In this document: one piece after another, positions 1 through 50,476 of the stretch
How the letters are laid out: each line of letters starts with the position of its first letter
Position numbering within the stretch: position 1 is the first letter of the stretch
IMG/VR virus record: IMGVR_UViG_3300037247_000358
Location: 1 to 50,476 of that record
DNA: 50,476 bases
Source of the DNA: a virus
Lineage: Duplodnaviria; Caudoviricetes
Strand: one strand, 5' to 3'
The notes under the pieces: generated by a model
What the model was told of the DNA's origin: nothing
Seen by the model: the letters and a program-made list of their open reading frames with translations, nothing else
The model's database searches: none
Made by a program: the position numbers and the translations under genes

Positions 1-127
1 GGCTTGCGGCTCTCGCGGCCAAGGCTCCGATTGTTCCAGTTGCGTGGAATGAACGAGAAGAAGATTTCCGTCATCAATTCCTCGCAGTAATTGAACGCCA
101 ATGTGGGCCACAGCGGTCTAATTCACC
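1..127 (+). repeat. Terminal direct repeat, copy 1 (assembly overlap)
   Basis: Identical to 50350..50476; lies inside a CDS. Confidence 0.95.
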
Positions 128-365
128 TGAGGAACTTCACGGTAGCTGGATGCAGGCGTACTTGAGTAATGGCTGGGTATATGGGGTGGAATATGACCGC
201 GAGAAGCGCACGCACCCCGATCTTGTTCCCTACTCTCAACTGGGGCAACTAGAACGCGACAAAGACGCCGTGTTCGTATCCTTGTGCGAGATTGCCAGAA
301 GTTACATCTATGACGACCTCACCGCACCTAGTAGCAGGGAAGAGGGAGGTGATGCCGGTGACTAA
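3..365 (+). CDS. RyR (ryanodine-receptor repeat) domain protein, 3' part of a 139-aa gene starting at 50295 across the junction
   Basis: ELHGSWMQAYLSNGWVYGVEYDREKRTHPDLVPYSQL..LERDKD fits the RyR pattern H..W......GW.YG...D...THP.LVPY..L...E...D; frame continuous with ATG 50295. Confidence 0.85.
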   Translation, partial: LAALAAKAPIVPVAWNEREEDFRHQFLAVIERQCGPQRSNSPEELHGSWMQAYLSNGWVYGVEYDREKRTHPDLVPYSQLGQLERDKDAVFVSLCEIARSYIYDDLTAPSSREEGGDAGD

Positions 366-478
366 GTTTCATCCAACAAACTGTATGTGTGATTCTTGCA
401 AATCAACGGTGATGTAACCGGGGCCTACCGAGCGGCGAACGAGTAGGGGCAGTTGACGAGACTGGATGAGGAGGAGAA

Positions 479-697
479 ATGAAAAGTAGAAAAGAACATA
501 TCGTGTGGTGTAAAAACCGGGCTAAGGAATACGTTGAAATAGGTGATTTCCTAAATGCGGTGTGGGGAATGTTGTCTGATTTGAGCCTGCATCCAGAGGC
601 GAAGAACTATGAAGCGTCGAAAAGGTCGCTTGGGGCGGCTACTTTGTTGAAGAATGAGAGAGAAGCCGTTATCGGCTTTATCGAAGGGTTCAATTAG
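479..697 (+). CDS. Hypothetical protein (72 aa)
   Basis: GAGGAG RBS directly upstream of ATG. Confidence 0.7.
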   Translation: MKSRKEHIVWCKNRAKEYVEIGDFLNAVWGMLSDLSLHPEAKNYEASKRSLGAATLLKNEREAVIGFIEGFN

Positions 698-725
698 CAC
701 TGGATGAGGGTGGGGAGGAGAAGTA

Positions 726-995
726 ATGGCCGAGGAAGGCTATCTTGAGCGCCTTCGGAGACTGATAGAAGCTCAGTATTCTTCCCATCCCACTGGATGC
801 GGAGGTAGTTTTGATGAGTTACTTTGCTACGAAATACACGAACGCGGCCTTACGTTCAAATGGCTCGCCCAGAAGTGGAGCATAAGCCTGCCGACACTTG
901 GAGAACTTATTTATGACCATTGCAAGCAGCTAGAGGAGGGGCCGAAGGTAAACCATGCCTATGAGAGGGGTGGGGAGGAGAAGGGAAATGGCTGA
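726..995 (+). CDS. Hypothetical protein, possible HTH (LTFKWLAQKWSISLPTLGELI)
   Basis: Strong RBS; operon-like packing. Confidence 0.6.
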   Translation: MAEEGYLERLRRLIEAQYSSHPTGCGGSFDELLCYEIHERGLTFKWLAQKWSISLPTLGELIYDHCKQLEEGPKVNHAYERGGEEKGNG

Positions 996-1392
996 ACAGG
1001 CTGCGTGGATAATACACAGAGGCATGAAATATGTCCCACAAAGGGATGTTGCTCAAGCACGGGCGGAAGTGTTGGCGGCGTGTGCCAAAAAGGCAAGGAC
1101 TTGGTACACAAACCATCCAAAGGGCAAGCACGGGCGAGATTATCTAGGAATACCGACGTGTTCGCCCTGCGAAGATGCTAGGCGTCTTGAGGAATCTATC
1201 CTTGAAGTCCAACCCGCCGCCTCCAGCCTGGAAGCGTTGCTGCGGGAGGCCGAGCTGAAGGGTCGCATCGCTCAGCTCAACATGATGAAAGGCGATGATG
1301 CAGGTGGCATGTGGTTTCCCGACCCAGGCACACAGACAATAAACGCCCGCATCGCCGAGTTAGAGAAGGCCCGCGCCAGTGGGGGGAAATAA
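988..1392 (+). CDS. Hypothetical protein (start moved to MAEQAAW)
   Basis: GGAGGAG RBS before ATG 988; stop overlaps next ATG (TAATG). Confidence 0.65.
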   Translation: MAEQAAWIIHRGMKYVPQRDVAQARAEVLAACAKKARTWYTNHPKGKHGRDYLGIPTCSPCEDARRLEESILEVQPAASSLEALLREAELKGRIAQLNMMKGDDAGGMWFPDPGTQTINARIAELEKARASGGK

Positions 1393-1784
1393 TGCCAACG
1401 CGAAGACGGCTTCCCCCAACCCGAAAAGCCATAATCCATAAGTTCAACCTCGGCGAAACTAGGGTCTACCTCATAGTAGGGCTATATGAGGACGGAACTC
1501 CTGGCGAAATCTTCGTCAACATTAACAAGCAAGGCTCCACCATCTCCGGCCTCATGGACTCCTTTGCCATTCTTATGAGCTATGCTCTCCAATACGGACT
1601 CCCCCTAAAAGAGATGGTAGCCAAATTTAAGCACGTCCGTTTTGAGCCAGCAGGCTTAACAAAGAACAAGGACATTCCTATGGCAAGCTCTGTAATAGAC
1701 TACATCTTTACTTGGCTTGAAAAGGAATTTGTGTTGAAATCGCCTGGAGGCTCTGATGCTACCAGTCCAAATAAACAAGATTGA
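1392..1784 (+). CDS. Stand-alone class II ribonucleotide reductase C-terminal (TSCPD/NrdJb-like) domain
   Basis: RRRLP.TR.AIIHKF...YLIVGLYEDGTPGEIF....KQGSTISGLMDSFA...S.ALQYG.PL......F...RFEPAG.T.N.DI..ASS.IDYIF.WL is the typical NrdJ C-terminal sequence. Confidence 0.85.
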   Translation: MPTRRRLPPTRKAIIHKFNLGETRVYLIVGLYEDGTPGEIFVNINKQGSTISGLMDSFAILMSYALQYGLPLKEMVAKFKHVRFEPAGLTKNKDIPMASSVIDYIFTWLEKEFVLKSPGGSDATSPNKQD

Positions 1785-3054
1785 TGCCACCAGTAGGATA
1801 AGAAAGGAGCTTGGGGACATTGATGAGCTTGCTAATTCCATCAAGGAGTTTGGGCAGATACAACCAATCATCCTGAGACAAGATTTTGACAACAGAAAGA
1901 TACACCTTGTAGTTGGTGAGCGCAGGCTGCGGGCCTTACAAAGACTTGGGACCACAGAACTCCAACACGGTATAAACTTTCTCTGGCTTGATGAGAACAA
2001 CGACAGTGGCCAAACGGAGCTATTTTTCAGAAGCGTCGAACTCGAAGAAAATCTACGGCGCAAAGAACTCACCTGGCAAGAAGAACTAACCGCAAAGCAG
2101 GAGCTTCTGGAACTAATGCAAAACATCCACGGCGTAGCCAAAATTGGCAAGCCACGCGAGGGAGAAAGCTCCGGCTTCGGCGTCCGCACCCTTGCAGCCA
2201 TGCTTGGTGAATCACCAGCAACAACCTCCAAAGACCTAGAGGTTGCAAGAGCAATAAAAATGTTCCCGCACCTCAAGAGAGCAGATACTAAAGAGTCTGC
2301 CCGTAGGCAATTATCAATTCTAGGCGCAGTGGCCGCCATGACAATAGCAGGAAAGGAGAAACGGAATGCCCAAACCCCACAGGACAAAAATTGGAAACTA
2401 TATGAGGGCAACTTTAACCAAACCATCCATCAAATCCAGGATGGTTCAGTTGACCTCGTTTATACGGATTTGCCGTTTGGCGTGGACCTTTCGCAAATGT
2501 CTAAGCATACAAAAGGAGTGGTATCATACCAGGACGGTCGGGATATTATCGTTGGGAATCTGGAGAATTTCGCCAGAGAGTCCTTTAGAATTCTACATGA
2601 GGACAGGTTCGCCGTTGTATTCTTCGGATTTAACTACTACCACGACTTGGTCAACGCACTTAAATCAGCAGGATTTGCGGTCAATCTTGTCCCTGTTGTA
2701 TGGTACAAGCATACCCGTAGCACAGAAAACCCAAATACGCGATACGCCAATGCCTACGACCCCGGAATCGTGGCCTGGAAAGGTAGACCGGTATTCATAA
2801 GGCCCGGCCAAGCCAACGTCATTGAAATAGCTCCGGTACCAGGCACCGACCGGCTGCAAATTGCCCAGCAGCCAGTGGAACTGGTAACGAAGTTTATCAA
2901 AGATATGGTTGCGCCAGGGGCCACAGTCGTGGATTTTATGGCTGGTTCCGGTACGACGGGGGTGGCTGCCGTTAAGGCTGGCTGCAACGTAATTATGTTT
3001 GAGAAGGAGCCCTCCGCGTGTGCAGTTATCAAAGCAAGGATGGGAGCATTATAA
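1756..3054 (+). CDS. ParB/Spo0J (CTPase + HTH) fused to a beta-class N6-adenine/N4-cytosine DNA methyltransferase
   Basis: IDELANSIKEFGQIQPI, LVVGERRLRA, EENLRRKEL (ParB boxes); GVRTLAAMLGESPATTSKDL (HTH); TDLPF (motif IV); QQPVELV and VVDFMAGSGTTGVAA (motifs X/I). Confidence 0.9.
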   Translation: MLPVQINKIDATSRIRKELGDIDELANSIKEFGQIQPIILRQDFDNRKIHLVVGERRLRALQRLGTTELQHGINFLWLDENNDSGQTELFFRSVELEENLRRKELTWQEELTAKQELLELMQNIHGVAKIGKPREGESSGFGVRTLAAMLGESPATTSKDLEVARAIKMFPHLKRADTKESARRQLSILGAVAAMTIAGKEKRNAQTPQDKNWKLYEGNFNQTIHQIQDGSVDLVYTDLPFGVDLSQMSKHTKGVVSYQDGRDIIVGNLENFARESFRILHEDRFAVVFFGFNYYHDLVNALKSAGFAVNLVPVVWYKHTRSTENPNTRYANAYDPGIVAWKGRPVFIRPGQANVIEIAPVPGTDRLQIAQQPVELVTKFIKDMVAPGATVVDFMAGSGTTGVAAVKAGCNVIMFEKEPSACAVIKARMGAL

Positions 3055-3063
3055 GAGCCAAGC

Positions 3064-3369
3064 GTGCTAAAAAGAGGACGTCCGTTTCCGTTTAAGAATG
3101 GGTGCCAGCTAACAGCGAAAGGATATATCCGTGTTACAGCCGGACCGTGGCGTGGTAAGTATCTTCACAGAATAATAGCAGGCATAAAATGGCGTGACCG
3201 ACATTTTGATGTTGGGATGGGAGTACCAGTTAGAGGATTTCCGATGCCAAAACACCTACACGTCCACCACATGGACTTTAACAAGGCACACGATTGCCCA
3301 GAAAATCTACTGATAATGGATGCAGCATTGCATCTGGGGTGCAATGGATTTAATACCAGGAGGTACTAA
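3064..3369 (+). CDS. HNH endonuclease-like protein
   Basis: KGYIRV...YLHRII...HVHHMDFNKAHDCPENL. Confidence 0.75.
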   Translation: MLKRGRPFPFKNGCQLTAKGYIRVTAGPWRGKYLHRIIAGIKWRDRHFDVGMGVPVRGFPMPKHLHVHHMDFNKAHDCPENLLIMDAALHLGCNGFNTRRY

Positions 3370-3776
3370 TGGCAACTCAGTATCCAGATGTTCACAACCA
3401 TGGAGTTGCAGAAATTCACGACAACGGAAGAATGATAACATTTACCTACCTTGATTCCTGGAACACTGCCCATACAGTCACACTTCCAGTGCTAACCCCA
3501 GCACAGATTGTATTAAGTGTTGAGGGTAGACACAAACGGTTTGAGGAGAGTCCGGGGCGCGAGAGCAACGACTCAAGGTTTCAGAGGAAATACATCTCCG
3601 CCCAACGGCCCTCTGTATTATTAAGGGCGTTCCAACTCATGGATGAAAGCACCAGAATGGAATTCAGTATGATGCTAGATTCAAACAGCCACCATGGCAT
3701 CTCGAATAGGAGCTGGGCAGAAGCCCACCAAACCCACGAAGTTCAGATGAGGGGGGATGATGGCAGACCCCTCTAA
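3369..3776 (+). CDS. Hypothetical protein (135 aa)
   Basis: GGAGG RBS; TAATG coupling. Confidence 0.65.
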   Translation: MATQYPDVHNHGVAEIHDNGRMITFTYLDSWNTAHTVTLPVLTPAQIVLSVEGRHKRFEESPGRESNDSRFQRKYISAQRPSVLLRAFQLMDESTRMEFSMMLDSNSHHGISNRSWAEAHQTHEVQMRGDDGRPL

Positions 3777-4017
3777 GAAGCTAACAATCATCAAAACTGA
3801 CCAGATGAAAAGATACGAGGATGCACTAGATGTGGCAAGGAATGCGTTGAAAGAAGTAGAGGAAGATAAAAATATAAGGTCAGTTATTTTCTGCGTCGAG
3901 AGGCCAGGAGGCAATATCAGTACCTTTTTCTCGGCTAGTATAGATACACTAACTCTCGGCTCCAGGTTGATGCACATGGGACTTGCCAGAATGGGATATA
4001 AAACACATAAGGACTAG
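3757..4017 (+). CDS. Hypothetical protein (86 aa)
   Basis: RBS; abuts polymerase ATG. Confidence 0.65.
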   Translation: MMADPSKKLTIIKTDQMKRYEDALDVARNALKEVEEDKNIRSVIFCVERPGGNISTFFSASIDTLTLGSRLMHMGLARMGYKTHKD

Positions 4018-6588
4018 ATGGGCCAAGCAACAGACTACCTAACGACTCTGTGCCAACGTAAGGGCATTCGGTATGTCCACCCCCGCGGCCCTAGGAACTC
4101 CGCCCTGTGGCTGGTAGGCGAAGCCGGTGGTGAGGAGGAAGAAAAGAAACAACTAGCGTTTGTTGGCCCCGCTGGATGGCAGGTTGGTGGCCAGTTGAGG
4201 GAAGCAGACCTGGACGAAGGCAGTATTTGTTTTACCAACCCGTACAAAGTACGGCCGCCAGACAACACACTATCCCGTCTAACGGAGTTAGGAATACCTC
4301 TTGACCTTTACGAGGCCCAGTTTTGGGAGGAACTAGATGAACACAAACCAACTATTATCATCGCGGCAGGTGCAACTGCTCTTGGACTTCTGTGCCCTCA
4401 TACAGTCCAAAGGAGGACGGGTACTGCTCCAATCGGACGGTGGCGTGGAAGCCTTCTGCAAAGTCCTAGACTTGGATGGCCTCACTACGTTATACCAATG
4501 CAGCATCCCGCCTTCATACTTCGTAACTACGAAGAACGAGATATGGCCATCTTCGCTCTTCGACGAGCTAAGGAAGAACACGATTTTTGGCTACAATTAG
4601 GAAAGGTTCAACCGCTTCCTGAGCGGCAACTCTTAGTTGAGCCAACCTTTGACGACGCCTTTGCATTTATGATGGACTGCCTTAGCAGCCCAAACCCGTT
4701 GCTAGGTGTTGATATTGAAATGCTGCGGCGACGATTCCCGTACACAATTGCCCTGGCACCTGACCCAAAACTCGCTATGAGCATGAGCTTCTGGGAATAC
4801 CCTGCGGAGCAATGTGTTAAACTGTGGCGGGTGCTTGACCAGTTGATGAGGACCAAGAATGTAATTGGCCAAAACTTTAGCAACTTTGATGCCTGTTGGC
4901 TCCAGCACATCGGCTTCCGCCCCAACATAGAAAAACACCACGATACTATGGTACGCCACCACGTCCTGTGGCCAGAACTAAGTCACAAACTCCAATTTAT
5001 GGTGATGCAGTACACACGAGAACCATACTTCAAGGACGAAGGCAAGAACTGGGACCTACGCCGTGAAAGCAAACGGAAGTTAATGACTTACAACTGCAAA
5101 GACGCAGCAACTACAGATGAAATCTACCTGGGACAAGAGGAAGAATTCGATGAGCGGCCGGAGCTTCGTAGATTCTACGAAGAGTATGAACTCCCACTTA
5201 GCCGAAAACTACACTACGTCAGTAAGCGTGGTATCTTAACAGACGTTGACAAAATGAAGGCCCTCCGTAAATATATACTTATAGAGATTGCCAACGCCTG
5301 CACAGAGGCATCGAAGATTGTAGGTGTACCAGTGGCACCTGACAAGATAGCTGCTGAAAGTATTGGCCACGGAGCTATTAACCTAAACTCTCCACCACAG
5401 GTAGCAGCGATGCTAAAAACCCAAGGGTTAGTATTGCCACGGAGCAGAGATACCGGACGTGAGTCCACCGCAGCGGACAAACTAAACAAAATGTATGCCG
5501 AGCGTGGGGACCCAATACTAAAACACATCCTTCGGGTCCGTGAACTTAGCAAAATGAAAGGAACCTACATTGACGCAAAGCTGCTGGATAACGTCTTCCT
5601 CTGTGAATACGTTGTAACCGGAACTGTGACAGGTCGCCGGAGCAGCCGCAGCAACTTCATGCGCTACGGAGGCAATCTACAAAACCAACCCAAACACAGT
5701 GACCTGGCAAAAAAATACAGAGAGTGTCTCATAGCCCGACCAGGGAAGATATTTCTTGAATGTGACCAAGCCCAGGCTGAGGACTGGGTCGTGCAGGGAA
5801 TCATAACAGATTCTTCTGGACACCGTAAAGGGCTGGACGAACTGCTCAACCACGTTGACCGCCACCGCAGACTAGCATCATTTATTTTTGGAAAGCCGCA
5901 GAGTGAGTGTGGCAAAGGCACACCTGAAAGGTTCCTTGGGAAGAAAACTAGGCACGCAGGAAACTATGGTATGCGGGGCCCAACAATGTCACAGTCCCTA
6001 GCCAAGGAAGATTTCCACCTTGCGCCTGATATTTGCGACAGTCTTCTTGACAAGTTCCATAGCGCAGAACCAGAAATAAGGGGAGTATTCCATCCCTATG
6101 TAGAAACAGGGTTACTGACCAAACGTCGTTTGGTCACCCCACTGGGACGTGCGAGAGACTTCTTTGGTATGCGCCCCCGCCACGACAACAATAAAATTTT
6201 CCGTGAAGCATACGCCTACATTCCACAAAGCACTGTCGGGGACAACAATGGAATGGCACTGTTGTATTGTGAGGATAATTCCCCTGGTCTTGTTATCATG
6301 GACACCCACGACGCACTCACCCTGGAGGTTGATGACAATGTAAAAGCCATAATAGACGGACACAAGTTGTTGACCGAGGCATTTGACAGGACGTTGAGAT
6401 TCCCACGGGGCCTTGAAATCAAAATTCCAATAGAGTTTGAGATTGGCTATAACCTAAAAGGCATGGTCGAGTGCAACAACTTCACGGCAACTGGATTAGA
6501 GAGTATCTTGGGTTCATTAAGACAACGACGGGAAGCCCTGATTGTTACCACTGGTGGTGTGCAGTTACAGTCGTCGCTGCCGCACTAA
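4018..6588 (+). CDS. polA: Family A DNA polymerase with N-terminal uracil-DNA-glycosylase (family 4-like) and 3'-5' exonuclease domains
   Basis: UDG: LVGEAGG..E......FVGPAG, TNPYKVRPPDN, HPAFILR; Exo: GVDIE, GQNFSNFD, YNCKDA; Pol: TGTVTGRRSS, NLQNQP, motif A CDQAQAE, motif B RFLGKKTRHAGNYG, motif C THDAL. Confidence 0.93.
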   Translation: MGQATDYLTTLCQRKGIRYVHPRGPRNSALWLVGEAGGEEEEKKQLAFVGPAGWQVGGQLREADLDEGSICFTNPYKVRPPDNTLSRLTELGIPLDLYEAQFWEELDEHKPTIIIAAGATALGLLCPHTVQRRTGTAPIGRWRGSLLQSPRLGWPHYVIPMQHPAFILRNYEERDMAIFALRRAKEEHDFWLQLGKVQPLPERQLLVEPTFDDAFAFMMDCLSSPNPLLGVDIEMLRRRFPYTIALAPDPKLAMSMSFWEYPAEQCVKLWRVLDQLMRTKNVIGQNFSNFDACWLQHIGFRPNIEKHHDTMVRHHVLWPELSHKLQFMVMQYTREPYFKDEGKNWDLRRESKRKLMTYNCKDAATTDEIYLGQEEEFDERPELRRFYEEYELPLSRKLHYVSKRGILTDVDKMKALRKYILIEIANACTEASKIVGVPVAPDKIAAESIGHGAINLNSPPQVAAMLKTQGLVLPRSRDTGRESTAADKLNKMYAERGDPILKHILRVRELSKMKGTYIDAKLLDNVFLCEYVVTGTVTGRRSSRSNFMRYGGNLQNQPKHSDLAKKYRECLIARPGKIFLECDQAQAEDWVVQGIITDSSGHRKGLDELLNHVDRHRRLASFIFGKPQSECGKGTPERFLGKKTRHAGNYGMRGPTMSQSLAKEDFHLAPDICDSLLDKFHSAEPEIRGVFHPYVETGLLTKRRLVTPLGRARDFFGMRPRHDNNKIFREAYAYIPQSTVGDNNGMALLYCEDNSPGLVIMDTHDALTLEVDDNVKAIIDGHKLLTEAFDRTLRFPRGLEIKIPIEFEIGYNLKGMVECNNFTATGLESILGSLRQRREALIVTTGGVQLQSSLPH

Positions 6589-7664
6589 AACGCCATTGCT
6601 GGTTCAGCAGAGGGAGTTGGAAACTTTACCCCAACATCTTCACCGTTCTGGTCGGGCGCCCTGGGATAGGAAAGGGCGAAGCTATGAACCCAATCATTGG
6701 CCTAGTAAAAGAGGCCAACAGTTCCAATGTGTTAAGTGACAAACTGACAATACAATATGTATTGGAAAAGCTCTCAAACGGTTTTGCCGTGACCTCCGTC
6801 GGACAGTCCGGCATCAAAATAGGTATAGATACATCAGCAATTATAGTCTCCTCCGAACTTTCGGTATTCCTCAAGGGGGCAAAGGAAGAACTAGGGACTT
6901 TATGCGACCTTTGGGACAGCAGAGAGCAACCATTTGATTATGGAACTAGATACAAAGGACTATATACAATCGAGAAACCATGCCTCTCGCTACTCGGTGC
7001 CTCAGCACCAGAGTGGTTGATAAAGTCAGTGCCAACTGATGCCTCCGGTGGAGGTTTCACCAGGAGAGTGAACTTTGTGCTAGGTAGCAAGAGGTCAAGG
7101 ACAATTCCGTGGCCACAACTAAACCACGGGCCCGCAAAATCTAACCTGGTAAATGGCTTACAACACATACACACCCATGTTAGGGGTGAGTTCAAGTTTG
7201 CTGAAAGCGCAAAGAAACTGTTTGTGTCTTACCACAAAGACTCAGTACCGGACGAGTATGATGATGAGGCGTTAGCAGGGTACAAGAGCACGAAGTGGGC
7301 ACATGCAACAAAGATTTGCATGGCACTTTCAGCAGCAGAAAGTGACAGTAGGATAATGGAAAAATCCCACCTCGAAGAGGCCATCCAATATGTTGATGAG
7401 GTGGTTAGAACAATACCAGTTGTGTTCAGAGCCTCTGGCGAAAGTGACTTAGTATCCGCAGCGGATAAGGTGTTGAGATTTATGGAAATAAAGGGCTACT
7501 GTACCAGAGGTGAGATACTACACGCCAACTGGCGACACATATCGCAGGATGATTTGACGCTTGTTTTAGCAACTCTGAAAGAGGGTGGGTTGATAACAGA
7601 AATTATACAGGGGAACAGGATTATTTACAAGGTAGTTCCACCAAAAGGAGGAAAGACACCATGA
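6471..7664 (+). CDS. DUF3987-like AAA+ replicative helicase, C-terminal winged-helix-like region, no primase domain
   Basis: LYPNIFTVLVGRPGIGKG (Walker A), SSELSVFL, LCDLWD, PCLSLLGA, GGFTRR; follows the polymerase. Confidence 0.8.
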   Translation: MQQLHGNWIREYLGFIKTTTGSPDCYHWWCAVTVVAAALKRHCWFSRGSWKLYPNIFTVLVGRPGIGKGEAMNPIIGLVKEANSSNVLSDKLTIQYVLEKLSNGFAVTSVGQSGIKIGIDTSAIIVSSELSVFLKGAKEELGTLCDLWDSREQPFDYGTRYKGLYTIEKPCLSLLGASAPEWLIKSVPTDASGGGFTRRVNFVLGSKRSRTIPWPQLNHGPAKSNLVNGLQHIHTHVRGEFKFAESAKKLFVSYHKDSVPDEYDDEALAGYKSTKWAHATKICMALSAAESDSRIMEKSHLEEAIQYVDEVVRTIPVVFRASGESDLVSAADKVLRFMEIKGYCTRGEILHANWRHISQDDLTLVLATLKEGGLITEIIQGNRIIYKVVPPKGGKTP

Positions 7665-8071
7665 CACCTGAAGATATAGGAGAGAAACACGAAAGAGATG
7701 AGAGACGAGCCAGGCGGCTAGCAGTTGACCCAGAGGGGTCATTTAACGACGAGGGTAAATTTGTGCCACCAAAGGGTAAGGGGTTTTACTTGGAGCCACT
7801 ACCCAGCACCCTCATCGTTATTGAGGATGGGTTCAAATATGAAGGGCTTATCGCAATACCTCACCAGGCCCAGCGGCGCTCAACAACAGGTAAAGTCGTA
7901 GCCATTGGTGAGGGGGTAACAAAGGTTCAGGTCGGTGACCATGTTGTTTGGCCACAACTAAGTGGAACTCTGATTAAGTTCCGAGGACACCCTGACTATC
8001 ACATTTTCAATGAGGATGAGATATTAGCTAAGATAATAGGCAACGCAGAGCTAGAAGGCATGGCGGTGTAA
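7661..8071 (+). CDS. groES: GroES/Cpn10-like co-chaperonin
   Basis: LEPL..TLIV....GLIAIP..AQRRSTTGKVVAIGEG...VQVGDHV.....SGT.IK.....Y.IFNEDEILA. Confidence 0.88.
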   Translation: MTPEDIGEKHERDERRARRLAVDPEGSFNDEGKFVPPKGKGFYLEPLPSTLIVIEDGFKYEGLIAIPHQAQRRSTTGKVVAIGEGVTKVQVGDHVVWPQLSGTLIKFRGHPDYHIFNEDEILAKIIGNAELEGMAV

Positions 8072-8073
8072 AA

Positions 8074-8349
8074 ATGAAGAATCCGACAGACGCTATAGGA
8101 AACGAACTGTTCCCAGGAGATATGGTCACTATCAGTGTCGAGGATATCACCTGGAAAATTGGCAAAGTCATCAACGTACAACCAGGAGGTCTGTCAATGC
8201 CAGGGAGGAGGAACACGCAGACCGCTGCCAAGGTACAAATAGTCCTCGAAATGAACATAGATGTACCTTACGGCGAACGAGTGGCAAGGGTACTAAAGGT
8301 CATTGACCCACAGGCAACAGCAGCAATAAGCAAGATTCTGAAGAACTAA
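8074..8349 (+). CDS. Hypothetical protein, possible SH3/KOW-like fold
   Basis: DAIGNELFPGDMV...IGKVINV pattern; tight operon packing. Confidence 0.6.
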   Translation: MKNPTDAIGNELFPGDMVTISVEDITWKIGKVINVQPGGLSMPGRRNTQTAAKVQIVLEMNIDVPYGERVARVLKVIDPQATAAISKILKN

Positions 8350-8547
8350 ATGAAATATGTGCAGAGGCAGGATAATGAGTGGGTCCAACCCAAGAGAAAA
8401 AAACACTTCATAATGTGCTGCGACTGTGGATTAGTCCACGAATTTGACTTCCGAATCCACAAGAGACACATCCAGTTCCGAGCTAGGCGGAACGAACGCA
8501 AAACGGCTGCCGCCAGACGAATGCTGGAAAGAGGAAGAACTAAGTAG
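8350..8547 (+). CDS. Small basic Zn-binding protein (CCDCGLVH)
   Basis: Starts directly after previous stop; last gene of the + arm. Confidence 0.7.
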   Translation: MKYVQRQDNEWVQPKRKKHFIMCCDCGLVHEFDFRIHKRHIQFRARRNERKTAAARRMLERGRTK

Positions 8548-8752
8548 CTGCCTCCACTACTGCCCTATCAATGGCCAGTGCGGTGGCACTTCGACAAAGT
8601 TGCCGAGATGCCACCGCCTCGACCATCAACCGAAGGTGCACAGCACAGTAGCCCGCCTCTACAACCGGAAACACGCAGGCTCTAGTGTAAACACACCCTG
8701 GGCTAGTAGCCTCCGCCTCCATGCGGATTGGATGTGCCCGAAGGTTTTGCAC
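8540..8752 (-). CDS. Small Cys/His protein, start uncertain; last gene of the late arm
   Basis: C-x5-C-x8-CAVH motif; converges on the + arm. Confidence 0.45.
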   Translation of the reverse strand: MQNLRAHPIRMEAEATSPGCVYTRACVFPVVEAGYCAVHLRLMVEAVASRQLCRSATALAIDRAVVEAAT

Positions 8753-8906
8753 CTTTGGCTCCTTTGAAACCGCTCTCCTTTTCCCCGGCAGATGCCTTAC
8801 TTCCCCCGCCCTTAACGGGGGAGGAAGGGGCGTTCTCGCTTGGGGAAATTTCCAACTTGTCGCAGATTGCCTTAACTTCCTGATGACTACTTCCGGTGTT
8901 TGCCAC
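8703..8906 (-). CDS. Small Gly/Ser/Lys-rich protein
   Basis: AAGGAG RBS upstream of GTG. Confidence 0.6.
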   Translation of the reverse strand: MANTGSSHQEVKAICDKLEISPSENAPSSPVKGGGSKASAGEKESGFKGAKGAKPSGTSNPHGGGGY

Positions 8907-8922
8907 AGCTTTTTCTCCTTTC

Positions 8923-8939
8923 TGTTTAGAGTATAAACA
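8923..8939. promoter_or_regulatory. TGTTTA-N5-TAAACA palindrome, site 1 (parS-like)
   Basis: TGTTTAGAGTATAAACA; identical to site 4. Confidence 0.75.
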
Positions 8940-8945
8940 CTTAGG

Positions 8946-10826
8946 TCATTGACTCATCTTCCTCAACTGTCGTTGTAACATCTTGGTGTAGGTGCCCTTT
9001 TGCAAAAGATTACGCCTTCTGCGCCGTAGGCTCCGCGGGAATAACTCACGCGCTGCCAACGAGCCAGCAACAGGAACTCTACGAGTTAGCTCCCTCCCTA
9101 TGGTTTCCAAGCCGTCCTTTGAAGATAAGAGGTCGTGGGCAAGAATGAAAACATCTGAGCCAAAGACGGGGCCGAGGACAAAACTAGCCATTGGTCGAAG
9201 GCTTGGGGAAAATAGAGCATACTGCAAATCCTCAATTAGGCCGAGACTACCAACCTGTGCGAAGTTGTCAATCATACGGTCGAGCCAGAATTTCATTTGC
9301 GGCCGTTCTTTGAGGCCCTGAGGGCCACGGCGTATCAGGGTCTTGAGGTCTGCCGCAACCTCACCAACCAACGGGAACGTAAAAGCCATATAGGCCAGCG
9401 GCCTAAGTTCCCCTTCCAGGGCTGGTTTTAGTGCAAAGTCTTTGATAAACCTAGTCTGGTTGTAAGCAAATTGCTTATACATTGTCAGAACACGGAATAT
9501 CGGTTCCTTCTTCCAATAAATTGGAAGCTCCGCCACCGTGCTCCGAAACTGGGTTAGGTCGCTGACTCGTTTGCCAGCACGAAGCAGGTCACTTTCAGTT
9601 AATGCCCCACGCTTTAGCCCAGCTTCAATATCTACACCGAGGAGCCTGAGACTTCTCCTTGCAGCGCCATCCACAGGGTTCCTCAGCAGCTTAACCATCT
9701 GCTCCTCGGCGTAATGCTTCCCGACGTTAGCAGAGAAGATTCTATTGAACTTCTCAATCGGGGCAAAGCCTGTGTACCGCAACACCTTACTACCAATGCC
9801 TTCGGCCTCTACTTTAGCAAGTCTGCGAAATTCGACCAAGGATTGGTGATACACACCACCAGTACGGAGACCAAACTCCAGTGCAGAACCATAATCCGCG
9901 ATTGAATCCCGTAGTGCCTTTGCAAAGGGGCTGATACCGGCCAACACCAATGTATTCATTGGTTGTGTAGCATTAGAAATGACAGCAACACTGAGTTTTG
10001 AAAATGCTTCGAGATTCTGTACGAACACCTCCCACCCTGGCTTGCCATGGGATACTATCTGGCTGCCAGGGCCGATGCTGCGGCCGAGGAATAGCTCAGT
10101 GTAGAGACGAGCAAACATACTGTCACCACCCTGTTCTTCAACTAGGTCTAACAAGGCGTGGATGTTCTGGTCCTTAGGACCAAAGGCTCTGGCCTCCTCG
10201 ATTCTTCGGATGGTAGACACTTGATGCTCTATATCAACAGCCATATCCTGTCGCCAGCCCGGTAAATCAACTCTACGGGGGCTCTCAAGGGTATGGACTT
10301 TACGGCCAGAAACCCTAATCATGTTCAACAGGCCACGGGCCTCCGAAACCGTACTAGCCTGTCCAGTGGACATTAGGTGTTTTATTGCGTTCTGCTCTCC
10401 GTGGCCCCTCAAGAAGTCAGGACGCCACATCCTTGGAAAGTGGAAAGGCACGCGGGGGCCAACCTTGACACCTACAGCAGATGCCTCAGTGTAGAGAAGG
10501 TCATCAATGACAGTGTTAACCGAGGCAAAGTTCCTGACGGTCTGGTCCTGTGCAGCGATGCCAAAGGCTCTTTGACCAATGTACTGTTCTGTCAGTTCCA
10601 CTGAAGGGTTCAGAGAAGCAAAGCCACCACGATAGTCAGCCATACGCTTCGCAGCACGAGTCTCGTAGGTGTTCCTAGTACCTTGCAAGATAGAATCTAG
10701 CATATTGGCCGCAGGCCCATTTCTCCGAACAGCCTTGCTACCGCTTTCGATGGCATACTTTCCAACGGCAGTTGTAAAAAAGGCGTTTTTAGCCTTTAGG
10801 GCCAGGTTTAGAGCTATGCTGCCCAC
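8946..10826 (-). CDS. Probable internal virion/DNA ejection protein (626 aa)
   Basis: Large helical protein at distal end of the late operon; positional inference. Confidence 0.55.
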   Translation of the reverse strand: MGSIALNLALKAKNAFFTTAVGKYAIESGSKAVRRNGPAANMLDSILQGTRNTYETRAAKRMADYRGGFASLNPSVELTEQYIGQRAFGIAAQDQTVRNFASVNTVIDDLLYTEASAVGVKVGPRVPFHFPRMWRPDFLRGHGEQNAIKHLMSTGQASTVSEARGLLNMIRVSGRKVHTLESPRRVDLPGWRQDMAVDIEHQVSTIRRIEEARAFGPKDQNIHALLDLVEEQGGDSMFARLYTELFLGRSIGPGSQIVSHGKPGWEVFVQNLEAFSKLSVAVISNATQPMNTLVLAGISPFAKALRDSIADYGSALEFGLRTGGVYHQSLVEFRRLAKVEAEGIGSKVLRYTGFAPIEKFNRIFSANVGKHYAEEQMVKLLRNPVDGAARRSLRLLGVDIEAGLKRGALTESDLLRAGKRVSDLTQFRSTVAELPIYWKKEPIFRVLTMYKQFAYNQTRFIKDFALKPALEGELRPLAYMAFTFPLVGEVAADLKTLIRRGPQGLKERPQMKFWLDRMIDNFAQVGSLGLIEDLQYALFSPSLRPMASFVLGPVFGSDVFILAHDLLSSKDGLETIGRELTRRVPVAGSLAARELFPRSLRRRRRNLLQKGTYTKMLQRQLRKMSQ

Positions 10827-12643
10827 TATAGTTTCCCCATCTGCTCCAACAACTCATCCACAGAAGTTCCTGACTGGAGCTTCATAACCACAAGGTCATC
10901 TATTTCCACGCCAGCGGCCCTAAGTTGTTGCAGCTTTGCTTCAACCTCAACACCGAACTGCCCGCCAGGAAGGCGTTGCTCTAACGCCTTCGCTCTGGCT
11001 CTGAGCCGCTCCATCTTCTCCCTACCAACGGCCTTTTGGGAACCTTTGACGAAGGTTTGAGATTCGATTTGTTCGAGCTTGCCTAGGTAGGCTTTGCTCA
11101 GCTTTGTCTGGTACTTCCGTTTAGCCGCCGCGTCTGTGATTTTGTTAACCGTTCTCAGGATTGAATTTACGCCGTCCCGTAACAGGGTGTTATACTTATC
11201 CCTGATTTGGTCAGCAGCCATGGAGATAAAATCTTCCTGGGTCGGTTTGATGGCCGAGACTGCCTGAATACGCTCGTCAAGGGTAAGAACAACGTTGTTG
11301 GCTTCTTTTAAGGCTTGACCTACTTCAGTGGCCTGGGTGACCTGTTTAGTAACTGGTACAGATGCCTTGGTCGGAGGAAACTGCTTGACAGGGGCACCAC
11401 GAGCAGCACGGAGAGCAGCGTCATTTATATCAGGGGCAAGCGCAGTTGGAGCCGCAGGTGGTGCAGCCGCAGGCTTGGGCACTGGTATCCCAGGCTTTGG
11501 TGTCACCGTCACAGATGGGTTGCTGGCCACACTGATAATGCTTTCACCAGTGTTTAGCCTGAGTTTTTCCAACTCCGTTGGAGCTCTGCCAGTGTAAGAC
11601 CTAAAGGCTTTTTGACGGTTGGCTACTGCTTTGGCACTTGCTACGCCAGTTTTAAGTGCTTCAATATCCGCCTTCCCTGCCTCAACGGCCTTAGCAAACT
11701 CCTTCCGCTCCCGCGGAGACATAGCTGTTTTAGCCTTCGTGGCTGCTCGGTACTCACCCATAATACTAGGGCCGAATTTACCTGCTTCTTGCTCTGTAAG
11801 TTCAGCAAAGGGTTTGCCAACCCTCTTCACAGAAATTTCATCCAGTATCACGGACTTAGTTTTCTGCCCTGCCAAAGCCTGACTCAACTCCGTAGCTGTA
11901 GCAGGGGCCTGTGCTACGGGTGGTTTGCCACGAAGCTGGCGTGCCTTGCTTCGGACACCAGCAATTGCTCTGGGGACAAACGGCAAAACGGCGCTGAGGC
12001 CACCACCTATTAAGGCACCAGTCGCTATGTCTTTTGGTTCCCCAGTGTAAGCGCCAAAGGCAGCGCCAGCCTCCGTCGCGCCAGCAGCAACAGCGCCAAG
12101 TCTCCCGGCCGCAGCTACAGGTGCTAAAGCAGCCCCAGCGCCAGCAGCAACAACAGTTGACGGCGCGAGTCTGCCAGCAAATTCAGCCGTCTTACCTCCA
12201 ATAGTCTCTCTTGTGCCATACTCTTCCAGAAGCTCCTGAATGGGAGCTATGTGCTCCCGCCAAGCCCTTCTGGCCTCTTCTGGAGAGGATGGACGAATAC
12301 CAAGATTAGCAAGAAGTGCCCCAACTTCCCCCATGCCTTTACCAGCACCATACGCGCCAGCGGCCAGTGTGCGGGCAATTGGGCCGCCAATGGCTGCAAG
12401 CCCCTTTTCAACCGGCCTACGTTTACCAAAATCCTTTGGCAATTGTGCCCCGCCCTCACGCATAAAAGACCGCTTGAAGGAGGTCTTGGCTATTTCCTCT
12501 TCATTGAACGTGAGTTTCTGATTCCGCAAACGTGGCTTAACGTGCTTAACAAACAAGTAATTAAGCAATAGCTCACGCTTGGCAGGACCAAGCGCCTCTA
12601 TCCTGTCACGGTGCTTCCGTGCAAATTCCAGTTCACCTGGCAT
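10826..12643 (-). CDS. Probable internal virion/ejection protein (605 aa)
   Basis: Ala/Gly-rich hydrophobic segment (AAGAGAALAPVAAAG...GALIGGGLSAVL) and P/A linker; position. Confidence 0.55.
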   Translation of the reverse strand: MPGELEFARKHRDRIEALGPAKRELLLNYLFVKHVKPRLRNQKLTFNEEEIAKTSFKRSFMREGGAQLPKDFGKRRPVEKGLAAIGGPIARTLAAGAYGAGKGMGEVGALLANLGIRPSSPEEARRAWREHIAPIQELLEEYGTRETIGGKTAEFAGRLAPSTVVAAGAGAALAPVAAAGRLGAVAAGATEAGAAFGAYTGEPKDIATGALIGGGLSAVLPFVPRAIAGVRSKARQLRGKPPVAQAPATATELSQALAGQKTKSVILDEISVKRVGKPFAELTEQEAGKFGPSIMGEYRAATKAKTAMSPRERKEFAKAVEAGKADIEALKTGVASAKAVANRQKAFRSYTGRAPTELEKLRLNTGESIISVASNPSVTVTPKPGIPVPKPAAAPPAAPTALAPDINDAALRAARGAPVKQFPPTKASVPVTKQVTQATEVGQALKEANNVVLTLDERIQAVSAIKPTQEDFISMAADQIRDKYNTLLRDGVNSILRTVNKITDAAAKRKYQTKLSKAYLGKLEQIESQTFVKGSQKAVGREKMERLRARAKALEQRLPGGQFGVEVEAKLQQLRAAGVEIDDLVVMKLQSGTSVDELLEQMGKL

Positions 12644-12647
12644 GTTA

Positions 12648-13928
12648 TTACTGCTCGAAACCTATCTCCTGCAAAGCAGAGCTTCCCATCAATGTCAGCA
12701 TATCTTGTATTTCCTGGTTTGCCCGTTGGGCATTCTGCATTTCTAATAGGGCAGCCTTAGCTTCATCAGAATCCCCCTCACCAAGTTTTACATACTCTCG
12801 ATACACCTGGCTGTAATAATTGAGCCGGTTGCTGTGAAACTTAGCCATGCTGGCAAACATTAAACCAGCTTTGCCCTGTGCCATGTGACCCTGGATTTCC
12901 GCGGCTGCAATGCCTCGTGCCTTAATGAACGCTAGTCCGTTTTGACGCCTCTTCTCCAATTGGTCCATCGCTAACTTGCCCTGTTGAACCAACAAAGCGT
13001 TCTTAGCCTGTATTTGGGTATCCAGCATTACAGACTCATGTTGGCGGGATGCCTGTCCCATAGATGTAGCATGTTCCTGTGCTTCTAGTTGTCCAGCAGA
13101 AGGTTTCAACCCACCAGTAATTCTAGCAACATCCTGAGCCTCAGCACCAGACAACAAGGCTCCGCCCGCAGCACCACCCATCTGAGCAGCCGCTTCAGGA
13201 CTGCGACCAGCAACGGTTTGCATCCCCTTCAGAAGCGTGTTCCTCAGCATCGAAGCCGCATCCGGTGATGGTAACAGTTTACCACCCACGGTACGACCGG
13301 CTCCAGGTTGGCCACCACCCTGGCCACCGCCCTGCTGGCCACCCTGACCGCTTTTAACAATTGCATCATGGAAACCTGACACCTCAGGTGATGGCTCCTT
13401 CTTAGGAGCATCCGGAAGTGTAAACTGAACAAACTTCTCAGCCTCCTTCATAAACTTTTCATCTGTGACGTATGCCCGAATGGTCTCCTTGTCGCCGTTT
13501 TGAATGGCAAGAAGAAGCTGAGCTACTTTGTTGGACATTAGTGCTTTCTTCTGGGCAACCCGTGATGCCTTCCATCTACCCACCACCTCGCTAAGGTTCT
13601 TCATTGCACCAGCAACAACGGCCCCAGTTCTGGCCTGTTTCGTCGGAAATGAAAACCCCGTTTGAAAAGCAGGATGCTGAGGCCGCGGGCCTGCACCTGG
13701 TGCCTGAACCTGCTGAGGCATGGTTGCTCCTGCTACAGGAAACGGCGTAGCCAATCGCTGCGGTGCTCCACCGACCTGACCTGGAATCATTTGGACACCA
13801 CCACCGCCAGGGCTGACAGCGGAGAGAAATTCACCTACACCCCCGACAGCCTTGAAGATGTTTTCAGCCTTGCTGGGCTTCTTATCGGGTGACTTCTTTT
13901 TCTTTTCTTCTTCGCCGTTGTGTGGCAT
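12648..13928 (-). CDS. Probable internal virion/ejection protein (426 aa)
   Basis: G/Q/A-rich; position. Confidence 0.5.
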   Translation of the reverse strand: MPHNGEEEKKKKSPDKKPSKAENIFKAVGGVGEFLSAVSPGGGGVQMIPGQVGGAPQRLATPFPVAGATMPQQVQAPGAGPRPQHPAFQTGFSFPTKQARTGAVVAGAMKNLSEVVGRWKASRVAQKKALMSNKVAQLLLAIQNGDKETIRAYVTDEKFMKEAEKFVQFTLPDAPKKEPSPEVSGFHDAIVKSGQGGQQGGGQGGGQPGAGRTVGGKLLPSPDAASMLRNTLLKGMQTVAGRSPEAAAQMGGAAGGALLSGAEAQDVARITGGLKPSAGQLEAQEHATSMGQASRQHESVMLDTQIQAKNALLVQQGKLAMDQLEKRRQNGLAFIKARGIAAAEIQGHMAQGKAGLMFASMAKFHSNRLNYYSQVYREYVKLGEGDSDEAKAALLEMQNAQRANQEIQDMLTLMGSSALQEIGFEQ

Positions 13929-13948
13929 AATTACATCCTCACTAACTA

Positions 13949-14950
13949 CTAATCACCACCGCCAAAAATCCCGGCAAGTGTTTCAGTAAGTTCAGCCCCG
14001 CCACTTAGCAACGCCCCAACACCACCAAGGCCAAACTCCTTACTGACAATCCCCGGTGTCGTGGTAGCCGCCCCAAAACCTAAATTCAACAACGGACTGT
14101 ACTCTGGACGAGTCCTGATAAATTCGTTCATCAGTCGGTTGATGGACTCCTGGTCAAGACCTTGCAGATATTCACCAAACTCACCGCCCATACCTGTAAG
14201 AAATTGTCCAGCGCCAAGCTGACGGCCACGGGCGGACTCCATCGCGCCAGTTTCCATCATGGCAAGCAAAGCATTCTGGTCAAGAGCCGTCTGGGACTGA
14301 AAGTCCGTCATTGCTGTCCCGAATGGGCTCCCAGCCAGGTTGCCTGTGAATGCAAACTCCTCACGGAGCCCAGCCTCACGTTGGCCGATATTCCGCTCCT
14401 GCGCCGCAATCATGGCTTGCCATGCGGGCAGTTGAGAAATGGGAAGCCCCGTTTCAGAGAACTGTTGCATAATATCGAGACCTGGCTGGCCTCCACCGCC
14501 CTGACCCTGGAAGAATTGCATAAGTTGTTGGGCGACAGGATTCAAGGGAGCAGAGACCTGGCCAGGGCCAGTGGCACCACCACTGGGTAGCTGTGCTTGC
14601 AGATTGAACGGAGTTGCCCCCTGGCCTGTTTGGGTGCGAAGCCAGTTGATGAAGTCACCAGCAAACCCCGGGAACGTTTGCGGAATCTGTGAAAAACCAC
14701 GACCAAGGTCCCGAAGGCCAGTCGGCAGTGTCCCACCAGCTCTTTCACCTGAGGGCGCTTGTGGCACCATACCTGGCTGACTTGCAGGCTGATTTACAGG
14801 AGGCAAATTATTCTGCGGCAGGCCCGGCAGTGCAGGAAAATACTGATTAGATGCACCGCCTCCACCCCCACCTCCACCTCCAGCGCCTCCGCCTCCACCA
14901 GGCCCAAAGTTTGGAAACATGCCCTTAAACATATCACCTTGCTGCGGCAT
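13949..14950 (-). CDS. Probable DNA pilot/ejection protein (333 aa)
   Basis: G/Q-rich with amphipathic Gly-rich C-terminus; first gene after the adaptor. Confidence 0.55.
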   Translation of the reverse strand: MPQQGDMFKGMFPNFGPGGGGGAGGGGGGGGGASNQYFPALPGLPQNNLPPVNQPASQPGMVPQAPSGERAGGTLPTGLRDLGRGFSQIPQTFPGFAGDFINWLRTQTGQGATPFNLQAQLPSGGATGPGQVSAPLNPVAQQLMQFFQGQGGGGQPGLDIMQQFSETGLPISQLPAWQAMIAAQERNIGQREAGLREEFAFTGNLAGSPFGTAMTDFQSQTALDQNALLAMMETGAMESARGRQLGAGQFLTGMGGEFGEYLQGLDQESINRLMNEFIRTRPEYSPLLNLGFGAATTTPGIVSKEFGLGGVGALLSGGAELTETLAGIFGGGD

Positions 14951-14958
14951 CGTACCTC

Positions 14959-15708
14959 CTAACCAGGCAAATCCATGTAACGGCGTACAATGGGACGAAG
15001 TGCCTTCTCTTGCCGCCAGTCCTCACGCTCACGCCGCTTCTTACGCCCAGCAATCAGGCCAGGCCTCTCAGGGTATTTTGGGTCGCCGTGAAGCATAGCA
15101 TGGATAGCAGCAGCCTTTTCATACTCAAGCAACTCTGCAAAGCCACGCTCCGCGGCAGACCAACAAAGAATTTCATTCCAGTCCCTTGGTAGTAGAATTT
15201 GTGTAATCTCAAGGGCAGAATCATTTATGGGATGTTGGCGCAGTAGCCTGGCCTGTACCTGATAAGTTTTGTCAGGGACAGGAATAAAGCCAACCGTGTT
15301 ACCGAATCGGTACCAAGAGTTTGGGGTTGCGTTGAGTATCTGGAACTTGTCGGCCTCCTGATAACTGGTGTTCCGCAACTTACGGCGTAATAGATTAGTT
15401 GGGGGGTCAATCCACAACATAATATCCAGGGTCGCAAGGTTGAAATCCCCAACTGGAACCAATTGAACCGGAAAGGCGTATTCCTGGGCACCAATAGTTA
15501 AATTAAAAGTTGGACCCAAAACCTCCAACTCATCAAAATCGTCCCTAAATTCAGTGTTACCAGAAACTTCGAGGATTGCATCCCGCAGCCAAATCCTTGC
15601 CCGTGCAACATCACTGGTCCGGTTCTCAACCTTAATGATTACATCATCTGCAAGACTGCCGATAGTGGCAGGGTTCGCTACGGTTGTTGGACTACCGACT
15701 ATTACCAT
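14959..15708 (-). CDS. Head-tail adaptor (tail tubular protein A-like)
   Basis: N-terminal helices, G..EY..P, P..WY, F.PVPDK.Y, LP.DW.EIL...A pattern of podovirus adaptors. Confidence 0.7.
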   Translation of the reverse strand: MVIVGSPTTVANPATIGSLADDVIIKVENRTSDVARARIWLRDAILEVSGNTEFRDDFDELEVLGPTFNLTIGAQEYAFPVQLVPVGDFNLATLDIMLWIDPPTNLLRRKLRNTSYQEADKFQILNATPNSWYRFGNTVGFIPVPDKTYQVQARLLRQHPINDSALEITQILLPRDWNEILCWSAAERGFAELLEYEKAAAIHAMLHGDPKYPERPGLIAGRKKRREREDWRQEKALRPIVRRYMDLPG

Positions 15709-15800
15709 GTACTTTTACCTCCCCATTTGCTTCCGTTGCCATCAAGGCGCTCATAGGCTAAGGCACGTACCTGGGCGCGGGTGAGTTGTGTATAGGCCAC
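15702..15800 (-). CDS. 32-aa ORF MAYTQLTRAQVRALAYERLDGNGSKWGGKSTW, possible truncated adaptor N-terminus
   Basis: AGGAG RBS + GTG; translated by hand; fills the tailspike-adaptor gap. Confidence 0.45.
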   Translation of the reverse strand: MAYTQLTRAQVRALAYERLDGNGSKWGGKSTW

Positions 15801-15805
15801 GGCTC

Positions 15806-18433
15806 CTAGTTCGCCTCAGTCGTGGTGTTGGCTAGGGGTTGGGACACCAAAATGTAAATCCTCGCCTGCCCTGCGCTGGTATCGGCGTGGTCGCCGCCTG
15901 TGAGGTCGCACTGAATCTCTATATCCCCACTTGCTACGAGCATGAAGGGGGCAAATTTGTCCGTAGTATCAAACAGCAACGCACCCTTACCTCCGCTTGC
16001 TGTCGCATCGTGTAACTCGTACACCGTAGCGGCGGAGAAGAAATTGTCGTCCAGCGTGAGGTCGTTGGCTGAGCCTGCTGCTGTCCCGACCGAGCAGACA
16101 GCGGCTGACACTGGCCCTGTTCCTGCCCAAGCAACCACGACCGTTCCCACAACGTCGTGAATCATGGTGTTGGCTGGTAGCGTCCATAGGACGAAGTCGT
16201 CCGCCGTTGCCGCAGCAACTAAGTCGGTGTGGTCAACCTGTTTGAAAATCCAGCGGGGTTGATTTGATAAGGAACCTTCTAACGGATTGCCGACTGCTAC
16301 TACAAAAGCATCGTCTGTCTTGAGTGTGTCAGCGGCGCTACGGTAGAGGTTGGTGTCAACAGCAGAGTCTCCCGGCCCCCAACTTTGTTTCCCTCCTGCC
16401 GTGATTTGCCATCTGTTAGAGGTATCTCCTGTAACTACTGAATGAAAACCAACGTCAGTAGTCGCACTTGCCCGCTTTTGGAGACTTGTATTGGGGGAGT
16501 TAGGCAAGCGAAGAATAGCTCCGCTTCCAACCCAATCCAACGCCGCTTCTTGGTTGGGGCCAAACTCAATTCCAGATTTGTCGCGGCGGATTCGGAGACG
16601 AAGGTTGGAGCCCGTGTCGTCATAGAAATCAGAATGGGCAGTGGAGGATGGCGCTCGATACTCCGTCGCAGAAAAAGGCCCACGCCGAAGAGTGCCAAGA
16701 GATTGGAGCGCAGGGGAACCATCCTGCCGGTGGCCTTCCCAGTAGTTGTCTGAACCACTGTCGGTTATCTCGGTAGAGAAAGCCCCAATCACGCCAATGT
16801 TGAGAAACCTATTGTGGGTAGAGTTCGCGTCGGCGGTTATGAGTTTGACGGCGGAGGCACTGAACGCCGGAGTGCCAACACGAGAGAGCCTGTCTTGAAA
16901 TGTCCCGTCGGTCGTGTTGACTAATTCAAGGCCGTTTCCGACTCCCGAACCAGCGTCGTTGGGTGTGCCCAAACTAAAACCTCTAAAAACTGGGTATTCG
17001 CAGTTCGTGCACTTGACTTGGGGTTTTTCTCCTCTACCTTCCGTTTGCCAATTCGTGAAGGAAAAGTCAATGGAGTTTATAAATTCATAACAAATAGCGT
17101 TGCGGTTGCCGTCGCAGAAAGATACATCAAACTCACTGCCAACAAGACGACCCTGAAAGAGTTGGGAAAATCCACCACGCCGGATACTAGAGTAAATATT
17201 GGTCAGGGAAGACGAATGGAATCCAGAAGCATCGAACGTGCTGAAGTCTGCTGTATCGGTCTTGAGGCAGATAGTATCGAAGTTCCATGCTCCACCGGCA
17301 CCAGGGTCGCAGTAGAGGCGATTCACCGTGGAGAATTTGATATTCCCTTCGAGGTAGATGAAAGTGTCGTGAAACTCGTTGTCACCCTCGACCAGTATGT
17401 CCTCAAGGTCAATCTGTAAGAGTTCAAACAGAATTTCGGCCTGAGTGGACTTGAGTGTGGGTTTGTAGTTAATTGCCATCGTTCCCGTAACGCTCGGGAG
17501 CTTGAAAGTGAGATTACTAATGGATTGATGCCATGCCCGTGTAGCAGATACTTCCCATTCTACTAATGCTCGATTGGTTGGGAAGGTAGGCCCACCTGTG
17601 ATACGAGCGCAACGAAGGCTTACACCTACCAAATGGACTATATTAGTTGGTGTCAACCCTGTGCGGGGCAGGATTAGGGGAGACGAAATTAAGTAGTTGC
17701 CACAAGGAAAGGACACCGGTGTTCCCTGAATACCAGCGGACCCTATAACCTTGGCCGCGTCAATCGCAGCCTGAATCGCTGCTGTGTCATCAGTTATTCC
17801 ATCCCCTAGCGCCCCAAAACTCTTTACTGAAATAGGGTTTGTTCCATTTGCAATGCAGTTAGTCATTCCAGAAAGACGCAAACGGATACAATCAAGGTCG
17901 GTGTTATACCAAACATCGCCTTCTACCAGCGTCATTGTTCCTTCTTGTGCTGTGGTACGTTCTGTCAGACGAAGTTGACCAACTCCAGAGACACCAACAG
18001 TTCCACAAAAAGTAATCAGCCTGGTTGTTGTGTCGTAGTAAAACTCCCCCACCGTACAACCAGATGGCACTGCTGTAGAACCAGTCAACAGGTAACTACT
18101 GGAGCTTGCCAAATGTACATCTTCGATGGTGGTATCAGCCAACCCAGGGACAGATATTAAAATGTCGTATACCCCTGGAATAGCGTAAAATGTATAATTC
18201 CCAAGGGAATCAACAGCAAATGGGTTAGACAACGACCCACCAACGGCCGTGGAGAAAATTCCACCTGGGGGTTTTGTGGTTGTATTAGGCAAAAACACAG
18301 TTATTGCAGCAGTCGTAATCGGCGTGCCAGTAGAACTAAGAACTACATCTCTGTGAGCCGTGAGACTTAGTTGAGCATCCGCTGTGGATGACAAGAGCAG
18401 CAAAGTGAGCAAAAACAGAAGCAGCTTCCTCAT
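15806..18433 (-). CDS. Tailspike/receptor-binding protein with pectate-lyase-like beta-helix and N-terminal signal peptide
   Basis: SVKSFGALGDGITDDTAAIQAAIDAA...FPCGNYLISSPL; anchor-like NPFAVDSLGNYTFYA..GVYDI; N-terminus MRKLLLFLLTLLLLSSTADA. Confidence 0.85.
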   Translation of the reverse strand: MRKLLLFLLTLLLLSSTADAQLSLTAHRDVVLSSTGTPITTAAITVFLPNTTTKPPGGIFSTAVGGSLSNPFAVDSLGNYTFYAIPGVYDILISVPGLADTTIEDVHLASSSSYLLTGSTAVPSGCTVGEFYYDTTTRLITFCGTVGVSGVGQLRLTERTTAQEGTMTLVEGDVWYNTDLDCIRLRLSGMTNCIANGTNPISVKSFGALGDGITDDTAAIQAAIDAAKVIGSAGIQGTPVSFPCGNYLISSPLILPRTGLTPTNIVHLVGVSLRCARITGGPTFPTNRALVEWEVSATRAWHQSISNLTFKLPSVTGTMAINYKPTLKSTQAEILFELLQIDLEDILVEGDNEFHDTFIYLEGNIKFSTVNRLYCDPGAGGAWNFDTICLKTDTADFSTFDASGFHSSSLTNIYSSIRRGGFSQLFQGRLVGSEFDVSFCDGNRNAICYEFINSIDFSFTNWQTEGRGEKPQVKCTNCEYPVFRGFSLGTPNDAGSGVGNGLELVNTTDGTFQDRLSRVGTPAFSASAVKLITADANSTHNRFLNIGVIGAFSTEITDSGSDNYWEGHRQDGSPALQSLGTLRRGPFSATEYRAPSSTAHSDFYDDTGSNLRLRIRRDKSGIEFGPNQEAALDWVGSGAILRLPNSPNTSLQKRASATTDVGFHSVVTGDTSNRWQITAGGKQSWGPGDSAVDTNLYRSAADTLKTDDAFVVAVGNPLEGSLSNQPRWIFKQVDHTDLVAAATADDFVLWTLPANTMIHDVVGTVVVAWAGTGPVSAAVCSVGTAAGSANDLTLDDNFFSAATVYELHDATASGGKGALLFDTTDKFAPFMLVASGDIEIQCDLTGGDHADTSAGQARIYILVSQPLANTTTEAN

Positions 18434-18447
18434 TCCATCCTCCGAAC

Positions 18448-18464
18448 TGTTTACACTATAAACA
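18448..18464. promoter_or_regulatory. TGTTTA-N5-TAAACA palindrome, site 2 (parS-like)
   Basis: AACTGTTTA-CACTA-TAAACAGTT, 9-bp arms spanning 18445..18467. Confidence 0.75.
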
Positions 18465-18837
18465 GTTTGATAGCTATGGTTCCAACAGTGGCTTTTAGTG
18501 TTATTTGACTAACTGTCGCAGCCACAGTCCCGTCGTAAACATCCACAGCAGCAGCCTTGACCATTACTAAATAACCTGCTGGTAATCTGCCAAGACCATG
18601 AGTCACTGTGAAATCGGTATTTGGTGTGCCAGGGGTTGTCACAGAAACCCAAGTGCCTTCAATGTTCTCGGAGTCAGTACCGTCACCGAATCCGATTCTG
18701 CCGTTCAAGGCCCTGGCAATCTCCTCATGTTGGCGTTTCAGGGTCAGTAGTAAGTCACGAAACCACGCCTCGTCGTAGCGGCTGGGGACTCTAACCTCCA
18801 ACGTAGGTGCAACTCTACCCACGCTTCTCACCCGCAA
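18451..18837 (-). CDS. Small tail protein
   Basis: VTHGLGRLP motif; lies between nozzle and tailspike. Confidence 0.55.
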   Translation of the reverse strand: MRVRSVGRVAPTLEVRVPSRYDEAWFRDLLLTLKRQHEEIARALNGRIGFGDGTDSENIEGTWVSVTTPGTPNTDFTVTHGLGRLPAGYLVMVKAAAVDVYDGTVAATVSQITLKATVGTIAIKLFIV

Positions 18838-20413
18838 GGCTGTAAATGGGAGCGAATTCTACAAAACTAGCATTCGCTCCGGCGTCGCCGCTCACTTCCC
18901 AGGTCAGGAAAACCCCGTTGACTTTGAATGCAATAACCTTTGACAACGCTCTACCAGTACCAGTACCAACGGCAACAGTTTGTGTCTCCGACTGCCCATC
19001 CTCATTCGTGACCTTGAGGTCAAAGGTCACTGGGCCGTTGTCAACCATCCCAAGGCGGAACTTTACAATGGTTTTCCTGTGCCGTCGGCTACCGAGTGTA
19101 AGCTCGCCACTTCGTATTAACCAATTGGACTCTGACACAGTACCAAAATCAAACAGCCCAAAGGTTCCGTCGTCAAAGCCGATTCCAAAGGAATCCAAGG
19201 GATTGTTACTTTGCAGCGTAGCTGGGGTCCACTGCTGGTCTTGAATAGTACCAATCAGGTCAAGAATGCGAACCAACTCTGCGGCAGAGAAATCACCCAT
19301 GGTCCTGATGATTCTATCAAAAGTAAATCTTGTCCAACTCTCCTCGTTAAAGTTGTAAACCCAGGTAGAGCCGTTTGGTATGTTAAGCCAGTAGGCCAAG
19401 AAATCATTGCCATCAATACCTGTGGTAATAAATCCCTTAACAAGGTTCAGATTAGCCAACAACAACTCAGCCATAATCCGTTTCTTTGCGCCAACACGCC
19501 CCCTGAATCCTTGCAGCGGAGCATCTCCAATGCCAATTGATTCACTGGCATTGAACATATAGATATTGTCTTTGCCAACATAGCAGGCTATTTGCTCGCC
19601 ATAAAAAGCCAGAGAATGCGGAGCAATGTTACCTTTGGCACGGGAAGTCAGCGGCCTGAAATCAAACGGTCGCAGCCCAAGACCTGTGGGAATGACCTGC
19701 GTGATGCCCCACTGCTGCATAATATAACCGTTTTGGTATAGTTTGCCCATTCCAGCAATGGGGCCAAGGTCGTTGAACAGGTCATTGACACCAGCATTAA
19801 AGCCGGTCCAATCTGTGGTATCACCTGCGGCTGTCCACCTAACACGCTGATGCTGTACACCAGAATCAACAAGGTTGCCAACAACTAGGTGTTTGTTCAA
19901 CTCCATCATAAACTTTGCTGGGACAGCATTAGCATCTGCATCCGCAAATGTTGCAGTGCTACCGTCCCACACCTGCACTTTGTCAACACCTTGACAAAAC
20001 AAAAGCTGATTAGCTACAACTGTCCAAGTGAACAGGTCATCCACACCACCAGTAAGACCTCCAGCCTTTGTAATTTCAGTCCAACCTGTTCCACTTCCAT
20101 CCCAACGGAATAGTCTATCTTCCCCGATTCGTACCTGAATACGAGTTCCATCAGAACGAAAGAAATCTGCGATGCCATTTGGTGGCTCTGTCGGGGTCGA
20201 GGGCAAGGCATTCAGAGTCGTATACCCGGGCCGTGTAGAAGCCCTGCCCTTGCGAAGAATCATGTTAAGGCATTCTTGAAACCCCTCTCGGCCAATCAAA
20301 TCTGAAGCGACTTCAGACTGGATACCACCGAAGGGCCCAAGCATCTGATACTCAGGGAGTTCATGGGAACGGAGTTCTCCCTCAAACTGACGAGTAAACT
20401 GGGAGGAGCCCAT
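18815..20413 (-). CDS. Tail nozzle/packaged-DNA stabilization protein (P22 gp10/T7 gp12-like beta-propeller)
   Basis: PFGGI...ECLNM......TRPG N-terminus, VRWT..GD.TDW, YNF....WT beta-rich repeats; size and position. Confidence 0.7.
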   Translation of the reverse strand: MGSSQFTRQFEGELRSHELPEYQMLGPFGGIQSEVASDLIGREGFQECLNMILRKGRASTRPGYTTLNALPSTPTEPPNGIADFFRSDGTRIQVRIGEDRLFRWDGSGTGWTEITKAGGLTGGVDDLFTWTVVANQLLFCQGVDKVQVWDGSTATFADADANAVPAKFMMELNKHLVVGNLVDSGVQHQRVRWTAAGDTTDWTGFNAGVNDLFNDLGPIAGMGKLYQNGYIMQQWGITQVIPTGLGLRPFDFRPLTSRAKGNIAPHSLAFYGEQIACYVGKDNIYMFNASESIGIGDAPLQGFRGRVGAKKRIMAELLLANLNLVKGFITTGIDGNDFLAYWLNIPNGSTWVYNFNEESWTRFTFDRIIRTMGDFSAAELVRILDLIGTIQDQQWTPATLQSNNPLDSFGIGFDDGTFGLFDFGTVSESNWLIRSGELTLGSRRHRKTIVKFRLGMVDNGPVTFDLKVTNEDGQSETQTVAVGTGTGRALSKVIAFKVNGVFLTWEVSGDAGANASFVEFAPIYSLAGEKRG

Positions 20414-21111
20414 TAACCTTTACTCACTGTGACCACCAACATATCAAACTCGATGGTCCCAGTACCACTGCCATTTTTGATTCCACTCTTGACGGTGATT
20501 GTGGAAGCAATGCTCTCTGTGGGTTCAGTGCCTGAAATCTTAACTGGGACGTTGAATCCAGCAGACCCTTGACCTATTGCTCTCTGGGAACTAGAGCCAA
20601 CGATGATAACATCCGCTGTCAACAGCCCACGAATAGTGTTCTGAAAAGCACCAGAATCACTATAGGCTAGTATCTCAGTAGCGCCAAATTCGAGAAGGGC
20701 TGTTGGAGGACCTCCCGCAGCAACGGTCATTTTGTAGCGGGCGACCACCCTAATATAACAACCAGTTACAAGGAAGTTACCAGGAATAGAGATTTGGTTG
20801 CCATCACCCGCAGTTATAGAACTCACAGTGACAAGCGAAGAATCAACAAAAGTCCTGTTAATTGACACTAGCGACCAGGCCGAGCCTGTCCACCGATACA
20901 ACTTCCCCTCATCCTCCGCAAAGAACAAAGCTCCAATGTTGGCGTTGCCAAAATCCGCCTCAGGTGTCTCACGGTTGGCAATCTTACCTGCGCCGAAGGC
21001 TCCGATGCGCTCTGCGGTGTCCTCCTTGTCCCGACGAATGTTTTGGCCCAGCAGATTGGCAGCTTGAGTATCTGCTGGAATGTTATTGTCCCAGGGTCTC
21101 GTAAAGGCCAT
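20413..21111 (-). CDS. Probable short tail fibre/virion protein (start moved to MAFTRPW)
   Basis: GGGAG RBS; GALFFAEDEGKLYRWTGSAW fibre-type motif. Confidence 0.6.
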   Translation of the reverse strand: MAFTRPWDNNIPADTQAANLLGQNIRRDKEDTAERIGAFGAGKIANRETPEADFGNANIGALFFAEDEGKLYRWTGSAWSLVSINRTFVDSSLVTVSSITAGDGNQISIPGNFLVTGCYIRVVARYKMTVAAGGPPTALLEFGATEILAYSDSGAFQNTIRGLLTADVIIVGSSSQRAIGQGSAGFNVPVKISGTEPTESIASTITVKSGIKNGSGTGTIEFDMLVVTVSKG

Positions 21112-21112
21112 G

Positions 21113-21520
21113 CTAGATAACTCCCTGCTCTGTCTTAAAATTACGAATTGGCAACTCAAAATGGCCCATATCCCGTTTCCGCCACTGCCCACCCCACCTC
21201 AAACCCAGGGCCTCGCCTATTTTGCCAAGACGTTGCCAGACAGGGTCTTTAGCGTCAAAATTCAGCTTGTCAGGGCCGTGTAGGTCATATTGCTGATACG
21301 GCGCTACGTCAATGGCAAGAGCCTTGCCAAAGGGATGCTGCGGCAAATGTCGTGAGTTCTTAGTCCAACTCCGTCCTGCCTTCAACAACTTCGTTTGCTC
21401 CGCAAGGGTACGGCCTGTAAATATAATAACCAATGGAATCCGTGCCTCCGCACAGCGGGCGAGAAATTCGACCGCTATCGGACGGAACCGTGGGTCTAGG
21501 TCATTGAGTTTTTTGCTCAT
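21113..21520 (-). CDS. Endolysin, peptidase M15 family (L-Ala-D-Glu peptidase-like)
   Basis: GRTLAEQ..L, SRH, A.AIDV, WGGQW..RDMGHFEL. Confidence 0.88.
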   Translation of the reverse strand: MSKKLNDLDPRFRPIAVEFLARCAEARIPLVIIFTGRTLAEQTKLLKAGRSWTKNSRHLPQHPFGKALAIDVAPYQQYDLHGPDKLNFDAKDPVWQRLGKIGEALGLRWGGQWRKRDMGHFELPIRNFKTEQGVI

Positions 21521-21947
21521 AGCGTCGCCAGAGCAAGAACAAGATTAGAAAACCCAACCCAGCTAACAGCACAGTAATTATCCGCAGGTTGCTGGGCGGG
21601 GCAGGCACAGTCAGGTCAACATTGACCTCGTTTGACGGGCCACTTTCGATGGAGAAACGCTCAGCAGTCGCGGTGTAGAAATAGTTTTTGCCCACTGGCA
21701 CAGCAGTATCCGTAAAGGTGAGTACCAAAATTGGGCTTGAGTTAAGTTTGGCGCAGCTCGCGTCTGGTGGCACACTCGTACAACCACCCACCACTTCTGA
21801 GCGGTAGGCATTGTAGGTAACACCTACCGAAGGCGAAGCGTCCCAAGCGAGTTCGACCTTTCTTGTCGCTTGAGCATTTACATCACTGCCAACAGAAACT
21901 ATCAAAGTCACAGCCAGTCCAGCAATCAGTAGCCAACGCCGTTTCAT
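21501..21947 (-). CDS. Exported fibronectin type III domain protein with C-terminal membrane anchor
   Basis: Signal peptide ending VNA; VELAWDAS...YNAYRS...FTDT.V..G..YFY...A....ESGPSNEV; TM IITVLLAGLGFLILFLLW-RR. Confidence 0.8.
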   Translation of the reverse strand: MKRRWLLIAGLAVTLIVSVGSDVNAQATRKVELAWDASPSVGVTYNAYRSEVVGGCTSVPPDASCAKLNSSPILVLTFTDTAVPVGKNYFYTATAERFSIESGPSNEVNVDLTVPAPPSNLRIITVLLAGLGFLILFLLWRRYEQKTQ

Positions 21948-22020
21948 TTCAGTTTCTCCATTTACTCAGCGTCCAGAACCAACTCCCAAGAATTAGACAA
22001 AGCAGATGAACTGACATCTC

Positions 22021-22776
22021 CTAGTTATCTCGTAACACAAAATTCCATCCAGCAGAAGCTATGACACCACCAGCTGCACTTTTTGCCTGTATCACAACAT
22101 CGCTTTTCTCTGCTACCAACAGTGTGTTTTCAAAGTCGTGCTGAGCATCACTTTGGAATATACCAAAATTGAATTTAGTCTGGAAAACCTCTCCCAGTAC
22201 CCGCACTCGTAACCGGAACGAAGCATCATCATTCTTTCCCACATCGCCGAACATTTTCCCTATAATCATGGTCTTTCCGGCTGGTACGGTGTAGTGGGTC
22301 TGAAGGGTTTGGTTGACGGCAATCTCTATCTGACCAATTACGTTTGCACCAGCGTCTTTGGCTATGATGACTCCTGCATTCCCTCCTCCACTACCTGCGG
22401 TAACAACAAACATACGATTAAGGCGCAGGAAAGTGGCTGTGGTATCCACAGGGTTAGTGCCATCCATAGTTACAGTTTCTTCTACTGGATTGTAGTCACC
22501 ATCCAAGCCAATCAGTCGAACGGTGAGGGCACCCGCCATTCCAGCATCGTCGGTTGCTCCGCCTTCTACCGCTAGGGTTTCGGCAGAAGATAGATAAGTT
22601 TTCGCACCACTGTTCGTCCAAACATCTTCATAGCTCGTGCCTACACCAGAGTTCATCCCAAATTTGTTGTCGGCGCTGTAACGGCTACGAAGCCCTGTGG
22701 CTACTGGCCAAGGGGTTTGAGCGGTGAGAAAAACTACTGAGATTATAAGGACTGCAATCAAGCTAATGCGTTTCAT
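22021..22776 (-). CDS. Beta-rich virion-type protein with signal peptide
   Basis: MKRISLIAVLIISVVFLTA; KFG.N..V....EDVW, GA.TV...GLD..Y....E pattern. Confidence 0.65.
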   Translation of the reverse strand: MKRISLIAVLIISVVFLTAQTPWPVATGLRSRYSADNKFGMNSGVGTSYEDVWTNSGAKTYLSSAETLAVEGGATDDAGMAGALTVRLIGLDGDYNPVEETVTMDGTNPVDTTATFLRLNRMFVVTAGSGGGNAGVIIAKDAGANVIGQIEIAVNQTLQTHYTVPAGKTMIIGKMFGDVGKNDDASFRLRVRVLGEVFQTKFNFGIFQSDAQHDFENTLLVAEKSDVVIQAKSAAGGVIASAGWNFVLRDN

Positions 22777-22782
22777 CTTCCC

Positions 22783-23778
22783 TCACTGGATGTACGAGGC
22801 ACCAACCGAGTAGGTCGCTTCATCAGCATCAGCCACCGCTATTCGAAGCACCCAAGTACGAGGCAACGCGATAGACACAGCTTCGGTGCCATTGAAATCA
22901 GCGGCCAGGACACCCGGATAAATCAGATAAATGTCCGTTCCTACTGCCGTGGCCGCAGCCGCAGCTGTCCAAATAGTTACGTCTTTCCCCGATACTGGGT
23001 CTTTCATCAAGATGCTGGGAGTAAGGCCCACGCTGGCCGCATCAACCGTGATGTCCAGAATTATCATTACACCCCTAGCGTTGTAGTTTACTTGGTCGGT
23101 GGAATCAGTTTGGGCAGTGCGGGCAGCGGAGGCAAGTAGGGTTACTTCTTCGTTGTTACGCTCGCGGTCCCAAAGAGTACCGTTAAAAAGAAACCCGGCG
23201 ACAGCTAATTTTCGTGAAGCTGTAGAAGAGATAAAAGGCTGAGCTATACTGTTAGTGTCACCGTCGCTGCCGGTGATAGTCTGTCCAAAGACGAGTACTC
23301 CCTCGTTAGTTGTGAGCAGAGTCTGCGCGTTGGTGCCATCTGAACCAGCAACTAGAACTGGGCTACCCGCTACTGCTGCTCCATCCGCTGCTGCGCCTGT
23401 GGTGGGTGATTCAGAGATATACCCCAACAAGGTAGCGTTGACCGTTCCACCGGTAAGCACGGTAACGTTTAGCCGAACATAGAGTGGGTGCCCGGTTGTA
23501 AACACCGATATTCCACTGGAGGTGCAGGTCTGCCCTGCTATCAAATCCGACCAGGAGGAGTTATCCTCTGACTGTTCTAGCTTCACCGTACAGGTCGCAG
23601 GAGTGGAGACTGCGACCCAACGTATTCTCCACTCGCTTGCTCCTGTACTTCGGACTAGAACTGAGGTTCCAGTCGTGACAGAGGAAAAAGCTATCTGCTG
23701 AAGCACAACAGGGTTATCCGCCCTTAAGGGGAGGGCAAGAACCAACCCTAGAAGTAACGTCGAGAGAAACTTACGCAT
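22783..23778 (-). CDS. Beta-rich virion-type protein with signal peptide
   Basis: MRKFLSTLLLGLVLALPLRA-D; FNGTLWDRER, LLASAARTA. Confidence 0.65.
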   Translation of the reverse strand: MRKFLSTLLLGLVLALPLRADNPVVLQQIAFSSVTTGTSVLVRSTGASEWRIRWVAVSTPATCTVKLEQSEDNSSWSDLIAGQTCTSSGISVFTTGHPLYVRLNVTVLTGGTVNATLLGYISESPTTGAAADGAAVAGSPVLVAGSDGTNAQTLLTTNEGVLVFGQTITGSDGDTNSIAQPFISSTASRKLAVAGFLFNGTLWDRERNNEEVTLLASAARTAQTDSTDQVNYNARGVMIILDITVDAASVGLTPSILMKDPVSGKDVTIWTAAAAATAVGTDIYLIYPGVLAADFNGTEAVSIALPRTWVLRIAVADADEATYSVGASYIQ

Positions 23779-23789
23779 ACCAATCCTCC

Positions 23790-24068
23790 TTAATCTGTAG
23801 CAATCAAAACCCGACCTGAGTCAATAGTGTCAACAATCAACCCTGGTATCCAAAGTGGCCTTGCAAAGGCTGTTTCTACCGGACTGAACTCTGAGTTACC
23901 TTTTCCTGACCACACGATATTGCCGTTTGCATCTTTGACTATGGCTGTATGTGCCGCGGCGGAGTATTCTACAAAGGCAATTGAGGTTACCTTGATACGG
24001 CCTGTGTAGATAACGTCAGCTGCGGCGGTGTCGATAGACCAAACACGTCCGCTAATATCATTTGCCAC
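23790..24068 (-). CDS. Small virion protein (start moved to GTG, MANDISG)
   Basis: GGGAGGG RBS before GTG 24068. Confidence 0.6.
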   Translation of the reverse strand: MANDISGRVWSIDTAAADVIYTGRIKVTSIAFVEYSAAAHTAIVKDANGNIVWSGKGNSEFSPVETAFARPLWIPGLIVDTIDSGRVLIATD

Positions 24069-24270
24069 GAAGCCCTCCCCAGCGCCTTTTGCTTTTTTGA
24101 GGGATACGACCCTCAAGATGTTTCATTTTCATGTCGTTGGTGAAAACATCCCACATAACATCCATTTTGGTCTTAACTTCACCAATCCAAACACTCAGAC
24201 GGATAAGCTGTACTACACCGCCTATGATTGCTGCCAATTCCACAACCTCAACAGCATCTCGAATGTTCAA
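24058..24270 (-). CDS. Single-TM protein, holin/antiholin-like
   Basis: Hydrophobic LAAIIGGVVQLIRLSVWIG followed by a basic tail. Confidence 0.45.
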   Translation of the reverse strand: MNIRDAVEVVELAAIIGGVVQLIRLSVWIGEVKTKMDVMWDVFTNDMKMKHLEGRIPQKSKRRWGGLRGK

Positions 24271-24293
24271 TGAAACCTCCGCTGGAACCTCCG

Positions 24294-24479
24294 CTACTGG
24301 GTTATGAATTTAAGAAGCTGCTGTGCAGCCTCCGTGTTTTCGTTAAGGGCGAGAACTACCTCCTCCAAATGTTCATCAAGTTTGTAGAGAATCCAAAAAA
24401 TGCCAAGAGTACCCAAAGACACAGTTCCATCCTTGGCCATTCCTGTATTCTCTTTGTTCAGACTTGGCAGGGCCATCAT
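24294..24479 (-). CDS. Single-TM protein with short coiled coil
   Basis: VSLGTLGIFWILY then acidic heptads. Confidence 0.45.
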   Translation of the reverse strand: MMALPSLNKENTGMAKDGTVSLGTLGIFWILYKLDEHLEEVVLALNENTEAAQQLLKFITQ

Positions 24480-24486
24480 TGATTTG

Positions 24487-24756
24487 TCACCTTCTCACAG
24501 GCCGCGCAACTTGTAATCCCCTGGCCGCACAATCCACCGAGGCACGTTGGGCCTGTTCTGTCGTTCCCAACTTATGTGCCCCATCACCATAATCGTTTTG
24601 GTAAAAGCCAGAACCCCGAAAGTCGAAGCAGCCCGTTGAAACCAGCTTCACCATTGGCTCTCCGCAGCAAGGTGGAGGAGGTTGCTTGTCAACGTAAACC
24701 TCATAACGCTCAACAACCTTCCTGCACCCTTTGCAGCCATACTCGTAGAGTGGCAT
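24487..24756 (-). CDS. FmdB-family zinc-ribbon protein
   Basis: MPLYEYGCKGC...CCGEPMVKLVS...F.FRGSGFY.NDY. Confidence 0.85.
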   Translation of the reverse strand: MPLYEYGCKGCRKVVERYEVYVDKQPPPPCCGEPMVKLVSTGCFDFRGSGFYQNDYGDGAHKLGTTEQAQRASVDCAARGLQVARPVRR

Positions 24757-25028
24757 TACGGGAATACCTTTATCTCAACGCGCCATTCCGGCTCATGAAC
24801 CAGCGCGCTACCAGGGTCGTCAGGGGGTGAAGGAGGCACCGCCGCAACCTCCCTCACTTCAAGGATTACATCTTGTACCTTGTACCGCGTCGTAACACCC
24901 GTTTCCACGTCAAGGTAGTCAACAAGTGTACCCTTAACAGGCAAGTAAGCTAGGCCCGACACGAACAGGAATGTATCTGGAATGACGTAGAAATAACATT
25001 CCCGTGTAGAGAACTGCTTACCAGACAT
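24756..25028 (-). CDS. Hypothetical protein (90 aa)
   Basis: RBS; coupled to the FmdB gene. Confidence 0.6.
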   Translation of the reverse strand: MSGKQFSTRECYFYVIPDTFLFVSGLAYLPVKGTLVDYLDVETGVTTRYKVQDVILEVREVAAVPPSPPDDPGSALVHEPEWRVEIKVFP

Positions 25029-25039
25029 CCCTCTTCCAC

Positions 25040-26017
25040 CTACGCGACTGGGACTGCAATTGAGAGGCCGTTGTCTCCGACCTCAGCTTCGGCGTCATCC
25101 TCACAGAAGTTGCCGTTCCAATTGTCGCTGGTTCCAGCAACATAGACGGCGGTACTGTAATCGCCACCCATGTAATTCCCGGTAACTACGTTGTTACTCC
25201 CACCACTCAAGCTGAGATGTTTCGTAACCGCGTTCTCGCCATTCGGCCCGAAAGTGCAGCCTTGGACATAACTACCCTTTAGGGCAGCCACGATGCCGTT
25301 TTTGCAATCTCGAAACCAACAGCCCAGGATGTGACCCTGTGGGAAGGTAAAACCACCAGGTTCGTCGGTAACAGCAGCCAAACCTGCTGTTGGGAATAGT
25401 TGGAACTCACAGCTGACAATCCGGAAGTTCCCGACTGCCTTGAGGGATATACCATCACAGCCAGCTACTGCGCCATAGATTACGCAGTGGTCTACCGTAA
25501 GGCCCGGTGCCCAGTTGTTACTGCCGGTTGAAGAGGCCGCCGCCATTTCGGCTCGTAGGCAGATAGGAGCACCGACGTCCGCAACGATGCGGAAACCACT
25601 AACCCGCCAGCCCTGTGAGCGGATGAATAGAGTGTGTTCAGTGCCCGGTTGGTTGAAGAGTTGTGGGTTGTCGTAAGGTAGCGGCCGAGTGGGGCTCGCA
25701 CCAATCAGATTGCAAAATCGCCCCCGCCCTGCGACTGGTACAGTGACAGCGGTCATACTACCCAAACTCTGCCCAGTAGTCATCTTTTCGTTGTAGCTAC
25801 TCGGCATGACGATGATGGAATCGAAGTCTTTGACAGTATCCAAGGCTTTCTGAACCGTAGCGAAGGCCCGGTCGAGTGAAAGCCCAGTCCTACCATCGTT
25901 ACCATTGATTTTATCCACGAAGTAAACCTGGTTGAAGGCTATCAGACCCATACCATCTGCACCAGGGAGTACAGGTACTCCAGCACTTACAAGCCCACTA
26001 AAATGTGACAATGCCAT
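25040..26017 (-). CDS. Right-handed beta-helix virion protein (probable head fibre/decoration)
   Basis: YFVDKINGNDGRTGLSLDRAFATVQKALD followed by parallel beta-helix repeats; near the capsid gene. Confidence 0.7.
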   Translation of the reverse strand: MALSHFSGLVSAGVPVLPGADGMGLIAFNQVYFVDKINGNDGRTGLSLDRAFATVQKALDTVKDFDSIIVMPSSYNEKMTTGQSLGSMTAVTVPVAGRGRFCNLIGASPTRPLPYDNPQLFNQPGTEHTLFIRSQGWRVSGFRIVADVGAPICLRAEMAAASSTGSNNWAPGLTVDHCVIYGAVAGCDGISLKAVGNFRIVSCEFQLFPTAGLAAVTDEPGGFTFPQGHILGCWFRDCKNGIVAALKGSYVQGCTFGPNGENAVTKHLSLSGGSNNVVTGNYMGGDYSTAVYVAGTSDNWNGNFCEDDAEAEVGDNGLSIAVPVA

Positions 26018-26042
26018 CTCTTTTCTCCTTTTTACAAAACTC

Positions 26043-26195
26043 GGTGCCGTGCTACTAGGCTCAAAACAACCACCCTATCTACCAGCCGCAAAGTGGTAGT
26101 ATGGGACGAGACAACTGAGGGCGTCAGCATGACAGGCAGCACGCTGAACATTCCACCTCGCTCCCGCTCCGACCACGGAGTTGCAGCACGGCACC
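26043..26195 (-). ncRNA. Candidate structured RNA, multi-stem junction
   Basis: 13-bp closing stem plus four internal stems; G-U pairs work on the - strand. Confidence 0.55.
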
Positions 26196-26204
26196 AAAAG
26201 CATA

Positions 26205-26459
26205 CTACAACTCCCTGTTGTCCTCTTCATCTCGTTTCAGAATGTCAAGCGGCTGCATTTCTGTCTCTTGACCGAACTCCAAAATGTCTGCGATAATGCG
26301 CTCCCGCTCGAACATAATGGGATTGTCATAACATTCGTGGTCAATACACAGCAGCAACCCCTGTTGCTTGACAAGCAGGGATATAGGGTGGTCCAATCCA
26401 CATCTGTCGCAACGGGCCCAGGGAATGCCCTGGATACCACTGCCACCCTGTTTTGGCAT
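26205..26459 (-). CDS. Small Zn-binding protein (CDRC...C-x3-C)
   Basis: GAGG RBS; directly downstream of the capsid gene. Confidence 0.7.
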   Translation of the reverse strand: MPKQGGSGIQGIPWARCDRCGLDHPISLLVKQQGLLLCIDHECYDNPIMFERERIIADILEFGQETEMQPLDILKRDEEDNREL

Positions 26460-26461
26460 AA

Positions 26462-26478
26462 TGTTTACCTCGTAAACA
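26462..26478. promoter_or_regulatory. TGTTTA-N5-TAAACA palindrome, site 3 (parS-like)
   Basis: TGTTTACCTCGTAAACA followed by GTTAGCCAA, as at site 4; overlaps an RBS. Confidence 0.75.
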
Positions 26479-26511
26479 GTTAGCCAACGTCAGTTCTAGT
26501 TACCAACTGCT

Positions 26512-27465
26512 TTAAGGCCCGTTGGAACCCCAGGTTCCCAGCCAGGAAGTAGCACCTGAACTAAACCGCATGAACGAAATTTGCTTGATGCTCCGGGTGT
26601 CGAAATCATCAGCAAAGTCCTCGTCCAGCGCCTTACGGGTAAAGTGCTTCAGTTGGTGGGACTCCTTATCACAGACCATGAACCAGGCAGACTGACTTGT
26701 GAAGTAGTGGCAGATAAAGTAATTCAAATCCTCTTTGATGAGGGCATTGATTTCGTTATCAGCCGTGAAGGGCCTATGTGGCGAGCCCAAAATCTCTCGC
26801 GCAATCCACTTCAACTCAGGTGGAATGACAAGGTACTTTGGCTTCAAAACCACCGGCAGCCCTTGGCTGTCAATCAACCGCTCAAACTGGTTAATTGAAA
26901 GCTGGATGGAGGTGAAACTCAGGTCAACATCCGTCGCAGGGCGGTTGGGGTAAGTACCAACCGCACCAATGACGTTAGTCAGGCCCGGGCCGACGCTAGT
27001 CGCCGTTGTACCCCCTAGCAATGGGTGTTGGTTGTTGAAGAGACTCACACCATCGGTGGTTGTGACAGTGGTAAAGCCGAGGTTAAAGATGTTCCATGTC
27101 TGCTGTTCCTTCGTGAAATGCGCGGAACGAGCCAGTGCCTTTGGCACCTGCATGATGATGTTGTACTGGTCATCTTCATACAACTCCCACGAGGTGCGAA
27201 CACCAAGAGCATAGGTAGTATGCAAATACCGCTTGGTACCACCCTGGATAGCATCTTGGTAGGTCACCGACTCCGCTTCGGGTTTTTCTGGCATCGGGCC
27301 CAGGCCGGAAAACTCCACTTCATCTTCGTATGCCTTGTCACTGTCAGGCATATTGAAGATGTGAGAGTATTCCTCATCACGCTGGAGCAAATCCAGCCAG
27401 TGTACGAAGTTGTGATGGAGGCCAGGGGCCATCAACTGCGCGAACTGCCCACGTACCATTGTCAT
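26512..27465 (-). CDS. Major capsid protein (HK97 fold, Mu gpT-like family)
   Basis: SDKAYE......GLG.M.EK.E...V.Y, Y.H.TYALG...S.E..EDD.Y, DGVSLF...HP, PK.L..PPEL...A..IL.S. Confidence 0.9.
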   Translation of the reverse strand: MTMVRGQFAQLMAPGLHHNFVHWLDLLQRDEEYSHIFNMPDSDKAYEDEVEFSGLGPMPEKPEAESVTYQDAIQGGTKRYLHTTYALGVRTSWELYEDDQYNIIMQVPKALARSAHFTKEQQTWNIFNLGFTTVTTTDGVSLFNNQHPLLGGTTATSVGPGLTNVIGAVGTYPNRPATDVDLSFTSIQLSINQFERLIDSQGLPVVLKPKYLVIPPELKWIAREILGSPHRPFTADNEINALIKEDLNYFICHYFTSQSAWFMVCDKESHQLKHFTRKALDEDFADDFDTRSIKQISFMRFSSGATSWLGTWGSNGP

Positions 27466-27496
27466 CGGTTACATTTCTCCTTTTGAACAAACAAAA

Positions 27497-28063
27497 CTAC
27501 GCCACCATCTGGGCAGCGGCTTCAAGAACCGTGAAAAACACCCCACGTGCATCGTCAGGATGCAATCCAACGATGGTGACCACAATCTGGTTTGCGCCGG
27601 TGGCCGTCCGGTCAACATACCAACTGCCATCGGTGTCACGGGTTAGGCCAAAGGTCTTGCCTATATCAGCAATGACCGGTGTTTGGGCTGGACCAACCTG
27701 GCCAGAGAAAACCGTGTCAGCAGCAGCCATTTCCACCCCGATACGCCCATCTACGAGGGGAGCGCCGCGTGGAATGTTAATGGCTAAAGTCTGGTGTTGA
27801 ACACTGCCGAAGCTGAGTTCAACACCGACACCAACTGTAACTAGGTTGTTCCCAGGCTCCTTGTTGAACCCCGCCAAGGCACGGGTGTTGTCACCAGCAC
27901 CGTTGTCATCCAGTGTAAGGGCCTCCTCAAGACCGCCGTCAGCGGAGGCAAGGAAAACTGGCACTCCACGGAGGAAAGTCTCACCCACACCTTCAGTAAG
28001 GCGCCGCATGACGGGTTGATTACCGCTAACCGTACGAGTTGCGAAAATTACTGCACTTGCCAC
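27497..28063 (-). CDS. Capsid cement/decoration protein
   Basis: Directly upstream of the capsid gene; beta-rich, 188 aa. Confidence 0.6.
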   Translation of the reverse strand: MASAVIFATRTVSGNQPVMRRLTEGVGETFLRGVPVFLASADGGLEEALTLDDNGAGDNTRALAGFNKEPGNNLVTVGVGVELSFGSVQHQTLAINIPRGAPLVDGRIGVEMAAADTVFSGQVGPAQTPVIADIGKTFGLTRDTDGSWYVDRTATGANQIVVTIVGLHPDDARGVFFTVLEAAAQMVA

Positions 28064-28088
28064 AGTGGCCTCCTAAATCCGAATTTTA

Positions 28089-28667
28089 CTACTCTTTCCC
28101 CCCAACCAAAGCCTCAGTTTCAGCTTGACCGGGGACGAAGGTCGTGATTTTTGGTGTCGCGGGGGAGCCAACTCTACTAAGCTCCTCGCTAACCATCTTC
28201 TTTGCCCGTTTCAGGAACGCCGCCTTGGAAATACGGGCAACTGCCCGTTGTTCGTTGTACTTCAAGGCCCCAAGGTACTGTTTCCTCGAAATCTTCATCA
28301 ACACCAAATCACCATAGACAATCTGGCCGTTCTTGATGAGATACTCAGGAATAGGTTTACCGTCAGGACCAACAACATCCTTGGACGTTACCTTGATAAA
28401 GCCCATGGCTTCCATCTGGTACAGGCGTTGGCCCTCCCCCGCAACACGGTTAACCCACCGAAACTTCAATAGTGGGTTTCGAGGACGTAGGTCAGTGTAA
28501 TCAGGCAGAACCAGCGGCCTTGCCTCAATGGCCTCGTCAGGGAGCTTTGCTGCTGCCTGCTTTGCCACCTCAGCTGCCTGACTAGGCACTAGGGGGGGAA
28601 CCCCCGGTGTTGGAACATTCTTACTTGTTACTGCTGGGCCTGATTTTTGTGTGTTGTTAGGCTGCAT
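28089..28667 (-). CDS. Head-module protein of unknown function
   Basis: KFRWVNR...MGF..V...GDLVLMKI; lies between scaffold and cement genes. Confidence 0.6.
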   Translation of the reverse strand: MQPNNTQKSGPAVTSKNVPTPGVPPLVPSQAAEVAKQAAAKLPDEAIEARPLVLPDYTDLRPRNPLLKFRWVNRVAGEGQRLYQMEAMGFIKVTSKDVVGPDGKPIPEYLIKNGQIVYGDLVLMKISRKQYLGALKYNEQRAVARISKAAFLKRAKKMVSEELSRVGSPATPKITTFVPGQAETEALVGGKE

Positions 28668-29370
28668 GGACCACCATTCCTTCCTTCTGTTTTAGATATT
28701 CCGCGGGTGTCATTCGCATCCGCTCAGCGACTTTCTTTTCCTGGTCGTTGAGTTTGCTCTCCGGCGTTGCGCTAGGGTCAACCTCTGGCACATGCGGAGC
28801 ACCACTAGAGGCTGGCTCAGTGAAAAACTCGTTCTTCCCTTCCTTGGCATCTGCCACAAACTCATTGAGGTGGCGACCCTTGACCATGAGAATGGCATTC
28901 TCCCAGGTCTGAAACATCGGACGCTGTTGAAGAGGGACGGTTTTCATTAGTTCCATTATTTCGTCGCCAAATTTGGCAAAGAGCTTTGGATTCCGTTGCC
29001 GAATGAACATCTCAGCAGTCTGGGCCCCCTGCGTGAACATTTGCAAAGCCAACGGAGTTAAGCGTTGGGTAAGGGCCGCATCTGGGTCTTCCCAGAAGTC
29101 AATCGGCTTGTTTGGGTCTGGAGCAGCGGGCACTACCGGTTTGTTGAGTGGATTTGCTGGGTCAAGAGCAGCATCAGCTTTTGCCTTTGCGGCATCACGT
29201 TCTGCGTTTGCGGCCTGAAGTTCTTGTTCCTTAGTCACGGCCAAATCCTGAGCGGCTTTCAGGTCTGTCTGAGCAGTGGTACCTGCTTTCATCACCACTA
29301 GGATTTGCTCGTCAGTCAAATCTTTCCACTCCGGTGGAAAGGTCGAGTCATTTCTGTCAATCAACGGCAT
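28657..29370 (-). CDS. Capsid scaffolding protein
   Basis: Coiled coil, DFWEDP, C-terminal LNDQEKKVAERMRMTPAEYLKQK. Confidence 0.75.
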   Translation of the reverse strand: MPLIDRNDSTFPPEWKDLTDEQILVVMKAGTTAQTDLKAAQDLAVTKEQELQAANAERDAAKAKADAALDPANPLNKPVVPAAPDPNKPIDFWEDPDAALTQRLTPLALQMFTQGAQTAEMFIRQRNPKLFAKFGDEIMELMKTVPLQQRPMFQTWENAILMVKGRHLNEFVADAKEGKNEFFTEPASSGAPHVPEVDPSATPESKLNDQEKKVAERMRMTPAEYLKQKEGMVVHAA

Positions 29371-29383
29371 GATATGCCTCCTG

Positions 29384-29668
29384 TTAAGGTAATGCTGCCT
29401 CTGCGGCTGCTAAAGTTTTCTTTTCAAAATCCTTCTGGTCGCTCATCTGCTTTTCGATGCCCTTTAGGTCCCTTTCCATGTGGATGATACCATCCAACAC
29501 GGCCAAGGCCCCTTGGGCACGATGGATAAGGATTGGATTACTGGAAGTCATTAGTATGTTCTGCTCCTTAGCAATAAGCTCCTCAATCCACCTATTGAAT
29601 ACCCTCGCCCCCGGCTGTGCCACCCACGCCAGGAGCTTGTGGCGGTTGTCCACCAGAACTGGTCTCAC
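29384..29668 (-). CDS. Small portal-adjacent protein (Bbp19-like)
   Basis: IHRAQGALAVL helix; directly after portal. Confidence 0.6.
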   Translation of the reverse strand: MRPVLVDNRHKLLAWVAQPGARVFNRWIEELIAKEQNILMTSSNPILIHRAQGALAVLDGIIHMERDLKGIEKQMSDQKDFEKKTLAAAEAALP

Positions 29669-31424
29669 GTTTCACCTCCGGTATGAGCCTGTCTGTCTCA
29701 CTTCGTCCGAAATTGCGAAGAACATCCTTCATAAGAGCATTAGAAGCCTGGACGGCTTCCCCAAGATACTGACGGACTTCCTCTGGAATCATCACGTTAG
29801 AGGCACTTTGCAGCAAGGAAGCCACGGTTTGATAATGACGGGTCATCAAACCAACCAACATAATGTCATTTTGCTTTTCAACCTCACGGTTGACACTAGC
29901 AGTTGAGGCATAGATAGGTAACCCCATCTTGCCAGAGGCCATAAGCTCTAGGGCAGCCTTTATGAATTGGGCTTTCTCACCAAATTGGTCCACCCTATCA
30001 CCAACACCAAAATGGGCATATACACGGGTGATGATACGTCCTAGTTTGGTGTGTGCATACCTCATATCTGTAACGTTCAAATCCGTCCGTGTGTTGCTCT
30101 CCTGAAGCATTGACAACGTACCCATGGCCGTGTACACACCACGACGACCGTGCATAACACCAGCACCATAGCCCTGTTGGTGCGGAGCTACTCCTGACAG
30201 CCTTTCTGCAAGGTCAAGTGTCATCCTCTCATCTTCGATAGTTACCTCACTCAATTCACCGTGAACGAGAGGCTCAATTTCGTCCTTTTCTGCTGGCAGT
30301 ATCGCAGACGGGTAAATACGATAGCCCTGATGCAGTTTGCTGTCAGGATTAGCCCGCCAGATACGAGTATTAGCAATTGTCATGTTGTCCCGACGTTGGT
30401 TGTGGATAATTGACAACTCGTTCTGGAAATGGGACAAACGCTCACAGAAACCAAGACCATGGAACTGGTCATCACGGTAGTAGAGCCGAGCCGCAACAAA
30501 AGGCTCCATATTCTCCGGATAGAAGTTGTAAACTGCCCGGAGAATTGTGTTAGACTCAAGGTGGTAGGAGATTATTGTTCTGACAAGGTGGCCATTTATG
30601 AAAGCCTTGTACCAACACTCCCAAATGTCCCATTCCTTGTAGCCATAACCCACTGAACTTCGAGCGCCTGTGTCAGTTTCCTTTCTCTGCTGGGTACTAA
30701 TCGGGAACGTGCGGGTTGGTTTGCCTAAAACGTAGTTTACCTTGTCCTGGGCATAGACCCCATGAAACGCCCGCTCCTTTAGTTCAAACTCCTGAATTCT
30801 ACGACGGTGTATCTTAATGTTTGCGGCCTCAAGAGTCTTTGACGCTGGTGGAATGAAAAAGTCCTCAAAAGCTAGTTTCTCCGGACGAGGACCAGCGTAA
30901 ATGGTGGTGGGAAGATAGGAAAAATTGCCCTGACCATCCCCAGCAACAAAATCCTCCCAGACTTTTTCGTATGGGGACTTGACTATGGAAGTGCCGAATT
31001 TGATTGCCTCACCAAACCACTCATGATAAACACGATAAAGGTCAAGTTCTGTTGGTTCGATGCCAACATATTCCAGAAACTCCTCAACTGCCTCTCTAAG
31101 CTCTTCCCCAACACCCTGGTGGGTTCCAAGCAGCTTTGTTACCCATAGGGGCTTCGTTTTGAAGACGTAGGACATAACTCTGGCAAGCAGTGTGTCAGAG
31201 TGAATAGCAATGACAGGAACCACCAAGTTACTTGCGTTATAGAACGGAAACTCCCGAATTTTCTCCAGAGGCGTCGCTTCGTAGAATTTGCGCCATTTAC
31301 CAATTTTAGTTTGATATAACACGGAATACCCTGAAATCAGGCCGAGGATGTGTCTCCGAATATCCCTCTTGAGATACTCCTCGACCTGAGGGGTCAGGGT
31401 GACGCGAATGGGTGCTTCGGGCAT
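29592..31424 (-). CDS. Portal protein
   Basis: 610 aa between TerL and scaffold; KFGTSIVK, FHGLGFCE.L...Q.E....HNQRRDN, RLSGV, TA. Confidence 0.88.
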   Translation of the reverse strand: MPEAPIRVTLTPQVEEYLKRDIRRHILGLISGYSVLYQTKIGKWRKFYEATPLEKIREFPFYNASNLVVPVIAIHSDTLLARVMSYVFKTKPLWVTKLLGTHQGVGEELREAVEEFLEYVGIEPTELDLYRVYHEWFGEAIKFGTSIVKSPYEKVWEDFVAGDGQGNFSYLPTTIYAGPRPEKLAFEDFFIPPASKTLEAANIKIHRRRIQEFELKERAFHGVYAQDKVNYVLGKPTRTFPISTQQRKETDTGARSSVGYGYKEWDIWECWYKAFINGHLVRTIISYHLESNTILRAVYNFYPENMEPFVAARLYYRDDQFHGLGFCERLSHFQNELSIIHNQRRDNMTIANTRIWRANPDSKLHQGYRIYPSAILPAEKDEIEPLVHGELSEVTIEDERMTLDLAERLSGVAPHQQGYGAGVMHGRRGVYTAMGTLSMLQESNTRTDLNVTDMRYAHTKLGRIITRVYAHFGVGDRVDQFGEKAQFIKAALELMASGKMGLPIYASTASVNREVEKQNDIMLVGLMTRHYQTVASLLQSASNVMIPEEVRQYLGEAVQASNALMKDVLRNFGRSETDRLIPEVKRETSSGGQPPQAPGVGGTAGGEGIQ

Positions 31425-31427
31425 TGA

Positions 31428-31646
31428 CTATCCAGAGAGAATCCTGTCACGCTTTTCTGCATTGGATTGCCAGCGAAGCAAATCGTCTTGGGTTATTGGC
31501 TGTCCCAATCGAGCAAGAGCTAAGGCTCCTGTACCTACAACATCTTGCAGCATTTTGACCAGGTCAGCGGTCCGCTTATCGAGATAAGGGGTTGCCAACC
31601 CGGCCCCAAGATTCGTCAACAAAACAATCAAAGCTCCGAGTCCCAT
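31428..31646 (-). CDS. Small membrane-associated protein
   Basis: Hydrophobic N-terminus; coupled to the lipoprotein gene. Confidence 0.55.
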   Translation of the reverse strand: MGLGALIVLLTNLGAGLATPYLDKRTADLVKMLQDVVGTGALALARLGQPITQDDLLRWQSNAEKRDRILSG

Positions 31647-32038
31647 TACTCACACTCCTGTCCGCAACTGGAGCGAACAATTAAAATACTGCCGTTTAGT
31701 GTTGTCAACTCTGCCTCTACCTCAGACTGGGTAGCCTCACCAACCCTCCAAAGCTCGTAGATAGTAGTTGCTTGCCGGAAGGACGTATTTGCTCTTAGGA
31801 GCGAAATCCTGTAACTTTCTAGGCCGGAAGTAGAAAAACGGCAAGTAGCCTCTGCCGTAGAGCAAGCCTGTCTCTGTACGGAGTAGAAGTTAGTTGCGCT
31901 GTTCAACAACGCATCGGCGATGTTAATTGTGTGTCCAATTCGGTCAATTACTGATACCGGCGCAGTCGCGCTGCGTTGGCACCCAAGTGAAAACAACAGT
32001 ACAATTGTCAGGACTGAAACAGAAATTCTTTTTCGCAT
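31646..32038 (-). CDS. Lipoprotein, possible spanin component (start moved to MRKRIS)
   Basis: GAGG RBS; MRKRISVSVLTIVLLFSLG-C lipobox; helical body. Confidence 0.7.
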   Translation of the reverse strand: MRKRISVSVLTIVLLFSLGCQRSATAPVSVIDRIGHTINIADALLNSATNFYSVQRQACSTAEATCRFSTSGLESYRISLLRANTSFRQATTIYELWRVGEATQSEVEAELTTLNGSILIVRSSCGQECE

Positions 32039-32042
32039 GGAA

Positions 32043-32216
32043 CTACCTCGCTTTCTCGATTTTGTGCCCAATGCCGAGAGCAGCAAAGCCCATTCCCAGC
32101 AGGCTAATTCCTTCCGTGATGGAATCGCCCTCAGTTTCCACTACTCCCTTAATTACAAGCCCAAGCCCAGTCAGAATCATCGAGACCCCGCCCAGTTTAG
32201 TTTTCCAACCTGTCAT
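32043..32216 (-). CDS. Two-TM holin-like protein (57 aa, not in the ORF track)
   Basis: AAGGAGG RBS; MTGWKTKLGGVSMILTGLGLVIKG...GISLLGMGFAALGIGHKIEKAR. Confidence 0.65.
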   Translation of the reverse strand: MTGWKTKLGGVSMILTGLGLVIKGVVETEGDSITEGISLLGMGFAALGIGHKIEKAR

Positions 32217-32228
32217 AACTATTCCTCC

Positions 32229-32396
32229 TTACCTATCTTTTCTTTGCTTTTTCCTATGGCCCACTTTCTCATGCCATTTGGCAGAGCCAGGAACGCCCTT
32301 GTTGATACTTGCGTGGAACACGCTTTCGCCCTTCTCCTTGCCGTAGGTCTTTTTCATCGAAGCCATGACCTCTTTGCCCGTTTTAGTCTTAGGCAA
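32229..32396 (-). CDS. Small basic protein (55 aa, not in the ORF track)
   Basis: GAGG RBS + TTG; MPKTKTGKEVMASMKKTYGKEKGESVFHASINKG. Confidence 0.7.
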   Translation of the reverse strand: MPKTKTGKEVMASMKKTYGKEKGESVFHASINKGVPGSAKWHEKVGHRKKQRKDR

Positions 32397-32553
32397 GAGC
32401 TACCTCTCTACTATTCGGCTGGGCCGGATGCTTCAGCCCACCACGACAGCGCCACCACCATTTGCCGTTGTGCCGTATATAGGCTTTATGCTCATGGGCG
32501 TAGCACTTACCACAGTGTAAGCACATATAATGGACTGAGCATCCACAAGTCAT
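32389..32553 (-). CDS. Small Cys/His-rich protein (54 aa, not in the ORF track)
   Basis: MTCGCSVHYMCLHCGKCYAHEH...; fills the gap in the operon. Confidence 0.5.
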   Translation of the reverse strand: MTCGCSVHYMCLHCGKCYAHEHKAYIRHNGKWWWRCRGGLKHPAQPNSREVALA

Positions 32554-32556
32554 TAC

Positions 32557-32739
32557 CTAGTTTACGCAGAGGTTAACACCCGACCCAACACATTCCTTTG
32601 TGTCCCTGTCAAATTGCCAATCCCTCGGTCCGACGTAAAGACGAACAAATTTGTCGTCAATCACGATGCGAACTCTGCTCTTCTTAGGAAATGTTATGTG
32701 CGGCAGAACAATATCTTCAACTTCATAAGTGCCATTCAT
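32557..32739 (-). CDS. Hypothetical protein (60 aa)
   Basis: AAGGA RBS; follows TerL. Confidence 0.6.
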   Translation of the reverse strand: MNGTYEVEDIVLPHITFPKKSRVRIVIDDKFVRLYVGPRDWQFDRDTKECVGSGVNLCVN

Positions 32740-32755
32740 TTGTTCCTTCCTGTTA

Positions 32756-34420
32756 TTACTGATACCCCGCGTTCACCTGTCGCATCCTCATCCGATTAGT
32801 TTTCAGCATTGCAATATGCTGGGTGTAACTCATCGGCGACTTCATCATCTGCGGAATATACGCCAACGCATCGAGAAGGTCAACATACTTTCCCTTCGGG
32901 AACGTGGTGTACTCCTCAAGGAAACTTTGATGGCGGCGCTGGATGAAGAAACGCTCCTGCTCAAAAATCGGAGAGAGGGAGCGAATGCGCCACTCCTTGC
33001 GTCGTGTTGGAGTGCCGTCTGGCGCATCCACCTCCCCCTTTAGGTCAACAATCCGGACGGTGTTACCTTCAATTTGATTTCTGTAGCGAAGGTGGTATGC
33101 GAGATACTGTTGGCCAGCAATGGCTTCGACACCAAACTTGCCCAAACGCCACTTCTTAGCAAGCTCATAAATCTTGGCAATAAACGAATCGTAGCTGGCG
33201 TGCATAGCCCATGAGTCTAGGAGATAATAGAGGTTATCCTGTGACAGCCCAACTACCGTGATTGCGTGGCGACAGCGACCACTTGCTGCGTTGCCAGCGT
33301 GATTTGGGTCCACTGTCATAGCAAGGCTCAAGTGATTGATTTTCAAGTCCTTGCGTACAAGCCCATTTTTAACTTCGTGGACTATATAGGTGTCTCCAGT
33401 TGCATCTGTGCGATATGAGTAATAACTAAGCCAACTCTCCTTGAAATCAGCGTCCTCCGGCGCCACGGGGTTGTTTAAGAACTGACAAGAGAACATATAA
33501 GAACCAAGCCGCCGCTTCCAACGAAGCAGTTTCTCCTCAGAAAACTCTTCGGGGAAAATTGCCTTGTCAGGTGGATGGACAGAACAGCAACCACCCAAAG
33601 CACTATGGTTCACCAGACGAAACCAAGGTTCCTCTTCGCGGATGTGGGAGTTCAAATCATGGAATGACCACCGATTGCCAACAACCAATTCACTGTTGTC
33701 GTGGAGCCTGTCCTCGGTCTCAAATGCACCGATTAGCAATTGGTGGTAGTTGATAGTCTTTTCCATTTCCGACGCGGATTCAAGAGCCTTGCGGCCAACA
33801 AGGTCGTCCTGAATTGCTTTGTGGTAGTGCCGAGACTGTAAAGCACCACCTACACCAAGGAAGTCAAAGGTTCCTTCACCGTGGGCGGCTCCGGCGCTGC
33901 CTTTGGGACGACGTATGTGAAGGGATTGGTTTGTCCAGACACAAGAAGAGTCTGGTAAAGTTTCAGGAAACAACCCCCGGTAGAGATAATTAGACTCATA
34001 GTGATACCGGATGCGCTTGCCGAGAGTGGCAGCGTTAGTGATGTTCTCACTGACAAGGAGAAATCGCCCGTTTGTATCATGGATTTTCCTCATCCACCTG
34101 ATAAATTCATCAGAATAGCCAAACTGTTGGAGAGCGTCTGCATCTTGTTGGGTAAAGGGGAGTGCCCACCACATAGGCAGACCCTCAGAACAGATAGTGG
34201 ACTTGAAGTGGTCCCGTGGCAACTCATAAACATCTTTGATGAAGGAGCGTTCCAAGGAATTGCAGATTGGAAGATGTAGGTGGTCTGTCAACCTACGACG
34301 CCGAAGGCCAATTTTTATGAAGTAGTAGAGACTACCAAGACAATTAAGCCGGACCAACTGCCGCTTCTCCGCTGGAGAGGCAGCTGAACTAATTGACAGT
34401 GGTACGAACTTTATTTCCAT
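32756..34420 (-). CDS. terL: Terminase large subunit
   Basis: ELPRDHFKST (Walker A), IQDDLV (Walker B), VVGNRW...D, FSCQFLNNP, RNase-H-like TVDPN, FPKGKYVDLLDALA. Confidence 0.92.
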   Translation of the reverse strand: MEIKFVPLSISSAASPAEKRQLVRLNCLGSLYYFIKIGLRRRRLTDHLHLPICNSLERSFIKDVYELPRDHFKSTICSEGLPMWWALPFTQQDADALQQFGYSDEFIRWMRKIHDTNGRFLLVSENITNAATLGKRIRYHYESNYLYRGLFPETLPDSSCVWTNQSLHIRRPKGSAGAAHGEGTFDFLGVGGALQSRHYHKAIQDDLVGRKALESASEMEKTINYHQLLIGAFETEDRLHDNSELVVGNRWSFHDLNSHIREEEPWFRLVNHSALGGCCSVHPPDKAIFPEEFSEEKLLRWKRRLGSYMFSCQFLNNPVAPEDADFKESWLSYYSYRTDATGDTYIVHEVKNGLVRKDLKINHLSLAMTVDPNHAGNAASGRCRHAITVVGLSQDNLYYLLDSWAMHASYDSFIAKIYELAKKWRLGKFGVEAIAGQQYLAYHLRYRNQIEGNTVRIVDLKGEVDAPDGTPTRRKEWRIRSLSPIFEQERFFIQRRHQSFLEEYTTFPKGKYVDLLDALAYIPQMMKSPMSYTQHIAMLKTNRMRMRQVNAGYQ

Positions 34421-34422
34421 GC

Positions 34423-34689
34423 TTAGTAGTTGATGGGGAGCTTATTGCCCAAAAGCCTGGCCATTCGGCCTCGTTGATAGCTCTTAAAAGTGTTAAGGGA
34501 GCCAAACGTCTGTGGACCAAAGCCTGCTCTGATATTTGGGTCTTGCCCTGGAGGGGCCGGAGCCGGGCCAACAGGCTGCTCGGGTGGGGCTACAGGGACA
34601 GTGCCTACAGAGCCAGCAGGTTTGCCCTTGCCCTGACCACCAACGGGGTCACCGGGCCTTATGGCTATGTCATATGGATAGTTTGGCAT
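34423..34689 (-). CDS. Pro/Gly-rich hypothetical protein
   Basis: Operon packing between TerS and TerL. Confidence 0.55.
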   Translation of the reverse strand: MPNYPYDIAIRPGDPVGGQGKGKPAGSVGTVPVAPPEQPVGPAPAPPGQDPNIRAGFGPQTFGSLNTFKSYQRGRMARLLGNKLPINY

Positions 34690-34951
34690 TGTCTATCCTT
34701 TGATTTTGAATTAGCACAAGTTCTTCCTCAACACTCCAGGTTCTTGGGTCGGCCGCTGTCGCCTTCTTAAAAGCAATATGTACATCAAGAAACCTTCCGT
34801 TTGACAACTTTTTCCTAAGATGTACATGCATCCTTCCAGGCGGGTCGCAATCAGTATAGTGCCACCCATCCGGCACTGGGTCGCCCTCAAGACGCTCCTG
34901 TATTATGCTTGCTTTAGGTTTACAAGTCTCAAATTCCAGGCCCGTAGCCAT
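34670..34951 (-). CDS. Hypothetical protein (93 aa)
   Basis: Overlapping neighbours. Confidence 0.55.
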   Translation of the reverse strand: MATGLEFETCKPKASIIQERLEGDPVPDGWHYTDCDPPGRMHVHLRKKLSNGRFLDVHIAFKKATAADPRTWSVEEELVLIQNQRIDNAKLSI

Positions 34952-35210
34952 AAACTCTACCCATCCTTTCTCTATTCATTGCCCGTCGCTCACCCAAACT
35001 GTGAGCGACCTTTGGTGGGGGCGTTGCACCAGGTATTACGGTTTGTCTACCTTCTGAAATTGCGACCTGAGGTTTCTTTTTGCCCTTGGTTGTGCCTTTG
35101 GCGAAATCACCTGCGACCATGCTACCGCCACTAATAACAAGTCCTGGTTGGCCTGTAAGGACGCCAACACCAGCAATGGCTCCGCCAGCAATTTTCTTGA
35201 GAAGACCCAT
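34929..35210 (-). CDS. Hypothetical protein with Gly-rich hydrophobic N-terminus
   Basis: IAGGAIAGVGVLTG. Confidence 0.55.
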   Translation of the reverse strand: MGLLKKIAGGAIAGVGVLTGQPGLVISGGSMVAGDFAKGTTKGKKKPQVAISEGRQTVIPGATPPPKVAHSLGERRAMNRERMGRVYGYGPGI

Positions 35211-35222
35211 GGTTACACCATT

Positions 35223-35717
35223 CTACTGAACTACCTTCGTAGAGGTTTTTGCCTTGGCTACAGCACCGATGGTATTTGCAACTTGGTTGCCATCCTGTAG
35301 GGCGTTGTCAAGCACAAGTGGGGACATATCGGCTGGTACATACCCATCTTCTTCAGGACGCCTGACAACCAATGCCTTGTCAGGGTCAAGGGCGATGATT
35401 TCCTTGGCCGCGACGATGGAGGCACGAGTGTCACGGCGTTGGGTCACTGCGTCTAGTAGTGCTCTCACTGCCGCGGGGACGCCCGGACGAAGTGCGTTGC
35501 GGATTTCTTCCACCTTGCCAGCCATGGCCTCATCCATTTTGGTAAGAGTACCTGTGAGGATGCACTCTTCAGCATCTTTGTACTCTGGTAGAGCTAGAAT
35601 ACGTGAAAGGCCAGGTCGGGAAAGTCCTAGTAACTCTGCAATACGACCATCGGAGATAGCACCGACGACACGCAGGCGGGCTATTTGCTCAAGTTTAATT
35701 CTTACTTTTGGGGTCAC
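35223..35717 (-). CDS. Probable terminase small subunit
   Basis: N-terminal HTH (SDGRIAELLGLSRPGLSRIL), AVRALLD...AAKEII oligomerisation helices; upstream of TerL. Confidence 0.65.
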   Translation of the reverse strand: MTPKVRIKLEQIARLRVVGAISDGRIAELLGLSRPGLSRILALPEYKDAEECILTGTLTKMDEAMAGKVEEIRNALRPGVPAAVRALLDAVTQRRDTRASIVAAKEIIALDPDKALVVRRPEEDGYVPADMSPLVLDNALQDGNQVANTIGAVAKAKTSTKVVQ

Positions 35718-35935
35718 TGTAGTTTCGTAATTGAGCCCTCATTGAGGGTTTTGCCCTGCCTCAGCACGGCTTTTCGGATTCCTGCACCAAACTCTATCTC
35801 TGTGTGGTTAGCGCAAGCTACAACACGGAGTTTGCCGACCATTCGGTCCCTGGCCCACTTTTTGCGGCAGGAGCCTTGTCCACAAACAGCACAGTAAAGG
35901 GTTTCGCCTGCGGCCTGTGCTTCGCTAAATGGCAC
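35714..35935 (-). CDS. Small Zn-finger protein (CAVC...C..H)
   Basis: GGAGGAG RBS + GTG. Confidence 0.65.
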   Translation of the reverse strand: MPFSEAQAAGETLYCAVCGQGSCRKKWARDRMVGKLRVVACANHTEIEFGAGIRKAVLRQGKTLNEGSITKLQ

Positions 35936-35956
35936 GTTGTACTCCTCCGGGAGGCA

Positions 35957-36181
35957 TTAGTCTCCCTCCGTAACTACTTGCGGCTCGAAGAAAGTGTGAA
36001 AGGCCCGCACTAGCGGTGAAACCACGGGAGTGGGGGGGTGGCCCACTTTGGAGAACTGAGGAGGATTAATCCTTTCAGCAGCAACACTGCCAGAGGCGGA
36101 CCTTTCAACGGTCGGACCAAGATTCCGAGAAGCACAGCCAGCTTCCTGTCGGGGGACGAAGTTGGTACACTTCTCGCTCAT
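35957..36181 (-). CDS. Hypothetical protein, first gene of the late arm (start moved to ATG 36181)
   Basis: The longer ORF start lies inside the promoter. Confidence 0.4.
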   Translation of the reverse strand: MSEKCTNFVPRQEAGCASRNLGPTVERSASGSVAAERINPPQFSKVGHPPTPVVSPLVRAFHTFFEPQVVTEGD

Positions 36182-36190
36182 AGTGTCCAC

Positions 36191-36218
36191 ATTATAGCAC
36201 ATCCGTCAAAATCGTCAA
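36191..36218 (-). promoter_or_regulatory. Sigma70-type promoter driving the late arm
   Basis: TTGACG-N16-TATAAT with extended TG. Confidence 0.75.
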
Positions 36219-36309
36219 GGAGTATTTCATGTTTTGAATCAGTAGGATACAAACACAAAACGCATTGCGTTTGGGATTAACTGCCAGTGGCCACGGGCTC
36301 TGCACACCA

Positions 36310-36495
36310 ACTTCGTTACCGAAAGGACTTCGTTACCAAGCTACGCTTCGCAGCCTTCTACGAAACTGCCAAACAGCACCATGTTCGCTTTTTCGTCGCT
36401 AGATGAAGTGTTTAGAGTATAAACAGTTAGCCAAGCTGCGCTCTTCGGCTTTCTGTGAAACGGCTAAAGGCTAGTACGTTACTGGGCTAAAGGCC
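36310..36495 (+). repeat. Short direct and degenerate repeats in the divergent intergenic region
   Basis: ACTTCGTTACC at 36310 and 36327; ~40-bp degenerate pair CCAAGCTrCGCT...GAAAC.GC.AAA at 36336 and 36431; GGCTAAAGGC twice. Confidence 0.6.
36409..36425. promoter_or_regulatory. TGTTTA-N5-TAAACA palindrome, site 4 (parS-like)
   Basis: TGTTTAGAGTATAAACA-GTTAGCCAA. Confidence 0.75.
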
Positions 36496-36814
36496 ACTTT
36501 GGTACTGGCGAAGCCAAACGCAGGAATGGAAAAAATTATGTGAGCTGCCTTCATGCCGGGCCGGGGCGTTTGAGTTTTGTGCCTCGTCACACTATATATG
36601 AGTACGCTAGAGACAAGGCGTGCAGCAAGGGCCTCACGTTGGGATACTCACCGCTCCACCCTGCTGCGGTTCACCGCTACGCGACAACGTGCTGCGACTG
36701 TCAGTGGTGACCACCCAAGCGCGCAGTTACTAGACCGTCACATCTGTTGGGATGTGCGCCGCAGTTGTAGAGTAGTAAGTCACAGGTGTACAAATCCAAA
36801 CAGAGGTGCCAACC

Positions 36815-37141
36815 ATGGCGTTCAAGACACTCAAGCCCATCACGGCAGAGGACGTGAAAGGGGTCAATGGACTCAACCTCACCATCGGGGCCGCCTTGAC
36901 TGTGTTAATCCACAGACTCAAGGACACCCACTTCCAACAGAACACCGTGGAGTACGTGGCTGAGAATGCCCTTATCACGGGTATCAAGGCCATTGACAAC
37001 TCCAAGGGGTACTCCGAGGATATGCTCCGACTCAAGGGGTTCAGAACGGAGCTGGAGGCTGACCCCTCCATCGCCCAAGACCCGAAGAAGATGGCACGGT
37101 TGATGCAGAAGTACCGCATCGGCGCGTCCGTCCAGAGCTGA
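36815..37141 (+). CDS. Hypothetical early protein
   Basis: GAGGT RBS before ATG 36815. Confidence 0.7.
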   Translation: MAFKTLKPITAEDVKGVNGLNLTIGAALTVLIHRLKDTHFQQNTVEYVAENALITGIKAIDNSKGYSEDMLRLKGFRTELEADPSIAQDPKKMARLMQKYRIGASVQS

Positions 37142-37379
37142 CAAGCTCGGTGCACGCAATACCAACAAGCCCCCGCGGCGTGCATCCCAGCAGATGTGAC
37201 AGTTTCACACAATCTAACTGGAGGTCTATCATGGATTGGTTAAGGAGACACATTCAGTTCTTTGATGCCGATTACACCGTCCACCAGATTAGCGGTCTGA
37301 GGTTGTGGAGGTGTAGATTCTGCCATGGGTTGGTAAAAAACGGCAGTACATGCCCAACCTGGCGGTACTGGGTGAGACC

Positions 37380-37646
37380 ATGAGAGTCAACCGACAGGTA
37401 CAAGCCGCCATGCGACAGGCTGCTAAGGCCGCAGGCCAGCGGCAACTGAGTGGAATTGATAGTATGTTCCGCCCATTTGCCACGAAGTACGAGCCGCCTG
37501 CGGCATTTGAGGCGAATGCCCCGTGGCACTGCCGCCACAAAGTACTAATGTTCCGCCCCTGCAACCGCTGTGGCCGCACTAAAGCGTTAGCTGACGCAGT
37601 TTGGGGCAAGAGAATCAACCAATTGCTGGCGCAGGCCAAGCCGTAG
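37380..37646 (+). CDS. Small Zn-binding protein (CRH...CNRC)
   Basis: ATGA coupling to a short upstream ORF; start moved to MRVNRQ. Confidence 0.55.
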   Translation: MRVNRQVQAAMRQAAKAAGQRQLSGIDSMFRPFATKYEPPAAFEANAPWHCRHKVLMFRPCNRCGRTKALADAVWGKRINQLLAQAKP

Positions 37647-37655
37647 CAACGCTAC

Positions 37656-37976
37656 ACACTAACGTACAGGCATATATGCCTGTGTGTTGGTGTTTGTGTG
37701 CTCTATCGCACGTCCCGCTTGCTAGTCCCTTCCAATCCAAAGCGCAACCAGTAAACGGCTCAAAACTGACGGGTTTCAATTATGGCGTTTTTCTCTATTC
37801 CCTATTCTATTCTTCATTTTTTTTTTTTAGATATATTGGACACCACCTGGCAATCCTTCAGATTTGAGATTATCTTTGATTGGTTACCAAGTGGTTGTAG
37901 ACTGGTTGCAGGATGCAAAGCAGGATTGGAGGGTAGTGATTGACGGTAGCTGCGCTAGAGCACACACAGCACACAG
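37656..37976 (+). other. Long nested inverted-repeat region around an AT/poly-T core; candidate replication origin or structured RNA
   Basis: 37695-37710 pairs with 37951-37966 (15/16), 37727-38 with 37923-33, 37744-52 with 37901-09; perfect palindrome at 37666-37683. Confidence 0.6.
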
Positions 37977-38025
37977 TCTCGACAATAATGTTGCTATCAC
38001 ACTGAAAGCAAGGTACTTACAGACC

Positions 38026-38054
38026 TTGACACAACAGTTCCACTGTGTGATAAT
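38026..38054 (+). promoter_or_regulatory. Sigma70-type early promoter
   Basis: TTGACA-N17-GATAAT with extended TG. Confidence 0.75.
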
Positions 38055-38078
38055 ACTCCTGTCCTACAGGAGAAACCA

Positions 38079-38450
38079 ATGACAACCAATAGCAACACCG
38101 TGAAACTTTGTAACTGCGGGAGGGAGGTACGACCGTTTCCTCATTGCATTTCATGTGGGAGTTTCAATGTTTATGGCAAGTCCACAAATTCAATCCGACT
38201 ACAACTCCCTAACACAGGGGAGGGGACTGGAAGCCCAGCAGAATACCTAACGGCTAGAGGCTTCAAGTGCCGTAGATGCCTGACGGAGTTCCATGAAGCA
38301 GAGGGTTGTGAGGCACCAGCATTTGAGAGCAAGTCAATGGCACAGAAGCGGAAGATAGATGAGGCAGGTGCCAAGCTGGGTACTGCATTGCAGGCCGCGG
38401 GCGGTAGCAGGGAGGAGCTTTTGAAACAGATGTTTGGGAAGAAGCAGTAG
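38079..38450 (+). CDS. Zn-finger protein
   Basis: CNC, CISC, CRRC; AGGAG RBS. Confidence 0.7.
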   Translation: MTTNSNTVKLCNCGREVRPFPHCISCGSFNVYGKSTNSIRLQLPNTGEGTGSPAEYLTARGFKCRRCLTEFHEAEGCEAPAFESKSMAQKRKIDEAGAKLGTALQAAGGSREELLKQMFGKKQ

Positions 38451-38490
38451 TAACGGAGCCGAAGGCAGCGACCTTCAGGAGGTAAACACA

Positions 38491-38802
38491 GTGGACGGAA
38501 AACCATCAGCGGGGGCGTTGAGGGCTGCTGAGAGTTTGATACAAAGCAATATGATTCAATGCCAAGGTATCGGCAACAGGATACGCCAAGCCCGAAAGTT
38601 GGACGCTGCCACCTTCATTGACCGCGAAACCGGCGTAGCAGAGTTGTTGGAGGCCGCAAGAGACGCAGAGGAATCACTTCGGCATGTAATAGAAGAGGCC
38701 AAAACATTTCGTAACCCACAACCCTGGAAGACTGAAATGCGTGAGGAGCGTCATACAAAACTCAGAGCCGCCATTGCCAAAGTCGAAGGCAGCGGCCATT
38801 AG
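38491..38802 (+). CDS. Hypothetical protein (start moved to GTG 38491)
   Basis: AGGAGG RBS; ELLEAA...LRAAIAKVEG phage-type ending. Confidence 0.65.
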   Translation: MDGKPSAGALRAAESLIQSNMIQCQGIGNRIRQARKLDAATFIDRETGVAELLEAARDAEESLRHVIEEAKTFRNPQPWKTEMREERHTKLRAAIAKVEGSGH

Positions 38803-38805
38803 TAC

Positions 38806-39000
38806 ATGATTCCATACACATTTGTCATACACCCACGAGATAGTTATGTAATGTGGTTCATGCACCAAAGGAGACAAGCACTACAACAGTGGTGGTCAAC
38901 AAGGAAATGGAAATGGCTGTCCTGGACAGAGTGGTGGGACGATAGACCATGGAAATGGAACAAGAAACGGAGGCAGCGGCCTCTAGAGCCTAACGGCTAA
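38806..39000 (+). CDS. Trp-rich basic small protein
   Basis: ORF fills the gap; weak RBS. Confidence 0.4.
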   Translation: MIPYTFVIHPRDSYVMWFMHQRRQALQQWWSTRKWKWLSWTEWWDDRPWKWNKKRRQRPLEPNG

Positions 39001-39016
39001 GCAAACGGAGGCAAAC

Positions 39017-39181
39017 GTGAAACACCGCAACAAAGAGCAACTGCTTGAAGCAACCAAACGCTCAGCCGTGGAATTGAAGAAGCACGAAAGCTACACAGCA
39101 TATTGGTCAGCCACAATACTGCTGCGTCGGCTCAAAAACCCCTGCCCATGCGGGCCACAATGCCCAAGGAAGGAGGCATAG
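39017..39181 (+). CDS. Hypothetical protein (54 aa, not in the ORF track)
   Basis: GGAGG RBS + GTG; ends CPCGPQC. Confidence 0.55.
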   Translation: MKHRNKEQLLEATKRSAVELKKHESYTAYWSATILLRRLKNPCPCGPQCPRKEA

Positions 39182-39182
39182 C

Positions 39183-39398
39183 GTGGATGCCCTAGAGTAT
39201 AAAGCCGTTGCCGAAGGCATCAGAACCGCCCTCTACGATATGGAGGACTGGCCAGAACAGAGCATTGTGACGACGGTCACAGGCAGAATTGTAGAGAGGC
39301 TGTGCCAACAGTTCACCAGCCATGATAAGGACTTCAACCGTAAAATGTTCACTGACGCAATCTACGAAGAGGCATCGGATGAGGACATCCCGTTCTGA
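39183..39398 (+). CDS. Hypothetical protein with acidic DEDIPF tail
   Basis: AGGAGG RBS. Confidence 0.65.
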   Translation: MDALEYKAVAEGIRTALYDMEDWPEQSIVTTVTGRIVERLCQQFTSHDKDFNRKMFTDAIYEEASDEDIPF

Positions 39399-39413
39399 AG
39401 GAGAAGCCGTGGC

Positions 39414-39512
39414 ATGAGAACTTGCAAGAATTGCGGGAAGCTGTACCCCGTACACAACTGGGCAGATATGCTGTCGCAGACCTGTCCAAAATGCAGGGAG
39501 GTGAAACCGTGA
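39414..39512 (+). CDS. 32-aa zinc ribbon (CKNC...CPKC; not in the ORF track)
   Basis: MRTCKNCGKLYPVHNWADMLSQTCPKCREVKP; GTGA coupling to the next gene. Confidence 0.55.
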   Translation: MRTCKNCGKLYPVHNWADMLSQTCPKCREVKP

Positions 39513-39730
39513 CAATCGACAAGGCCAAACGGGCACTACACCGCGGCAACGGTATCCAAGTCAGTAAGCTAGAGTACAAGGAGCCAACGCTGTTCCATGG
39601 CATCCTAGCAACCAGCAGGGGCCCAGTCCTAGTTGGTTGGATTAACATAAAACACCGTTTTCCAAGACACAGACTATTAGCCGCTGCGCTTAGTGACGCA
39701 GTGGTTGTTCCACGAAAGGAGTTGTTATGA
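39509..39730 (+). CDS. Hypothetical protein (start moved to GTG 39509)
   Basis: GGAGGT RBS. Confidence 0.55.
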   Translation: MTIDKAKRALHRGNGIQVSKLEYKEPTLFHGILATSRGPVLVGWINIKHRFPRHRLLAAALSDAVVVPRKELL

Positions 39731-39984
39731 CTGAGAAAACCAAAGAACTACGTAGGCATAGGCAATGCCTACAAAAGTTTGGGCCGAAGAAAGCAGGACA
39801 CCCATCCATAGGGGAAGAATGCCCTGCGTGCCATCGGAACTTTGACGAAGGCGACTTCACAACTCTCATTTCTCTAGGTCCAGGTAACTGGATGGACGAA
39901 CGAAGAAAGGCCCGTCAGGGTAGGCCATACAGTGCAGTAGCAGTTTTAGTTCACTACGCCTGCGCGACAGGATGGGAGGAGTAA
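39727..39984 (+). CDS. Zn-binding protein (CPAC...HYAC)
   Basis: ATGA coupling; RBS. Confidence 0.65.
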   Translation: MTEKTKELRRHRQCLQKFGPKKAGHPSIGEECPACHRNFDEGDFTTLISLGPGNWMDERRKARQGRPYSAVAVLVHYACATGWEE

Positions 39985-39985
39985 C

Positions 39986-40186
39986 ATGACACTTCAGAAC
40001 GGTGACGAAACAACACTTGGCAGTGTTGCCATCAGGCCACTGCCCAGCTTGGCAATGCTAAACCACTGTGCTGTCTGCGACGGCCCGGCGGAGTTTGGCA
40101 TCTACCGGACGGTAGAAGGAGTGGAGGTGCTAACGGCGGTGGTGTGCGGAGAACATACAGTTCGTCCGAAGGAGTCAACAGCATGA
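39986..40186 (+). CDS. Zn-binding protein (CAVC...CGEH)
   Basis: GGAGGAG RBS. Confidence 0.65.
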   Translation: MTLQNGDETTLGSVAIRPLPSLAMLNHCAVCDGPAEFGIYRTVEGVEVLTAVVCGEHTVRPKESTA

Positions 40187-40217
40187 CAACACCAAACCGT
40201 TCACAGAGTAAACACTT

Positions 40218-40454
40218 ATGTTAATGGTCTGTCGGCGCTGCGGTGACAGGAAGCCGCTATGCAGCGGTTGTTCCAAGCCAACCCCTAAACTCAGGGTGAA
40301 CGGAGCAGGGTTTATCAGTTGCACCAACCAAAACTGCCACAGGTACCAAAAGATTGTGCCAGAGGCCGAAGGCGGAGTCAGGGACATAATTTGTCTATCC
40401 TGCGTCACAGAACAAGCTAGTCAAGTTACTGAAAACAAAGAAGAAGCGGAGTAG
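40218..40454 (+). CDS. Cys-rich double Zn-finger protein
   Basis: CRRC, CSGC, C-x4-C, CLSC. Confidence 0.55.
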   Translation: MLMVCRRCGDRKPLCSGCSKPTPKLRVNGAGFISCTNQNCHRYQKIVPEAEGGVRDIICLSCVTEQASQVTENKEEAE

Positions 40455-40472
40455 CAACTCGGCAGAAACTTC

Positions 40473-40500
40473 TTGACACAGCTTCGCTATAAGCTATAAT
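40473..40500 (+). promoter_or_regulatory. Consensus sigma70 promoter
   Basis: TTGACA-N16-TATAAT. Confidence 0.85.
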
Positions 40501-40547
40501 AGTTTTGTGAGAAGTAACACTAACCCAACTAGGAGGCAAAAGCCAAC

Positions 40548-40991
40548 ATGAAAACCCGTGCAGTTACCTACGTAGTGACAGGCGAAGGCGATGACCGTTC
40601 AATCGCCACCGAAAAGGCGTTTGACAAACAGGTAAAGGCCGCAAAGGAAGCCGGAGGCGAAGAGCCCACTTTCAGTGCTGTCCAAACCTTCCAGGTCTAC
40701 GAGGTGGAAAACACCGAAGAGTTCCTGGAACTCGTCACCAATGAAGAAGAGCAGAAGAACATCATCAACCGTGCCTTGGTTCTCAAGCAGCAACAGGGGG
40801 CCCGGGCAATCCTGCTTGCGGACAACTTCGAGCAGGTTGAGGGCACTTACGACCTCAGAGAACTCTGCGGAGAACTCCGAGAGCGGCGTGCCGCAACACC
40901 GGCAGAGAAGGCACTCAGCGCCTTGGGCAAGCTGTCGCCAGAGGAACTGGCCGCAGTGATGCAGCAGTTCCAAGCCGCATCGGCGGGGTAG
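40548..40991 (+). CDS. Acidic hypothetical protein, probably highly expressed
   Basis: Own consensus promoter, AGGAGG RBS and downstream terminator. Confidence 0.8.
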   Translation: MKTRAVTYVVTGEGDDRSIATEKAFDKQVKAAKEAGGEEPTFSAVQTFQVYEVENTEEFLELVTNEEEQKNIINRALVLKQQQGARAILLADNFEQVEGTYDLRELCGELRERRAATPAEKALSALGKLSPEELAAVMQQFQAASAG

Positions 40992-41047
40992 TATTAACTA
41001 CCAACCCGACTAAGCTGCAAATTGCCGGGTGGTGTAGTCTAGCGACT

Positions 41048-41068
41048 ATGCCATCCGGCATTTTTGTT
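41048..41068 (+). terminator. Possible intrinsic terminator
   Basis: ATGCC-ATCC-GGCAT followed by a T-run. Confidence 0.45.
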
Positions 41069-41146
41069 GCCAACTCAAGTGCATTGCACTGAAGGAGCAC
41101 AGCAAAAATTGCTTGTAAGTCCTTGCAAAGACACTAGATAGAGTCC

Positions 41147-41176
41147 TTGACAGGACGAGTGACTCTGTGCTATCTT
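41147..41176 (+). promoter_or_regulatory. Sigma70-type promoter
   Basis: TTGACA-N18-TATCTT with extended TG. Confidence 0.65.
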
Positions 41177-41213
41177 GGCAGAACAGCACGCTTTAGTGTG
41201 GAGGATAAGAACT

Positions 41214-41666
41214 TTGTCGCATAAGTGTAGAATCTGGTACGACACCGACGTAAGTGCCTATCGGTTCTCCTGTTCCTACAGCCGGAACTTCATTGAAGCA
41301 ATAAAAGCCCTAATACCTGCCAGTGACCGCGCATATGATGACCAAACCAAAATATGGCTGTTCTCCGAACGGTTCTTCGACGCCGTAGCCGGTTTGGCCA
41401 AGAAGGTTTACGGGCCTAGCTACGTTTCTATTCTAACCCGACAACAAGCTGAGGCCAATACCCAAAAAGGTATTGCTAGAGGCATCAACGGCAAAATCGA
41501 AGACACTTTCATAGTCTTTGTCAAGCTGCTGCCATTCAATGCCGCGGCCAAGGCGTACCGGCAAGCTGCCATCGAGATGCACCCTGACAGGGGCGGCAAC
41601 CCAGAGCAAATGGCCCGGCTGAATGAGGTTTGGAGTAGAATCAAGAAGGAGTTTTACAAACAATGA
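41214..41666 (+). CDS. J-domain (DnaJ-like) protein with HARP-like N-terminal domain
   Basis: KAYRQAAIEMHPDRGG.PEQMARLNE.W; N-terminal YSRNFIEAIK..IP...RAYD..TKIW; GGAGG RBS before TTG 41214. Confidence 0.85.
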   Translation: MSHKCRIWYDTDVSAYRFSCSYSRNFIEAIKALIPASDRAYDDQTKIWLFSERFFDAVAGLAKKVYGPSYVSILTRQQAEANTQKGIARGINGKIEDTFIVFVKLLPFNAAAKAYRQAAIEMHPDRGGNPEQMARLNEVWSRIKKEFYKQ

Positions 41667-41902
41667 CCAGAATAAACACCGAAAGAATACCTCAACCATA
41701 CCGCAACAGGCTCATGGTCGACACAGGCAAGCTGTACCGAATCTACACCTTTCACATCAGGGTGTTACGATATTTCATGGCCCGCGACGAAATGAATGCC
41801 CTACTGCATGAGGATGCCCCGAAGTGGTCTCCACTTACAGAAACAGCCGAAATTATGAAGGTGGAACTGGAAGAACTCCTTAGGGAGGGGGACAAAAAGT
41901 GA
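41663..41902 (+). CDS. Hypothetical protein (79 aa)
   Basis: ATGA/GTGA coupling on both sides. Confidence 0.6.
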   Translation: MTRINTERIPQPYRNRLMVDTGKLYRIYTFHIRVLRYFMARDEMNALLHEDAPKWSPLTETAEIMKVELEELLREGDKK

Positions 41903-42609
41903 CCGACAAACTAGACAAACCAAAGGCTGCACTGCCCACAACAGTACACCGAATCAAACTACCTGGCCTGCACAGCCGTCTCTACAAATCACAACAGAGC
42001 ATTACCAACAACCCCCCGGAATCCATGCCCAACCGCATCTGCATCCTACCGGATTGTTCTGGCTCCATGGGTAGTAGCGTCAGTGATAACCCAAACAAAT
42101 CGAAGATGGACTACCTAAAAGAGGCCGTTGAAAGTTTCGGTGAAAACTGCAAGTGGTCAGAGACCTCCGTCGCCGTAGTCTCCTTCCCATCCGATGTAAC
42201 AGAGTTACCACTCACCAACCAACAGGGTATGTTCGTCGCAGGCATCACAACCCTGAAAGTTTCCGGTGACACTCCGATGGGACATTCAATGGCCTTTGCC
42301 ATTGAAACTGTGCCAATGACAAGGGCCATCATCATCAGTGACGGCGAAGCCACTGACACCCCGCTACCGAGTGAAACTGCACGCCAGTATGCAGAGGCAA
42401 AGATTCCCATTGACTGTGTTCACATTGGGTACGACCAAAGGGGAGAGGGGCTACTACAGGAGATTGCCAAGGTTACTGGGGGGAAGTATATTAAATTTGA
42501 CAACGTGGCAAACTTTGCGAAGGCACTCAAGTATCTGACACCAGCGTACCGAGCGTTGCTGGAAGCACCAAGTGCGGCGGAAATTCTTGGGGCAAAGGAG
42601 GTGAAATAG
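41899..42609 (+). CDS. von Willebrand factor A domain protein
   Basis: MIDAS DCSGSM, GDTPM, IIISDGE, LLQEIA..TGGKY. Confidence 0.9.
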   Translation: MTDKLDKPKAALPTTVHRIKLPGLHSRLYKSQQSITNNPPESMPNRICILPDCSGSMGSSVSDNPNKSKMDYLKEAVESFGENCKWSETSVAVVSFPSDVTELPLTNQQGMFVAGITTLKVSGDTPMGHSMAFAIETVPMTRAIIISDGEATDTPLPSETARQYAEAKIPIDCVHIGYDQRGEGLLQEIAKVTGGKYIKFDNVANFAKALKYLTPAYRALLEAPSAAEILGAKEVK

Positions 42610-42610
42610 C

Positions 42611-42817
42611 ATGGACCGCTCCAAGATGATAGAAAGGCTACAAGGCTGGGCCGCAACCCTAACAGAGGCACCAAAGACCCCAAACGCAGAGTTGTCACAG
42701 CTTCTCCGCAATTCGCCGGAATCGAGATACATTATATTGTCCTACAACCTCGCCCATATGTGGGCAGCAGATATGCTGGAGATTGTAACAGAACTAGAAG
42801 AATCGGAGGTAGTATGA
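42611..42817 (+). CDS. Hypothetical protein (68 aa)
   Basis: AGGAGG RBS. Confidence 0.6.
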   Translation: MDRSKMIERLQGWAATLTEAPKTPNAELSQLLRNSPESRYIILSYNLAHMWAADMLEIVTELEESEVV

Positions 42818-43215
42818 ACGGAGAACAGCTACATCTATCACCGGCAGAGTCCGGTGATTTGTACGTAACCAAACAACACGTTGCTGGAGTAATTACATCC
42901 GGCGGACGCCCAATCAAGATTCACGTCCGTGGTAAAGCTAAGCAACGCTACAAACGCCATGTAACTGGCCGCAAGGCTCCGTATGGCACACAGACGAAGC
43001 ACCACTACATGCTGTTACACTGTCCCAGGTGCGGACGAAGGATACTTAGCATTTACCGAATACGGCACACTTATAAATCAATCCACAATTGGTTGAGAAA
43101 AGCCTTCAACGCGGAGAGGTACTTCAAACGGCCAACCTTGTCGTTGAGTTGGTACACCGACAACAAGAAAAGACTTCTTTACGATACAAGCCTATTTGAG
43201 GGAGGTAATACATGA
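42814..43215 (+). CDS. Basic hypothetical protein with CPRC motif (start moved to MNGEQ)
   Basis: GGAGG RBS; ATGA coupling. Confidence 0.6.
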   Translation: MNGEQLHLSPAESGDLYVTKQHVAGVITSGGRPIKIHVRGKAKQRYKRHVTGRKAPYGTQTKHHYMLLHCPRCGRRILSIYRIRHTYKSIHNWLRKAFNAERYFKRPTLSLSWYTDNKKRLLYDTSLFEGGNT

Positions 43216-43496
43216 CCGTCTGGATAATCAAACGGCTACGAGTACAAGCCCTTGCAGGGTGGTTGTTGGTATGTATTCTAGCAACCATGCTGTATGCAGA
43301 ACGGAGAGTAAATGCAGGTCTGGTGGTTGAAGCATTCAGCATCCTAACCGTTGCTGAGAGCAATGCAGCTATGCTCACCGTGAGCAACACTACACTGGCA
43401 GAGTGCAATGAATACTTTGACCAGTACATCTCCCATATGAGAGCGGAGGGAGAATGGTTGGAGGTAATAGCAGAGGCTACGGACGTGACTAAATGA
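43212..43496 (+). CDS. Single-TM membrane protein directly upstream of FtsK
   Basis: ALAGWLLVCILATMLYA; ATGA coupling to both neighbours. Confidence 0.6.
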   Translation: MTVWIIKRLRVQALAGWLLVCILATMLYAERRVNAGLVVEAFSILTVAESNAAMLTVSNTTLAECNEYFDQYISHMRAEGEWLEVIAEATDVTK

Positions 43497-44605
43497 CCCC
43501 CGAACAAATCAACGTAGTTGCCAAGGTAACCCTGAAACTACATGAGCTTGGCTTCGAGGCTGAGTTCCAACCGCCAATATCCATTGGCCCAATCATTTCA
43601 GTCTATCGTTACCTGCCAAAGGGCAGGACGAAGGTCACAAACATCGAAAGCCTGGCGGCAGACTTTGCAGTTACACTTGGTGTTGAGGATGTCTTTGTCA
43701 AGCGGCTGCCTGGCGAGACCTCTGTAGGAGTTTACGTTCCCAACAAAGACCGCAAGTGGGTCCCATGGACACAAATTGTGAACGAAGTCTGGGCACACAG
43801 AGCCAAAGTCCCCGTGCCGCTGGGTTTCGGTGTAACTCACCTTGGTGAACCGTTCGTTGAAGACTTGACAGCGTTGCCACACCTGCTGATAGCCGGAAGT
43901 ACCGGCTCTGGCAAATCCATACTACTAAGCGCCATGATTGCCAGTATTGTTTACAGTGTAAACAGTTCGGATGTTAAGTTTGTACTCAGTGACAGCAAAC
44001 ACGGTGCAGAGTTTGGCTACTTTGCAGGGTCCCCACACCTACTGTTTGAGCCTGCCACTAGCGTTTATCAAACCATGGAGCAACTGGATTGGATTCTCTC
44101 CGAGCTAGACGACAGGATGAAATCCATAGCCAAAGCAAGTTGTAGGAACATCAAGGAATACCACGAGCGTGGCTTCAAGATGCCATTCATCGTAATTGTC
44201 CTCGATGAACTAGCAGATTTGCTGTCGTTCCGTGTTGGCAAAAGGAACGAAAAGGCAGCTGAAGAGAAACTTCAGAAGATTGTGCAGAAAAGCCGAGCCA
44301 CTGGCATCCACATGATTGCTGCTACGCAGAGACCAGATGTAAAGGTGGTTAGTGGAACGATTAAAGCCAACTTCCCTGCCAGGCTGAGCCTGCGACTACC
44401 AACCAGTGCAGACAGTAAAACAGTGCTCGGCACCGGCGGAGCCGAGCATTTGCTTAGCAAGGGAGACATGCTATTCATTAGTCCAAACAGGCCAGGAATG
44501 TTGAGGCTCCACGCCCCGTGGGTGGAACTGGATGATATAAAGGCCGCTGTGGACATGAGTGTTCAGAGGGAAAAACTACAACAGGGGGTGTCAGATGGCA
44601 ACTGA
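43493..44605 (+). CDS. FtsK/SpoIIIE-family DNA translocase, alpha+beta motor domains only
   Basis: GPIISVY (alpha domain), PHLLIAGSTGSGKS, IVIVLDELADL, KSRATGIHMIAATQRP, GAEHLL.KGDML. Confidence 0.92.
   Translation: MTPEQINVVAKVTLKLHELGFEAEFQPPISIGPIISVYRYLPKGRTKVTNIESLAADFAVTLGVEDVFVKRLPGETSVGVYVPNKDRKWVPWTQIVNEVWAHRAKVPVPLGFGVTHLGEPFVEDLTALPHLLIAGSTGSGKSILLSAMIASIVYSVNSSDVKFVLSDSKHGAEFGYFAGSPHLLFEPATSVYQTMEQLDWILSELDDRMKSIAKASCRNIKEYHERGFKMPFIVIVLDELADLLSFRVGKRNEKAAEEKLQKIVQKSRATGIHMIAATQRPDVKVVSGTIKANFPARLSLRLPTSADSKTVLGTGGAEHLLSKGDMLFISPNRPGMLRLHAPWVELDDIKAAVDMSVQREKLQQGVSDGN
43948..43964. promoter_or_regulatory. TGTTTA-N5-TAAACA palindrome, site 5 (parS-like), inside the FtsK CDS
   Basis: TGTTTACAGTGTAAACA-GTTCGGA; 23/24 identical to the reverse complement of 18441..18464. 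Confidence 0.75.
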
Positions 44606-44807
44606 GGCTCCAACCAATGAAAAAATGGCCACGTTACAGGGCAGGTACAGCATCATGCCCCTAACGGAGAGGGACCTAGTAATGCACCATATAATCGGCA
44701 GGAACAAGGCAAGAGTCTGGTCACAAAAACCACCTGACTTTTGGGGCGACTTTGAAAGGGCCCTTGACTATGTACAGCACCTAATGAAGAACGTGATAAC
44801 CACATGA
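44595..44807 (+). CDS. Hypothetical protein
   Basis: Start moved to MATEAP; coupled to next gene. Confidence 0.55.
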   Translation: MATEAPTNEKMATLQGRYSIMPLTERDLVMHHIIGRNKARVWSQKPPDFWGDFERALDYVQHLMKNVITT

Positions 44808-45094
44808 AATCCTTTCTCGTCCTCGACCCCAACTACGACGACAGCCTCTTGCCAAAGAACAAGGCGATGACAGTTTTCGTCATCAGCAAATCTAACCAAG
44901 AGATTGTCAAAACCACTGTGGTAGAGCGCGGGGCGCTACCGGATTGGTACTTCGGTGTAGTCAAGGCGTACCCCAGTAGCCTCTACATGATTGTAGCCTG
45001 CAACATCAGCATAGCCGGTACAATACTGGGGTTTGCAACCGAAGAGGAGTTTAAGAAAGCAAACCTGCCGTTTGGAACAACAACAATTCAGTGA
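44804..45094 (+). CDS. Hypothetical protein (96 aa)
   Basis: ATGA coupling. Confidence 0.6.
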   Translation: MKSFLVLDPNYDDSLLPKNKAMTVFVISKSNQEIVKTTVVERGALPDWYFGVVKAYPSSLYMIVACNISIAGTILGFATEEEFKKANLPFGTTTIQ

Positions 45095-45104
45095 GGAGGA
45101 AAGA

Positions 45105-45488
45105 ATGACACAGTATATACCCTTTAACAATTACCTAGTGAAAGCCCTAGCACTTCAGTTGGATGGCGAGACTGAGAATCTAAAAACGCTGCACCGCGAC
45201 TTCAAAGAGCAAAGACTCTCTACAGCCGACTACACCGAGGTTGCCGAACAACTACTCGATTCAACCACCGCACTATACAGCGTGGTCTTTGACCTGGTGT
45301 CCACAATTTGGAACATCAACCGTCCAGCAGACCATCCGCTCAAATCGTTTCCGCCAAGGGCTGCTACAGTTAGGCATGAAATGGAACAAATCTCCGTTAT
45401 GCTGACGCTCAAAGCCATGTCACAGAAGGAGCAAGATGAAATCTTTGCCAAACTGGGCCAAAAGACACAGGCCGAGGACAAGAGCTAA
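45105..45488 (+). CDS. Hypothetical helical protein (start moved to MTQYIP)
   Basis: GAGGAGG RBS. Confidence 0.65.
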   Translation: MTQYIPFNNYLVKALALQLDGETENLKTLHRDFKEQRLSTADYTEVAEQLLDSTTALYSVVFDLVSTIWNINRPADHPLKSFPPRAATVRHEMEQISVMLTLKAMSQKEQDEIFAKLGQKTQAEDKS

Positions 45489-45517
45489 GCTATTGAAAAC
45501 AAAAGAGAAAAAACTCC

Positions 45518-45547
45518 TTGACAGATGCAATGCAAATCTGCTACAAT
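45518..45547 (+). promoter_or_regulatory. Sigma70-type promoter
   Basis: TTGACA-N18-TACAAT with extended TG. Confidence 0.7.
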
Positions 45548-45553
45548 CCTGCC

Positions 45554-45724
45554 ATGGCAACCTCCGCCAACTCACACAAAAAAGTAACCACCTCTTTCCG
45601 AATCGAACCGGAACTGCTGCGCCTGTTCAGGAAGAAACATCCAAAGCTAGGCAATCGAAGCCGAATCATCAACAAGCTAATCGGGAAATACTTACAAGGT
45701 CGTATACCACTAAGCACAAACTAA
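45554..45724 (+). CDS. Ribbon-helix-helix (CopG/Arc-like) DNA-binding protein, probably leaderless
   Basis: KVTTSFRIEPELLRLF...GNRSRIINKLIGKYL; ATG 6 nt after the -10 box, no RBS. Confidence 0.75.
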   Translation: MATSANSHKKVTTSFRIEPELLRLFRKKHPKLGNRSRIINKLIGKYLQGRIPLSTN

Positions 45725-45739
45725 GAAACGAAGTCGGAG

Positions 45740-46291
45740 GTGCCAACCGTGACTTGTCAGGAATGTGAAAGGACTTCAACTTTTACCTGCACCAAATGTA
45801 ATGCCAGCTTTTGCCCCGACCACTTGTCTCCGCTAGACGGGGAATACTGCGTAAACTGCCTGACGATGGAATCTGCCGAAACAATATCAGAACCCCTCGT
45901 TGACGAAGAAGGTGTAACCCACAAGGGTCGCCACATCATAGTCACCGGGGAAATTTACCAAACTCAAGCCAGGGCCATCAGCGACAGGACAGATGAAGAA
46001 TTAGAGATTTGGATTTCCCACTACCAAGAGCTTGTGCGGGATGCTGAAAAGACATTAGAGTATCGCCGGATTATGAAAGGCATCCTACTCATCGAGCGGG
46101 CTGACAGGCAAGGCACAGCTAGCAAAATTCTCGCAAGAATTCGCATTCCAGCAGCAGCAAAGAAACACGGTGGCGTCACGTTAAGGAGTACTACTGCACC
46201 GCAGAAACTAGCAGCGGCGTTGAAGGCAGCAGGGGTGACTAAGGAAATGCTGGAAGGGATGATAGCCACAAAGATGGGGGTGAAGAAATGA
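45740..46291 (+). CDS. Zn-finger (B-box-like) plus coiled-coil protein
   Basis: CQEC..CTKC...FCPDH...CVNC; GGAGG RBS. Confidence 0.7.
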   Translation: MPTVTCQECERTSTFTCTKCNASFCPDHLSPLDGEYCVNCLTMESAETISEPLVDEEGVTHKGRHIIVTGEIYQTQARAISDRTDEELEIWISHYQELVRDAEKTLEYRRIMKGILLIERADRQGTASKILARIRIPAAAKKHGGVTLRSTTAPQKLAAALKAAGVTKEMLEGMIATKMGVKK

Positions 46292-46534
46292 AAAAGGGAA
46301 ATCTGTATGACATACTGTTAGTACTTGGAGCAGTTGCACTTGGATTACTCTTGGGAATTGGGCGTTAACTTTGAAGTTGGAATTTAAGTTACAGGACTGT
46401 TGGGTTGGCGTTTACTGGGAGGTGACAAAGAGGCCACATAGCAAATCCATGGTTGTTGACCTATGGGTTTGCTTATTGCCTACATTACCAATGCACTTTC
46501 AATGGGAACAAGGTACAGATAAGGTGAAAAAGGA

Positions 46535-47569
46535 ATGACACCAGAACAAATTTCCCAGCAAAAAATTTCCGAGCCAAAACCGGTGAAACCAGGTACGCTC
46601 TACAACATACTGCCCGACGGTCGCTGGGAATTTTTCTTTGACAACTATACCATCACCGCCCATACCACCTGCGAACAGAAGTTTGAATACTCCCACATAG
46701 AACATTTAGGAACTCCGGGCCGTGGCTTCGCAAGAGACATTGGCATTTGGTGGCATGAGTGCATGGCATTCTTTTACAAAGCCGTGCAACGGGGTAGTCC
46801 TCTCTCCCGAGGAGATTTTGTTGCTGGTGGTTTGTACCACTGGAACCAACTGAAGATGGAGGAGATAGAACAGTTTGCACCAAAGCAGTACCAAAGGTTT
46901 AACGGAACCAACGGTGCCATCGTAATGCTGGACAGATACTATGATGTTGGTATCCGAGACCAACAACTGTTTGATGTTATTGCCGTTGAGTCTGGCTTCG
47001 GCTACAACCGAGAGGTACTGGTTGGAGAAACTGACAAAGTTGTGCTGTACTACACAGGCCGCCCTGACCTCATCATAAAGATGAAAGACACAGCACGCCG
47101 AACAATGCCGCTGGACCACAAATCTGTGGACAGAGTTACTGGCAACGAAAACAAGATGTTCAAGCCGCATGGTCAGACAGCCGGGTACATTTTCACAACC
47201 GAAGTCATACTTCAGAAACATGAACCAGACACCCGCGTTGACCGTTGTGTTATTAATGTCTGTGCCAGGCAGGAGCCTTCCGACAAGCCACGCAATGGCA
47301 AAACACCAAGGCCAAGATTTACAAGGGTTTACCCTGGCTACGCCCGTGATGAGATAGAATTTTGGAGGCACCAAAAGCTACTGCAAGCGGAGAGTGTACG
47401 TCACAGCATCGAGAACAATGAGTGGGTTTGGAAGGAAAGTTCCTGCCATCTGTATAGTGGCTGTGAATACAGGAGAATCTGTGCTGTGCCAGCCGGGTCT
47501 AGGGACATAATAAAGAAATCTAAGTATATACAGGTAGCAGCTTGGAAGCCGTACGGGGAGGAGGATTAA
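46535..47569 (+). CDS. PD-(D/E)XK exonuclease (AddB/Cas4-like, probable Fe-S cluster)
   Basis: TTCEQK, AVE, GRPDLI, LDHKS, Q..GY, C-terminal CHLYSGCEYRRIC. Confidence 0.85.
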   Translation: MTPEQISQQKISEPKPVKPGTLYNILPDGRWEFFFDNYTITAHTTCEQKFEYSHIEHLGTPGRGFARDIGIWWHECMAFFYKAVQRGSPLSRGDFVAGGLYHWNQLKMEEIEQFAPKQYQRFNGTNGAIVMLDRYYDVGIRDQQLFDVIAVESGFGYNREVLVGETDKVVLYYTGRPDLIIKMKDTARRTMPLDHKSVDRVTGNENKMFKPHGQTAGYIFTTEVILQKHEPDTRVDRCVINVCARQEPSDKPRNGKTPRPRFTRVYPGYARDEIEFWRHQKLLQAESVRHSIENNEWVWKESSCHLYSGCEYRRICAVPAGSRDIIKKSKYIQVAAWKPYGEED

Positions 47570-47571
47570 GC

Positions 47572-48411
47572 ATGGAACAAACAAGTATGGAGTTCGCAGA
47601 GCCATTCAGCCAACTAAAACTAGCTCTCGTTGGTGTGGAGAAGTCCTGGAAAAGTAGGACAGCAGCTACGGGCCGCAAGCCAGTTTTATTCCTTGACTTT
47701 GACCAACGCAAAGAGGCAATAGCTGGTTACAAAGATGTATATGCCAGTACCTTTGCCGATAAAGGTGGCTACTTCATGCCTGAGGCATACACAGAAACCT
47801 TGGACCTTCACACAAGACTAGAAGAGTCCCTCTACCTTAACAAACTGGGCTTTGACGGGGCTCCAGAGGATACAGAGGTACAATCCATAGTCTATGACTC
47901 CATCCAGAACTTCTCAAAGGCCGCGATGCGCTTTGCCCTCTACAACACAAAGGAAATTAGGCGTGAGATAAAAATACCAGGCGCAGATGCCATTCGCATC
48001 CCCAAGAGCTTCGATGCCTGGAAGGCAGAAATGACTATGGTAGAGGATTGTATCCTCAGGGCCATGGCCCTCCGACGCTCAAACGGAAACAAAGTTGACG
48101 TTATCGTAATTCTACACGAAGTCCCTGAGGAATCACCAGGCTCCACCATTGAGAAACCAGAATACACTGGTAAAGCCTGCGTGTACCCAGTTCGCTACAA
48201 GGGTATTCTAAACCTGTTTAACGAGGTCTGGAGGATGGAGTTGGTGCCTCCAACAGATGTGAAAGAGGGACAGGATGCCAACATCTATGTTGGCAGGGCC
48301 ACCACCGCCGCAGACTATACTTTCAACGCCGCATCAAATCTGTTGGTGAGTCAATACGTTGAACGTCCCAACATCGCAGAGATGATTGAAACAAGTTTGA
48401 GAGCGAAATAA
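47572..48411 (+). CDS. Sak4-like/AAA_24 ATPase (recombinase)
   Basis: LVGVEKSWKS (Walker A variant), LFLDFD, IVYDS, IVILHE; between exonuclease and SSB. Confidence 0.75.
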   Translation: MEQTSMEFAEPFSQLKLALVGVEKSWKSRTAATGRKPVLFLDFDQRKEAIAGYKDVYASTFADKGGYFMPEAYTETLDLHTRLEESLYLNKLGFDGAPEDTEVQSIVYDSIQNFSKAAMRFALYNTKEIRREIKIPGADAIRIPKSFDAWKAEMTMVEDCILRAMALRRSNGNKVDVIVILHEVPEESPGSTIEKPEYTGKACVYPVRYKGILNLFNEVWRMELVPPTDVKEGQDANIYVGRATTAADYTFNAASNLLVSQYVERPNIAEMIETSLRAK

Positions 48412-48433
48412 ATCCAACAGGAGGAACACAGCA

Positions 48434-48853
48434 ATGCCAAAGGTACGAGTCAGTAAAGAGTCAGTAAAAGCACCAGAGGCCCATCCAGAGGGTATTTACC
48501 AATACCGCCTGGCAGGCTTCAAGCCGCAGCTTTCCAAGGACAAGGGCTCCATCAACCTCAACCCGCAAATGATGATTATCAACCACCCCACACTCAACGG
48601 CAAGCACATCTTCCTCAACCTGAACACCAAAGCAGGCTGGATTCTCAAAGCCTTTGTCGAGAACCTTGGCCTCAAAATGGTCGAAGTCGGTGAAGACCTC
48701 GACATGCCAGGCGAGTTCACTGGGCCTGAGGACAACCCCAAGAACTGGAAGTACACCGGCCCACTCCTGGGACGGACAGGCAGGGTCAAGGTAATTCAGG
48801 CCGATAACACCAGAGGTGGCATCAAGAACGAAATCGAGGAGTGGCTGAAGTAG
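48434..48853 (+). CDS. DUF669-like single-stranded DNA-binding protein
   Basis: PEGIY, SKDKG, LLGRTGRVKV...KNEI; follows the Sak4-like gene. Confidence 0.65.
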   Translation: MPKVRVSKESVKAPEAHPEGIYQYRLAGFKPQLSKDKGSINLNPQMMIINHPTLNGKHIFLNLNTKAGWILKAFVENLGLKMVEVGEDLDMPGEFTGPEDNPKNWKYTGPLLGRTGRVKVIQADNTRGGIKNEIEEWLK

Positions 48854-48858
48854 TCGCG

Positions 48859-48989
48859 GCCAACCACCGCGCTCCGCAACGCTAAGGTTCCATCTAGAGG
48901 GTGGTTACAGAAGCCCATCCACTAGGTTGTAATGACGGTTGGCACCGGCGGGGGGACGTAGTTGGAACGCTGCGTTCCCTGCGTGGAGC
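48859..48989 (+). ncRNA. Candidate structured RNA/pseudoknot
   Basis: Stems 48859-65/48937-43, 48871-77/48983-89, hairpin 48948-48982. Confidence 0.4.
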
Positions 48990-49003
48990 CTCGGTAACAA
49001 GCA

Positions 49004-49531
49004 ATGGCTTTTCAAAAACCATTTACGTTGCTGTTTGAACCAGGCTTACTGGATGCCTTTCAGAAAGAAATTGAACGGCTGCTAAACGTACACTTTTCAT
49101 CAGAGGATTATGGATTTACAGAGGCACACAAAATGTGGAAAGATGTAAACGGAGTTCATCTGAACCTCCAACGCAGGCGATACTACAAACTTGGAACTAA
49201 CATAAACGGCGTGCCTGCATACATTTGCATCGGCACCCTAAGTGAGGGGGGAGAGTACATAGCCGTACACCTGAAATCGGACGGCACTGTCCGTCGGCTC
49301 GATAACCTAGCATCAGAGAACGTCGAGCACCCATTTGTGGAACCTTCTATTACCATCTCACGTGAAATGTACCAGGGTATGCAGATGATACAGCCGATAG
49401 ATGAAAGGGCCAAGCAACTGATTTGCCGTGTGGAAAAGGAGTATGATAGAGAATACATAAATCTCTACTTCAATGATTCAAAGGCCCTGTCTGCCTTTGT
49501 GGAGGAATTTCCGTGGGCGGTCAAAACGTAG
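49004..49531 (+). CDS. Hypothetical protein (175 aa)
   Basis: Long ORF on the arm's coding strand; weak RBS. Confidence 0.65.
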   Translation: MAFQKPFTLLFEPGLLDAFQKEIERLLNVHFSSEDYGFTEAHKMWKDVNGVHLNLQRRRYYKLGTNINGVPAYICIGTLSEGGEYIAVHLKSDGTVRRLDNLASENVEHPFVEPSITISREMYQGMQMIQPIDERAKQLICRVEKEYDREYINLYFNDSKALSAFVEEFPWAVKT

Positions 49532-49554
49532 TTTCCGCTAAGGGGGCTAAAGCA

Positions 49555-50298
49555 ATGAGCAGAGAGATTATTGACCGTGAGCATGTTGGCCGTCTGATGC
49601 ACGAGTCGTGGTCGCGTACTAAGAGGGCACAGGGGTTTCATGGGCCAAACGACAAGTGCCCACTGAATCCTACCGGCAAGTTGATACGCCACCGAACCAA
49701 TCCGACCCCCAATAACTGTGTTTGCACGAAGCAACATCTTGACCTAATCCCTTGGGACGACCTCCCAGAAAAGCAGAAGGACATCAACCGCCACGCTTTC
49801 GACGATGTGCTGCCTTATTTCGAGCGCCTCCTAGCCGACGAGCGGAAGAAGTTCGTGTTCGAACGTGTACCAACTATAGAAGAGGCTATCAAGGAGATTT
49901 GCAGGACGCTGCGACCGTTGGATGACGACGTAGAGATTCAGTCACCCTATTTACGGGCACGGTTGAAGCAACTCATTGGCAAGGCCGTGAAAGAAGAACG
50001 GGAACGGCTGTTAGCACCTTCTCCCTGTGGTCAGCAGGGACACATAGCGAATGATTGGTATTCCGTCTGTTCTGCTCACGGATTCTACCAGGACAGTTGT
50101 GGAAATTGCAAGTGTGGCGACTGTTTTCGTTGCAAAGAACTGCAAGCTGAGCGGGAGAAGGTGAGGGAGATGTGTGCTGAATGGATGGAGCACAGCGTGG
50201 ACAAAGGTTGCAGTGGTGTGTTAGGCGAGTGTTCATGTGGCCTAGAAAACTTTCTACAACTCGACCTCACCGCACCAAACGAGAAGGAGGGAAAATGA
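49555..50298 (+). CDS. RyR-domain protein with insertion and Cys/His-rich C-terminal region (start moved to MSREII)
   Basis: GRLMHESWSRTKRAQGF...HLDLIPWDDLPEKQKDINR; CSAH...CGNCKCGDCFRC. Confidence 0.75.
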   Translation: MSREIIDREHVGRLMHESWSRTKRAQGFHGPNDKCPLNPTGKLIRHRTNPTPNNCVCTKQHLDLIPWDDLPEKQKDINRHAFDDVLPYFERLLADERKKFVFERVPTIEEAIKEICRTLRPLDDDVEIQSPYLRARLKQLIGKAVKEERERLLAPSPCGQQGHIANDWYSVCSAHGFYQDSCGNCKCGDCFRCKELQAEREKVREMCAEWMEHSVDKGCSGVLGECSCGLENFLQLDLTAPNEKEGK

Positions 50299-50476
50299 GC
50301 GAGATAAACCTAGTAGAGCGTAGAGCAGTTTTCGTCTATGAAGCCGCACGGCTTGCGGCTCTCGCGGCCAAGGCTCCGATTGTTCCAGTTGCGTGGAATG
50401 AACGAGAAGAAGATTTCCGTCATCAATTCCTCGCAGTAATTGAACGCCAATGTGGGCCACAGCGGTCTAATTCACC
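50295..50476 (+). CDS. 5' part of the RyR-domain gene that continues at 3..365
   Basis: AAGGAGG RBS, ATGA coupling, open frame through the terminal overlap. Confidence 0.8.
   Translation, partial: MSEINLVERRAVFVYEAARLAALAAKAPIVPVAWNEREEDFRHQFLAVIERQCGPQRSNS
50350..50476 (+). repeat. Terminal direct repeat, copy 2 (assembly overlap)
   Basis: Identical to 1..127. Confidence 0.95.

What the first reader, a model, noticed from the sequence alone, without database searches (positions are those of the whole stretch)
1756..3054. Candidate new system: a parS-loaded, ParB-clamp-delivered DNA methyltransferase
Seen: the MTase is fused to a complete Spo0J-type ParB, with intact GERRLRA and EENLRR CTPase motifs plus an HTH, and I can find no ParA gene. 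Seen: five TGTTTA-N5-TAAACA palindromes are spread around the genome. Established: ParB proteins are CTP-dependent clamps that load at palindromic parS sites and spread over kilobases. Inference: the fusion loads only on DNA carrying these sites and slides, so methylation is confined to the phage chromosome (self-marking against restriction, or a replication/packaging mark) rather than serving partitioning. ParB-MTase fusions occur in phages, but I am not aware of one tied to cognate dispersed loading sites.
Basis: partly seen in the sequence, partly recalled or inferred. Interest (0 to 1): 0.9.

Follow-up and report, generated by a model that had tools for sequence, protein, structure and literature searches.

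The report
Phage ParB-methyltransferase with dispersed palindromes
A phage enzyme that joins a ParB-type DNA-binding switch to a DNA methylase comes with a few evenly scattered palindromes that change in step from phage to phage, which suggests, but does not prove, that they are its docking sites.

Summary
ORF 1756..3054 (432 aa) is a ParB N-domain plus ParB-type HTH fused to a beta-class N6/N4 DNA methyltransferase. No ParA was found. TGTTTA-N5-TAAACA occurs 5 times against 0.01 expected. "Complete Spo0J-type ParB" is overstated, because the C-terminal dimerisation domain and the ParA-binding motif are missing and TIGR00180 scores just below its cut-off.

The main new result is comparative. 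Under one objective rule, 22 of 35 phage genomes with this ParB module carry their own dispersed palindrome family, against 1 of 12 related genomes without it (Fisher P 0.0018). That one is probably a draft-join artefact.

- Half-sites share a core (..AAC(A), mostly 15-17 bp) but differ between genomes.
- Sites sit at syntenic places.
- Motif distance follows ParB distance (both the N-domain and the HTH region), not DUF3987 helicase distance, after controlling for DNA polymerase. The signal is mixed within clades.
- The protein is predicted to dimerise through the methylase domain.

Against:
- 13 of 35 carriers show no family, including the four closest sequenced relatives (G001-G003, G039).
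- Sister phages that lost the methylase keep the sites.
- Binding, nucleotide use, sliding and methylation target are all untested.

Verdict: a cognate ParB-site system (KorB-like) is likely. Clamp-delivered, cis-confined methylation is plausible but only inferred. The same scan had already noted these palindromes on this window.

The parts
1756..3054 (+). ParB(N+HTH)-DNA methyltransferase fusion gene, 432 aa
   Evidence: ORF. Pfam PF02195 + PF01555. PHROG DNA methyltransferase and ParB-like families. 513 homologues at E<=0.001; 117 of the 120 listed carry both domains.
1756..2130 (+). ParB N-terminal nucleotide-binding fold (residues 1-125), with GERRLRA 54-60 and EENLRR 97-102
   Evidence: Best solved match is Noc 7ng0 (E 1.7e-10).
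2167..2310 (+). ParB-type helix-turn-helix DNA-binding region (residues ~138-185)
   Evidence: Helices 143-150 and 154-169 in the AF2 model. Homology to Spo0J 1vz0 and to ParB 7bnr runs through this region. Noc 7nfu_A aligns over 193 columns. Alignment of 33 relatives.
2371..3051 (+). Beta-class N6/N4 DNA methyltransferase domain (residues 206-432). Motif IV is DLPF at 238-241 and motif I is GSGTTG at 397-402. Predicted dimer interface is residues 285-355.
   Evidence: Foldseek best matches are CcrM 6pbd (E 1.3e-13), M.BceJIV 8urk, TTHA0409 and M1.HpyAVI. Homodimer score 0.74 against best control 0.00.
8923..8939 (.). Palindrome 1, TGTTTAGAGTATAAACA, at the convergent junction of the rightward replication genes and the leftward late genes
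   Evidence: The same place holds a family site in 8 of the 14 near-clade genomes examined.
18448..18464 (.). Palindrome 2, TGTTTACACTATAAACA (extends to AACTGTTTA..TAAACAGTT), between two late genes and 15 nt before the start of the 875-aa gene
26462..26478 (.). Palindrome 3, TGTTTACCTCGTAAACA, between the major capsid gene (26512..27465, -) and the next gene (26205..26459, -)
   Evidence: G011 has a site at the same place.
36409..36425 (.). Palindrome 4, TGTTTAGAGTATAAACA, in the divergent intergenic region between the late and early blocks
   Evidence: It lies about 190 nt from an 11/12 sigma-70-like match on the - strand.
43948..43964 (.). Palindrome 5, TGTTTACAGTGTAAACA, inside the FtsK/SpoIIIE-family gene 43493..44605 at codon ~152
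   Evidence: G004 has its own variant at the same codon.
40198..40214 (.). Degenerate sixth copy, CGTTCACAGAGTAAACA (2 mismatches), intergenic
   Evidence: 6 matches at <=2 mismatches against 2.02 expected. Shared flank.

Best explanation
The five (six) palindromes are the cognate DNA sites of the ParB-type HTH of the fusion protein. This would be a KorB/parS-like arrangement of one phage-encoded ParB-family protein plus a handful of dispersed sites on its own chromosome. The protein dimerises through its methylase domain, which stands in for the missing ParB C-terminal domain. It binds the sites as a dimer and, by analogy with ParB, Noc and KorB, closes its nucleotide-bound N-domains into a clamp that can leave the site and diffuse over neighbouring kilobases. 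This concentrates the methylase on phage DNA.

Shown here: domain make-up, conservation of the nucleotide-pocket boxes, reality of the sites, their co-occurrence with the ParB module across phages, their concerted change, and their syntenic placement.

Inferred: that ParB is the binder, nucleotide dependence, clamp closure, sliding, and any restriction of methylation to phage DNA.
For: 1. Sites are real: 5 against 0.01 expected.
2. Co-occurrence: under one objective rule, 22 of 35 genomes with the ParB module have a dispersed palindrome family, against 1 of 12 related genomes that keep the DNA polymerase/DUF3987 module but lack ParB (Fisher P 0.0018). A ParB profile finds nothing in the 12.
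3. Only three window proteins are conserved across (nearly) all 25 relatives compared: ParB-MTase (25 of 25), DNA polymerase (24 of 25) and DUF3987 (24 of 25). The palindromes nevertheless share one half-site core and geometry across near and distant clades, so the binder should be one of these three.
4. Partial Mantel test controlling for DNA polymerase distance, on 20 genomes: ParB N-domain r 0.33 (P 0.0002) and ParB HTH r 0.31 (P 0.0006), against DUF3987 core r 0.06 (P 0.22) and C-terminal region r 0.10 (P 0.16).
5. The motif differs per genome while the sites keep syntenic places. That is the signature of a phage-encoded cognate factor.
6. Sites lie near parB: within 500 bp in 10 of 21 genomes (expected 5.11, P 0.015), and within 100 bp upstream in 4 of 21 (expected 0.31, P 0.00024; window chosen after seeing the data).
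7. Spacing is more even than random: window P 0.015, Fisher-combined P 0.016 over 21 genomes.
8. Homodimer prediction: score 0.74 against best control 0.00. That mark was reached by 20 of 30 proteins solved as pairs and by 1 of 23 solved as single chains. Runs agree in >=83% of contacts, pLDDT >=70, and the interface is residues 285-355 in the methylase domain. Beta-class methylases are solved as dimers, so this pass may come from likeness to those structures.
9. Precedent: KorB is a CTP-dependent sliding clamp loaded at OB sites (PMC11790492, passages read).
Against: - 13 of 35 carriers show no family, among them G001-G003 and G039, the closest sequenced relatives (about 60% identity for G001-G003), and Microcystis phage Mel-JY34. 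A looser search found nothing clear in them either.
- Only 3 of 32 relatives have the window's exact motif.
- In the window itself no site lies within 5.8 kb of the gene.
- Proximity to parB is not significant by Fisher combination (P 0.10).
- The Mantel signal for the HTH vanishes within the distant clade (r -0.17, P 0.77). The N-domain, which does not read DNA, tracks the motif as well as the HTH does, and genomes are phylogenetically non-independent.
- Sister phages whose ParB lacks the methylase keep the palindromes (4 of 6), so the sites have a methylase-independent role.
- The recognition helix (ESPATTSKDL) is unlike the canonical ParB helix. The half-site resembles the KorA operator TGTTTAGCTAAACA as much as it resembles parS, so likeness to known sites does not name the binder.
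- The 12 ParB-less genomes come from about five lineages only.
- Motif IV is DLPF, not DPPY, so even methylase activity is inferred.
Confidence: 0.4

Rival explanations
1. ParB does bind the palindromes, but the system is mainly a regulator or organiser of the phage chromosome. It could do KorB-like long-range silencing or timing, act as a roadblock at operon borders, or compact the DNA. The methylase is then an ordinary anti-restriction or epigenetic enzyme that is merely fused to it, and its reach is not set by loading and sliding.
For: Sites sit at operon borders and gene junctions: the convergent junction in 8 of 14 near-clade genomes, the divergent early region, places next to capsid and tail genes, and just upstream of parB in G011, G025 and G035. 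ParB-only sister phages keep the sites (4 of 6) and have a short C-terminal tail instead of the methylase. KorB is a precedent.
Against: None of the five sites coincides with a sigma-70-like match of 10/12 or better. One of five lies inside a gene, and in G007 all five listed sites lie inside greedy ORF calls. The fusion is kept in all 12 distant-clade genomes and in most near-clade ones, which argues that tethering the methylase matters.
Confidence: 0.25
2. The palindromes are bound by another dimeric DNA-binding protein, and the ParB-methylase is unrelated to them. Candidates are a small KorA-like HTH repressor, the winged-helix C-terminus of the DUF3987 primase-helicase (as phage P4 alpha binds its repeats; this is recalled, not checked), or a host factor.
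For: The half-site TGTTTAG/CTAAACA equals the KorA operator halves. DUF3987 is as universal as ParB in the group, and its C-terminal ~80 residues read like a winged helix (sequence; my reading). In the near clade its C-terminus also tracks the motif weakly (partial r 0.38, P 0.061). Small fast-evolving regulators would escape my tblastn matrix. Cluster O mycobacteriophages have 34 similar 17-bp palindromes whose binder is unknown (PMC4351075).
Against: All 12 relatives that keep DUF3987 and the polymerase but lack ParB lack such families, apart from one likely artefact. Over all 20 genomes DUF3987 distance does not track the motif once polymerase distance is removed. A host factor does not fit motifs that differ between closely related phages.
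Confidence: 0.25
3. The palindromes act as RNA or single-strand DNA hairpins (processing sites, attenuators, terminators, priming signals) and not as duplex protein sites.
For: Four of five are intergenic between co-directional or converging genes. Site 2 can form an 11-pair stem (-11.2 kcal/mol). The Desulfofustis phage copies are about 25-nt perfect hairpins at gene junctions.
Against: The other stems are weak (-2.2 to -6.4 kcal/mol). There is no T-run and no terminator-like call on the transcribed strand. All copies within a genome share the same arm sequence instead of covarying. One site is in frame inside a gene. The two mismatches of the degenerate copy would be wobble pairs only on the non-coding strand (read).
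Confidence: 0.07

Closest known systems
KorB-OB system of plasmid RK2 (ParB-family CTP-dependent sliding clamp with dispersed operators)
   Same: A ParB N-domain plus HTH protein on a mobile element, with several copies of one palindrome spread over the replicon and no need for segregation to explain them. PMC11790492 (passages read) shows CTP-dependent clamp closure at OB sites and sliding.
   Different: KorB has its own C-terminal dimerisation domain, a KorA partner and an IncC/ParA partner (the last is recalled). Here the C-terminus is a DNA methylase, no ParA is present, and no KorA-like partner was looked for.
Chromosomal ParB-parS and Noc-NBS
   Same: Box II/III motifs and an HTH homologous to solved ParB/Noc. 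The sites are palindromes with TGTT...AACA ends.
   Different: The sites are 17 bp, not 16. The recognition helix differs. TIGR00180 is below its cut-off. There is no C-terminal domain and no ParA motif.
Phage ParB-CTPase fold fused to N6_N4 methyltransferase, as surveyed in PMC12704722 (PNAS 2025)
   Same: The same Pfam architecture (PF02195 + PF01555). [quoted passage not shown]
   Different: The passages I read name no DNA sites for these fusions and list no N6N4 fusion among the NTP binders. Its supplements were not visible to me and may bear on both points.
ParB-dependent thymine dioxygenases of phages (PMC13229309, abstract read)
   Same: A phage ParB homologue coupled to a post-replicative DNA-modifying enzyme.
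   Different: There ParB is a separate activator. It keeps the C-terminal domain, lacks an obvious DNA-binding domain, and mutating its NTP residues had no effect.
17-bp repeat TGTTCGG-N3-CCGAACA of Cluster O mycobacteriophages (PMC4351075, passages read)
   Same: The same 7+3+7 geometry and TGTT..AACA ends. It is dispersed through a lytic-looking phage genome that encodes a ParB-like domain protein and no ParA. The authors predict a dimeric binder and a role other than transcription initiation.
   Different: There are 34 copies, not 5. The phage is an unrelated siphovirus. Its ParB-like protein did not match my ParB query. The paper proposes no link to it.
CcrM / M.BceJIV beta-class adenine methyltransferases
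   Same: These are the best fold matches of the C-terminal domain and are solved as dimers on DNA. M.BceJIV recognises GTWWAC (abstract), which fits GTTTAC/GTAAAC.
   Different: Identity is only 18-23%. In the window only 5 of the 10 half-sites fit GTWWAC (read), so the palindrome is not simply a pair of such targets. GTWWAC is not enriched (39 against 39.3 expected).

Membership tests
Canonical ParB/Spo0J partition protein (TIGR00180) | N-terminal ParB nucleotide-binding fold with GxRRxRA and ENLxR boxes | tested here: met
   PF02195 41.3 bits against cut-off 26.3. GERRLRA at 54-60 and EENLRR at 97-102. These boxes are invariant in 36 of 36 homologues.
Canonical ParB/Spo0J partition protein (TIGR00180) | Central HTH DNA-binding domain | tested here: met
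   phmmer aligns Spo0J 1vz0 to residues 21-192 and ParB 7bnr to 21-188. Foldseek aligns Noc 7nfu_A over 193 columns. However, no Pfam ParB HTH family was reported at E<=0.1.
Canonical ParB/Spo0J partition protein (TIGR00180) | C-terminal dimerisation domain | tested here: not met
   Residues 206-432 are a methyltransferase domain.
Canonical ParB/Spo0J partition protein (TIGR00180) | N-terminal ParA-binding motif and a parA partner gene | tested here: not met
   The motif [LFI]G[KR]G[LFI] (as defined in PMC12704722) is absent. PF13614 and PF01656 give 0 matches in the whole record.
Canonical ParB/Spo0J partition protein (TIGR00180) | Score above the curated family cut-off | tested here: not met
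   55.5 bits against 58.45; only profile positions 23-121 of 186 are matched.
Canonical ParB/Spo0J partition protein (TIGR00180) | CTP binding and hydrolysis, and clamp closure at the site | not testable with these tools
   PMC12704722 states that nucleotide specificity cannot be predicted from sequence or from AlphaFold3.
Beta-class N6/N4 DNA methyltransferase (PF01555) | Family score above cut-off and a beta-class fold | tested here: met
   69.3 bits against 26.7. Foldseek CcrM 6pbd E 1.3e-13, M.BceJIV, TTHA0409, M1.HpyAVI.
Beta-class N6/N4 DNA methyltransferase (PF01555) | Catalytic motif IV (D/S/N)PP(Y/F) before the SAM motif I FxGxG | tested here: inconclusive
   The order is right (motif IV at 238-241, GSGTTG at 397-402). 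Motif IV is D-L-P-F, and it is D-L-P-[FY] in 34 of 36 homologues. The canonical form is recalled. A conserved variant suggests function but does not show it.
Beta-class N6/N4 DNA methyltransferase (PF01555) | Methyl transfer to a defined DNA target | not testable with these tools
   No methylome data were available. The target is unknown.
KorB-like ParB-family protein with dispersed operators | Several copies of one palindrome dispersed on the same replicon | tested here: met
   5 exact copies, gaps 7.5-15.5 kb. Spacing is more even than random (P 0.015).
KorB-like ParB-family protein with dispersed operators | The ParB-family protein binds those palindromes | not testable with these tools
   Only indirect support: co-occurrence 22 of 35 against 1 of 12, partial Mantel test, and synteny with concerted change.
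KorB-like ParB-family protein with dispersed operators | KorA-type clamp-locking partner | not tested
   No search was made for a KorA homologue.

The most novel reading that the evidence does not exclude
A large group of tailed phages (hundreds of contigs) uses a topological self-marking device. An NTP-gated ParB clamp, whose ring is closed by a methyltransferase dimer, loads only at lineage-specific parS-like sites spaced every 8-10 kb on the phage chromosome. It then methylates as it slides, so only DNA carrying the phage's own sites is modified. Specificity of loading, and not of the methylase, would define 'self'.
Probability: 0.2. Interest if true: 0.85.

Novelty: new variant of a known kind. 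Interest (0 to 1): 0.62.

Why it matters
ParB-fold fusions to DNA methylases were recently flagged as frequent in phages but of unknown role (PMC12704722). This window and its relatives give that class a concrete, testable partner. Each phage has a short list of dispersed 15-17-bp palindromes that co-occur with the ParB module and change with it. If binding is confirmed, there would be natural pairs of proteins and sites (GTTTAC, GTTAAC, GTTGC, GTTCAA and GTCCCA types). These could be used to study how ParB-family specificity evolves, whether a clamp can carry an enzyme along DNA, and how a phage could confine a DNA modification to its own chromosome. It may also explain the long-unexplained 17-bp repeats of Cluster O mycobacteriophages.

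Tried and rejected
Chance: rejected (0.01 expected; Markov shuffles give families of at most 2-3).

Same motif in all relatives: rejected. The exact window motif is in only 3 of 32 records, and the relatives have their own variants.

Promoters or terminators: none of the five sites coincides with a sigma-70-like match of 10/12 or better. Site 5 overlaps only a 9/12 match on the antisense strand. A terminator-like call next to site 3 is on the non-transcribed strand.

Methylase target pairs (GTWWAC, as for M.BceJIV): only half of the half-sites fit, and there is no enrichment.

Isolated half-sites: not enriched (26 against 26.7 expected).

Simple reading of a recognition code from the HTH alignment: none found.

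ParB-less member of the near clade: G038 looked like one, but its contig ends exactly at the ParB region, so it was dropped from all counts.

Looser search for imperfect palindromes in the 'empty' carriers: the null gives 4-7 and nothing convincing emerged.

Raw threshold without the dispersal rule: 3 of 6 ParB-less isolates pass, for trivial reasons. These are a poly-C/G hairpin in Kuura's terminal repeat, one 30-nt AT-rich cluster in vir526, and identical 19-mers at the joins of the draft EBPR podovirus 3 record. With those counted, Fisher P is 0.39. With the objective rule (at least 3 loci more than 1 kb apart, arms of at least 3 different letters, P<1e-5) the counts are 22 of 35 against 1 of 12. 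That rule also fails G004 and G011, whose arms have only two letters, although their families are clear.

Mantel tests used 20 of 23 genomes with a motif model. G032 and G008 (13-bp motifs of another kind) and G025 (incomplete, no polymerase or DUF3987) were left out.

The parS2 likeness could not be checked in print: one search found one irrelevant preprint.

Literature searches for a described link between phage ParB-methylase fusions and dispersed sites found none. The library lacks most subscription papers, and supplements were closed.

Megablast of the first 12 kb against named phages: no match.

A single-protein scan of viral contigs found nothing, and an eight-row DUF3987 alignment was too diverse to search with.
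Full report
WHAT IS THERE. The window is a complete IMG/VR virus record of 50,476 nt with a 127-nt terminal direct repeat. Genes run rightward in 1-8.8 kb and 36.5-50.4 kb and leftward (late genes) in 8.9-35.7 kb. ORF 1756..3054 (+) encodes 432 aa. Pfam finds ParB_N (residues 18-68, 41.3 bits, cut-off 26.3) and N6_N4_Mtase (residues 232-426, 69.3 bits, cut-off 26.7). PHROGs agrees. GERRLRA is at 54-60, EENLRR at 97-102, motif IV is D-L-P-F at 238-241, and GSGTTG is at 397-402.

HOMOLOGY AND FOLD. Homology to solved ParB/Noc proteins extends through the HTH: Spo0J 1vz0 aligns to residues 21-192 and ParB 7bnr to 21-188. The AF2 model has mean pLDDT 84.2 and pTM 0.63. It matches CcrM, M.BceJIV, TTHA0409 and M1.HpyAVI with its C-terminal domain. 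It matches Noc 7nfu_A (193 columns, 29% identity) and ParB-CDP 6sdk with its N-terminal half. The canonical ParB C-terminal domain and the ParA-binding motif are absent. TIGR00180 is just under its cut-off (55.5 against 58.45 bits). No ParA is encoded. The protein is therefore a ParB N-domain plus HTH carrying a methylase, not a complete Spo0J.

THE PALINDROMES. TGTTTA-N5-TAAACA occurs at 8923, 18448, 26462, 36409 and 43948, against 0.01 expected. A 2-mismatch copy is at 40198. Four of the five share the flank TAAACAGTT on the + strand, and site 2 extends to a 23-nt palindrome. Four are intergenic:
- the convergent junction;
- between two late genes, 15 nt before the 875-aa gene;
- between the capsid gene and the next gene;
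- the divergent region.

One lies in frame inside an FtsK/SpoIIIE-family gene. Spacing is more even than random (P 0.015). None coincides with a strong promoter-like or terminator-like match. As RNA hairpins they are weak, at -2.2 to -11.2 kcal/mol.

THE FAMILY. The fusion has 513 homologues at E<=0.001 among 8000 scored candidates. 117 of the 120 listed carry both Pfam domains, and many sit on contigs of 47-50 kb. In 36 aligned homologues the nucleotide-pocket boxes are invariant and motif IV is D-L-P-[FY] in 34. IMG/VR holds at least 479 loci that encode a relative. I fetched 32 whole IMG/VR records and 10 GenBank phage records besides the window.

WHICH GENES ARE SHARED. Against 25 relatives, only ParB-MTase (25 of 25), the UDG-fused family A DNA polymerase (24 of 25) and a DUF3987 primase-helicase (24 of 25) are conserved across (nearly) all of them. 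A near clade also shares capsid, portal, terminase and many early genes. A distant clade shares little else. Named phages with the fusion show the same order, ParB-MTase > polymerase > DUF3987: Desulfofustis phage LS06-2018-MD01, Microcystis phage Mel-JY34, Vibrio phage ABTNL-3 and isolate ctMlz233.

PARB-ONLY SISTER PHAGES. Six of the fetched near-clade records (G016, G018, G025, G033-G035) carry, at the same place, a 242-269-aa ParB with N-domain, HTH and a short C-terminal tail instead of the methylase. In the loci I inspected (L024, L030, L043, L049 and L052) it is followed by an ATPase-GNAT gene. That the tail is a ParB-like dimerisation domain is my reading of the sequence and was not tested.

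THE MAIN RESULT. The window's exact motif is rare elsewhere (3 of 32 records), but most relatives have a dispersed palindrome of their own:
- GTTAAC-N3-GTTAAC in G005, G006, G007 and G037
- TGTTGC-N5-GCAACA, 7 copies, in G011
- TTGTTyMC-N3-GKAAACAA in G004
- TGTCAA-N5-TTGACA, 7 copies, in G034
- TGTTCA-N5-TGAACA in G035
- GTTCAA-N3-TTGAAC types, 5-12 copies, in G010, G012, G014, G015 and G024
- GTCAA-N3-TTGAC, 9 copies, in G019
- GCTATGTCCCA-N3-TGGGACATAGC, 6 copies, in the Desulfofustis phage
- GGTTTAC-N6-GTAAACC, 3 copies, in ctMlz233

Aligned from the centre outward, the half-sites share a core ..AAC(A).

One objective rule was applied to all genomes: exact 5+5 arms of at least three letters, at least 3 loci more than 1 kb apart, and P<1e-5. 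Under it, 22 of 35 genomes with the ParB module pass. Only 1 of 12 related genomes pass that keep the polymerase/DUF3987 module but have no ParB by tblastn, Pfam and a family profile. Those 12 are PaP2, Tiera, Kuura, Aeromonas P5, EBPR podovirus 3, vir526 and six IMG/VR records. Fisher P is 0.0018. The one pass is a set of identical 19-mers at the joins and end of a draft record. Among carriers, 4 of 6 ParB-only genomes and 18 of 29 fusion genomes pass.

WHO BINDS THEM. Within the near clade the sites keep their places while the motif changes:
- the convergent junction 0.07-1.06 kb after the g7661 homologue, in 8 of 14 genomes;
- the linker codons ~209-220 of the ParB-MTase gene, in 4;
- directly upstream of parB in G011, G025 and G035 (3-64 bp), and 487 bp upstream in G034;
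- inside FtsK in 4, with the window and G004 at the same codon.

Concerted change at conserved places points to a phage-encoded cognate factor. Among the universal proteins, the rivals are ParB (HTH) and DUF3987 (whose C-terminus reads like a winged helix).

The partial Mantel test controlled for polymerase distance:
- All 20 genomes: ParB HTH r 0.31 (P 0.0006), ParB N r 0.33 (P 0.0002), DUF3987 core r 0.06 (P 0.22), DUF3987 C-terminus r 0.10 (P 0.16).
- Near clade: HTH r 0.53 (P 0.026), DUF3987 C-terminus r 0.38 (P 0.061).
- Distant clade: HTH r -0.17 (P 0.77), ParB N r 0.42 (P 0.029).

This favours ParB overall but is mixed within clades, and the N-domain tracks the motif as well as the HTH does. 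The ParB-less relatives keep DUF3987 and lack palindromes, which also speaks against DUF3987.

Proximity of a site to parB is suggestive only:
- within 500 bp in 10 of 21 genomes (expected 5.11, P 0.015);
- within 100 bp upstream in 4 of 21 (expected 0.31, P 0.00024; post hoc);
- by Fisher combination of the per-genome P values, P 0.10.

HOW IT MAY WORK. The homodimer prediction passes: score 0.74 against best control 0.00. That mark was reached by 20 of 30 solved pairs and by 1 of 23 single chains. Runs agree in >=83% of contacts and pLDDT is >=70. The interface is residues 285-355 of the methylase domain. Beta-class methylases are solved as dimers, so this pass may reflect that likeness. A C-terminal dimer plus nucleotide-gated N-domains is the ParB/KorB clamp layout (KorB: PMC11790492). 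The model follows that the protein loads at the sites and spreads, keeping the methylase on phage DNA. No step of this was tested.

EVIDENCE AGAINST.
- 13 of 35 carriers have no detectable family, including the four closest sequenced relatives and Mel-JY34.
- ParB-only phages keep the sites.
- The window has no site within 5.8 kb of the gene.
- The half-site equals the KorA operator halves, so likeness to parS is not diagnostic.
- Genomes are not independent samples.
- The genome avoids GATC (1 against about 140 expected) and lacks six 6-bp palindromes. The methylase therefore does not make restriction-site avoidance unnecessary.

WHAT IS KNOWN.
- PMC12704722 reports ParB-fold/N6_N4 methylase fusions as frequent in phages, with unknown role. 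In the passages read it names no DNA sites for them.
- PMC13229309 shows a phage ParB activating a DNA dioxygenase (abstract).
- PMC4351075 describes 34 dispersed TGTTCGG-N3-CCGAACA repeats in Cluster O mycobacteriophages. These phages encode a ParB-like protein and no ParA, and the repeats have no assigned binder.
- Four searches found no paper that ties such fusions to dispersed cognate sites. Supplements and most subscription journals were out of reach.

VERDICT. A cognate ParB-site system of the KorB kind is the best reading. I put the chance that ParB binds the sites at about 0.65, summed over the two readings that assume it. Clamp-delivered, cis-confined methylation is a fair hypothesis at about 0.2-0.4. 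This is a new variant of a known kind, and it is directly testable.

Noticed in passing
whole window: GATC occurs once against about 137-142 expected. AAGCTT, CTGCAG, ACTAGT, AGCGCT, CTCGAG and GCCGGC are absent (8-15 expected each), and TTTAAA is absent (14.7 expected). This is strong avoidance of restriction-type palindromes.
   Followed up: partly
L024:1506-3382, L030:9983-11859, L043:9983-12288 (sister phages): At the place of the fusion gene, these phages have a 242-254-aa ParB (N-domain, HTH and a ~50-aa tail that reads like a strand-helix-strand dimerisation domain). It is followed by a gene with an ABC-type Walker A and a GNAT acetyltransferase domain. This may be another ParB plus enzyme pairing.
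   Followed up: partly
window 43493-44605: A stand-alone FtsK/SpoIIIE-family gene (PF01580 E 8.7e-36, FtsK_alpha) is conserved in 12 of 25 relatives. It carries a palindrome at codon ~152 in both the window and G004, and at other codons in G007 and G034.
   Followed up: partly
window 1311-1784: A TSCPD-domain protein (PF12637, E 1.1e-11) overlaps the start of the ParB-methylase gene. It has no homologue in the 25 relatives compared.
   Followed up: no
L256 (OP947158.1) 249, 2251, 15474, 23059, 29970, 41281, ~37104: Desulfofustis phage LS06-2018-MD01 has six or seven copies of a ~25-nt perfect palindrome around GTCCCA-N3-TGGGAC in a 34% GC genome. They are mostly at gene junctions, and one lies 45 nt before a gene annotated as a transcriptional regulator.
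   Followed up: partly
L264 (JF412296.1) 9408, 9423, 13823, 29060, 29080, 38979: Identical 19-mers sit at pseudogene boundaries and at the record end of the draft EBPR podovirus 3 sequence. They are probably joining artefacts and not biology.
   Followed up: no
G032 (L111-L113) 22499-48926: One near-clade relative has a different 13-bp palindrome, GCACC-N3-GGTGC, in seven copies (P 2e-12), all in one half of the genome. G008 has CTAAC-N3-GTTAG in three copies, one inside the ParB-MTase linker.
   Followed up: no
window 6471-7664: The DUF3987 primase-helicase overlaps the end of the polymerase gene by ~118 nt. Its last ~80 residues read like a winged-helix DNA-binding domain. It is the main alternative binder for the palindromes.
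   Followed up: partly
window 40473-40500, 38026-38054, 36218-36191 (-): The early region has sigma-70-like matches of 12/12, 11/12 and 11/12. The region has 12 matches against 7.4 expected. The phage probably relies on host RNA polymerase for early genes.
   Followed up: no

Follow-up and report, generated by a model that had tools for sequence, protein, structure and literature searches.

RK2 carries 12 OB sites. Its KorB protein is a ParB-family, CTP-dependent sliding clamp, and the distance between OB sites and promoters ranges from 4 bp to over 1 kb, as described in the available text of PMC11790492. The same text describes the RK2 operator OA, which is read by the small HTH repressor KorA and not by a ParB protein. 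Canonical parS is a 16-bp site with adjacent 8-base arms, GTT(T/C)CAC (PMC5961200), and the half-site TGTAAA is kept in 10 of 10 functional V. cholerae parS2 sites in the available part of PMC3688505. Phage ParB-CTPase folds are frequently joined to N6_N4 methyltransferases whose role is unknown (PMC12704722, available text), and a thymine dioxygenase is switched on by a phage protein resembling ParB (PMC13229309, available text); by contrast with the putative sites studied here, these ParB-like partners of DNA-modifying enzymes come with no cognate DNA site in the available parts of both reports.

Here we analysed a window of 50,476 nucleotides, the whole stretch under study, which is a complete virus record with direct terminal repeats of 127 bp that closes to a circle of 50,349 bp (50.3-kb genome). 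A pattern search of the whole window found five exact copies of TGTTTA-N5-TAAACA (Table 1), compared with a mean of 0.01 in dinucleotide shuffles, 0/100 of which held five or more, while the pattern read backwards had no match. Allowing up to two mismatches added a single palindrome at 40198 (total 6 versus a shuffle mean of 2.02). A census covered every palindrome whose arms are exact over 5 or 6 bases and whose spacer is 0-12 bases long; no other had more than four copies in the window, and Markov simulations reached at most three. The positions invariant among the five copies are the outer TGTTTA/TAAACA, and the inner bases vary. Flanks are also shared: TAAACAGTT occurs four times in the window, every time at palindromes (0.20 expected), GTTAGCCAA is the 3' flank of copies 3 and 4, and GTTCGGA follows copy 5 on the plus strand and copy 2 on the minus strand. 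All this bears out what a first-pass annotation of this DNA had reported, namely the five copies, the weaker one, the shared flanks, gaps of 9.5, 8.0, 9.9, 7.5 and 15.3 kb round the circle, one copy in the middle of FtsK and one overlapping a stop codon, which is copy 2, spanning the stop of ORF 18451-18837 and the four codons before it.

Table 1. Palindrome copies and associated genes in the window.
Feature	Coordinates	Strand	Basis or remark
Predicted ParB-CTPase N domain plus helical DNA-binding domain (~1-205) fused to predicted N6/N4 DNA methyltransferase (~232-426)	1756..3054	+	
Small basic ORF following copy 1	8703..8906	-	Family kept in G016, G030, G034, G036, G041
Palindrome copy 1, TGTTTA-GAGTA-TAAACA	8923..8939	.	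Pattern match
Palindrome copy 2, 9-base arms AACTGTTTA..TAAACAGTT	18448..18464	.	Pattern match
Zn-ribbon ORF following copy 3	26205..26459	-	Core gene of group; rival candidate reader
Palindrome copy 3	26462..26478	.	Pattern match
Palindrome copy 4	36409..36425	.	Pattern match
Weak copy, CGTTCA-CAGAG-TAAACA	40198..40214	.	2-mismatch search
Palindrome copy 5, codons I-V-Y-S-V-N of FtsK/SpoIIIE-like gene	43948..43964	.	Pattern match

Around the circle the five copies are separated by 9525, 8014, 9947, 7539 and 15324 bp, and the probability that five random points would show at least the observed minimum gap is 0.0039 (0.05 with the weak copy included). Such spacing, rather than the neighbouring genes, would be what matters if the sites were physical or replicative DNA landmarks such as loop anchors, secondary origins, or priming or packaging signals. 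In three further genomes the sites are likewise spaced more evenly than at random, the same statistic being 0.014 in G045, 0.086 in G039 and 0.116 in G044 (related phages are given as G numbers, the window phage being G000), but these four values are not independent because syntenic sites are common to the genomes, and one site per module would also yield even spacing. Flank asymmetry holds one genome orientation regardless of gene strand in G039 (7/7) and in the window phage (3/3), but is mixed in G044 (4:1, by eye). With no initiator or iteron context present either, we regard a landmark role as very improbable.

The copy inside the FtsK-like gene offered a separate measure of constraint. 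At synonymous sites in FtsK homologues, the codons ATT GTT TAY nnn GTA AAC recur in G016 and G028-G030 amid flanking synonymous sites that differ, and the four codons that encode the arms are identical across three lineages while the spacer codons vary. Over the gene as a whole the same codon is used at 34/167 three-way-conserved residues (20%), which puts the chance of four identical arm codons at ~0.0016. This copy is under constraint at the DNA level, and, since five copies stand against 0.01 expected and the arm codons are identical, the palindromes of this phage genome are real and selected.

Absence from close relatives, which the first-pass annotation had named as counting against the motif, applies to the exact sequence, found in only 1/22 TerL relatives, but not to variants of the same geometry, which occupy the same junctions. 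Related phages carry 3-7 dispersed 17-bp palindromes each, of the form TGTnnn-N5-nnnACA, with lineage alleles TGTTCA, TGTTAA, TGTTGC/T and TGTCAA, and TGTCCC in a cultured Desulfofustis phage. Exact YGTTYA-N5-TRAACR, expected 0.05 times per 50 kb, occurs six times in the window phage, four times each in G045 and G048, three times in G016, twice each in G030 and G014, and once each in G001, G018 and G036. Other alleles account for six to seven TGTCAA copies in G039, seven TGTTG copies in G044, four copies in G041 and three TGTTAA copies each in G034 and G037. Judged by sequence comparison, the window palindrome is one allele of a family with fixed geometry (6-N5-6, 17 bp, TGT..ACA). Across lineages, its sites turn up again behind the capsid gene, where the late operon ends, in the divergent control region and where the ParB-like gene begins.

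The last large late gene (8946-10826, minus strand) stops 6 nt before copy 1, which in turn ends 16 nt 5' of the GTG of the small basic ORF. At the equivalent junction G030 has a half-site, whereas G016, G034, G036, G039, G041 and G044 have a family site; every homologue of this small ORF has a family site or half-site ahead. Copy 2 ends 14 nt ahead of the ATG of the tail protein gene 15806-18433. The capsid gene (26512-27465, minus strand) and the Zn-ribbon gene are 52 bp apart, and copy 3 lies between them, at a junction with a family site in G014, G018, G044 and G045/G048 and a 1-mismatch relic in G009. The late (minus) and early (plus) gene blocks diverge from a 603-bp intergenic region that contains copy 4, upstream of a leftward sigma70-like promoter at 36218-36191 (11/12 match), and the equivalent region has a family site in G001, G014, G039, G044 and G045/G048. 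The weak copy, which fits YGTTYA-N5-TRAACR and whose half-site CGTTCA appears again in G016 at 5827 and 48443, ends 3 nt ahead of the ATG of a second Zn-ribbon ORF, 40218-40454. Overall, sites are scarcer in long ORFs than expected (20/40 versus 33.5).

Positions directly after stop codons, directly before start codons and at module borders are those that a lineage-specific promoter or a factor-dependent terminator marking transcription-unit ends would take, and some arms resemble -35 hexamers (TTGACA in G039, TTAACA in G034), while an end-of-operon copy in G044 is followed by an intrinsic-terminator-like hairpin. We give this explanation little credence, as no -10 hexamer lies 16-18 nt from any arm checked (by eye), canonical sigma70 promoters were found elsewhere by scan (40473, 38026, 45518 and 36218), start codons 2-16 nt from sites are too close for a -35 or activator site, the AT stems are weak and have no U-tract, and a palindromic promoter would be unusual.

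The same closeness to start codons raises the idea of an RNA hairpin, either a translational operator or a processing or stability signal, that would enclose the next gene's ribosome-binding site. In three copies the spacer resembles a Shine-Dalgarno sequence and an ATG comes 2-3 nt after the palindrome (copy 3 on the minus strand, CGAGG, 2 nt before the Zn-ribbon ATG; 40198 on the plus strand, CAGAG; and 22494 of G045 on the minus strand, AGAGG), a 6-5-6 palindrome of another sequence, its loop containing GGAGG, stands 3 nt ahead of an ATG at the junction after the capsid gene in G001, and pairing is preserved in all lineage alleles. Within one genome, however, the stems are invariant and the loops variable, the opposite of known RNA operators; in imperfect copies pairs are broken about as often as wobble is kept (wobble-compatible versus pair-breaking changes ~5:6, by eye); hairpin energies are weak (-2.2 to -7.6 kcal/mol), and 40198 on the plus strand fails to fold (-0.1 kcal/mol). 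Moreover, divergent promoters flank copy 4 and its equivalents, which are thus probably untranscribed, and the G014 copy ahead of the homologue of 26205 has a spacer without a Shine-Dalgarno sequence. An RNA role is therefore improbable, and the invariant arms with variable spacers, the ~5:6 ratio, the weak hairpins and the place of copy 4 upstream of the promoter indicate that recognition is through arm sequence rather than base pairing.

We assign a probability of about 0.5 to the reading that the palindromes are KorB/OB-like (parS/OB-like) double-stranded DNA sites for the phage's own ParB-family protein. This putative reader, the product of gene 1756-3054, is predicted to join a ParB/Noc/KorB fold and an N6/N4 methylase in one fusion protein: Pfam reports ParB_N (1.7e-10) and N6_N4_Mtase (6e-19), the translation contains the motifs GERRLRA and EENLRRKEL, and phmmer against the PDB returned Noc 7NG0 (8e-11), ParB 6T1F and Spo0J 1VZ0. 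A predicted model of residues 1-233 (pLDDT 75.5) matches Noc, a ParB-parS complex and KorB chains (8QA9, 8QA8) in both domains over 190-237 columns. The Pfam scan of this protein reported no ParB HTH, and a sequence search with the HTH segment alone found no solved ParB. The canonical ParB C-terminal dimerisation domain is replaced or missing, so that a clamp formed by the phage protein is hypothetical.

The ParB-like gene belongs to the core gene set of the group; in G036, G039 and G045 the protein stands alone without the methylase and family sites are still present. A family site overlaps the start of the gene in G016, lies 2 nt upstream of it in G044 and 22 nt upstream in G036, and in G034 falls within the fused gene at the ParB/methylase junction; this adjacency is no stronger than the one seen with the small end-of-operon ORF or with 26205. 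Putative recognition helices pair with alleles (QTSKDIELA with GTTAA in four genomes, TSN with GTCAA, VSQ with GTTCA, TSR with GTTGC), but this match follows phylogeny and hence is not independent evidence. G009 has a ParB-methylase with the same TSKDL helix, yet only three 1-mismatch relic sites, G038 has the gene and zero family sites, and Microcystis phage Mel-JY34 has the gene and only two copies of CGTCGA-N5-TCGACG. It also counts against a ParB reader that many sites hug ribosome-binding sites, to our knowledge no habit of ParB proteins.

An independent comparison came from the cultured Desulfofustis phage, whose structural genes are different but which encodes a ParB-methylase homologue (E 2e-45) and carries six dispersed TGTCCC-N5-GGGACA at gene junctions (simulation maximum 2). 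The rival readers 26205, 35223 and 45740 had no match there at E<=1, so only the ParB-methylase, among the four candidate DNA-binding proteins tested, is common to both phages. These data bear on a less likely alternative, that the sites are operators for some other dimeric sequence-specific regulator acting locally as repressor or roadblock at gene junctions, in the manner of dispersed stoperators or P1 C1 operators. The regulator could come from the host, as a transcription factor, or from the phage, as a small protein that escaped recognition (Zn-ribbon 26205-26459 or 40218-40454, or a KorA-like HTH). The phage arms are identical to those of the RK2 OA oligo TGTTTAGCTAAACA, although its spacer is 2 bp against 5 bp here (PMC11790492, available text), which sets the half-sites ~100 degrees apart on the helix. 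The 23-bp form AACTGTTTA-N5-TAAACAGTT is present in 39 bacterial contigs; among eight high-GC actinobacterial matches inspected, Pfam-confirmed TetR genes adjoin it in three loci (two Arthrobacter-group, one Streptomyces) and MarR genes in three Thermoleophilaceae loci, and it is therefore a normal operator type. The depletion from long ORFs, the sites abutting 26205 homologues in G000, G014 and G018, and the likewise dispersed stoperators with lineage-specific consensus (PMC6550527, available text) favour this alternative as well. Against it, HTH, RHH, TetR, MarR and KorA-like families were not found in the 85 ORFs scanned, and the Pfam scans of window ORFs returned no KorA/TrfB-like protein; the proposal that the sites are RHH operators fails on the same scans. 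No protein of the window phage outside the core genes tracks the motif, the Desulfofustis phage keeps the palindrome family without 26205, 35223 or 45740 homologues, the window encodes no homologue of that phage's 'transcriptional regulator', and a host factor would need changed specificity among close phages, such as G036 and G039.

How far the sites belong with known ParB systems depends on the system. The first-pass annotation had likened them to Vibrio parS2, and both are AT-rich palindromes with an odd centre; copy 5 does fit TTTACA-N-TGTAAA with both half-sites, but 4/5 copies lack the invariant TGTAAA half-site pair, and we rejected identity with parS2 because the inner bases critical there vary and the outer TGTTTA/TAAACA are fixed instead. 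The centromere sites of the prophage-plasmid N15 are reportedly dispersed. Four IR centromere sites are in use in N15 (PMC7205306, available text), and canonical parS arms agree with the phage palindrome in the outer pentamers TGTTT/AAACA (PMC5961200), as would suit plasmid-like segregation or titration of a host ParB. This centromere or decoy reading is largely refuted: a Pfam scan of 85 ORFs found no ParA, integrase or repressor, inspection by eye with the pattern from the available text of PMC12704722 showed no ParA-binding motif at the N-terminus of the ParB-like protein, and related phages differ in allele, for which a conserved host ParB would not account. The array is not a ParA-driven partition centromere. 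What stands of the broader ParB-site idea is that the sites resemble ParB-family operators and that the phage encodes a predicted ParB/Noc/KorB fold, for which no partition partner was found.

With canonical ParB-parS and Noc-NBS the phage shares the predicted fold and N-domain motifs, palindromic sites of 16-17 bp and an arm starting TGTT(T/C) (compare PMC5961200), whereas its site has 17 bp, a free 5-bp centre and its conserved bases outermost, its sites are unclustered, and ParA, the ParA-binding motif and the C-terminal dimerisation domain are lacking. Stoperators of cluster A mycobacteriophages are also dispersed in many copies over early and late operons, mostly off promoters (PMC6550527), with a consensus that co-varies with the phage's binding protein across lineages (PMC6550527 and PMC9283540, both as far as their available text goes); they are asymmetric, monomer-bound, oriented with transcription and number 20-35 per genome of temperate phages, whereas the genomes compared here have 3-7 palindromic sites each, and scans of the window yielded neither a repressor nor an integrase. 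The dioxygenase-linked phage ParB has no obvious DNA-binding domain in the available text of PMC13229309, whereas the window protein is predicted to have one. RK2 KorB/OB is alike in pairing a protein of the ParB family with palindromes scattered through a ~50-60 kb mobile genome, in the TTTA-N5-TAAA geometry of its OB core TTTAGCGGCTAAA (PMC11790492, available text) and in the KorB chains matched by the phage model. It differs in the conserved central GCSGC of OB, where the phage sites have a variable centre and fixed outer TG/CA, in the ParA partner (IncC) and KorA lock, neither found in the phage, and in the C-terminal domain, in place of which the phage protein has a methylase or nothing.

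If the ParB-family protein is indeed the reader of the palindromes, a dimer would dock on each 17-bp site, and the protein may bind nucleotide and slide. Once docked, it would act on adjacent DNA by silencing or insulating transcription at site-bearing junctions, by analogy with RK2 KorB, and alternatively or in addition could deliver its fused methylase there. Site sequence and recognition surface would then have diverged together, leaving each lineage with its own allele (TGTTTA, TGTTCA, TGTTAA, TGTTGC/T, TGTCAA or TGTCCC).

The first-pass annotation had drawn attention to five copies of TGTTTA-N5-TAAACA, at 8923, 18448, 26462, 36409 and 43948, with a weaker sixth at 40198, and all of these coordinates proved correct, against a chance expectation of 0.01. 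Comparable repetition was seen for no other palindrome in the window whose arms have 5 or 6 bases, half of its TGTTTA hexamers (5 of 10) fall inside the sites, and the extended arm TAAACAGTT occurs four times, always at a site and nowhere else. Non-coding DNA as called here amounts to 3,776 nt (7.5% of the window) and holds or touches four of the five exact copies. The quasi-even spacing of the copies also held up, being more even than chance would give (P = 0.0039).

One complete virus record makes up the window, and its direct terminal repeats of 127 bp imply a circle of 50,349 bp. Its early and replication genes lie on the + strand (about 36.8-50.4 kb and 0-8.5 kb) and its structural genes, those for tail proteins included, on the - strand from 36.2 to 8.7 kb (see table). 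No integrase, repressor, ParA or RHH protein was found among the 85 window ORFs scanned, which leaves the earlier suggestion of RHH operators without its protein, and the window showed no DNA similarity to cultured phages. Copy 4 (36409) is upstream of the leftward promoter, some 190 bp from its -35, and also upstream of a conserved block that we read by eye as the rightward promoter; the site of the related genome G001 likewise lies between two divergent promoters.

Features of the window, recurring positions of the sites and copy numbers of their sequence versions in the window (G000) and related phage genomes (other G numbers)
Feature	Position	Strand	Remark
FtsK/SpoIIIE-like ATPase	43493-44605	+	early block
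PD-(D/E)XK nuclease		+	early block
AAA_24 ATPase		+	early block
ParB_N + N6_N4 methylase fusion	1756-3054	+	
Family-A DNA polymerase	4018-6588	+	
DUF3987 protein	6471-7664	+	
Large terminase	32756-34420	-	
Portal	29592-31424	-	
Mu-gpT-like capsid protein	26512-27465	-	
Canonical sigma70-type promoter	40473	+	12/12
Canonical sigma70-type promoter	38026	+	11/12
Canonical sigma70-type promoter	45518	+	11/12
Canonical sigma70-type promoter	36218	-	11/12
Site at capsid/26205 junction			G000, G014, G018, G044, G045/G048; relic in G009
Site at late-operon end, just past last tail gene			G000, G016, G034, G036, G039, G041, G044; half-site in G030
Site in divergent control region			G000, G001, G014, G039, G044, G045/G048
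Site at ParB-like gene start			G016, G036, G044; about 490 bp upstream in G039
YGTTYA-N5-TRAACR matches			G000 6; G016 3; G030 2; G045 4; G048 4; G014 (11.8 kb) 2; G001, G018, G036 1 each
Allele TGTCAA..TTGACA			G039, 6-7 copies
Allele TGTTG..CAACA			G044, 7 copies
Allele TGTTAA..TTAACA			G041 4 copies; G034 and G037 3 each
Mixed alleles			G036

The leftward promoter (36191-36218, -) is a strong sigma70-like element, TTGACG-16-TATAAT with a TG, which runs across the start annotated for ORF 35957-36202; about 9 nt beyond the -10 there is an internal ATG, suggesting that the first late transcript is leaderless or nearly so. In the divergent control region, ACTTCGTTAC(C) is directly repeated at 36300-36345, and G001 has comparable repeats at the corresponding place (locus L126, about 1050-1470); they may represent a second regulatory or iteron-like motif. 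A terminator-like hairpin with a 17-bp stem and a T-run behind it (41023-41060, +) is placed after the gene 40548-40991, and genes of host-interaction type (Cpn10/GroES-like, a weakly DnaJ-like J-domain protein, vWA-like and two RyR-domain proteins) were seen at 7661-8071, 41175-41666, 41899-42609, 49513-50298 and 50181-365.

Queries with single proteins found no close relatives, and relatives were retrieved with alignment queries instead. The exact motif occurred in 1 of the 22 relatives' records obtained via the terminase and in 4 of the 69 loci obtained via the FtsK-like protein, all four at one same place in that gene. Absence from close relatives, which had been named as grounds for refuting the proposal, is thus nearly true of the exact sequence and does not hold for the geometry, because relatives carry relaxed or other versions of it. 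The pattern YGTTYA-N5-TRAACR (exact matches counted; 0.05 expected per 50 kb) recovered sites in several of them, G045/G048 use TGTTCA..TGAACA throughout, and the genomes scoring zero have their own allele with the same 6-N5-6 shape, so that the palindrome observation stands and extends considerably beyond the window. In G009 only three relics with one mismatch were found, two of them syntenic (FtsK codons and after-capsid junction), and G038 and G023 have no family sites. Two genomes without the 6-N5-6 family show other over-represented palindromes, AACC-N3-GGTT in G009 (L155-L157; 12 copies versus about 1 expected) and GCACC-N3-GGTGC in G038 (L292-L294; 7 copies), many of them inside genes. 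A scan of viral contigs returned at least 116 stretches with the motif, mostly single chance matches; that in G004, G003, L066 and L024, in-gene and with a capsid gene of 31% identity about 375 bp away, is probably also due to chance. An apparently unrelated 28.7-kb viral contig (L047, 8312-8445) carries four tandem TGTTTA-N5-TAAACAGTT with 38-bp spacing.

The sites recur at the same genomic positions in different genomes, and the one at the end of the late operon precedes a conserved small basic ORF. Across nine genomes, 20 of 40 sites fell within an ORF of at least 120 aa, compared with 33.5 expected at random positions, so gene junctions are favoured though some sites do lie in genes. The fused gene of G034 (L288) contains a site, at record position 45630, where its ParB-like and methylase domains meet, as if this site had formerly been intergenic. 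At the very end of the window's late operon, ORF 8703-8906 (-) encodes a small, basic, Gly/Ser/Lys-rich product that could be a packaged DNA-binding protein; homologues are conserved in G016, G030, G034, G036 and G041, with a family site or half-site ahead of each.

At the in-gene copy (43948), the residues I-V-Y-x-V-N are shared by G000, G016 and G028-G030, whose codons agree throughout the arms and differ in the spacer and at flanking synonymous sites; 60 of the 69 FtsK-homologue loci have other residues and lack the motif (5 further loci were not parsed). Throughout the gene the same codon is used at only 34 of 167 three-way-conserved residues, and the retention of all four arm codons has a probability of about 0.0016. 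As judged from this codon comparison, the DNA sequence itself is under selection.

We favour a double-stranded DNA element read by a symmetric dimer, because within a genome the arms are invariant and the five bases at the centre vary freely, only weak hairpins are predicted (-2.2 to -7.6 kcal/mol; the sense strand at 40198 does not fold), imperfect copies break pairs about as frequently as they retain wobble pairs (kept versus broken about 5:6 in a tally by eye) and copy 4 lies upstream of promoters. An RNA hairpin operator is a possible, less favoured role: in three copies (26462-26478 (-), 40198-40214 (+) and G045 22494) the spacer is Shine-Dalgarno-like and an ATG follows 2-3 nt behind the palindrome, but such an operator would be expected to keep compensatory or wobble pairing and a conserved loop, whereas here the loops vary and the stems are invariant. 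We read these copies as a DNA operator squeezed into a tiny intergenic gap. At the after-capsid junction of G001 there is also a 6-5-6 palindrome of different sequence with GGAGG at its centre. A sigma70 promoter was rejected, as no -10 hexamer lies at the right distance from the sites, and so was the geometry of P2 Ogr or Mu C-type activators, for which the start codons are too near. To our knowledge, none of the Fis, PhoP, TyrR, LexA and NtcA look-alikes fits both spacing and symmetry.

The proposed resemblance to Vibrio parS2 fails on the half-sites that define it: of TGTAAA and TTTACA, conserved in all functional parS2 sites (PMC3688505), both are present only at 43948, one at 18448 and neither at 8923, 26462 and 36409. 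Moreover, parS2 has a cognate ParA2/ParB2 pair, whereas ParA was not found among the 85 ORFs and the only ParB-like protein of the window is the methylase fusion. A centromere of this kind is therefore not supported as first put forward. No scan of window ORFs gave a ParA/CbiA-type match, and the ParA-binding motif (L/F/I)G(K/R)G(L/F/I), a pattern from the accessible part of PMC12704722, was absent by eye from the 1756-3054 translation. The echo of canonical parS is real for TGTT(T/C) and goes no further: parS is 16 bp long with adjacent 8-base arms GTT(T/C)CAC (PMC5961200), whereas the phage sites span 17 bp, of which the central five vary.

The nearest analogue is KorB with its operator OB, from RK2. 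KorB, a CTP clamp of the ParB family, can silence a promoter from an OB site at a distance of 4 bp to more than 1 kb, the OB core shares the TTTA-N5-TAAA geometry of the phage sites, and the operator of KorB's partner KorA has the phage's exact arms but a 2-bp spacer (PMC11790492). Dispersed palindromes of the KorB kind, both promoter-proximal and distal, were found as 5-7 sites per genome in G000, G039, G044, G045 and a Desulfofustis phage; Pfam scans of window ORFs gave no TrfB/KorA family match for a KorA-like locking partner. Mycobacteriophage stoperators, as far as the accessible part of PMC6550527 describes them, are likewise dispersed, lineage-specific and co-varying with a phage protein, but they are asymmetric, oriented with transcription and tied to the immunity repressor of a temperate phage, whereas the sites here are palindromic and neither repressor nor integrase was found.

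Apart from the HTH protein 35223-35717, a fold recognisable as binding DNA at specific sites was seen in the core genome only in the N-terminal 230 residues of the 1756-3054 product. This region matches Pfam ParB_N, and carries GERRLRA and EENLRRKEL, conserved in 12 homologues and fitting the patterns Box II (GxxRxxA) and Box III (ENxxRxxL) of a nucleotide-dependent clamp, which the protein may form. Phmmer linked it to Noc (8e-11), to the ParB of C. crescentus and M. xanthus and to Spo0J of H. pylori and T. thermophilus. A structure model built from the 12 homologues (pLDDT 75.5) matched Noc, the ParB-parS complex, the Noc-NBS complex and KorB over 190-237 columns spanning the N domain and the DNA-binding domain; the HTH segment queried alone gave no sequence match. 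The protein thus has the CTPase-fold N domain and HTH DNA-binding domain of a ParB and lacks the C-terminal dimerisation domain. The ParB-like and methylase parts form one gene in G000, G009, G016, G030, G034, G037, G038, G041 and G044, and G036, G039 and G045 have the ParB-like part alone (about 200 aa) and still carry 5-7 sites. The putative recognition helix differs from allele to allele, each allele having a particular version, a pattern that also follows phylogeny.

The nearest cultured carrier of the ParB-methylase, Desulfofustis phage LS06-2018-MD01 (2e-45 to the window protein), has ParB-methylase, polymerase and primase in the window's order and different structural genes. Its genome contains six copies and one variant of TGTCCC-N5-GGGACA, again 17 bp with TGT..ACA (simulation maximum 2), at gene junctions, among them the region upstream of its terminase genes. 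Homologues of the rival candidate readers 26205, 35223 and 45740 were absent from this phage at E<=1, and the window lacks an equivalent of the regulator annotated beside one of that phage's sites. Microcystis phage Mel-JY34, the second cultured carrier, has just two CGTCGA-N5-TCGACG copies, one 66 bp upstream of the ParB-methylase gene, and these lend weak support at best.

Adjacency, the concordance of helix and allele, and co-occurrence in the Desulfofustis phage point, indirectly, to the ParB-family protein as the predicted binder. The main rival is a second reader, such as an ordinary HTH repressor, which could read such a site since the same 23-bp palindrome adjoins TetR and MarR genes in Actinobacteria. 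Exact AACTGTTTA-N5-TAAACAGTT was found in intergenic DNA of high-GC Actinobacteria (L245, L262, L265, L247, L253, L275, L276 and L269), next to TetR genes and an ABC transporter in Arthrobacter, Paenarthrobacter and Streptomyces, and next to MarR and glyoxalase/cupin genes in Thermoleophilaceae, so that one operator sequence is common to two regulator families. Among proteins of the window, 35223-35717 was rejected as reader, as its helix does not track the alleles and the Desulfofustis phage lacks it; with Sigma70_r4/GerE/HTH_23/Terminase_5-like Atlas neighbours, it is probably the small terminase. The product of 36806-37141, also considered as reader, is shared with G001 only and was without recognition in the Atlas, and it was set aside. 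A presence/absence search for motif-linked genes was confounded by phylogeny and yielded only 8946-10826 and antisense ORFs.

Altogether, we give a probability of about one half to the palindromes being KorB/OB-like sites for the phage's own ParB-family protein, which would exert local transcriptional control or deliver the fused methylase. A more elaborate and, in our estimate, rather unlikely version makes the sites loading stations for a sliding ParB-methyltransferase clamp, through which the phage would processively methylate its own DNA as a defence against restriction. Each palindrome would be an entry point at which the fusion protein gets onto the DNA, shuts around it with a nucleotide bound and travels a few kb both ways, methylating on its path; five to seven roughly even stations would cover the whole 45-50 kb genome, and lineages with a stand-alone ParB-like protein would retain the regulatory half only.

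A 2025 catalogue lists phage ParB-CTPase proteins, many of which are fused to N6/N4 methylases, as widespread and of unknown function (accessible part of PMC12704722), and neither that part nor our literature search offered a DNA target for them. Candidate cognate sites are now available as six alleles from sediment, marine and cultured phages, the Desulfofustis phage included, so that what phage ParB-methylase fusions do can be addressed by binding, ChIP and methylome experiments. If the palindromes are indeed ParB-family sites, they would provide a natural set of orthogonal protein/site pairs, and long-range control by ParB clamps in the style of KorB would reach beyond plasmids, to tailed phages in which neither lysogeny nor partition genes are seen.

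Follow-up and report, generated by a model that had tools for sequence, protein, structure and literature searches.

Textbook accounts have the particles of tailed phages completed in the cytoplasm. The phage genome analysed here (the window, all 50,476 nucleotides of IMG/VR record IMGVR_UViG_3300037247_000358) raises the question of why a tailspike-like protein and three other late proteins should begin with what look like Sec-type signal peptides, and where such proteins would act. The 50.5-kb sequence is a complete virus record with direct terminal repeats, the entire genome of a podovirus-like phage, and Pfam and PHROG profiles find in its late operon a terminase, an SU10-like portal, a capsid protein, an endolysin, p532 and the spike, followed by Gly-rich proteins. 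Four open reading frames (ORFs) carry the N-termini at issue:

15806..18433, minus strand: tailspike-like β-helix protein, a leader-bearing precursor of 875 aa (ORF, Pfam and PHROG)
21501..21947, minus strand: p148, with a leader (residues 1–25, VNA↓Q), an FN3-like domain with a Cys56/Cys66 pair and a C-terminal anchor (heuristic and phmmer)
22021..22776, minus strand: p251, with a leader (residues 1–19, LTA↓Q) and a jelly-roll domain, phrog_8198 (profile match and AF2 model)
22783..23778, minus strand: p331, with a leader (residues 1–20, LRA↓D), a variable β-rich N-domain, ADGAA-GNPVL repeats and a conserved C-domain (ORF and homologues)

A sequence-only reading of this DNA had claimed Sec-type N-termini at starts supported by ribosome-binding sites, and here the ORFs, the Shine–Dalgarno (SD) motifs, the n/h/c layout and the leaders of homologues agree with it. 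Leaders were called with a crude home-made heuristic for n-, h- and c-regions, not with SignalP. All four N-termini pass it, with two or three K/R residues and best 10-residue Kyte–Doolittle means of 2.75–3.47; the residues at −3 and −1 of the predicted cleavage sites are small and the basic residues are confined to the N-terminal side. SD-like motifs precede the ATGs of the tailspike, p148, p251 and p331 (GGAGGA, 4 nt before the tailspike start, then GGAGAA, GAGGGA and AAGGAGGA). The reading would have failed had the true starts lain downstream of the hydrophobic segments, and none of the four genes offers a usable downstream start: within the first 40 codons the only in-frame alternatives are codon 25 of p331 and codons inside the hydrophobic segments.

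The strong evidence for leaders is comparative, not statistical. Across the window the heuristic flags 5 of 82 greedy-longest ORFs, namely these four and 43212–43496, and among genes of at least 150 aa the excess over 61 other phage loci (3/33 versus 14/510) is marginal (Fisher p = 0.08). Among homologues of all four proteins, however, some have leaders of the same type but unrelated in sequence, and others are leaderless. Because the sequences differ while their character is kept, the leaders are not chance; as judged from these alignments, selection maintains them and the starts are the true ones. Since leader-bearing and leaderless homologues coexist, the predicted leader on the tailspike, p331 and p251 is a lineage-specific add-on; that of p148 is a family trait. 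Gln occupies position +1 (the 'Q-rule') in three of the four, and by inspection an A↓Q ending is also common in the leaders of homologues in the p251, p331 and small p148 families.

Other classes of N-terminal signal fit less well. A lipoprotein (SPase II) signal would need a Cys at +1, and none of the four leaders has one within its c-region or immediately behind it. In a Tat signal, twin arginines come before an h-region of mild hydrophobicity. RR is absent from the spike, p251 and p331, and p148 was rejected as a candidate because its KRRW precedes a strongly hydrophobic h-region and KK or RK takes its place in most of the family. SAR domains, which are weakly hydrophobic and rich in Gly, Ala and Ser, were likewise rejected, the h-regions here being rich in Leu, Ile and Val.

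The tailspike combines an enzyme-like centre with a conserved N-terminal module, divided as follows:

18374..18433, minus strand: leader, residues 1–20, predicted cleavage ADA↓Q (two basic residues; 10-residue Kyte–Doolittle mean 3.25)
17984..18373, minus strand: mature N-module, residues 21–150, with the Cys126/Cys143 pair (conservation in P0047 and P0048)

Residues 201–312 match Pfam PF12708 (Pect-lyase_RHGA_epim, E 4.5e-14), and residues 197–278 match, in a PDB sequence search, GH55 glucanases, pectin lyase, mannuronan epimerases and the Sf6 tailspike. Fifteen PHROG families also match, 13 of them in the 'tail' category, all confined to residues ~170–256; these 'tail' matches span only the β-helix cap, which is common to cellular glycanases. 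The N-module is identical to its relatives at 118 of 130 aligned residues (P0047, 91%) and 106 of 128 (P0048, 83%), compared with 22–31% for the centre of the protein; the leader is 60% and 45% identical, respectively, with its character kept. The stored database call (P0045, 778 aa) begins at residue 98 and so drops 97 residues, but the long ORF must be coding because residues 21–150 are conserved to this degree. A conserved N-module ahead of a variable enzyme part is, in these comparisons, the pattern of a docking domain. Pfam and PDB sequence searches gave no match of the module to a known particle-binding domain, and a CarboxypepD_reg match (residues 31–111, E 0.0097) is weak and below the Pfam cut-off.

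More distant N-module relatives (32–38% identity) head proteins of ~1145 aa in four other loci (L003–L006), where the heuristic flags just one of the four; inspection of the aligned spike homologues finds leaders of three unrelated types in five of seven and none in two. In another phage group (L004 and L006) a leader-bearing spike with a related N-module again precedes a small FN3 protein with a leader. Tailspike cysteines are gained and lost in pairs (C126/C143, C440/C448 and C780/C842), and their number is even (4–14) in all six leader-bearing spike homologues, as against 2 and 5 in two leaderless ones. Such covarying pairs, together with the conserved Cys pair of the p148 family, fit the exported state that the sequence-only reading had proposed, and from the sequences we infer export and leader cleavage of the four proteins, with disulfides in the spike and p148.

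The jelly-roll assignment of p251 rests on phrog_8198 (E 5.7e-40; residues 23–251 on profile positions 41–262 of 262) and on an AF2 model (mean pLDDT 92.5) with a helix at residues 2–18 followed by an all-β fold. Its predicted-structure twins are uncharacterized phage proteins (TM 0.78–0.88), and solved structures give fold-level ties only (Z 8–9.5), PBSX XepA among them. Leaders are flagged in 9 of 45 family members, the query included, and the stored call (P0394, 251 aa) retains the leader. Leaderless relatives also occur in two cultured cyanophages, under the labels 'virion structural protein' and 'virion protein', and for one of these phages mass spectrometry (MS) of CsCl-purified particles is reported, in the accessible part of the source, to have identified 45 virion proteins (PMC9602691). 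That figure is a phage-wide total; the virion status of the S-SCSM1 homologue of p251 rests on its label. In p331 the C-terminal domain of ~130 aa is strongly conserved and recurs in 47 of 61 other viral loci, where all 48 genes are leaderless; within the family as a whole 17 of 75 members, p331 itself included, are flagged. Its stored call (P0167, 331 aa) includes the leader, and its AF2 model is poor (pLDDT 55.6).

The sequence-only reading had spoken of receptor-binding and decoration proteins; p148 is not a decoration protein, its relatives being small and FN3-like and mostly leader-bearing, its C-terminus forming a membrane anchor and its gene overlapping that of the endolysin:

21528..21581, minus strand: C-terminal hydrophobic anchor of p148, residues 123–140, followed by the basic tail RRYEQKTQ (hydropathy window)

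A search with phmmer finds 1,386 relatives at E ≤ 0.001; among the best 150 matches are 35 small ones, 29 of them flagged for a leader, and the Cys pair is conserved across the family. An exact 148-aa record, leader included, exists in the Atlas. The core has no Pfam match even at E ≤ 1, but residues ~28–122 match repeats of giant proteins that their sources name fibronectin type III, and PF00041 occurs in 70% of the members of one Atlas cluster; these giant relatives would appear to be cell-surface proteins. The anchor (a 17-residue window from residue ~122, Kyte–Doolittle mean 2.95) is common to only P0245 (70% identical) among the 35 small relatives. The p148 gene and the start of the endolysin gene share 20 nt, and the small FN3 protein adjoins holin-like membrane genes in L002 and L004. 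The protein looks lysis- or envelope-linked and may act near the lysis machinery. A unimolecular spanin combines an N-terminal outer-membrane lipoprotein signal with a C-terminal transmembrane domain and adjoins the endolysin; p148 was tried as one of the T1 gp11 type, having the anchor and the adjacency, and was rejected for want of a lipobox Cys.

Three further genes define the surroundings:

18815..20413, minus strand: p532, a leaderless virion-type protein (phrog_3287 'virion structural protein', E 2.1e-28)
21113..21520, minus strand: endolysin, Peptidase_M15_4 (Pfam PF13539, E 1.2e-9; phrog_465 endolysin, E 1.2e-22)
25040..26017, minus strand: p325, a second β-helix protein, leaderless and adjoining the capsid gene (Beta_helix match E 1.9e-4, weak and below cut-off)

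The p331–p251–p148 block lies directly upstream of the endolysin gene and overlaps it; the spike gene is outside this lysis block, between p532/p128 and Gly-rich internal-type proteins. The endolysin has no leader and no membrane segment, its N-terminus not being hydrophobic. p532, two genes upstream of the tailspike, has no Pfam match, and four of its five tblastn matches to phage records fall under features labelled 'phage stabilization protein'. p325, which has nine cysteines, is not flagged by the heuristic; profile searches recognize no particle-binding domain in it and the cultured-phage collection holds no relative. It is a possible alternative appendage of the particle.

Of 68 starts in the window, 33 have an SD-like motif in front of them; the corresponding figures are 16% at random positions, 2 of 60 starts in Cellulophaga phage phi18:3 and 1 of 19 for a contig binned to Bacteroidales. 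Such heavy use disfavours a typical Bacteroidota host, and the host is, on this showing, probably not a member of that phylum. A high frequency of Gln at +1 is found outside Bacteroidetes too, for example in Ignavibacterium (77%; PMC5837995, accessible part). Atlas structure rows most often name Acidobacteriota, as a lead only.

Because all four proteins bear Sec-type leaders, they are very likely exported and would probably fold outside the cytoplasm, the compartment in which the particles are built. We propose that the β-helix tailspike, p251 and p331 gained a leader for host Sec and signal peptidase I in this phage lineage, relatives elsewhere being leaderless. Late in infection the four proteins would pass through SecYEG and lose their leaders, in three cases before Gln, to fold in the periplasm, the spike's paired cysteines and the p148 Cys pair forming disulfides. 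p148, its gene translationally overlapped with the endolysin gene, would remain anchored on the periplasmic side of the inner membrane. When lysis merges the compartments, the spike would meet DNA-filled particles and dock through its conserved mature N-module, and p251 and p331 would probably join too. That exported proteins join the particle at or after lysis is plausible but speculative, with indirect support from the spike's conserved N-module and variable centre, from the virion labels on leaderless p251 homologues in cyanophages and from the phi18:3 proteins described next; the account as a whole (Sec export, periplasmic folding and joining at lysis) we regard as evenly poised between right and wrong.

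The closest parallel is phi18:3 (NC_021794), a cultured podovirus in which gp085, gp086 and gp087, consecutive large late proteins whose genes immediately precede those for small membrane proteins and the endolysin, have classic leaders ending SQ, AQ and AQ. Its record, our source for them, gives the three the labels virion structural, structural and tail protein and cites 'experimental MS/MS proteomics analysis'; envelope material that co-purifies with particles may also be detected by MS. The phi18:3 proteins are analogues, not homologues, of the window proteins (the best BLASTP match, 156 residues of β-helix, has E 8e-4), and unlike the SD-rich window phage, phi18:3 infects a Bacteroidota host and nearly lacks SD-like motifs. 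Our literature search found neither a discussion of these leaders nor a description of the proposed mechanism in print, so that, within the reach of that search, the claim of an undescribed maturation step holds for print; leader-bearing proteins with structural labels from MS/MS are, however, already present in the GenBank record of phi18:3, a cultured phage.

P22 gp9 and the Sf6 tailspike resemble the window spike in having a β-helix glycanase behind a conserved N-module, with the receptor-binding part swapped between relatives. They open directly with the particle-binding domain and are assembled in the cytoplasm; the window spike differs in its predicted cleavable leader, its weakly CarboxypepD_reg-like module and its paired cysteines. 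Among exported proteins, WceF of Pantoea stewartii is a trimeric β-helix enzyme with tailspike-like head, neck and helix that cuts its producer's own exopolysaccharide; it is chromosomally encoded, has a Tat rather than a Sec signal and, in the accessible portion of the report, has no link to particles (PMC7949094). Sec-exported and SAR endolysins, such as the lysin of Oenococcus phage fOg44, are late phage proteins that use host Sec before lysis (PMC8878798, PMC6834076; both in part), but these are lysis enzymes, whereas here the endolysin is leaderless and it is spike- and lectin-type proteins that bear the leaders. PBSX XepA, a jelly-roll/β-sandwich late protein encoded beside holin and endolysin, is exported before lysis and, according to the part of the source available, absent from particles (PMC6834076); it also appears in two literature-search entries on non-classical, signal-peptide-independent secretion. 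Its match to p251 (Z 9.4, rmsd 2.9, 103 residues) is at the common jelly-roll level, with no homology shown. Porphyromonas gingivalis phages have five signal-peptide genes of unknown function with Gln at +1, interpreted as altering the host outer membrane; the available text makes no link to tail fibres, tailspikes or particle maturation, and is the only remark in print on 'Q-rule' leaders of phage genes that our search found (PMC10367356).

The main rival to joining at lysis is a free exported set, which we think doubtful while taking it seriously: the spike-like enzyme and lectin-like p251 and p331 would be periplasmic or released and would cut or bind host surface polysaccharide late in infection, freeing progeny from debris, destroying receptors or aiding lysis, and the particle would carry as its true appendage some leaderless protein, for instance p325. 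The position of the p331–p251–p148 block against the endolysin gene suits this idea, as does the small FN3 protein beside holin-like genes in L002 and L004, but the spike gene lies outside the lysis block. Cellular secreted glycanases and epimerases have the same β-helix cap, and WceF is a bacterial protein of full tailspike fold that is exported and trims exopolysaccharide (PMC7949094, in part), yet conservation in the spike is much higher in the N-module than in the enzyme part. XepA, as a late lysis-cassette protein tied to p251 in fold, offers a precedent; against it stand the virion labels of the p251 relatives in cultured cyanophages and those of the leader-bearing phi18:3 proteins. The existence of a second, leaderless β-helix protein is again in favour, although p325 has neither a recognizable particle-binding domain nor a cultured relative.

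Two readings dispense with export. In one, the hydrophobic N-termini stay on the cytoplasmic side as uncleaved membrane tethers, oligomerization helices or assembly handles, and joining takes place there; to our knowledge assembly is cytoplasmic in every tailed phage studied, and the helical p251 leader in the AF2 model is what any hydrophobic segment would give. This is nevertheless unlikely, given the full n/h/c layout with small −3/−1 residues and with basic residues only N-terminal, which would turn the C-terminus outward, the recurrence on homologues of unrelated leaders of the same layout, mostly followed by Gln, the association of paired covarying cysteines with leader-bearing forms, and the p148 relatives that are repeats of apparently cell-surface giants. 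The other, wrong start codons or chance hydrophobic N-termini, could point to the truncated database spike call and to the 4 of 153 leftover, spurious ORFs that the heuristic also passes. The comparative data already contradict it: SD motifs mark all four starts with no usable start downstream, spike residues 21–150 are 83–91% identical in relatives, and independent homologues in all four families have leaders, making an artefact hardly credible.

Extended beyond this genome, the proposal would be that tailed phages of several groups of diderm hosts, Bacteroidota among others, send host-recognition parts, tailspikes and lectin-like knobs, through Sec for periplasmic maturation (disulfides and a blocked N-terminus) and fit them at lysis onto DNA-filled particles built in the cytoplasm; this we hold tentatively, at somewhat less than an even chance. 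If spikes and knobs do mature in the periplasm, the last assembly step would fall at or after lysis, and disulfide formation, like other modifications made in the envelope, would become available to receptor-binding proteins. Trimming or ignoring such N-termini, as in the stored spike call, would then be a misreading by gene callers and annotators, and depolymerases of this kind would have to be expressed in the periplasm for recombinant production. If the proteins are instead free exported enzymes, they would represent phage-encoded late remodelling of the host surface, with a bearing on superinfection exclusion and progeny release. Were the proposal true, the same structural families would exist in cytoplasmic (leaderless) and periplasmic (leader-bearing) versions, switched by the gain or loss of ~20 codons, and the mosaic of leader-bearing and leaderless homologues would be a natural experiment on a virion protein changing compartment.

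Four late proteins of this phage begin with predicted Sec leaders of the signal-peptidase-I type, and we consider export of all four very likely. The sequence-only reading had reported them at RBS-supported starts; each was located where it had been placed, each gene begins at an ATG preceded by an SD-like motif (4/4), and no usable in-frame start was found past the hydrophobic segment in any of the four. SD sites are in general use by the phage, with a motif at 34 of 59 hand-listed starts compared with 274 of 2,000 random positions. All leader flags come from a home-made rule (basic n-region, 10-residue Kyte–Doolittle mean ≥2.3, small residues at −3 and −1), not from a signal-peptide predictor. 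The rule is positive in 5 of the 82 greedy-longest ORFs of the window, namely the four and a 94-aa membrane protein (43212–43496), and in 4 of 153 leftover ORFs. Among genes of ≥150 aa it flags 3/33 in the window versus 14/510 in 61 other phage loci; because this excess is marginal (p = 0.08), the case for leaders does not depend on within-genome enrichment.

The window is the entire virus record (50,476 bp, bounded by direct terminal repeats), and the four genes lie in its late operon (proteins are named by length in residues).

Late operon, in gene order
Minus strand: large terminase (phrog_38, E 4.9e-58)
Minus strand: SU10-type portal
Minus strand: HK97/Mu-gpT-type capsid protein
25040–26017, minus strand: p325, leaderless β-helix protein, two genes past the capsid gene
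Minus strand: several small proteins, then p108
22783–23778, minus strand: p331, with leader
22021–22776, minus strand: p251, with leader
21501–21947, minus strand: p148, with leader
Minus strand: M15 endolysin, then p232, p532 (phrog_3287, 'virion structural protein') and p128
15806–18433, minus strand: 875-aa β-helix 'tailspike', with leader
Minus strand: p249, then four large proteins, two of the four Gly-rich

A single-protein scan of IMG/VR returned no relatives of p532, and neither p532 nor p249 has a sequence relative among solved structures. The p325 protein, with nine cysteines and no relatives in the cultured-phage collection, might serve as a head fibre or as an additional spike. 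At the operon end, 426- and 333-aa proteins (12648–14950, minus strand) contain long Gly/Gln/Pro-rich low-complexity stretches and zero cysteines, a position and composition that suggest ejected internal proteins; next come proteins of 605 and 626 aa, neither matching any family. Two small single-pass membrane ORFs on the minus strand are holin candidates: one of 70 aa (24058–24270), immediately upstream of p108 and overlapping it, at the head of the p108–p331–p251–p148–endolysin block, and one of 72 aa (31428–31646) lying between terminase and portal. A spanin pair was not seen in the vicinity of the endolysin. Replication genes on the plus strand encode a DUF3987 primase/helicase-type protein, an FtsK-like ATPase, an 856-aa family A DNA polymerase (4018–6588) that combines an N-terminal uracil-DNA-glycosylase-superfamily domain and a 3′–5′ exonuclease domain in a single protein, and a ParB N-terminal domain fused to an N6/N4 DNA methylase (1756–3054). 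Also on the plus strand is a Cpn10/GroES-like protein with a charged N-terminal extension of ~55 residues (7661–8071); two GroES-like genes (gp080 and gp096) are annotated in the record of the cultured Cellulophaga phage phi18:3 as well. No tRNA genes were found in the window.

Eight spike proteins were aligned, one of them (P0045) the database's stored call for the window's own spike; the other seven were classed by inspection.

Leader types among seven spike homologues (arrow, predicted cleavage)
P0047, P0048: …ANA↓Q, with the following 130 residues in common with the spike
P0046, P0052: unrelated leader …YG↓Q, fused straight onto a later part of the protein
P0050: third type, …HA↓Q
P0049, P0051: without leader

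Regional identity of the spike to P0047 and P0048, respectively
Leader, residues 1–20: 60% and 45%
N-module, residues 21–150: 91% and 83%
Residues 151–700: 22–31% and 25–31%

These regional identities show that the long spike ORF is coding and that what persists in its leader is the character and not the sequence. We accordingly overruled the stored call, a 778-aa product starting at residue 98 that lacks the leader and most of the N-module kept at 83–91% in relatives. The contrast between N-module and centre is the one usual where a docking module carries an exchangeable enzyme part. More distantly, ~1,145-aa proteins in four other loci (L003–L006) are 32–38% identical to the spike over their first ~110 residues; their hydrophobic N-termini end in ARA↓Q or AHA↓Q, and of the four the rule flags the L006 copy only. 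The gene next after the spike relative in L004 and L006 encodes a small leader-bearing protein; that of L006 is homologous to p148 (E 6e-8), and that of L004 has an FN3-like N-terminal stretch near-identical by eye. An apparent occurrence of p249-like and p532-like genes beside the L006 spike was dropped at BLASTP E values of 1.1 and 0.035. Complex prediction of spike residues 22–160 with p128, p249 and the p148 FN3 domain scored 0.00 (mark 0.32) and weighs neither way.

After its leader, p331 consists of a variable β-rich N-domain, repeats of the form ADGAA-GNPVL and a C-terminal domain of ~130 residues that is strongly conserved. Leaders are flagged in 17 of 75 family members, p331 counted, and are of at least six unrelated kinds, with Gln next in most; P0240 looks leader-like and is negative by the rule, and several relatives with 52–70% identity over the shared part have hydrophilic N-termini. 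The C-domain is a widespread phage module without a named family. Of 61 other viral loci, 47 encode it, in 48 genes that all lack a leader (0/48); no p251-like gene was found in the 60 further loci searched for this domain, so the count shows only that distant p331 relatives are leaderless. Leaderless matches also occur in six MAG/prophage contigs, binned to five different phyla plus one unclassified, a spread that does not point to one host. Among the phage contigs with the domain (L012 7995–8360, L014 7911–8390 and many of L034–L073), many have it as a protein of its own of ~120–160 aa, and in others it is the C-terminal part of proteins that reach ~475 aa. The p331 structure model (pLDDT 55.6) was too poor for structure search.

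The p251 protein belongs to phrog_8198 (E 5.7e-40). Leaders are flagged in 9 of 45 family members, the query counted: its own clade (P0001–P0004) and, scattered at a distance through the family, four members whose leaders are unrelated. Short, hydrophilic N-termini are found in P0005 and P0006, 49% identical to p251. The full alignment being too divergent, loci were searched with a seven-sequence subset, which returned one locus. By tblastn, mature p251 (from residue ~24) is matched in 55 phage records, mainly of cyanomyoviruses; the two examined, S-H9-1 gp083 ('virion structural protein') and S-SCSM1_31 ('virion protein'), are leaderless. For S-SCSM1, mass spectrometry of particles purified on CsCl found 45 proteins (PMC9602691), of which ORF31 may be one. 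The AlphaFold2 model of p251 (pLDDT 92.5) has a helix at residues 2–18 and an otherwise all-β domain, with predicted-structure twins among uncharacterised phage proteins (TM 0.78–0.88). Solved structures gave fold-level ties only (Z 8–9.5, ~100 residues), to a haloarchaeal tailed-virus head turret, PBSX XepA, TNF/C1q-type knobs, capsid cement proteins and a tail-fibre tip, which point to a jelly-roll protein of the knob, turret or cement kind, function not implied.

The p148 protein stands apart from the other three. Its core (residues ~28–122) has 1,386 protein matches at E ≤ 0.001, including giants of up to 40 repeats called fibronectin type III proteins by their sources; in the Atlas, the closest clusters consist of small viral proteins. 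Small single-domain proteins make up 35 of the best 150 matches, and 29 of these 35 are flagged for a leader; among the 35, only the closest, P0245, has the C-terminal anchor of p148. In p148, RRYEQKTQ comes directly after hydrophobic residues 123–140, a layout that fits a type I membrane protein whose FN3 domain is on the outer side. The p148 gene shares 20 nt with the start of the endolysin gene, and relatives adjoin holin-like membrane genes in L002 and L004. In layout and position p148 is like a unimolecular spanin but, lacking a lipobox, is not one. In L004, a 78-aa holin-like protein with two hydrophobic segments (12353–12589, plus strand) immediately follows the small leader-bearing FN3 gene; this pair and anchored p148 may represent one unit, split in L004 and fused in the window.

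The sequence-only reading also proposed paired cysteines, an idea strengthened by the spike. Of the 14 spike cysteines, C126/C143, C440/C448 and C780/C842 are gained or lost jointly across homologues, C375/C389 partly so, and counts are even (4–14) in 6/6 leader-bearing homologues versus 2 and 5 in two leaderless ones, a small, related sample. In the p148 family C56 is nearly invariant and C66 present in most members. Overall, the four proteins are not enriched in cysteine (1.12 versus 1.17 per 100 residues), and the pairing pattern alone is informative among these measures. The Bacteroidota O-glycosylation sequon, D[ST][AILVMT], is weakly in excess in the mature spike (9 observed versus 4.8 ± 2.0; 77 of 2,000 shuffles reach 9).

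Gln stands at +1 in three of the four leaders and in many homologue leaders. This is typical of Bacteroidetes (mean 71%) and is seen in Ignavibacterium (77%) and some Chlorobi; the text of that study makes no mention of Acidobacteria (PMC5837995).

SD-like motifs, percentage of starts (random positions in brackets)
Window: 49% (16%)
L002: 58% (14%)
L004: 40% (10%)
L006: 27% (9%)
phi18:3, Cellulophaga host: 3% (9%)
L012, Bacteroidales-binned contig: 5% (8%)

SD-like motif use by the window counts against a Bacteroidota host, and the host is probably a diderm outside that phylum. Acidobacteriota is no more than a lead, being the name given most often in the structure rows that the Atlas lists for p148.

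The closing question is where the exported proteins act. In phi18:3 (NC_021794), gp085, gp086 and gp087 have leaders ending SQ, AQ and AQ, directly precede genes for small membrane proteins and the endolysin, and are labelled structural 'based on experimental MS/MS proteomics analysis'; they are not homologous to the window's proteins. The maturation step had been called undescribed. In print this stands, as the literature searched describes leaders on neither tail fibres nor spikes, but the phi18:3 record tempers it. The sole relevant remark found notes Q-rule signal peptides on five function-unknown genes of P. gingivalis phages (PMC10367356). Known comparators are Sec-exported and SAR endolysins (PMC8878798, PMC6834076).

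That the leaders are an artefact is highly improbable, given spike residues 21–150 conserved in P0047 and P0048 and four supported starts with none usable beyond. Hydrophobic N-termini without export are unlikely. The main rival, free exported enzymes and lectins working on the host surface, is a serious possibility, though we would not favour it; WceF, a bacterial tailspike-like enzyme, is Tat-exported (PMC7949094), and PBSX XepA is described as exported and not in particles (PMC6834076). Export of the four, with the spike and probably p251 and p331 joining the particle at or after lysis, is our best composite explanation, and we give it about even odds. Joining is plausible for the spike: the gene is placed among others of tail type, the N-module is conserved and phi18:3 provides a precedent. 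In vitro, tailspikes of P22 can be attached to heads that are already complete. It is less secure for p251 and p331. For p148, which the sequence-only reading grouped with the exported receptor-binding and decoration proteins, it is unlikely; p148 has a predicted membrane anchor, and its gene overlaps that of the endolysin. It is this joining, at or after lysis, that would be new.
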